Assembly: GCF_033153115.1 (NCBI RefSeq)
Contig: NW_026889761.1
Span: 8,308,001 to 8,372,000, forward strand
Direction: 5' to 3'
DNA from: Saccostrea echinata
Taxonomy: Eukaryota
DNA length: 64,000 bases
The notes beneath the pieces are model-generated. The model ran no database searches. It saw only the letters and a list, made by a program, of their open reading frames with translations, and had not been told where the DNA came from. The position numbers were made by a program, and so were the translations under genes. Of this stretch, positions 1-64,000 are shown in pieces (position 1 is the stretch's first letter; the number at the start of each line of letters is the position of its first letter).

Positions 1-19
1 ATCCTTTACTCTTTAACAG

Positions 20-110
20 GTCAGTTATACAAACATTCAAAGCTTGGACGATGGACAGGAGTTGCTGTTAAAAGTGTACAGCTTGAATGTCGCCCCAGTG
101 GAGAATCCAA
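20..110 (+). CDS. Exon 1 in window (LPD_N beta-barrel)
   Basis: cag| VSYTNIQSLDDGQELLLKVYSLNVAPVENP |gtgagt; phase 0 to 1. Confidence 0.85.
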
Positions 111-2563
111 GTGAGTTTTTAAGGATTACATCTGTTATTTCGGTTGATAGTACGCTGCCAATGTATAATACTAAATTAATTGATCTAATTACATCATCTA
201 TGTTTATTAAGTATCAATTGTACTACTTTTAAATTTTCTTTTTTAGATACCAAGGGCATCGATAATGACTTTTCAAAATGGTAAGGAGTTTACTGCAATT
301 TGTGTATGGAGTGTTGCCAGGTCGTAAATTTTGTATTTACTGCCACCCGATAATTTCAAAATTTACAATATGACAATACTCTATACACAAGAAGCCTTAT
401 TCTTAAACTTAAGACAATAATTTTTGGGTCGCCATGGAAAGAAATCACAATATAGTACATTTGTAACTATATTTTGGAAAACCTGAAGTGGAGTGGGCGG
501 GTAGGTGGGTTTATCAAGACATGTGATGTCGCTGGCATACAAAAATCTACCTGCAATCCTAAATCTTTTTGGACAAAAACTTTAATCAGTTCGCACATTC
601 AAATATGGCATTACACTTTACAAAGTATTGTTTACATCACTTTACAAAATATTGTTATATTTTTAATAGGTTACTTTTTCATTACAAAAATATTCAGCAA
701 TTAAACCTAACCCTTGGTACCAATATATGTTTTACAATTATATGGTTAACATTTTATGATGATTAACATACTGTTTGTAGGCACAGTATTTTCATGTGAA
801 GTGATGGAGAATTCCTTGTTTTAGTAATCTTAGCTGAATTTTGAATACACCAATTTAAAATCATTTTATTTAATATCATTCCCAAATGATTGTCCCGTTA
901 TATNNNNNNNNNNNNNNNNNNNNNNNNNNNNNNNNNNNNNNNNNNNNNNNNNNNNNNNNNNNNNNNNNNNNNNNNNNNNNNNNNNNNNNNNNNNNNNNNN
1001 NNNNNNNNNNNNNNNNNNNNNNNNNNNNNNNNNNNNNNNNNNNNNNNNNNNNTCAAAGAGCTAGAGCCACGAACCATCGAAATGTGCCTTAACTCCAAAA
1101 TTAATGAGAATTTCAATATAGATAGTATAGACTTTTAGCTTTTCATTACTGTTTTTCATTTTTAGATATCTATCATACTTTTTCAAGAAGAGATTTTACA
1201 GTATGGCATTGTTTTGATTGAAATTTGCATGAGGAACGTCATTATTTGTAACGTAACGTTAAATGCTTTACATCGTTACGTCGTTAATAGATTCCATTGC
1301 AATCATATAAACTATTACAAAAAACCTTAAGATTGGAATAGAGAAGTATCTGATCAGCATCATGATAGTTTATCAATATATTATAAAAAGAAGACCTGTG
1401 TTGATTTCATATTGCAATTTAAGATAACTGCTCGCGAGTGTAAACTGGTTGCATTATATCCTATAGTACATGTAAGAATAATCGGTGTCCCCTAGACTGT
1501 GTATTATTTTATGAAAGTACACATAAGTCCTAGTTATGTATAAAAGTATCTAATACTATAGACATATGACTTACTGCTACATACTACCTTAATTTCTGAT
1601 AAAATAAATTCTGGAAAGCTTTATCTGATCTGGATAGAAATATAACCGCAAACACACGTTTTCATATGAAAGTGACGTCCAGTGCGGTAATTTTCAAATC
1701 CTCTTCCTAGCGAGAATCTGAACCTATAAAGAAATTCAAATTGAATTATTAGAGGAGAGTAGTTTTGTGAGTGTGAAGAACTTGTTTCCGATTCATATGT
1801 GCGTTTTGACAATGAAGTATATGTAAACAATTGAATGCCTCGCCGATTTCCTAAAAAAAAAATTTTTCTTAAATGGTCACCATGCTCATTCAATTGTCGC
1901 CCGGGAAATAAATAAAGTAAACAATGGAAATGAGTCTTGATCATCAAAACGCTTCGATATGTGTGAAAAAGGCATGCGTCTAAATGATGGAGACGATAGT
2001 CGAGAATATTTTGAAAACTTATAGTCGGATGAAAATCGAACAAAAACGATACCCTTTTAAACTTTATCAATTCCTCAAGTAAATGTTGGCTGCATAAAAT
2101 TTAATTTGAAACCAGACACATGCATCGCCTATTTTCAAAAACTTTCACTTTAAGAATATAAAACACGAACTGTGTAAAGTACATTTTTACGTTTTTATGC
2201 GATAAGTAAAATTCGATGTTATAAAAAAAGGGACCTGTCGTTTTTTCGATAGTAAATGATAAGTAACTTTATATATTAAATATGAAAAACATATATATTT
2301 TTACAGATTCACTTTATGGAAGTAAATATATTGTGTATCTCGTAATTTATAAAGGGAAAGAACATTCTGATTAACAATCTTTTTAATGTTTAGAAAACCT
2401 TTAATTCTGAATAACTTCTCCCACCTCAATCCCCATATACCAAACTTAAACTTATATGTATAGAGCAGCCCGGTCCTCCGGGCTGCAATGAACACTGAAA
2501 CCTAATTTTATTTCTATTATGGAAGTAATTCAATTAGTTCGCGAACTTTTTAATAACCCCTCG

Positions 2564-2625
<62 letters not shown>

Positions 2626-5600
2626 ATGTTATTAAAATGAATACATTAAAAATGTTGAATATTGTAATAGATAATTGTATAAAACACAACATTTTGCCAC
2701 TATTGCAAAAGCAGCATTTCTCGGTTTTTACTTTTCAATCAATCAATATTATGATTTGTATCTTTTTTCACAATACAGATTCACAAAATGTAATTACGCA
2801 GAATGTAATAATCCAATTTTTAATTGCATTTTCTGTTATTACATTTTGCGTTAATCTCCAAGCAAAATGTAATAACGCGAAACGTAATAATCCTAAAAGT
2901 TTGTTGTATCATTTTCTTTATTACATTCTTTTTTCATTCTTTATTTTCAAAAATACAACAGGAATTGGGATGAAATATCCTGAGATATTCCAGATTAATC
3001 CTCACCTATGTTACCAGGGGCCCATTGGATTTGGATATATTATATTATAGATGTGTCATATACATACAAACATAAACATACGTAAACATGTAATATTTTT
3101 TTAAATCTGAATAATAACATTTCTTTATATATCGTTATTACATTCTAAGTTGATCCCGAGACGCAAAATATACAATAACACAAAATGTAATAATCCCAGT
3201 TTATTACATTCTGCGTTCTTATTTAATTTTGTGTTGTAGGCTGTTTTAGGAAAAAAGTCCAAAAGTGGCGCACAAATTGCATGTATAGCTCTATGATCTA
3301 CCGCATATAATTTTGTTCGAATTGTACAGCTAATGTAAAGCAGTTTAGTTTGAATGCTTGTACATCTATAACAAATTAGCTTTTTAAAGAGAGCTTAGAA
3401 AGTGAGCAAGTGAGTTTTTCTTTTTCTGTGATATGGTTTTAAAGCATTAGGAAACTGAAATTTTGTTGAAGGAAAATGTTTTCAGCATTTATATGCTTTC
3501 CATAGGGAAAAACATCAGAAAAACAAAGAATGACAGGAAATTCAAAGATTATTCAGTCACTTCAGAATTTTTCCATTAATATGAAAATATAAACATACAG
3601 TGCTTTCTGTTGCTAGTATATGCAAGAGTTTATTGCGTTTTAGTTCTTCAAAGAAAGGTAACTCAGGTATAAACAATGAAATTAAATTGGATTTTCCACA
3701 AAAATCAAAGAAAGGCTTTTTCATATGTTGAAAACTTAAGAGTTTCATTATCTGGATTGCTGAACTTCTCCTCCAAAAAAAAAAAAAATTGCAGAAATTC
3801 CAGCTAAAAAGTACATTTGTTCATTTGTGCATATTTTGCATTGAAAAACACCAAATTTTCATCAAAAGTTATCTTTTTGAAACCTCAATAATATATTCTA
3901 ATTTTTTTGTCTTAGTACCTCTGATGGTACCTTCATTTTAGATTAAGAATATCTTGAAAAATTATATACAGGTATTGTATGGTGCGCATGACCATAAGAT
4001 GAAAATCAGCATGATAAAAATGTTCGACTAAAATAATACTGATCATAATTTTAACTTTGTTATACGAAGTTTTCACAGTTTTATGAAATTTTAAGGTACA
4101 ATAGATGAAAAGAGGGAGGATATGTAATAGGGTGTATATAAGACAATGAAAGACGGTTTATTAAATAGGGTATGTAAGTAGATTCACTCAAATCACAGCT
4201 CGATGACGAGCAATAATTAAGTTTGACGAGAAGGAAATTCTCTAATGAAAATTTGACTAAATTAATACTTAAATGTGTTTGTATTTGTAGGAGGGATTTA
4301 ACTACACTCATGAGTGCTAATTATAAAGTTGAGTTTTACTTATAAAATCATTGAAATTCATAATCTTCTAGGGGTCTTCGCCTCACCTGGGTTCCCCAAA
4401 AGGGCTTGCCTCTCAAAAAAAAACGCACTCTTTAATCCTTATTCCTGGATCCGCCCCCAATAGAGCATCATCTCGGGTTTTCCGTCAGTGGTCGGAAAAA
4501 ACACAGTTGTTTTCCGCTTGTCGGAAAGGCCCAGGAAGTTGCGATTCTTGAGTCACATAGGAATATTTTACTACCTATGAAGTATTTCTTCTGAATCAAT
4601 ATAAATCGGGGCAAAGTTATACCAGAAGTTGAAAGGCGAACTCTTATGTCGGGGTTAAGGAAGCTCTAAACACTAATGCAAAATGCTTTTTGGACTTCGA
4701 GAAAAATATATCATATAAGGTGCACATGTTCAGTGTATCTAGTTCATTTTTAGCATAGGGTACCTGTCTTATTTCTGCAGAAGAAATGTTCAAAGACAAT
4801 GAACTATTTGTGAACAGAAATCACTGTTGTTTACTTGCATCGGTAATATTAATGGAAATAATGTATTCAATTACTTAATCTCGGTCTAACATAACATTAA
4901 GAATACTTTAATTCATGAGAAATTGTGCCATTTACTGTAGATTCCCATTTATTCTATTTTTCTTCTAAGGGCAGATCACTCTAACTAAATAAAACTACCC
5001 TACAAATAGAACTCTTTAGTGTGCAGTGTTTAGAGCGTCCTTACATCATGCTTTCTTTCAAAGAACGAAATTAATTATGCCTGAAAATAAATTTGTACTT
5101 GTGTCAACAAAACAGGTTTTCTTTTGTGATATCTACACGAGGAGTGGTGGATCATGTATATCACCCAAAGGGAGAAGAAGACGAAGTGGTGGCCACCAAG
5201 AAAGGTCTAGCTTCCTTATTTGCCGCCAAACTTCATGAATTTGGTGAGGTACAAGAATATAAATTAAAGTTTTTAAAATCTAAGCCAAAAGAAATTGCTG
5301 AAATTGATACTTTTTAACAGATATCATTACTGTATAATAAGACGGTAGGTTGTACAGTTGTCATCTTGGATTTCAGGGTGCGCCTTGGTTCACACATGAT
5401 TTTAATCAATAATTACACTATAACGACCACGGTCGGGAGAGATCTAGCTTCAAAAATGATTGAATAATGCCCTTCAATCGTGTGAAACTAAATAAATGTA
5501 ATTGAAATACAAATTCTAACTCATGTTTATCTTTGTAAACTACAACACGGAAAAAATTGATCAACAGTCCAAAATTTTGTGTTTTCTTTTCTTTACCTGT

Positions 5601-8600
5601 ATGAAATAATACAAAATGATTCAAACTGTCATCATTTTAGAAAAGTTGTGCTATGTTACGAATGTTGATGAACTAGCAACCAGTAAGAATATAGCCAATA
5701 TAGGTCACCAATATTGCATTAGAGAGACTCAAATCATCATTTAGTATCAAGAATGTCATGCATTTCTGAAAGTCTACTTAAAGTCTAAACTTAAGATAAC
5801 ATGGATTTGTATTAAATTTATAGGGACAAAGTGGAATGAAATACGATAGACTCTGAACAAGTCATGAATTGGAAAAAGGGGATACTTTTTTTATAAGTTG
5901 ACTTAAACCTAATGCAGGTCTAGGCGGCCTCTGTTTTTGGAGGAAAGCTAGATTCAATATGGCGGCCAATTTTGTTTTACCATATGGAAACCGCATTGCA
6001 TTGTGAGATAGTTTATCCTCCGATTTTTGAGGATAACACAGGAGATTTTCAAAAGCCCCGTATCTAGCTACTTTTAATAAAAATGTGCAAGCACCAGAGT
6101 ACATGTAAATAAAAGTTCAAACATTAAACTATTGATTGTACGTGGCGATTTGAGATTCTATATCTAGAATTTTTACAATACGCTTCAAAGTTGACACTAC
6201 TTGCGCTTCATTTTTACTTAATATTTCTTGGTATTTTGTTTTATTTTTATGTTTTTCCCTATCAAGACAAATAAATAAGGACTTAAATAATATTACTTTC
6301 ATATTTTCTTTCAATTTAAAAATAGCGAGAAAAAAGGAAACTCAGAAGGAAAGTACAAATGTGATGTGTTAAAGGATTATTTATTAAAAGAAATAATAAT
6401 TGATTTTTCAAAAAATTGTTTATCAAAATTTGCAAACATATAAATACGGTACCGGAAAATCAGCCTCATTATAAAATTTTATCGTCTGGGACAGGTAAGG
6501 GTACTCATTGATAACTAAACATTAAACTGAATAACTTACTGACAGTAATTATAAGAATAATGTTATATAGATTTAACATCTAAATTTATCCATCATCATA
6601 TGAAATTTTACCTTTTTTTTGTTTTGGTTGAAAAATCAGTGACGGTTCATAAATGAAAGAGTTGCTTTATTTGTTTGTTTACGAGTTAACTGTCCTTTGT
6701 TTTGAAAGGTCTGGATGGTGGCGACACCTTTATCCTCTGTTTTCAGCGGATAAAATCTATCCTCCAAAAACGGAGGCCGCCCAGACCTGTTATATGTAAA
6801 TGTAAGGCTTCAAAGAATAGTTAGCAATGAACACCTGTTGAAGTGTTCAGATAAAATTGAGTTAAAATGGCAGATCGATCTAGAGAGAGGTCATTTTTTT
6901 CTCTTTACTTTGCCCCTCCCCTCCTTTTTTTCAAACAAAATTGATAACAAAAAATAATAAATTATCATTTTCTACGTTAAAAAAATTATAAAAAGAAATC
7001 TGCAGACCGACACCTTGAGGTTAGATTTACAGATCTAGAAGAGTACCACATGTGGATACCAAATGGTATTTTTAAAATAGGGTCTGTATCTAAAGTTGTA
7101 AACTTAGCGACCGTAACAACTTTAAAGACAGTTCTGATGACAACCGTCTCTGGACGAAACCGGTCAACAAAATAAATCTACTGCTACATTCTCACAAAGT
7201 GATGGTGATCTGTTTTATGTCTTTAAGTCTTTAAATATTTTTGTGTTGATAAAACAACCAAGCATTTACTGAGTTTGAATACTTTAAATTAATTAAGTAT
7301 TAAACACTGCCTTTCTGAGAGGTCTTGTAATCCTGGACGCCTCAAATTCTCTTATTGCCTTTGTCTAGATAATACTTGATGAAACTAGAAAAACGTGTCA
7401 ATTTTATTTACATTTAATTTCATGATTTACATAGATAATTTTTCACAGAAAAAGACTTATCTCTAACACATCATTTGCCAATCAAATAGAAAGTATATGG
7501 ATATTTATTCACAGCACGGTAGTTGAAGGTAATTAATTTAAGGCAACCAATCAGAGCTGAGTTAGGCACATGAACAGAATTTTGTAGTCATCATTTCTTA
7601 AATATAATGTTAAAGTACAGAAATATGTTTTAATACCAGAAAAAGTTATCGTGCTTTGTACTGACTCTCCGAAAGAACACGCCCGTCCAAAATAGCAACA
7701 CTATCCCTTAGCTACTTGAAGATCCTTCAATTAGCCATTGCTTTTTTATTTAAAATAGGTTAAAAAAACAGTCCTCTTACTTGGCAACATCTTTAAGTTT
7801 TACCAATGAATTAGAACTTTTAATAATAATACATTATAAAGTGCTTAATATTTATGTTGTTTAAGTTACACATTTTTCTTCTTCAGATTCCTGGAAATAG
7901 AAGCAGTGGTGCTTTTACTTACCATATTTTTGAAAATGGAACTGAAGGTTTGTCCTCATATACAGAGAAAGACTGATTCTCATGATTACAAAATGAAAGA
8001 CAGTATTACACATAGAATGCATATGCCTAAAAATCTTAAAACAGCATACTGTGAAATTATTAATTTTTGTGAGGGTAAAAATTCTTGTGTTTTTGTGGTA
8101 TGGAGACACTCACAAATTCATATGTTTCAAACAAAATGTTAAAATTTTAAACTACAGTATCATGTTTCTTCATCTACTACAAAATCAAATACCCTCAAAC
8201 CAATATCTTTAACTCAAACCAAAAAAAAATCTCTTACCCCATGAGAATAAATGATATACATGTACAGTAAAAGAAGGTCTGAATTGTAGCTTGATTTTGA
8301 ATATTTCTTATTATTCAGAGAGATATATTAAATGCCTGGTTTACAGAGAATTCATATTTAATGATAGGAGGGCACAATGCTACATACATGGTATCTCCAG
8401 TGAAAGAGGGTTTAGAGTTCAAAAAGACAAGGCTCCAACATCCTGTGAAGAATGCAAAGGCATCATTTCATAAGGTAAAATTATCATACAAATAAAATAA
8501 AGACTTACATATGTATTATAATGATTATCTTCAAACAATCTGGTTAAAGACTTGAAAATGCAAGAGATTTACTAATAATGACAAGGATGGGTGAGAATGT

Positions 8601-11600
8601 CTCATTAGCATATTACCCTTTTGCTTTTGGTTCAATATGGCCTTAAACAAGGCAGTGTCCTTATCTAAATTTTGTTTAGTTCATGTCCTATTTGTATAAA
8701 ATGGATCCACAATACAGGGACAAAATTTTACTTTCTGGATTACTTTAAGAACAGTGGTTTACATTTGTAAAGTTTATAAGTAGATGTTCCCATGTAAAGT
8801 TGCTTCCACTTGGTTCAGAATATGACTGTTGGACTTTTACCTACAGTATGGAAGAATATCTATTCAATTTTTACTTAAGACATTTACTGATTTGTTTTAT
8901 ATATTTTCTCAATTACAGATGACACTTTCATTCAAAAAATTTACTGATTTAGTTTAAACAACAGATGACATTTGTAGAGTTGATCTATAAAATTTGTGAT
9001 TACTTTATAATATGCTATTTTTTTTTAAATTTTAGACTATGATCTACCAAGCCTACCTTGAAACTATTCATAGTGTGCTTATTGAAGAAAATTTTACATC
9101 TCCTAAAACACCTCCAGGGTGAGAGATAGAGAGCATTTATTTCAAACTTTTAATATAGTTAAAATTGCCATATTCACACACAGTATTAAGGAAGATCTAA
9201 ACACCAACAATCAAGAAAATTTAAGACTTTTGATAGAAATATATACTACAGAATTTACAGGATCACCTTAAGTACCAAAAAAACCTACCAGAAGGCTCTT
9301 GCATGTAGTGTTTAAAGCTTCCTTAAGAGACTAACCACTGCCATATGTGACCGTAAAAATCCCTCTCAAGGAATTACCCTATACATTGTACCTGCATTGG
9401 AGGACTCCCTGTCAGATTCTACAGTGATTTTTGCAACTTTTGCCAATGATTTTGTGCAATTATACTGTGATTTAACAACTTTTAAATATTTCAATATAGG
9501 TCGAGCATGTCAAGATTGTTGGTTCAGACCCGTGTTTATATTAGTTTTCAAATCGGTTGAAAATCAGAATCGTTTAAAATGGGCAGCATCCGTTGACTCT
9601 GATCAACTGATAATCGACCAATAATCAAATCGTTAACCATTTGTATAAAATAGGCACTAAACTTTATATATATCATAGAAGAAAGTAAAAGTGTATCACA
9701 CAGTTTAAAATTCTAAATACAGAATGCAGTTTGATTAACAATTTCAGTAACACAGATTTTTACATGATTAAGATTTACTTTAAAAAAAAAACAAGTATTG
9801 ACAGAGTTTTAATCAATGTGATCACCTAGAATATAATTAATTTTTTTTACTACACAGTAAATAAAGCAAATCCGCATGACCCATGTGATTTCATTTAAAT
9901 GAAAGTGAATTTTCCTCCAAAATTTTGATAACCAATTTATTTAATTATACAATCAGTTTTGTTTCTTCAGCTTAGAAATACAATATCATTGTAATCATTA
10001 TCTATTTTTTGGAAATTCAAGCGTAGTTGTCCTTATCTGTAAGAAAACCAGCTTACTGTATCAAAGCAGATGATATGATAAACAACAAATAAAAAAATAT
10101 TTATGGCAGAATTATGATAATTTTTTTTTCTTGAAATAAAAGCGTGAAAACAATGAAAAAGATTAGTGCTGTATTATACTGATTATAATCAATTGTTAAA
10201 TCTCTAATCGATTGCTCAGAATTGATGAGCTTTCCGATCGATGATCGATTATTAATCAATCATCGTGACAATTCATTTAAAAAAATTATATATTGCGGGT
10301 TTTACAAGAAAATCAGCAATTCAAAATTGAAAAAAATATTAAAATTTTAGATATTAACATTCTCATCTTAAAGCACCAATTTTGAAAATATAGGTTTAAG
10401 ATCTATTCCGATTATACATATAGTATTTCGATCATAAACGTTATCCAATTTGTTCTATATATAAGGACCAACTGGATGATAACATGAGTAAAGCTGGTAT
10501 ATTTTATCTCAACTTCAAACTAAATCTTTTGGGGGTTTTAAGTGGGTCATGTCACTGTTAGATTATGTAAACACATTTATGGTACAATGCAGCTAGTTCC
10601 CTCACCGGATATTTATTTTTGATGTAACTGGTGACAAATAAACAATCAGAGTTAAAATTAGTCATAAGAAATATTTAAATAGATTGAATATGTTTTTAGT
10701 CGTAAATAATTTTATTTGTCTCCAAATGCAAAAATTGACAGTTTTAATTCTTTACTCAGAGCAAAACATGCAAAGTTATACATGCACATGTATATCATAT
10801 AAAACAATTTTATTTATCATGACTTTTTTTCTATCGTGAAAAATCTTAACAGCAATTTTCTTTTTGTGTGAAAAAAATCTCAAATATACAGAAGCCCAAT
10901 ACTCACCGAAAATCAAATGACTTTTGTTCAGAATAATTGCTCCCCAAAATAGACAAGGAATTTNNNNNNNNNNNNNNNNNNNNNNNNNNNNNNNNNNNNN
11001 NNNNNNNNNNNNNNNNNNNNNNNNNNNNNNNNNNNNNNNNNNNNNNNNNNNNNNNNNNNNNNNNNNNNNNNNNNNNNNNNNNNNNNNNNNNNNNNNNNNN
11101 NNNNNNNNNNNNNNNTTGAAATATTTTCCATTGTTCATTTGTTTCTAGAATAAGTGTATTTATTTGAACTGTGGAATATAAGCAATCAGTATTAAGAAAA
11201 CACCTGCCATATGATGTGACCTTTCTCCTTTGGATGGTCTCTTAATACAGATTTGACTGTACTTTATTTCCTTGTACTTTAAGATTTGATCCATTTCATG
11301 GCATGAGAAAGGTAAAGGCTGTAAACGACTTTAGTAAAGAAGGTAATTTGTAACTTTTTATGTGCCTGTTTAGATTAATATTTAATTCAATGCATAGTTA
11401 AGAATTTATTTTGAAAAATGTGGGAAACTATTGCATGTAAGAGAATAACGCTTTTCTACTTATGTATGTTTATTGTAGAGTATCCTACAATGTCTTACAC
11501 AAGTCAAGGAAAGCTTAGTTTCCTAACAAGACACGTGGACAAGAGAAAATGGATGAAGCCAAGTGAACAACTTCTGAAATCACCAATACATATTGGCACT

Positions 11601-14600
11601 GTAAGTGTCTTCTCTAGTTGAAATGTCCAAGAAAGGATAAATATGAAGTGTGATTTCAGGATTCACCCGTTATGCAAAATTAATTATTCCACGTTTCCAA
11701 CTGTCGTTGTTGTCCCTGGCATACCCAACAAACTACACTGTGATTCCTTATATTTACATTTATATGTGAAATAAAAGTGCTAACAGAAAAACATGTTGTC
11801 TAATAGTTTAAAATTATGGCAAGCCCTTTTACTATTTATTCGTAAAAAAATTTTTCACTCAAAATTACAGAGATATCTCTTATTTTAGAGAGATATCTCT
11901 TAAAAAACAGAGATATCTCTCAACTTAAAGAGATATCTCTCAACTTAAAGAGATATCTCTCTAAGAAAGAGATATCTCTTTCACTTAGAGAGATATCTCT
12001 TATACTAAGAAAGATATCTCTTTCACTTAGAGAGATATCTCTTTCACTTAGAGAGATATCTCTTCCACTTAAAGAGATATCTCTTTTCCTTTGAGAGATA
12101 TCTCTTTCGTTAAGAGAGATATCTCTTAGCGTTAAAGAGATATCTCTTTCACTTAGAGAGATATCTCTTTCACCTAGAAAGATATCTCTTTTACTTTGAG
12201 AGATATCTTTCCAAGTTTAAGAGATATCTCTCAAAGTAAAAGAGATATCTCTCTAAGTTTATCTTAAGAGATATCTCTCAAAGTGAAAGAGATATCTTTC
12301 AAAAGTGTCCAAAAGAGATATCTCCCAAGCAAAAAGAGATATCTCCCAGGTAGCACAAAACATTTCCAAAACATTTTATTGCAGTTATAAAAAAGTTTTT
12401 TCAAAACATTTCAGAGTAAACATTTTTAAAACGTTTTAAAAACATTTTTCTTTCCCATTGTAACATTTTAAAAACATTTTTACAATGTTTTCAAAAAGGT
12501 TAAAGTAAAATCTTTAAGGAACATTTTAAAAAATGTTTTTGAAACGTTTTAAAAATGATTCCAAAGGTATGTCTTGTTTGCATATATTAAACAGTTTCAT
12601 ATTACGTTATAAAAATGTTTTTAAAACATGAAATAAAACATTCCTCTTCTATATATATGAAACATAGTAATGTTACGTTTCTAAAACATTTCGAAGGAAC
12701 GTTGTCAAAATGTTTTTAAAACATTCTTAATATTGCTTATAGTTTAATATTTAAATGTTTCAGTGTTGGTCGTGAAAATGTTTTTAAAACATTGAACAAA
12801 ACGTTTTCTCCTCCTACAACTGAAACATTTTATTTATAATTTATGCAACATTCTATAGAAACATTTTCAAAATATTTTTAAAACATTTATATCATTGTTA
12901 ATATCAATGCATTTGTTTATTTTCAAAGTATGTTGTAAAAATGTTTTTAGAACATTGACTATAACGTTTATCCTTTCAAAGACTAAAACATTTTATTTAG
13001 CATTGATGCAATATTTTGTAATGTAATTTTCAAAATGTTTTAAAAATATTCAATTTTTCCCGAGAAAGTTTCTGAAAAAAAATATATAGAATATCCAGAG
13101 AGGATTGAGATTAAATGAAGAATTGTTTTTAAAAATGTTCCAAAAACATTATCCCTGTATTTTTCTTTCCTTTTTTCAAAAATTCTTATTGAGTTGACAG
13201 ACATGTAATCAATATAAGGTTCACTGAATAAACTAAAGATACTTTAGTTTAAAAAAGAAAACAAAATAATAAGCAAACTGTTACAATGATTAACACGGCC
13301 TGATTTTTGACGATCTCGTCTGTTTGCATCATATTTCCTACACGCCAAGGCAGCAGATTAGGAGTGGCCTGGTCAGTTTCAGTGTCATGATAACCTTGTT
13401 ATGCAATTCTCCTGCTGGGCAGCGCGTTAGAGTGTTCAGTGGATTGCAGCTTATCTAGGCCAAAATTTGAATTCTGGTAAACAGGATGTGCGCGTTTTCT
13501 TGTTGCTGATTTTCAAACAAGATTTTTGCATCATATAAGCCAGAGGAATTAGCGCTGGATTATTAACACCTGCCTTGTGAGTATAATTTCATCAGAGATT
13601 TCAAAAGATAATTTTTATAAGTGACTTTTCTGTTACCAGTACATCATTGTATTTTTGTATGCATATGTGTAGCAAAAACAAAGCTATTATGCATTTGAAC
13701 TGAATAGTTTAGGCAACAACAAATATACCTCCTTGTCTTATGTTGATCACAACTCTTTATATCTTAATACTGAAACATGAAATCATATTGCAGTTAGATG
13801 ACAGTTCCATCAACAGACTTGAATTTCATTCAAATTGCCACATTTGGAAGAACCGCCACTAGCTGATAAAAGCAACTCTTTGGTACGTAAATATAATTGC
13901 TCTTAAATAATATTATTGTGTTTTAGTTATGAACATGCAGCAACTCTAATTCTTTTCACTAATGTAAATGGGAAAATTTCTTGTGATTTTAAGATTTAAA
14001 AAATGTTCTTGTATATTTTCATCATTTAAAGATCTGATGTAGACGGATGGCTTAAACACCTTTATCTCTATGTTTACAGGTTCTGCTTTACAGAAGAAGA
14101 GCTTCTTGATTCAATTCAGGACAGACTTCTTGTGAACTTGATCAATGTGTGCGATTCCATTTATATAATAGATCCGCCGCTCTGTGGAACTTACACATGT
14201 ACATGTAGATACATGTTTTTTGCGGGATCGTAAATGATAACAGTGATCTAAGCCTGTTTATTCTTTTTTGTGTGAAGGATTTATGTGATTCTGTTGTTTT
14301 TTAAATTCAGAGAATGGATTTTTATTCTTTAAAAATACCTGTTGGGTTAAAACAGAATAACTCAGAACTTGTACCGGAAATGGAACTATAATATGTTTTT
14401 CATATTAAATAAGGATTTGTATTAAAATTTGTAAAAAGTGAATTCATTCAGTTGTGATTAATTCTTTGAGAGTTATAATTAAGATGAAATGTATGAAAAG
14501 CCATTTTAAAGTCATACAAATTGATGTTGATATCATTTAATGAAAACGTAAAGTGACATTTCAGGAAAGAAACGTCATTGCAACATTTGGGTAAAATGTT

Positions 14601-43700: not shown

Positions 43701-46700
43701 CCTGTTTTTCTATATTCATTTTGTCACGATAAAGTATTGTACCAAGTCCCCAATAAACTCAATTGACATAAAAAGTTGGGCTACAATTTCTAAAATTAAT
43801 AGGCAAACATATATGTTCAAAATGTTCTGGGTCTGGCCACAATAGATGTTCAAATTTGTCAAAATATTGTAAATATTGCTCCAAGGTTTTTGACCTTGAC
43901 AAGGGGTGTCATTAGTCAGATGGAGAAATGTGACATAGTTCAGTGTTTTTGCCATTGCGCATCATTACATTTGTTTGCAGTGTGCAGCGGGTCAGCCCAT
44001 TGGTACAGCAACTCGTTCTGATTGTGATAATCACATCCATTTAGCATTTCAAAAAGATGGAGGCAGTTATGTGGATCCCACCAAGTATCTCGAGTCATTA
44101 TTTCCTGTTGTTCCTAAGTGGAAGCAGATCTGTGATGATTACAAACTTGTTTTCAAGGTAATAAAACAATCAAGGAGTGGGTAAACTATTGTAATCACTG
44201 TGTTCGTATGTATGTTTGACAGTCCCAGTTGTTTGCCAGAAGATATTACTAGGTAAACTTATAGATATTAAGTTGAAGTGTAGTAAAGATTTAATAATGA
44301 AGTAGTTCTTGATCAGGAGAGTCCAGAAATAATTTCAACCGTTTTTTATGGAATTGACTAAAAATTCTGTATTCCAGAACATTTATAGGTTAGACTTTAA
44401 ATTCAGGTATTGAATGAAGTTACGTACTCTGTGCATAAGAGAATTGCAGATCACTATGAAATAAGAATGTCATAGGATTTCATTTTCTCCTTAGTAATGG
44501 TCAAGGTCAAATACTCATCTATTGCATAAAAGGTTTCCAGATGATAACTTAAATTTTCTGTGAGCTTTTGCAATAAAATTTTACATCACATCTTCCTATA
44601 TATGCTTTAAAAAGACCCTTATTAATTCTGAGGTTAAAAGATCAAGGTAAGGGTTCATAAATATTGCATAATTAGGCAGTTTTCAGATGATAATAACTTT
44701 GGTTCTCTTTGAGCTTAAGGAATGAAACTTAAGGTGTTGAATATAACTAAAGAATTTAAGACTCCAATTGAAACCAAGGTCTAAAGGTGAAAAGATTAAG
44801 GTCGGTTTCTTGCCAGGATTAATTCTTAAGATTCTTAAGATTTTCCATCCTTATTTGTTGTCCTAGATGGGAGATTGGATTCCCAGAATTGTGAAAATCT
44901 GACATCAAGCCTCAATACTAACAACTGATATGGTTGATATTACTTGCTTTTGACTACTGAACATTGTAAGTGTGGTCCTTAGTTGAAATATACTATTGTA
45001 TTATTCAGAATGAAACAATAGCAGCTAATGTGATAGTTGGTTTGATGGGTGAAGGTGTCCAAAATAAAGACCCTACTATTACCAACACAGACAAGGCTGT
45101 TCCAATTAAATTTCCAGAAAGCAATGCAAATCCAGATGACACCATAGCCATAAAATGTAAGTTGCTCAGGTACACATCTGAGTCACTTGTGTGACCTATT
45201 GTTGTCTTTTAATTTAAGTCTTGCTTCATGGGGCATCTGTCATTTCAATCAAGAAAATGGAACATTTTCCCCTTTTTTCTAAAATAGCTAAATCATGCAA
45301 TTAATATTTGTGGTAAAACCAATAGACAAGAGGAGTAAAGAAATGTAAAGTGAATTTCATTGTCATATGACCAAAATCACCAAAATTCATGGACTCTGCA
45401 AAGATATTTTCTCTTAGGCATTTACCATCCAACGTATGCATCGTAAAAAAAAAACTATGGATACTGTGCCCTATGGGTTTGTGATTCAGATCTGAGGGTG
45501 AAGCTGAGCTAGTCTTTAGAAAAAGTTAGTATTCTGTGTAAATTAAGATATTCATGTCACCCACTTTTAGATTCAGACTCCAGAATGGGGCTAAAATGAT
45601 CTAATGTATATTTAACTATGTCTTGAAAAATCTGCTTTAAGCATGGACATTTAGCAAGCAAAATGCAGTATTATAATGAACAATGATGTATTCAGCCCCT
45701 GAATTGGGGGCCAAGGTTTTTGTACTTTGAATGTCATTATACATGCATCTTTGAAAATCTTTCTGTTTCCCCTGGACATCCTGTTTGCATGATTATACTT
45801 ATATCATGAAATTTAGTTTTTCTGGGTTCAGGCCTGTATGTAGGGCTATGTTGATCATTTATTGAAAAACCGTAATAATTTTGAAAATCTTTATAATATT
45901 CTTTATTTCTGGATATTTCTAAAAATTTGCAAAAAATAACAAAAGAAAACTATGAATATAAAATCGATGTCACTTTAAATTGGCTCCAGAGTTGCAGTCC
46001 AAGATGGGACAGAGTATGGTTATCGTTATAGCTTAAGATACCCTATTTCATTTTCTACTCAAATGACAAGAACAAAAAGCATATTCTTGACCTAAGTTAA
46101 TGTTCATACACCTGATTAAAGAATATCTTGACAACGCCATGAATACTCTATTTAAGGGTAGAATATTTGTCTTGCTAGGCCATGAGTTTGTATGTATTTA
46201 AAAAAAGCATGAGCAACTACCTTATTTCTAAGCTTTTTTTTTAAATCGCAGCATGACAGACAGGCACCTTTTATAGACTAAAGAATGTGTGCACCCATTA
46301 CTGAGAAAACTTCAAAAACTTCTATGAGGCAATTAAATTCAAAGTTTATAATACATGTATATGTTGTTAAAAACAAAGTGATTTAGATGATTGTTATGGC
46401 TCATGGGCCTCTTGTATTGGTATTGCTATATACCATTGATTCTAGGGCATTTATACACAGTTTACATTAATGATGATTATTTTTTTGGTTTATATCTAGC
46501 AAAACCAAGTGGCCTTTTTGCTAAAGTACACTCAAGCTTAGGCAGTGCTCTAGATTTTGACACAGATAATGACCAGTGTCCTGTCGTTATGGGAACCCAA
46601 TCTTCTGTAGGAAAAAGATCTCTTTCTCTTGGAAAAGGTAATCTTTGATTTACAAGGGAAACAAACTGCATTCAAATACATGTATCTTATGTGTTTTCCA

Positions 46701-49700
46701 CTTTCATCAAAGCTAGACTTAAAAGTTATCCAAATCATGTAAGTGGTGTATTGCTACCTATTGTTCTTGTCTTTCAGTAGTAAGTTGTCAGTCAGTATAT
46801 AATTATATAAACTTTTGAACATATTCAACTTTTTCTATTGCTGAAAGTTTTTTAATCAATGATGGAAAAAAGTCTTTTAACACACATAATTATAACCAAA
46901 CACAAAGAATATGATACTTTTTTATGATTTGGTAAAAAATTATATATTGTAGGAATATTCTCTAAACTGTTGAAAACGGCAGATAAATTTTTGGAAAAAT
47001 TCAATATAAGACGTTTAAAGTTTGGCACAATCATGGACTTTCTGGACAAATTTGGAATGACAGAAAGTAAGGCTGCAATGGCGAGAGTGATGAGGGAAAT
47101 AAAGGTATGCCAGTTTTTTTTTTTGTTTGTGTTTTTTTTTCGGGGGGGGGGGGATGGGGGGTGTCCAAGATATGTTCAAAAGCTTGTTTTTTTTTAAGAT
47201 ATCTTGATTTGTTTGTAGAGCTAGTTGTATTGGCTTTCGATAATATGGATTTTGACTAATAGGAACATATCCTGTTAATATGTTATTAATTGATACATGT
47301 AAGTGAAAGCATTCCGAGTAACAAATTTGAAAGTGAGTGCTTCATATATGGATCTGCTATAAATTTCATCTCATTTAATCATTTACAAGCCTTACAGTCG
47401 TTCCATGTTTTTAATATTTAGGAAATCATAGATGACACAGCCTGTAGAAATCCATATGAGATGACAGAGGATCAACTGGTGAATGAATTGACAGAAATGG
47501 GTAAAGACACAAAAGGATCGAGAGAACAACTGATTGAAAGACTGGTGCAATTAGACAAAAGTGTGTGTTAAAAAAACAATTATTCTAAAGATTTTTTTCC
47601 ATGTTAGTAAAATGAATACCATGTTTACTGAGTCTTCAAATATTCTCACATTAATACATTTATATTTTAGGTTGCCCTTTGCTGTCCTTCACCATGCCAA
47701 AAAACAATGTCTACTGCATGTTTGACAGCATGTGTTTAGGACTGGAATGTTGCATTAACCTTAAGTTTGCTGTTTTCTTAAAAATCTTTAAAGTGTGGGC
47801 ACGCTTTGATCCATGTGCTTCTCCTCAAATGTTTTTCACTCTTGGTTTGGATTCATACACATACAAAATTGAGATCCCAAGTGATATATCCTATGATGGT
47901 AAGCTCATAATCAATAATTCTTCAAATTATGGGCACACTTTTATACATATGCTTCTGTTCAAAAGCATGAAAGTATGTTCATAATCAATGATTTAGATTA
48001 AAGGGATCTCCGGCTTGTGCACTGCATTTTTACCCTTTTCAGTCAGAAGTGTAGTTTATTAATATGTCATCTATCGTAAAGCATTTGCAAGATTCAGATT
48101 AGTCTGAATTTGAAAGATTAAGATTGTTGTCCCATCAAAATGACCTTATTGTTCTCACAAAATATTTCTCTTTATATGTCATAGGTTTCATTATTTGGTT
48201 TAACACCACTGATGAATATATGTAAAAGATGCAGTGCTATATAGTTTGGGTGTAATTTATGTAGTTAGCATAGATCTAAAGGAAAGGGCTATGGTAAATA
48301 TAAAAGTAATATCAACCTTCAATTAACGAGCCTTCACCTACCTTGATTTTCTCTGCAGTTTGAAGCGTGCAGACCCACAGATTAGGTTTTTCTGTCAAAA
48401 GGGAATGGTAGGTCTGCCTGAAATGTATCCAGATGATGACATAGTTCTTTTTGAGCTTTCAAAGAAAATGTGATGAATCTCTCCATATTACAATAGATCT
48501 CTGATGATTTGGGGTTAAAAGCTGAAAGGTCAAGATCACAATTTCAAAAATGCTATATATGGTATGAAATGGCTTCCAAATTTACTTCAATGCTGTCTGT
48601 ATCTAACGAGCCCCTTTGATTTGAGATGAAAGGGTCAAAATCAAGGTCTAAATTGAGATGAAAGGGTCAAAATCAAGGTTTAAAATTTGTATCTTGTTAA
48701 CAAGATCCTTCTTTATGATGATTAATAGTGGGGGATATAAAATCCCTGAATTAGCTAAATTCTTCTTTTCTTTTTTCTTTCTTCTCTAAAATTTACTGAT
48801 AAACAGTTTTCTTCTATTTTGGACATTAAGGTTTTGAAGGAGAACTGAGGTCAGGAAATAAACTAGAAATATTAGGTGGATTGGAAGCAGTCATTAGGTA
48901 AATGTAGCTTCATGTACTTTTATACTAATGAATAAAGCCACAAGGCTATATAGGTAGTAAAAACAATATTAATTAAACATTATAAGCATGTAAATTTCTT
49001 GAATTCCAATTTAAAAAAACATGGAATTCCAAAAGGTTCTTTTTAAATACTATTTAGGTACAACATTTTCAAAGGCATAAATGCCACTCTGGTAACATTT
49101 GGAGTTGGACTATGTAGCTTTGATGATTCAGAAAACTGTCTAGTGTTCGTTAACTTGTTGGATAATGCTGTTCTACCAATACCTACTTGTTTACCAGATG
49201 GATCATTTGTGTGGCCCAAATGTAAGTATATAACTGCTTTGCCTCAACTAAAACAAAATACTCAACATTTACAAATTCAACATGTTTTCCTACCAGTGAA
49301 AGTGCAAATCACTTCATGTTGCTTTTCCATAAAATTAAATTGTACGCGCTTTCTGAGTTGGTCAAGTACTCTTAGATCACCTTGCCTCTCTGTAGCGAGC
49401 ATTAACTCTTTAAGGGTGCTAGCGATACTCATTACATTTACCAGTACAATATTCTGAATATGCCCAAACAAGCCAAGATAATCTTTACATACACCATAAT
49501 TATATATTTTATAAATTACTGCAAAGTTATTGGGAGTTTAGACTTTAACCTATGACTGCTAACATCCCAGATCAAAAGTCCATTTCCAAGTAACTTTAAA
49601 TCCTAAGTGGTTAGGTAGTGTATCATGAGAAGAGTTCCATTATTAAAGTTGTGTAGCGGGTATGTTTTTAGCTCACTAATAAGTAAAGTTATTCTACATA

Positions 49701-52700
49701 TAATGTTGATGTAAGACTAAGCCTCATTAATATTCCTTTCAAAAAGGGAACTTCGTCAAAAACTTTATTTGAAAAATAAATGAAAATAATGAAAGTTCAG
49801 AACCCAGATTAAGGCTAAATTGATTGTATATTAATTGTATTAAATCTGTCAATGCCTACTTTGGACATCCATCAGACAATCTCTTCATGATTAAATCACA
49901 AAGAATGAATTCTCTATCGATTGTGAAAGCATATATGTGATTGTCTCCTAGGCCCATTACTTTGTGTTTGCTGTATAAACATGTATGCTAAATGTCTGAA
50001 CTTATTTACAAAGTACCTCTACTGGAATTATCTTGCCGTAAATCTGATACATGATTGGATTGCATATATTTCAAAATGTACATTTTTCTCATCAGAAAGT
50101 AGTAAATTGAGTCTTGTTTCTTTTTATATATCACGATATGTATTTCTTGTTCTTGCAGTGGATTTCAAAAAACTCTTTATGAAAGAGGCATTATATAAGC
50201 ATGTCAAAAAACAAGGAAAATCCATCATCCAGGAAGTAACCTCCAAGCTAACGGATGAATTTTTAAAGTTGTTGAGAATAGAAAAGGTTAGCTTTTGTTT
50301 GTTAAATGTTAAAGAAATATATCTTAAGTTTCGTTTTAGTACGGAGGGAGGTAATGAATTGTTTAACAAAATGAATGTTTGAAATCTGCATAATAAAAAT
50401 TACATAAAATTAATTTATTGAAATATAAAATCTGTAAGGAGTACAGTTGAACTTTGGTATCTCAAATACCATGGATATGTCGAACTGATGTGGAAGTCCC
50501 AACCCCTTATTCTTTAAGTATTTTACCCTCAGAGACCTCGATCCCATCAAGTTCTAGATAATCAGGTTTGGCAGTAGTTGAAGGAATAATACAGGGTCTG
50601 CACTTATTTTGTTAATGACAGTGTTCAACTTGCTACTTTGTGTCATATATTTCTCCTCTAATTGAGGAATTGCATAAAATGATATGAAAATCACACCTCT
50701 TGATTATTCGTCAAGCTTGTGATTTTTCATGAATTGATTTTTAGGAAAAACTCAATGAAGATGTTCCATTGCCTAAGCCGGATAAAATGACACTGGGCCA
50801 GATTACAGCAGACCTAGTACGGAGAGGCTTATCTACAAGTGGTTCAAGATCAGAGCTAAATGAACGCCTCACAATGGATGACTTGAGTATGAATAAAGCA
50901 TACAAATTTCTTTAATATTTTTAATGTACCATACACCAAAAAATTTGTTTCACTCCCAGGTTTCAGTTAAGTCACAGTCACATAATGTATAATGACTAAT
51001 GTGCCAATATTTTTTTTATCACATTCAATATTTTTATAACCTTCGAATTTCAGCATGTGTCAACATTACCTTGAAAAAGGCACCAGAAAGCCTATCAGAT
51101 TTGCTGTATTATAAAATTCAAAAAGACTGCTTGCGGATTGATGCTTGGGTTGATATTAATGTTAAACTGCTGGGCTATTCCTTCAGTAGAACTTTGTCTG
51201 CATTCATAGAATTGGATCCATGCAGTTTTGTTGTACAAATTGGATTTGAAAAATATTTGTGGACAAAAGTTCTTTTGAATTACAATTGGGGTAAGGATGT
51301 AACTAAGCAACAAACAGATCAATATACTTCTTACCATGATTTATCAACAAAGAAATGCATGTGTTCAATTATCCTGAGCTTGTAATTCACAGTTGAAAGA
51401 AATATAATTTACATACGGTCTTTTTTTTTTTGTTTTCAATTTACATATTCAAAATTGGATATATTTATTTTGGGATCAGGGTATGTTACGAAATATCATT
51501 ACTTTTTAAATTTTCGATTCAAATTTTTTTATAGGAACTAATGAACTCGCAGAAATAAGCTCAAATGTAAAAGTCATGTGAGTATGATATTTGGTTGCTC
51601 ATATAACTTAGTTTCAGGACAGAGATCCATTGTATTGAATTCTTTTTGTTGTTCTCCTTTTAGGTACAGCATTGGAAGAAATGTTGATGAGGGAGTGTAT
51701 ATCTTGAAGTTTGGACTGATGATTTGTTTGTCTTCACAAGTAGATTGCATTTTAGATGAATATCTGTTTACAGATCTGAAGATTCCCATTCCTTTGTGCA
51801 GAGACTTTGTTTTTCCAGGTAAAAGTATTTTGAGATACAAGTTTCAGAATTTTACAAGTATATGTTTTATAAAGAATACTTCTCTTTCTGTACATTTTTA
51901 TAACCCACACACTAACAAATTTGGAGGATATATAGAGGATATTCATCGCTTGTAGTTTGATATGGAATTATTTTTACAAGTAGGATAGGTTTTTTTAGTG
52001 CAAACCATTCATGAATTATTGATAAGAAACTTGAAGAAGATTTATTTAATATTGTCCTATTTTTAGGAAATGGCTCATTTGCTGGATTGCTTGAAAAGAT
52101 TGGAGGAAAAATGACTGAAGAGGCTTTTGAACTTGTCCTTAAAAAGTTTGATCTAAATGTAAACATAAAAAATCATTTTGTGTTATTTCGTCAGAAAGAA
52201 GATTTATTAAGAGCTTCTTTGTCTTGTTAATATAGATATCAACAGGTACATTTCTAAGAATGAATTTACATCTTGCAGGATGTAATAACATCGGGAGCGT
52301 GCCCTGGTATTCCACTCACTCCTGAAAGTAAGTGATGATCTCTTTGTCATACAATGCCTTGACCATTATTTTTCAGAAAAATCGCTTACATGTACCATCA
52401 AAGTGAAGGAAATGGTTCTGACGAACAGAGTTAAGGTATTCAATGACCATATTTTGTACCTAATAAATGAATGGTCCGATATTTTTAATCATGTAGCATT
52501 TGGAAGGTGTTATCAACTGGAAATACTCCACCCAAGGAATTTACTTTTTTTTTTTATTATTGTCCAGTTAAAGATATACAAGTCATATAAACGCCAATTT
52601 TTTAAGTGAAACAAAATGATGAAATGATTTGAGAAACATGATGTGAAATGAAAAAATTAACTAGTTTAAAATGATTCAAACTTGTTCAATATCCCTTCGT

Positions 52701-55700
52701 TCTACATTGAATACCATAATTGTTATTAAAAGTAAAATGAATCTTTCTGTCAAATTTTTAACTTAGAAACAAAACAGGCTGGCAGAAGAACCTCGATCAT
52801 GTTTAACACAAATGATGATAATGACAGGAAGGGATGTCGTGAATTTTATCCCAAGTCATTTTGGAACCTCAATCTGAGACTCACTGTTATTATTGTTCAT
52901 GTGACTTTCTTGCCTTTTGCTTTGATATGACATTATGAAATGTATTGAAGAAGTAAAAAAATAACAAAAAGATTATACTGATGACAGGCTGTACAATGAC
53001 TGTACCAAGATATATCCTAAGGAATGCAGAAGTAAAATCTTGACACTTCTAGACCAAATGTTTGTAGATATTTTAGAACTTTACTTGAAAGAGAAGCAAA
53101 GTTCAATTAGTAAAGGTAATGAAATAAGCATGGACTTTGCTTGACGTCACACAGTTCTGGATCAATAAGACACTGTTTGAGCATACCAAGCAGAAAGATA
53201 AAAAGCAATCTGAAACTTTGTTTAAAAAAAAAAAGATAAAAGATAGCATATGAATATATAGAACAAAAATCATTAAATGGTTGAATTGGAATAATTCATG
53301 CCTTTGACATAGAGATTTTATCTTTATACGATTTTTAATTCAGAGAAACATCATTATATTCAATATTTTGCTGGGGCATTTTTTGGAAAAGGACTACAAT
53401 TTTCTGAAACGGGCATCGCTATCACTATGAAGTTGCTATCGTTCATCATTGCCTTTAGTAACCTCAATTGTATTTTGTTATTTGCAAAATGGTATTTCCT
53501 GTAATATCTCTTAGATTTATATGTACCTTTTATAACATTGTTCATAATAAAAGCAATAACTGTTACAATAAGATTTTTACGTGATTGAAGATTGTCCAGC
53601 TGGGTTTGATGTTCGCAAAAATTTACCTCAAGAGCTGAAAGAGATGGTAACTTGTGAACAGCCTCCTAATTGTTGGGGAATTGAATGTTGTCTACAACTG
53701 ACCTTCAACATACCCCTAGGAGACACCAAAATAACCAGAAATATCCCATTCTGGTTCAAGCTAGATCCATGTGATTTCTCCTTAGACATAGGCTTTGGGA
53801 AAAAAATGCTTCTTAAAACACATTTATTAGAATATGAGTATGGTAGGTGAAATACATCATGAACTGCTTTAATTTTTAATCAGCAAGATATTTCATTGCA
53901 AATTCTTATAATGAATGATAAATTTTGTATATCTTTAAAACAGTCAATAATGTTAACTTTCAGGAAAGCAACACACTTTGTCACTGGGCTCAGGAAACTC
54001 TCCTCCAGTAGAAATCATGTAAGTTAGTTGATTGAAATTATTGCTTTCAAACTTAAGTTGGGTATATTTAGGAATAATCCTTACTATCTGTCTGTTTATA
54101 TGTCAAACTATGTATTTGCTACAAGTTTTTTTCAGTGAGAAACATTTAAAGTTCAAGCTTAAATTAAAATGATTCGTAAAAGGAATTTGTCCGCCATATT
54201 TGTATAATCCTGTCGTACTATCTGAGGTCCTTATATAAGCTGTTCACTTAGTTACGGTTCAGTGTAATCAGTGTCCACATGTGTAGACAGACGTATTCTA
54301 CATAGCTATTATGAAACATTCGATAGCGACAAAAGTAAGTATATGCTTCCTCATGGTAGGAGAGAAAGTTACAAAAGAAACTTGCAACAGTTGCACAGGC
54401 CAATGCAGTTCAAACACAAATACATATAAACTGATATAAAATGTAAGCAAAGGTAAAGTAAGATATCCAACACGAACATGTGTTGTCCATTCCATGCAGG
54501 TACCCGAGACAGAAAAGCATTTAAGGTGTAACGAATGTGGAAGACATACCCCAGTGCTGATATTGAAGATAGGAAATCTAATCTGGCGTATGCCTATTTA
54601 TCTTCGTCTTTAACCAGAAAAGTTATAATAACCAGTGTGTTTGTCATGTATCTAGCTGAAGTCAATTAGAACAAAGTGAAGGATACTTGGATCAAAATGA
54701 TCTAAGTGTTAGTTTTGATGAACTCATGATACAGTTGAACTTCCACATTTTGAACCCTGATATGCCAATATTATGAATATGTCGCAGTAAATCAGTCCCA
54801 CTACTATATGAGTTTGATTTTCATCTCTATTGTCACTTGGATATCTCATAGGTTTATAAAGAACTGTATGTTGTTTAGTGAGAAATAGGCAAGAATGTCG
54901 TGAAAAGGTGAGTCAAGAGGAAAAAAAATCTGCAAGTTTTTATTTAAAGGTATATGTCATATTTCTTGGTTACATTTCTTCCAACCATAAAGTACACATA
55001 CATTTTGAAAGAGTTTGCTCTGATATTGGCAACATTTCTTGTAGTCAGCCAAAATCTTTGTAGATCTTTGGACAATCCATTATTTTAGATGTATGATTAT
55101 TATATTTTCTTTACTAAGTCACAGTATTATCATTATAGCTTGTCTGTATTTTAAGGGTGTATAGGGATTCTGTCTATATATTCTAGTAAAAGAGGTCTGA
55201 CTAGACTAATGTTTGTGCAGAATTCTTTTCTTTAATTTTTTGTTTGACATAGTCTTAAAAGTACAGTCAAACCTCTATCTCAAACCCTATGGGTTCCAGA
55301 AAGAACTTCAAGATATTTGATGATTTGAGATTTCGAGGTTAAAATACATAAAGAAAAAGAAACTTTTAACTCACTTCGACACACTTATCATATCTGAGAT
55401 ATCAAAGTTAAAGATAACCAAGTTCAAACGTATTTCAACTTGACAAAAGTGTTTTGAGATGGTACCCTCTTGATTCAAGTTTGAAAAGTATTATTTTATA
55501 CTTATAAGGTTCAACTTTAATTTTACCTAATATTCAGAAGTATTGATGACTTTTATTTTAAAAATCTATGATAATTATACAGATATAGGATAGAGCAAAT
55601 TCCAGGAAACAAAGGCTTTTTTGTGGATTTAAGAATACTCATTTGCTTTGACTTTGATGTGAAAATTACATGTATTCCAACAAATGATGGACTTCATATA

Positions 55701-58700
55701 CTGAAAAATCAGGAAATCCCACTTTGTGATCAGAGACAGTTGATTGATTTTAGCAGTGAGTATGCTTTGCATGATGGTTTGCTATTATATTTTTAATGTA
55801 GCAGTGCTCTAACTAAATATTACAGTATACCCTACTTTGACCAAACTTGTAAAAGAAATGCAACCTACGATCCATATTACCTGTCTTCCTTTAGATTCTG
55901 CATTTGATATGTATTTTGTAGACTAGTGAACATGTTCATATTTACGAGCAGGTCCATTGCAAATATCAAAAATCCAAGCTTTCTTCGGACAAGAATGAAT
56001 GATGGCTTGTAAAAATATGCAGCATTTTAGATATACCCACATGTTTTGATATAGCCCATTTAAAGCTCTCTAGTACTTTGGGAAAATGTGTAGTTTACAA
56101 TTCTTTCAAAGATTTTTCATTGACTGATTGGATGAGGGAGAAGTCACTGAATCTTAATGAACAGTTGGCAGAGGGTGCCGTGATGTTACTGCTGGACCAG
56201 CTCAATTTGACTGATTTCTTTCAAAGATCCAAGTGTGACAGGACAAGGATGCCATACATACCTTCTATACAAGGGATCCATAATAGTATGTAAATGAAAG
56301 TTTTAGTATCATGCTTCCAACTGTAAAGTCTATACACCATATAGACAAGAGATTGATTATAATGCATTTTTTAGGGAAATGATTAGAAAAAAATTAAATA
56401 GATTATGATCTTCAAGTATGCAGCCTTACAACAGAAAACACTTTGAAACATATCTGGATGATAATTAAACATAAAGTTATAGATTTAAAAAAAAAAAAGT
56501 AGATAAATAAACATGCACGCATCAAATTTTTTTTTAACAGAATGTCCAAAGACCATTGTTTACCTGCCATCCAAGATTCCTGACCCAATGTCCTGCTACA
56601 TACCAGGCTACTGTACAGGGATAGAGTGTTGCGCTGACATTCCTGTTCTTGGTCTTGGACTACATGTGTTTGCTTTTTTGGACTTGGACAAACTTGAACT
56701 CCGTATAGGAATGGAAAACATTAAAGAGACTATAAAACTAAATAACTATGTGTGGGGAGAGGTCAAAACTTATAGTGTGGCTGAAGGTCTTATCAAACTA
56801 AAGTAAGTTGATGTTCCTATTTAGCGGAGGTAAAGAGTTTATAAACTTATCTGCTCGGTGGAAATGTAAGTTAAACAATGATGTTGCGTCTACAAGTATT
56901 TATAGCAGTTATGAATGAAATAGATATCCAAAGCATGAACTTTTATCCTTTGTAATTTTGAAACATTTAATTGCTTGAAGTTAAAGAATCAAAATCCATT
57001 TGAACATGCAAAAGTTTTGATAAATAGCATAAACTAAACATGTCGTACTTTAATATTTTTACAACCATTTTGCATTTGTAATGCTAGTTTGAATATTAAA
57101 TTCCTCTTTTAGGTTAAGTGTGAAGCCAATAACAAATGAGAATGTGTATGTGTTCAATGTACATGCCTCTGTGTGTCTGAATGGAGGACAATGTTCAATT
57201 GACATCCCAATTTTAAGGAATACCAGGTTACCAACAATCAGAGCCATAATCACTGGAGAAAGCAAGAGTATGTAAAGAACGTATAGATACTGTAAAAGGA
57301 GAAATTTTAGCAAGGTTGTTTAGATCACTAAAATTTAAAATTCCTCAATGGAGGTTACCTTATCTTTCCATGTATCACAAGATCGCTAAAATTGAATACC
57401 GATTTTTTTTTAGGGAAAAGCGCTAAATTTGCATCCCGCTAAAAATTCCACTTATACAGTATATGCCTATGAAGTTCAATGTTTACTGCGAATTCTTTTG
57501 TCAAATTTTAGCATTTTGTTATTAGATTGTTTTACTGTATCACACAAAAATTTTATTACAGTATTGTGGGTACCTTATGAAAAACAGTATTCTAGTTATT
57601 CTAGTACAGGGATTTCTGCTTTTATATAAGCAACAAAAAATAGGATAAACAATTTATTATTTATTTTGTACAGACTTTTCATTTACAAATTGGCTTCATG
57701 AGATGAACATAACACAGGATAATCTGAGAGATAATGCAAAGGCTCTTCTGGTTCAACAGCTCGGTATTGACCAGTACCTGTTAGACACACCATGTGATTC
57801 ATCAAGAGATTTGTATTATCCCAGTAGCCATGGCTGGAAAAATGGTTAGTTAATAATTGAGCTTATATAATTTGTCATTTGGAGAGAAAAGATGTAGAGA
57901 ACATCAGTTTTAAACAGAAAATTAAATTCAATGTCTGTTCATTACAGAGTGTCCTTTGGACTGGGTGGTTTTACCCCAGATTACCTCAGACAAAGTGAGA
58001 TGCAGCCTTTCCTCAAACTGTACAAGGATAGACTGTTGTGTGGACTTCAGTCTCCTAAATCTCAAACTCCATTTCTACTTACACTTCGATAGGTGTAATT
58101 ATGTCATATCTGGAGGAATTGAAAAGAAAACATTCAGTTATGGACTACTAGATTTCAATAGTTTTTGGGGTATAGTATTTCTGTAATATTAAATAAAAGA
58201 AAATATTCATTAAGTGATATATATATTTTCATTTCAAAATATGTTGTAGATGAGTCAAAAAAGGGTAGTATGGTTTACTGGTATTGCCAAGCCATGTATG
58301 CTATTGTCGGGGCTTGTCTGTAACAGGGGAAGAAGTTGTTTTTCATGTTCATCTTCATTTCTCACTTGGGTCTGTTTTCAGATTGCTTTTTTTAAGGATT
58401 CAATAACTGTCTAATTTTTGTTTTTATGATGTGATCAAGCAATTGGCTTACGCGAGGATTTGCATAAACGCCGAAGGCAAGCCAAATCCTTGATCATCAT
58501 CATAAAACCGAACGATAAGACAGTTTTCTTATATTTACATGCTCTTCATTCTGAAATTCATGTGCTCGAAGCCCCGCCTACTTTCCCTCACCCTCCGCCC
58601 GCACCTGATTTTTTTAAACGATGCCTTTTGATGAACCAGTAGCTGTAGAAATCAAGTATTTTTACTATTTGTAGTTTTATCTCAAACAAAGAAATTTTAA

Positions 58701-61700
58701 AAATGTAAATGTTTCAACATATAACTTATTCACAAAAAACTTATACTGTACATTACTGCCTTTGGCAGCTATTGTCTATCTACCTGTACTATGTGTGCAC
58801 TGAAGTGATGGGAAATTTCCTATTGCATGTGCACTGACTGAAAGTATTCAGGACATGTAAAATAAGGAATCTAGCTGCAGTTTCAACAGTTTTTCACCAA
58901 GAATAATTATTTCATTTCAAAGGGTGTAAGACTATTCATCTGCAGTATACAGTGTATGCCCAAGATGACAATCTATATATCAACATCATCCTAAAAGCTA
59001 AATGATGCCACTGGAATTAAAGATGGTTATCATGTTATTTTATTGATCAATGTTCATTTTCTGAAACATACAATCAAAAAACTAAGGATATGCGATTTTA
59101 TCTGTATACCGGTATATCATGATTTTTTTTTATTAGGCGATACGTATCGTGATACGGAGACTAAAATACCGGTATTTTATATGTAATTATAAATAACGGA
59201 AATAATTAATTTTTTTGTTCACACTCTTGAATAACAATTTTAGGAATTGTAGAAATGGTGTTAAACAACGGCATCCTAACATCCAAACATGCTTTATTAA
59301 TATATAAATAAAAATGAAAAAAGTGAAGTTTTGTTTTCACACTACATTTGTTGAAAAGTCATTGAAATTCATTTAAAATCATAGTAAAAATTATGCGTAA
59401 ATATATCATGATATTATCGTGATATCTTTGGGGGAAATCGTGATATATCGCGATAAATTATTTTTGCCGATACCCATCCCTACATGTATCTATGATTGAC
59501 ATCATGAAAAGTCTATGATAGTTTAATTTAAATAATTCCTGTGTTGTCTAGGTAGAGAAGTCTCCATGAATATTGGAAATGTTGTCTTCATCAAGTAAGT
59601 GAATACTAGGAAGTTGTCTGTATATTATTTTCTCTACATATTTACTTTGTTTTATGTTAAGTATCCTTTCATCTGCCCCTATTTGAAGATTCGGTGGAAT
59701 ATAGTTTTTGCACTGTTCGTCCGTCTGTCAGTTTGCTGTTTGTTCACTAAAACTTAAACCTTGCCCATAACTTTTGATTGGCTGGATCTATGGCTTTCAT
59801 ATTTCACAAGTGTATTCCTTGTGACAAGACCTTTCATTGGGTACCAATATATTTGACCTCTTTACGTTGAAGTTTGACCCACTTTTGCAAAAATTTTCCA
59901 AACTTTAACCATGGTCATAACTTTTGAACAGGTGCTAGAACTTTCATACTTTTTTGATAATTGTGAGATGTTATATTTTATGTACTGTAACAGTAAAATA
60001 TTAATTTCCATGCAGTCAGATTTGCTTCACCATATCCATACCTCAATTTATTTTGGAAATAAAAACTTCGACCTTGACCTTTTGAAAATCTTTAACCTTT
60101 GCCTTTACTTTTGAACAGTTGGTACTAGGGCTTTTATATTTCACATATGTATATCTTATGACAATGCCTTCCCCTAGGTACCATTAATTTTGACTACTTG
60201 ACCGTGACCTAGCAGTTTGATTAACTTTTTAATTTAAAAACTTTACACATGGCCATAATATTTGAATAATTGGTGATTGAGCTTTCATATTTCTCAAGAA
60301 TATTTATTGATTCTGTTCCTTTCTTTGGGTAACAACATATTTGATTATTTGACCTTGGCCTTGGAGTTTGACTTGCATTTGAGAAACATTAACCTTCTCA
60401 GAAAGCTGTCAGACTGGGGCATCAGTGTTTCACAAACACATCTAGTTCATTATGAAGATTTAATTCATAAAACATTTTTTTAATATAGATTTAAAGCCAC
60501 CCAGCTGGAAGTATCTAAGAAATATGTCTTAGACATGGGCATTTCTGTGTGTTTAGAACCTGATGTCTGTGATTTAGATATTCCTATATTAAAAGAAGTC
60601 CTTATTCCAATTCTTAATTGTGACCTCACCATGGATTTCAATGTCAAAGGTGAGATTTTTTGATAAAATAAAATGCATTATCCACATATGTAAGTAAGTG
60701 GGGACACATATTGAAATTTTTTATATTGCCATCTTAATTATTCTTTGATTAAAAACTAAAAGTAGAAATGTTTTCCCCATAGATTTTTCTCTCGTGAAGT
60801 GGATGAATGAACAAGGTCTTTCATTTGATGGAAGTTTGTCTACGGCTCTGGCTGCTGCTTTGTTTAAGAAGCTGGGAATTGATTCTTTCCTGAAAAATCC
60901 AGCATGTGAAAGGACAGAAGCACCGTACAGTGTCAACAAACAGGACAACAGTGGGTGGTCCTCAGGTAGAAAATTTCTGTACAGTTTGATCACAATTAGT
61001 AGAAAAAAGATTGACACTGGCTTAAAATTTGGACTTTCCAGCAGTGTTGTCTAGAAAATAATTTCGGTTGTCTTCAATAATTGATCTTATTTTTTTGTGT
61101 GCATTACTTTCTTCCTTTATCAATTTTTGAATATGCATGTGGAACATTGTGTATCAATTAATTTGTTATAAAGTTTTCAATGAGAATGTACTACTAGTAT
61201 GAATAAAATGTTATGATTTTGTAGACTGTCCAGCTAAAATGTCTATGCCAAAAATAAGAGGAACAACCGCCTGCTTTATTAAAAACACATGTACAGCTAT
61301 CAAATGCTGTGTGGAGGTTGGAAAAGTTAGCAGAACTTTTGAGATTGAATTGGATATTGACTTCTGTAACCAGAAACTGACATTTGGTATAGAGAAGCTT
61401 ACAGAAACTATTTCTCTCCAAGGATTTGAGTATGGTATAAATTTCAGATTTTAATTTTATTTTTCCATATTGATTGATTTGTCACTTCACTTGAAAAAAA
61501 TACAATTTATAAAGTTTTTTATATATAGTATACACATGTATGTATTCCCAGTGTTTTTCCTTTATTTCAAAGTAAAGGGTTTGGGATCAATTGTAAAAGG
61601 CTAGGGTTTAAGGTTTATGAATAATATCTCTGCGAGTCTTATGACAGTTATGTTTTAAATTTGGATTTCTTAGCGGCATTTATATCAAGTGGTCATTTTG

Positions 61701-63898
61701 GCCATTTTAGGGTCATTTTAGGGAAAACACCGAATTCCATTCCATATGTTTGAGCAATAATGTGTAGCCCAAACTTTTTGTAATTGAAAATTAGGACTCT
61801 ATAGAAAGATTCCTTATGTCCTAAAGAAAGGTAAGATAAATGCTACAACCAGGGAAAATTTGTTACAAAGGCAAACTTGCTGCTGCTGCATGATATAAGT
61901 TAACTCTTCCTATAAAATTGTAATATGTTATGTTTTATGTACTGTAACAGTAAAATATTAATAATCCATGCAGTCAAATTTGCTTCCCCGTATCCATACC
62001 TCATTTTATTCTGCAAATATTTTGGTATTTGTCCCCCACTTTCATTGAAAGTGAGAGATAGTAATTTGGTTCCGTATGCCTGTCAGTCCATCTGTCTAGC
62101 TTTATATCTGTCTGGTGAAACAGTTTCATTTCCGAAGATATCTCAACGTTTGAGACCTTTAAGGTTTTGCATTGAAATTTTACATCACAACTCTCTATGG
62201 CCTAATGAAGACCTCTATTGATTTTGAAGTCAAAGGCCAAAGTCATTAATTCATTCTGTTTGTGTGTAATAAGGCCTCTCCAAGTTTTTTCTTTGTTTAC
62301 GTCGACTCTAAATTCGAAAACCGATCTTTCTATCTGGAACACACAAACCAAAAAAAAACACAACATTTTAAGCACAACTCTAGAATTTTTCATCATCATT
62401 TGAAAATTATCTTTGCATTGTTTTAACTAAGTTAAACTACTAGTTTATTGAATAAAACTTTTTTTGGTTCACCACTTAAAATATGAGATGTCAATCCCAG
62501 AAGAGTAAATTGTGTTTCAAAGATTTGTATTTGTCAATTTTGATTTATGTTTGTTTTTAATTTAATATCCTCAAAACCAATCCGCCTGTGGACGCTAAAC
62601 ATAGGAAAAAACCTGAAACGGCCTATGTTTTTTTCCGGGCAATTTCTCAAGAGGCCTTTTAGCTTTTGCAATGAAATTTTATATCAGAACTCTTTATGGC
62701 TAAAGAAGATTTTAAGGTCAAAGTTCAAGGTCAAAATCATACTTTACAAATAAAATTTTCCAGATTTTCTTGAAGCTTTCATCAATAGAATTAAATATCA
62801 CAACTCGCTTTTATTTAAAGAAGATTTCTATCAATTTTTTAAGTCAAAAGGTCAGAAGTCAAGGTCATAAATTTATATGCTCGTTATCTTTCTGTGTGTG
62901 ACACTTCCGTTTCCAGACAATATCTTAAAAAGTCTTTGAGCTGTTGCAATGAAATTATATATCACAACTTACGGTTTAAAGAAGATCTCTTTCGATTTTT
63001 AGGCCCAAAGGTCAAATTCATACATGGCAAAAACATTTTCCAGAAGCTTAGGATCATTTTTCTGAGAGCTTTCTTCGATGAAACTTAAAATCACAACTTC
63101 CTATGGCTTAAAAAAAATGTATAAATTTTAAGGCCAAGAAGCTGAAATGTCAAGGTTGACTATTTTTCTTTCTCCAACACCAAACTTTTTCCAGTTCTTC
63201 CACCCTCTTCTTTTTTCCTTATGTGAGAGACACAGCTTGATTACTTCATAATGTGCAAAATATAAGAAGGAATATAAGGAAACCTGACTCAAGGTATATT
63301 TACCATGCCACCAAGAAAAAGGGATGAAGATTCAGAAATAAATATTTGACCCAAAGTTTATTTATAAGGTCACCAAATAAAAAGGGATAAGAAGTCGATT
63401 CAGAAATCAATATTTGATCTACCTCTCAGGATCTCAAGTTACTTTTTATTTATATACACACAAATAAAATTCTCCTTCATCAGCTTATAAAATTATATTT
63501 ATATTGGAGTGTTAAGAAAACAGTTTATTAATTTTTGCAGGAAAAAGAAAGGAGGTGGTCATCATGGGTGTTGTCAAGATGTGGTAGGTTTTTTGAAGGA
63601 AAAACTTGTTTCTTGGGGTTAAAGATGTAATTTTGTTAAAATCAGTGTTAAGATTTTCATTAATTTTCGTTCATGTCTGGAAATTGGAAGATACCTGTGG
63701 AGCAGTGAACAAGAATATTTTATCTATTCAAAAGGTACACAATTTGGGACAATGAAGGGGAAGGTGTTTATGTAGTAACAGTAGATCTAGCAATCTGCTT
63801 TGAAGATGGAGGTGATTGTCTCATCAACACAAATATCCTAGATCAATTCAAATTGTCTAAACAGGCATGCATTTGGGGAACATCATTCTTGAGCCAAG
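20..63898 (+). CDS. Partial (5'- and 3'-open) 53-exon gene: giant mosaic protein with LPD_N/MTP-like lipid-transfer module, helical region, LECT2-like M23 domain, two SAP motifs and at least 6 Cys-rich repeats
   Basis: Manually spliced GT-AG exons give one open frame of about 2,500 aa, with phases consistent except at the exon-16 acceptor. Diagnostic motifs: KKGLASLFAAKL (cf. MTP KRGLASLFQTQL), LETLGNAR, HKGLD/HIH/DPTKYL, two SAP-like segments. Many N-x-S/T sequons suggest secretion. Confidence 0.9.
247..280 (+). CDS. Exon 2
   Basis: tag| (N)TKGIDNDFSK(W) |gtaagg; phase 1 to 2. Confidence 0.85.
904..1052. other. Assembly gap (N run)
   Basis: Run of N inside intron 2. Confidence 0.99.
2564..2621. 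repeat. Compound (TA)n(GA)n microsatellite
   Basis: Direct reading. Confidence 0.95.
2780..3240. mobile_element. Degenerate MITE-like element with repeated CGCAAAATGTAATAA motifs in both orientations
   Basis: Multiple aaatgtaataa / ttattacatt motifs; ends not resolved. Confidence 0.45.
5116..5248 (+). CDS. Exon 3 (MTP/vitellogenin-like N-sheet motif)
   Basis: FSFVISTRGVVDHVYHPKGEEDEVVATKKGLASLFAAKLHEFGE; resembles the MTP segment ending KRGLASLFQTQL. Confidence 0.9.
5915..6789. mobile_element. Non-autonomous DNA transposon, hAT-like (CAG..CTG ends)
   Basis: About 30-bp TIRs: CAGGTCTAGGCGGCCTCTGTTTTTGGAGGA / TCCTCCAAAAACGGAGGCCGCCCAGACCTG; no clear TSD. Confidence 0.75.
7887..7947 (+). CDS. 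Exon 4
   Basis: cttcag| IPGNRSSGAFTYHIFENGTE(G) |gtttgt; phase 0 to 1. Confidence 0.85.
8368..8474 (+). CDS. Exon 5
   Basis: GHNATYMVSPVKEGLEFKKTRLQHPVKNAKASFHK |gtaaaa; phase 1 to 0. Confidence 0.85.
9036..9118 (+). CDS. Exon 6
   Basis: tttag| TMIYQAYLETIHSVLIEENFTSPKTPP(G) |gtgaga. Confidence 0.85.
10964..11115. other. Assembly gap (N run)
   Basis: Run of N inside intron 6. Confidence 0.99.
11284..11342 (+). CDS. Exon 7
   Basis: FDPFHGMRKVKAVNDFSKE |gtaatt; phase 2 to 1. Confidence 0.8.
11479..11600 (+). CDS. Exon 8
   Basis: EYPTMSYTSQGKLSFLTRHVDKRKWMKPSEQLLKSPIHIGT |gtaagt. Confidence 0.85.
11869..12344. repeat. Left subterminal array of the palindrome AGAGATATCTCT (more than 20 copies, about 20-21-bp period)
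   Basis: Direct reading; one further copy at about 14967, beyond the nested insertion. Confidence 0.95.
12345..14953. mobile_element. 2.6-kb non-autonomous CACTA/EnSpm-like element nested in the IS3EU-like array
   Basis: TIRs CCCAGGTAGCACAAAA / TTTTGTGCTAGCTGGG; 2-bp TSD CT (its removal restores AGAGATATCTCT); subterminal AAAACATTTT/AAAATGTTTT repeats. Confidence 0.8.
15830..16700 (+). mobile_element. Degenerate Helentron/HINE-type element with Cg170-like units
   Basis: TCTCAAGAACCACTGGGC and GTTGAAACTT units; ends in a CATGGGCCT motif like other copies in the window. Confidence 0.55.
16193..16356. mobile_element. Tc1/mariner (pogo/Tigger-like) MITE
   Basis: TA|CAGT...ACTG|TA; related copies near 50443, 54731 and 55263. 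Confidence 0.7.
17780..18575 (+). mobile_element. Degenerate Helentron-type element with TGACCTTGACC/AAGTTCAAGGTCA tandem units
   Basis: Same unit family as 39945-40450. Confidence 0.5.
19231..20216 (-). mobile_element. Non-autonomous Helentron (HINE) carrying an oyster Cg170-type satellite array
   Basis: Units of about 165-185 bp starting TTGAACAAA at 19358, 19523, 19708 and 19880; GACG/GACA microsatellite; GCTCAGGTGAGCTAAAAA end with a matching GCTCACCTGAG at the other end. Confidence 0.85.
21250..21590 (-). mobile_element. CvA/pearl-like HINE element
   Basis: AACTAGATGTG start, GACGGAAT microsatellite, hairpin-like GGCGGGGGCATAAAAA end. Confidence 0.65.
22668..23048. repeat. Right subterminal array of AGAGATATCTCT (about 18 copies, about 21-bp period)
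   Basis: Direct reading. Confidence 0.95.
23569..23659 (+). CDS. Exon 9 (start of LPD_N alpha-helical domain)
   Basis: Long T-tract acceptor; VKHTPKHLNLSECRKDIIANLTCIENQPEQ(G). Confidence 0.85.
23839..24135 (+). repeat. Tandem duplication of about 150 bp (2 copies)
   Basis: aataaatt..gtca..tttccaaagt.tggatacaaatttataga... repeated at about 23840 and 23991. Confidence 0.8.
24228..25070 (+). mobile_element. Degenerate Helentron/HINE copies
   Basis: TTATTAATTCACCTGAG start; Cg170-like units; internal GCTCAGGTGAGC. Confidence 0.55.
25249..25360 (+). CDS. Exon 10
   Basis: SPVAGLCFRNIVNQLLGLPDEEIVKIAEFYFSILQP(T) |gtaagc. Confidence 0.88.
25512..25686 (+). CDS. Exon 11
   Basis: VFKYQRAIENMVDAYGAMNTELSEKLLAEKVLL...APSE |gtaagt. 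Confidence 0.9.
25817..26307. mobile_element. hAT-like MITE
   Basis: CAGGGTT..AACTCTG ends flanked by GAACATAA / GAACATGT (imperfect 8-bp TSD). Confidence 0.45.
26411..26600 (+). CDS. Exon 12
   Basis: VMLKTLEDAVIH...CMLALGAVSHKLFKEG...LGLH; LALGA helix typical of LPD_N. Confidence 0.9.
26832..27040 (+). CDS. Exon 13 (RQKR site; LGNA motif)
   Basis: PWKYRQKRAVM...ILLETLGNARLDESYDYIL...WIKRAGCHALRKY; the LGN motif is conserved in Vg/apoB/MTP. Confidence 0.92.
28183..28301 (+). CDS. Exon 14
   Basis: AAETLLYSALYDEDQSVRYEASVLYMAHPKGK; resembles the LPD_N EVRIAA helix. Confidence 0.9.
28648..28874 (+). CDS. Exon 15 (RSRR site, beta-sheet start)
   Basis: EESSFDNTT...HQRSRRNVWEGIRFRLEAPGVDWRKTLGTKDIGASFGVIMINLLDLAV |gtaaat. 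Confidence 0.88.
29276..30785. mobile_element. Non-autonomous DNA transposon with long TIRs built of CGACAATATGTAC motifs (possibly MULE-like)
   Basis: About 80 bp at the left end (split by the MITE) matches the reverse complement of 30700-30785; no TSD found. Confidence 0.7.
29340..29736 (+). mobile_element. hAT (Ac-type) MITE
   Basis: TAGGGATG..CATCCGTA ends; perfect 8-bp TSD CTGCACAT. Confidence 0.88.
31838..31966 (+). CDS. Exon 16 (5' boundary uncertain)
   Basis: MKIRVHDEAYARIHVGILGFNYDFFIARVCFKGGTEYSFNILQ |gtacat; the only in-phase acceptor is a weak AAG ending at 31778. Confidence 0.75.
32314..32490 (+). CDS. Exon 17 (amphipathic helical region)
   Basis: GNEMKKIVDIALNFSKKLAEIVNGIKAGVQLFKDLISG...IPNK |gtaagt. 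Confidence 0.9.
33467..34263 (-). mobile_element. HINE/CvA-like element with about 126-bp tandem units
   Basis: Repeated AAACTGAGCTAAACACTAATTT..AGTTCAAGGTCAAAGG units; GACAGA microsatellite; GGCAGGGCATAA end. Confidence 0.7.
35365..35830 (+). mobile_element. 3' part of a Cg170-type Helentron
   Basis: Tandem TCAAGAACCACTGGG..GTTGAAACTT units ending CTCAGGCGAGCC..GGCTCATGGGCCTCCTGTTT. Confidence 0.7.
35881..36039 (+). CDS. Exon 18
   Basis: VVSLVEKSTEALAKIGHYDPEDLPPEFKPTINFVHKVSKLFSDIKADVMGFVN. Confidence 0.9.
36806..36945 (-). mobile_element. 5'-truncated copy of the tRNA SINE at 39483
   Basis: (GATT)n tail plus near-identical ACGTCCCATTTGAGAATTTTTCACTCAT...CCGGTGAAGGGCTT. Confidence 0.85.
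37727..37869 (+). CDS. Exon 19
   Basis: AVEQSIKVVIPHQAKVIFESIRDIIEGFSKILGNPKAALQSIGKGVF(S) |gtaaga. Confidence 0.9.
38749..39207 (+). mobile_element. CvA/pearl-like HINE element
   Basis: TTTTTATGCCCC start, GTCG/GTCT microsatellite, two units of about 140 bp, GGGCATAAGTGTTTCACAAACATCTCTTGTT end. Confidence 0.8.
39274..39344 (+). CDS. Exon 20
   Basis: IFQSIRIILKQKNTVQEACFFLR; phase 2 to 1. Confidence 0.85.
39483..39833 (-). mobile_element. Full-length tRNA-derived SINE (likely Meta/Deu-domain bivalve type)
   Basis: Minus-strand A box TAGCTCAGCTGGTAGAGC, B box GTTCGAATC, Deu-like TAAAAACCGAGGCCCAGTGT..GGCACGATAAAAATCCC, (AATC)n tail, 11-bp TSD ATGATATTGAT. Confidence 0.88.
39945..40450 (+). 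mobile_element. HINE-type element with about 150-bp tandem units
   Basis: GTCCGTCT microsatellite, then TGACCTGAGGGTGTGTCATGACCTTGACC units. Confidence 0.7.
40717..40757. repeat. (TTA)n microsatellite
   Basis: Direct reading. Confidence 0.95.
41416..41582 (+). CDS. Exon 21
   Basis: EKPYWFDVEKLLLEYQPLADQAFASLKSAGDRWINEKIEDAEDRVKKFTKGKFAL. Confidence 0.9.
41984..42150 (+). CDS. Exon 22
   Basis: RDLRREAVRTIETLQALLMDPFNDLLGLADNFVKQYSSVFGLIQKIKDAYTTLKE(G). Confidence 0.9.
42301..42484 (+). CDS. Exon 23 (M23/LECT2-like domain, HxxxD motif)
   Basis: ...GGGCDSGFYPSSLGGGRREYRHKGLDLLVERGDP; cf. LECT2 HQGVDILC. Confidence 0.92.
42664..42816 (+). CDS. Exon 24 (M23 domain core)
   Basis: IVAPFGGTITVDSEDSKTVIISSEGGSLRGITIFITNIEP; cf. 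LECT2 VYAPFTG. Confidence 0.92.
42844..43140 (+). mobile_element. 5' part of a Cg170-type Helentron
   Basis: TTATTAGCTCACCTGAGC..AGGTTCAGGTGAACTTTTCTGA head. Confidence 0.75.
43379..43622. mobile_element. Small MITE with an internal 16-bp perfect hairpin
   Basis: AACCTAGC..GCTAGGTT ends; stem CTGTAGCTCTCTGCTT / AAGCAGAGAGCTACAG. Confidence 0.55.
43981..44157 (+). CDS. Exon 25 (M23 domain, HxH motif)
   Basis: CAAGQPIGTATRSDCDNHIHLAFQKDGGSYVDPTKYL; cf. LECT2 HVHIE...DPTAYL. Confidence 0.92.
45009..45156 (+). CDS. Exon 26
   Basis: NETIAANVIVGLMGEGVQNKDPTITNTDKAVPIKFPESNANPDDTIAIK |gtaagt. Confidence 0.88.
46500..46637 (+). CDS. Exon 27
   Basis: KPSGLFAKVHSSLGSALDFDTDNDQCPVVMGTQSSVGKRSLSLGK; phase 1 to 1. 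Confidence 0.85.
46953..47104 (+). CDS. Exon 28
   Basis: IFSKLLKTADKFLEKFNIRRLKFGTIMDFLDKFGMTESKAAMARVMREIK. Confidence 0.9.
47422..47560 (+). CDS. Exon 29 (SAP-like motif 1)
   Basis: TACRNPYEMTEDQLVNELTEMGKDTKGSREQLIERLVQLD fits the SAP pattern. Confidence 0.9.
47671..47898 (+). CDS. Exon 30 (Cys-rich repeat 1A)
   Basis: CPLL...YCMFDSMCLGLECC...FDPC. Confidence 0.9.
48831..48897 (+). CDS. Exon 31 (repeat 1B)
   Basis: FEGELRSGNKLEILGGLEAVI(R); phase 1 to 2. Confidence 0.85.
49058..49221 (+). CDS. Exon 32 (repeat 1C)
   Basis: YNIFKG...GLCSFDDSENCLVFVNLLDNAVLPIPTCLPDG. Confidence 0.9.
50159..50286 (+). CDS. Exon 33 (helical linker)
   Basis: DFKKLFMKEALYKHVKKQGKSIIQEVTSKLTDEFLKLLRIEK. Confidence 0.88.
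50745..50886 (+). CDS. Exon 34 (SAP-like motif 2)
   Basis: PDKMTLGQITADLVRRGLSTSGSRSELNERLTMDD; RGL..SG.R.EL..RL is the SAP signature. Confidence 0.9.
51054..51290 (+). CDS. Exon 35 (repeat 2A)
   Basis: CVNITL...KDCLRIDAWVD...LDPCSFVVQIGFEKY...LLNYNW(G). Confidence 0.9.
51535..51577 (+). CDS. Exon 36 (repeat 2B)
   Basis: 43-nt exon TNELAEISSNVKV; phase 1 to 2. Confidence 0.85.
51664..51818 (+). CDS. Exon 37 (repeat 2C)
   Basis: YSIGRNVDEGVYILKFGLMICLSSQVDCILDEYLFTDLKIPIPLC. Confidence 0.9.
52067..52158 (+). CDS. Exon 38 (linker)
   Basis: NGSFAGLLEKIGGKMTEEAFELVLKKFDLN. Confidence 0.85.
52279..52327 (+). CDS. Exon 39 (linker)
   Basis: DVITSGACPGIPLTPE |gtaagt. Confidence 0.82.
53591..53842 (+). 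CDS. Exon 40 (repeat 3A)
   Basis: CPAGFD...TCEQPPNCWGIECC...LDPCDFSLDIGFG...LLEYEY(G). Confidence 0.9.
53964..54018 (+). CDS. Exon 41 (repeat 3B)
   Basis: KQHTLSLGSGNSPPVEI; phase 1 to 2. Confidence 0.85.
55583..55755 (+). CDS. Exon 42 (repeat 3C)
   Basis: YRIEQIPGNKGFFVDLRILICFDFDVKITCIPTNDGLHILKNQEIPLCD. Confidence 0.9.
56112..56285 (+). CDS. Exon 43 (linker)
   Basis: FSLTDWMREKSLNLNEQLAEGAVMLLLDQLNLTDFFQRSKCDRTRMPY. Confidence 0.9.
56541..56802 (+). CDS. Exon 44 (repeat 4A+B fused)
   Basis: CPKT...SCYIPGYCTGIECC...NNYVWGEVKTYSVAEGLIKL; no intron at the YxWG position. Confidence 0.9.
57113..57267 (+). CDS. Exon 45 (repeat 4C)
   Basis: LSVKPITNENVYVFNVHASVCLNGGQCSIDIPILRNTRLPTIRA. Confidence 0.9.
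57674..57844 (+). CDS. Exon 46 (linker)
   Basis: FSFTNWLHEMNITQDNLRDNAKALLVQQLGIDQYLLDTPCDSSRDLYYPSSHGWKN. Confidence 0.9.
57948..58169 (+). CDS. Exon 47 (repeat 5A)
   Basis: CPLDW...RCSLSSNCTRIDCC...FDRCNYVISGGIEK. Confidence 0.9.
59083..59482 (-). mobile_element. Second, inverted copy of the hAT MITE family at 29340
   Basis: Colinear reverse-complement similarity including GATACGTATCGTGATACGGAGACTAAAATAC; ends CATCCCTA. Confidence 0.85.
59552..59594 (+). CDS. Exon 48 (repeat 5B)
   Basis: 43-nt exon REVSMNIGNVVFI; phase 1 to 2. Confidence 0.85.
59672..60447 (+). mobile_element. HINE/CvA-like element
   Basis: GTCCGTCTGTC microsatellite, TTTGACC..GACCTTG units, GGGGCATCAGTGTTTCACAAACACATCTAGTT end. 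Confidence 0.75.
60489..60649 (+). CDS. Exon 49 (repeat 5C)
   Basis: FKATQLEVSKKYVLDMGISVCLEPDVCDLDIPILKEVLIPILNCD. Confidence 0.9.
60783..60965 (+). CDS. Exon 50 (linker)
   Basis: FSLVKWMNEQGLSFDGSLSTALAAALFKKLGIDSFLKNPACERTEAPY...GWSS. Confidence 0.9.
61225..61434 (+). CDS. Exon 51 (repeat 6A)
   Basis: CPAK...ACFIKNTCTAIKCC...IDFCNQKLTFGIEK...GFEY(G). Confidence 0.9.
62030..63160 (+). mobile_element. Degenerate HINE-type element with AGGTCAAAGGTCA units
   Basis: Repeated GCAATGAAATT..ATCACAACT..TAAGGTCAAAG units. Confidence 0.5.
63541..63583 (+). CDS. Exon 52 (repeat 6B)
   Basis: 43-nt exon KRKEVVIMGVVKM(W); phase 1 to 2. Confidence 0.85.
63735..63898 (+). CDS. Exon 53 (repeat 6C); gene continues beyond the window
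   Basis: YTIWDNEGEGVYVVTVDLAICFEDGGDCLINTNILDQFKLSKQACIWG |gtgtgt; no stop codon. Confidence 0.88.
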
Positions 63899-64000
63899 GT
63901 GTGTGATAACAATAAAGAGTCTTTAGCATGAATAGCGAATTAAGTTATGTATTACATTTTAACTATTTATATTCAAGTAATATATTTAGCACAGAGCTTA

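Follow-up and report, generated by a model that had tools for sequence, protein, structure and literature searches.

The window, i.e., the whole stretch of 64,000 nucleotides of Saccostrea echinata DNA analysed here, is probably the 5′ third of one plus-strand protein-coding gene, whose predicted product would be a secreted multi-domain protein of ~8,000 residues. The domain order is well supported: a signal peptide, an LPD_N region with a short beta-sheet, ~300 residues of long helices, a degenerate M23 domain, a linker, and a repeat region. The last of these begins with the order SAP-A-B, which occurs two times in all, and continues as C-A-B units, for a total of 34 disulfide-rich units of ~200 residues, an order that is likewise well supported.

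The exon chain and the extent of the gene

Exon coordinates were guided by the Saccostrea cucullata orthologue P0082 (RefSeq model LOC134241150, 4549 aa, partial); the exons of the window were searched singly, and natural database proteins of the family stood in for the joined product. P0082 is collinear with the plus strand at per-exon identities of 85–95% (75–94% for linker exons 27–29). The match starts at an ATG that precedes the window by 16.8 kb and reaches residue 4549 at 99,122, where the model stops at the end of the S. cucullata contig. Exons 2–54 lie within the window, i.e., 53 exons from 20 to 63898 with 7,537 coding nt for ~2,512 aa. These are exactly the limits of the single spliced frame of at least 2,500 aa proposed in the first-pass annotation, and the exon blocks named there were recovered as well (16 lipid-transfer, 6 helix-rich, 3 M23, and 2 SAP exons). 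Splice junctions were tested from exon 1 to the first exon past the window, and 52 of 53 could be placed, all of them GT-AG with compatible phases. The only exception was the junction 52326 to 53587. The length difference relative to the orthologue was 0 aa at all placed junctions except four: it amounted to 1 aa at three of these and to +9 aa at the fourth, where the acceptor of exon 17 is uncertain. GC content was 39.0% in exons vs 32.1% across the window (host assembly: 923 Mb, 32% GC). Even the long open reading frames (ORFs) are short and dispersed over the window, which fits an intron-rich animal gene, and Pfam detected no family in the non-gene ORFs of the window (e.g., 25807–26280; 1621–2067 on the minus strand).

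Two assembly gaps interrupt the letters of the window:

904-1052: assembly gap 1, in the intron between exon 3 (247-280) and exon 4 (5116-5248)
10964-11115: assembly gap 2, in the intron between exon 7 (9036-9118) and exon 8 (11284-11342)

Across the first, exon 3 joins exon 4 in phase 2 at 0 aa off the orthologue. P0082 residues 87–96 first seemed absent near this gap, and an intron search located them in the 34-nt mini-exon at 247–280, which has AG and GTAAGG borders and encodes these residues exactly. Across the second, P0082 residues 225 and 226 are contiguous, with the donor AGG/gtgaga and the acceptor ag/ATT. Since both gaps are intronic and their flanks canonical and phase-matched, the frame is uninterrupted.

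Both ends of the gene lie outside the window. The ATG is found 16,781 bases upstream, in an exon 1 that occupies window coordinates −16781 to −16617. It is preceded by an in-frame stop, and the exon encodes a canonical LPD_N barrel start and ends in a GTAAGT donor. As read from the sequence, exon 1 also encodes a predicted signal peptide, with a ~20-residue hydrophobic stretch followed by a small-residue cleavage motif. At the other end, a TGA at window coordinate 160,005, 96 kb downstream of the window, overlaps a poly(A) signal, and a second poly(A) signal lies 40 nt beyond. The locus thus measures ~177 kb; its ~150 exons and ~8,000 coded residues are sums over the orthologue map, i.e., the P0082 stretch to residue 4549, and the 18 further repeat units of the remaining array.

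The introns hold several repeats. Two satellite arrays (11858–12345 and 22667–23059) consist of ~18–23 copies each of a 21-bp unit built on the palindrome AGAGATATCTCT, and yield spurious open frames when read as protein. A ~65-bp element at 313–388 occurs in >70 copies at 85–95% identity on many contigs, often in adjacent inverted pairs, and looks like a MITE. Other intronic tandem repeats are located at 14582–14943 (118 bp), 19347–19924 (172–184 bp), 33727–34170 (141 bp), and 40102–40435 (147 bp).

The lipid-transfer head and the LECT2-like M23 domain

Upstream of the SAP motifs, the window encodes the following parts:

20..28301 (+): LPD_N barrel and helical domain, exons 2-15, collinear with P0082 residues 55-584
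20-110, 247-280, 5116-5248, 7887-7947, 8368-8474, 9036-9118, 11284-11342 (+): LPD_N exons 2-8
11479-11600, 23569-23659, 25249-25360, 25512-25686, 26411-26600, 26832-27040, 28183-28301 (+): LPD_N exons 9-15
28648-28870, 31790-31966 (+): short, highly conserved beta-sheet region, exons 16-17, with many invariant columns
32314-32490, 35881-36039, 37727-37869, 39274-39344, 41416-41586, 41988-42150 (+): helix-rich linker, exons 18-23, P0082 residues 706-1002
42301-42484, 42664-42816, 43981-44157 (+): LECT2-like M23 domain, exons 24-26, three boundaries in phase 0
45009-45156, 46500-46637, 46953-47104 (+): linker from M23 to the first SAP motif, exons 27-29, P0082 residues 1168-1319

The first-pass annotation had read exons of the N-terminal part as LPD_N, and both profile and fold searches bore this out. 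When scanned singly, the window exons gave a best Vitellogenin_N match of only E 0.13; at the level of whole proteins, Pfam Vitellogenin_N (PF01347, cut-off 24) passed on the orthologue P0082 (30.9 bits) as well as on the family members P0052 (34.0) and P0040 (29.9). For structure prediction, the N-terminal part was modelled with AlphaFold as C. virginica P0098 (849 aa), using a 19-sequence family alignment; the fold evidence therefore comes from a family member 50–77% identical, not from the window's own product. The P0098 model comprises a beta-barrel at residues 30–280 and 17 helices at 296–572, mostly at pLDDT 76–94, a range that covers nearly all of residues 30–570. Strands at 585–702 form ~120 residues of sheet with a pLDDT of 35–56, followed by long helices at 709–841 (~50–58 for 709–811, lower past 811). 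In a Foldseek search against the PDB, ranks 1–11 were all large lipid transfer proteins (LLTPs: MTP, vitellogenin, lipovitellin, and apoB100) at E 1.4e-19 to 5e-8, the best being MTP (6i7s, 1.4e-19), followed by honeybee vitellogenin (3.8e-15), lipovitellin (5e-15), and apoB100 (4.6e-13).

What usually follows LPD_N in this superfamily (DUF1943 and vWD in the classic members, according to the first-pass annotation) was missing: Pfam scans of P0082, P0080, P0052, and P0040 detected no DUF1943, DUF1944, DUF1081, or vWD. The only domains found in these four proteins were Vitellogenin_N, HEAT_2, M23, and SAP, with one further sub-threshold match (SbsC_C on P0040). In LLTPs, large C and A beta-sheets close the lipid cavity. 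Given a putative cavity sheet that is short and of low confidence, and the absence of DUF1943 and DUF1081, lipid loading is not assured. Within the family, conservation is highest in the LPD_N barrel, the helical domain, and the sheet that follows, where many columns are invariant.

MTP (6i7s, 8eoj) is the top structural match of the N-terminal 850 residues, at only 13% sequence identity. Both proteins combine a beta-barrel, a helical horseshoe, and a sheet, and neither carries DUF1943, DUF1081, or vWD. However, MTP is an ER-resident protein of ~890 aa with PDI as its partner, whereas the oyster protein runs on for another ~7,000 residues through M23, SAP, and repeats. An MTP-like end after LPD_N was ruled against, as the frame continues in phase through the helix exons into M23. 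Vitellogenin/lipovitellin and apoB/apolipophorin (1lsh, 9ens, 9bd1, 9e9r) share with the oyster protein the signal peptide, Vitellogenin_N, and the N-terminal fold, and the oyster product is, like apoB, very large and predicted to be secreted. There are three differences: vitellogenin and apoB carry DUF1943/vWD and DUF1081, respectively, which are absent from the family proteins scanned; the bulk of the oyster protein's C-terminal part consists of Cys-rich modules in place of amphipathic beta-belts or helices; and M23 and SAP are not known from LLTPs described so far.

The M23 domain gave a more uneven signal. Single window exons yielded no Pfam M23 match among the M23 exons and no match among PDB sequences. 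The orthologue P0082 was borderline with Pfam M23 (PF01551, cut-off 28.7) at 27.6 bits, and five family members passed: P0057 (43.0 bits), P0056 (45.3), P0023 (32.0), P0021 (31.1), and P0040 (28.8). For the M23 and SAP domains of the first-pass annotation, the first SAP motif and the M23 of these five members passed, and the second SAP motif and the M23 of the orthologue stayed under the cut-off. With a profile of the family, LECT2 was the top PDB sequence match, a weak one (E 0.003 over 46 residues), and the matched region includes a Cys-and-Tyr lead-in that is absent from the bacterial enzymes.

In the window copy, the HxxxD (H-K-G-L-D) and HxH (H-I-H) motifs are present, and the third catalytic His is replaced by Asn in an I-T-N-I strand, at a position that we take to be that of LytM H260. 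Asn occupies this position in eight of nine aligned family proteins (the exception being amphioxus P0089), and the His of HxxxD, i.e., the first Zn ligand, is absent in seven of the nine. Together, the Asn at the third His and the frequent loss of the HxxxD His make a conserved peptidase activity appear unlikely. LECT2 itself (5b0h) is, as predicted for the oyster product, a secreted protein of animals with an M23 fold, and it has the same Cys-and-Tyr lead-in before the GVD motif; the window copy keeps the Zn-ligand motifs, and the full catalytic set is missing in both. LECT2 differs in being a free single domain of ~130–150 aa, with three disulfides and a Zn site, whereas the M23 here is internal to a giant protein and most family members have lost the first Zn-ligand His. 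Bacterial LytM/M23 proteins such as EnvC, NlpD, and SpoIIQ, which have lost catalytic residues and serve as binding or activating modules, were weak PDB matches; they are periplasmic proteins of bacteria, and the similarity is marginal (E 0.2–0.4). Glycopeptide recognition by the oyster domain would be only an analogy.

SAP motifs and the Cys-rich repeat array

Beyond the linker, the exons of the window encode two SAP motifs and the first repeat units:

47422-47560 (+): SAP motif 1, exon 30; Pfam SAP (PF02037) 28.5 bits for 47422-47568, cut-off 23.9
47671-47898, 48831-48897, 49058-49221, 50159-50286 (+): repeat 1, as A module, mini-exon, B module, and a further exon
50745-50886 (+): SAP motif 2, exon 35; Pfam SAP 18.7 bits, under the cut-off
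51054-51290, 51535-51577, 51664-51818, 52067-52158, 52279-52326 (+): repeat 2, as A module, mini-exon, B module, and two further exons
53587-53842, 53964-54018, 55583-55755, 56112-56285 (+): repeat 3, as A module, mini-exon, B module, and C module, with GT-AG junctions
56541-56802, 57113-57267, 57674-57844 (+): repeat 4, as A, B, and C modules
57948-58169, 59552-59594, 60489-60649, 60783-60965 (+): repeat 5, as A module, mini-exon, B module, and C module
61225-61434, 63541-63583, 63735-63898 (+): repeat 6, as A module, mini-exon, and B module, cut by the window end
64663-64838 (+): C module of repeat 6, past the window end

SAP motif 2 is recognised by a SAP profile built from the family (E 2.5e-16), and Pfam SAP passes on the orthologue P0082 (25.6 bits). 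Among 21 family proteins matched by the family profile, 14 have two SAP motifs and the remaining seven, several of them partial, have one. These proteins span bivalves, gastropods, and amphioxus, and every SAP directly precedes an A module. The best solved relative of the window's SAP segment is that of THO1, SAF-A and MKL1 being further SAP proteins. These known SAP proteins are nuclear nucleic-acid binders, whereas the two SAPs here stand behind a signal peptide; that the SAP motif of a secreted protein binds nucleic acid would be a guess.

We built module HMMs for the A, B, and C types from the window's own exons and used them to follow the array. The first-pass annotation had counted at least six Cys-rich repeats; six A modules lie in the window. 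The whole array stretches from 47,667 to 159,971 on the plus strand and comprises 34 A, 33 B, and 30 C modules, which succeed one another as A-B-C without a break. The last A module runs into the terminal TGA, and the 124 kb searched beyond the TGA at 160,005 yielded no further module. Within the window, HMM E-values were, e.g., 3.7e-14 (A) and 1.7e-11 (B) in repeat 1 and 6e-11 to 3e-21 in repeat 3. Intron phases are constant in each unit, i.e., phase 1 for A, phase 2 for the mini-exon, and phase 1 for B and C. A modules share 15–49% pairwise identity (mean 29%) and six conserved Cys, which points to an old array under constraint; the same mean identity rules out recent duplication or an assembly artefact as its source. 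Open frames and conserved Cys throughout the 97 modules at such low identity, like the raised GC content of the exons, argue against a chance series.

It is unlikely that part of the distal array goes untranslated, with alternative splicing or polyadenylation giving shorter isoforms and some distal units decaying. Gene models of other species, at 1.8 to 5.3 kaa, and a LINE-type reverse transcriptase in an intron of the array would be in line with this. On the other hand, all 97 repeat modules keep an open reading frame, with good HMM scores and conserved Cys through the last unit, and only one terminal stop accompanied by poly(A) signals was found, past unit 34. The retroelement itself (window coordinates 66502–69270, plus strand) is inserted into the intron that follows repeat unit 7 and runs in the direction of the gene; its two ORFs, of 259 and 606 aa, carry RVT_1 and zf-RVT.

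Pfam assigned 33 A modules to no family. An AlphaFold model of module A4, based on 33 paralogous rows, is a five-strand antiparallel meander with a pLDDT of 80, for which fold searches gave no significant match (Foldseek best E 0.48; VIA-align best Z 6.6, below a background of 7–8). The A module probably represents a fragment of a larger domain to which B also belongs, so that the lack of a fold match is no evidence for a new fold. Two candidate identities were rejected: the C module as a degenerate SAP (hhalign probability 1%), and DUF4773 for the repeat, an atlas lead with a score of 0.80 and no Pfam support on the 33 A modules.

Functional proposals can be inferred for these parts by analogy. 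The product would enter the ER like other LLTPs, and its head would bind a hydrophobic ligand, be it lipid or something else. The M23 domain would act as a non-enzymatic binding module, as do LECT2 and the bacterial LytM factors. The repeats would make up an elongated, cross-linked arm outside the cell, by which the N-terminal head is displayed or anchored. The role in haemolymph, immunity, or clotting suggested by the first-pass annotation is compatible with the evidence, and a structural role in matrix or mucus appears about as likely.

The product might also be an extracellular glycoprotein with a structural task in mucus, egg coat, matrix, or clot, a possibility that we hold only tentatively. 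Its LPD_N head would then serve assembly or receptor binding instead of lipid carriage, and the repeats would carry the function. The repeats make up ~85% of the mass, as 34 disulfide-rich units with symmetric phase 1-1 boundaries like those of shuffled extracellular modules, their number varies between species from ~5 units in Mytilus to 34 here, and the putative cavity sheet is short. In addition, some invertebrate LLTPs are clotting proteins, e.g., the crustacean clotting protein. Against this, the head is the most conserved part of the family, which argues that it is functional, and Pfam detected no vWD, TIL, EGF, or mucin-like domains.

A family of unnamed proteins and its paralogues

Searching the first M23 exon with phmmer against 1.8 billion representatives returned only 68 proteins, and the long ones share the combination of domains. 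The architecture of the first-pass annotation recurs in bivalves, gastropods, and amphioxus, always in unnamed proteins. A Potamilus protein of 3134 aa carries Vitellogenin_N, M23, and SAP, and a Batillaria protein of 1262 aa carries Vitellogenin_N and M23. A Branchiostoma floridae protein of 2018 aa carries M23, SAP, and PAN; its N-terminal residues correspond to the sheet of exons 16–17. Word-based searches added further unnamed members from Sinanodonta, Mizuhopecten, Mytilus (four species), Pinctada (two genes), Saccostrea, Babylonia, Nucella, and Solemya, and three more Branchiostoma proteins. LPD_N and M23 (with or without SAP) are joined in models of Potamilus, Sinanodonta, Mizuhopecten, Mytilus, Pinctada, Batillaria, and Branchiostoma; the Babylonia and Nucella models match the N-terminal 1,000 residues. 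Overall, the family covers bivalves, gastropods, and amphioxus, i.e., two phyla.

LLTPs are conventionally divided into three architectures, namely those of vitellogenin, apoB/apolipophorin, and MTP. A 2024 survey of mollusc LLTPs recognised the classes Vtg, Apo, and MTP only (PMC10799875), and in the searchable literature we found no description of an LLTP with M23 or SAP. Calling the protein an uncharacterised class, as in the first-pass annotation, is fair, although public databases already contain the architecture in predicted proteins, hypothetical or uncharacterised by name, from at least a dozen species. A far more specific proposal would make it a fourth LLTP class common to molluscs and cephalochordates, acting as a lipid-loaded scaffold of ~8,000 residues, with a LECT2-like domain that binds microbial cell-wall peptides and is ancestral to the free LECT2 of vertebrates, and with repeats of a new disulfide-rich fold. 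Taken as a whole, we consider this proposal improbable.

Within the S. echinata genome, seven loci, including the present one, have an LPD_N helical exon 4–37 kb upstream of an M23 exon on the same strand. The six others are as follows:

C45, 5841358-5857358: paralogous locus, LPD_N helical exon upstream of M23 exon
C45, 5492765-5516198: paralogous locus, same arrangement
C9, 3562928-3579308: paralogous locus, same arrangement
C9, 4063391-4100474 (minus strand): paralogous locus, same arrangement
C54, 40295054-40299884: paralogous locus, same arrangement
C54, 40920581-40925067: paralogous locus, same arrangement

At these six loci, the LPD_N helical exon is 67–90% identical, and the M23 exon match contains one stop codon in four of the six, which may mean that some copies are pseudogenes or that an exon border has shifted.

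The order conserved at these loci bears on the question of whether the window holds one gene or more. An MTP-like LPD_N gene of ~850 aa could have been merged by prediction with one or more adjacent genes encoding M23, SAP, and repeats, and the N-terminal-only models C. gigas P0097 (856 aa) and C. virginica P0098 (849 aa), which stop after the helix exons, would fit such a division. Yet these two models end past different exons (37.9 kb and 36.0 kb), both in intron read-through and without a conserved stop. We read them as truncated models, with real short isoforms being possible. Furthermore, the splice sites at the proposed boundary are canonical and keep the phase, and the orthologue map shows neither an ATG nor a signal-peptide exon belonging to the downstream part alone. 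In addition, >10 models from two phyla have the parts joined, and the same order recurs at all seven paralogous loci. We thus judge two or more adjacent genes to be very unlikely, and treat the locus as a single gene.

Together with its copies at seven loci of the genome and its relatives in other molluscs and in amphioxus, the locus shows a further conserved LLTP architecture that was overlooked by surveys based on BLAST with vitellogenin. The LECT2-like M23 in an invertebrate and cephalochordate protein provides a lead on the origin of the vertebrate orphan LECT2, and the large Cys-rich repeat without a Pfam family is offered for structural work. The oyster gene is also a candidate plasma or matrix protein, which current Crassostrea annotations badly fragment: as the Crassostrea models are truncated to ~850 aa, most of the protein would escape any expression or proteome study that relies on them, and reads and peptides of the family gene may be mis-assigned in such studies.

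Finally, six more Vitellogenin_N loci, separate from the LPD_N-M23 family, were found elsewhere in the genome (on C9, C10, C86, and C54). On the minus strand of C9, the interval 2115980–2197006 holds three tandem genes, with Vitellogenin_N at 83–86 bits on one exon and two of them near-identical in spacing; this cluster probably represents the canonical vitellogenin or apolipophorin genes of the oyster.
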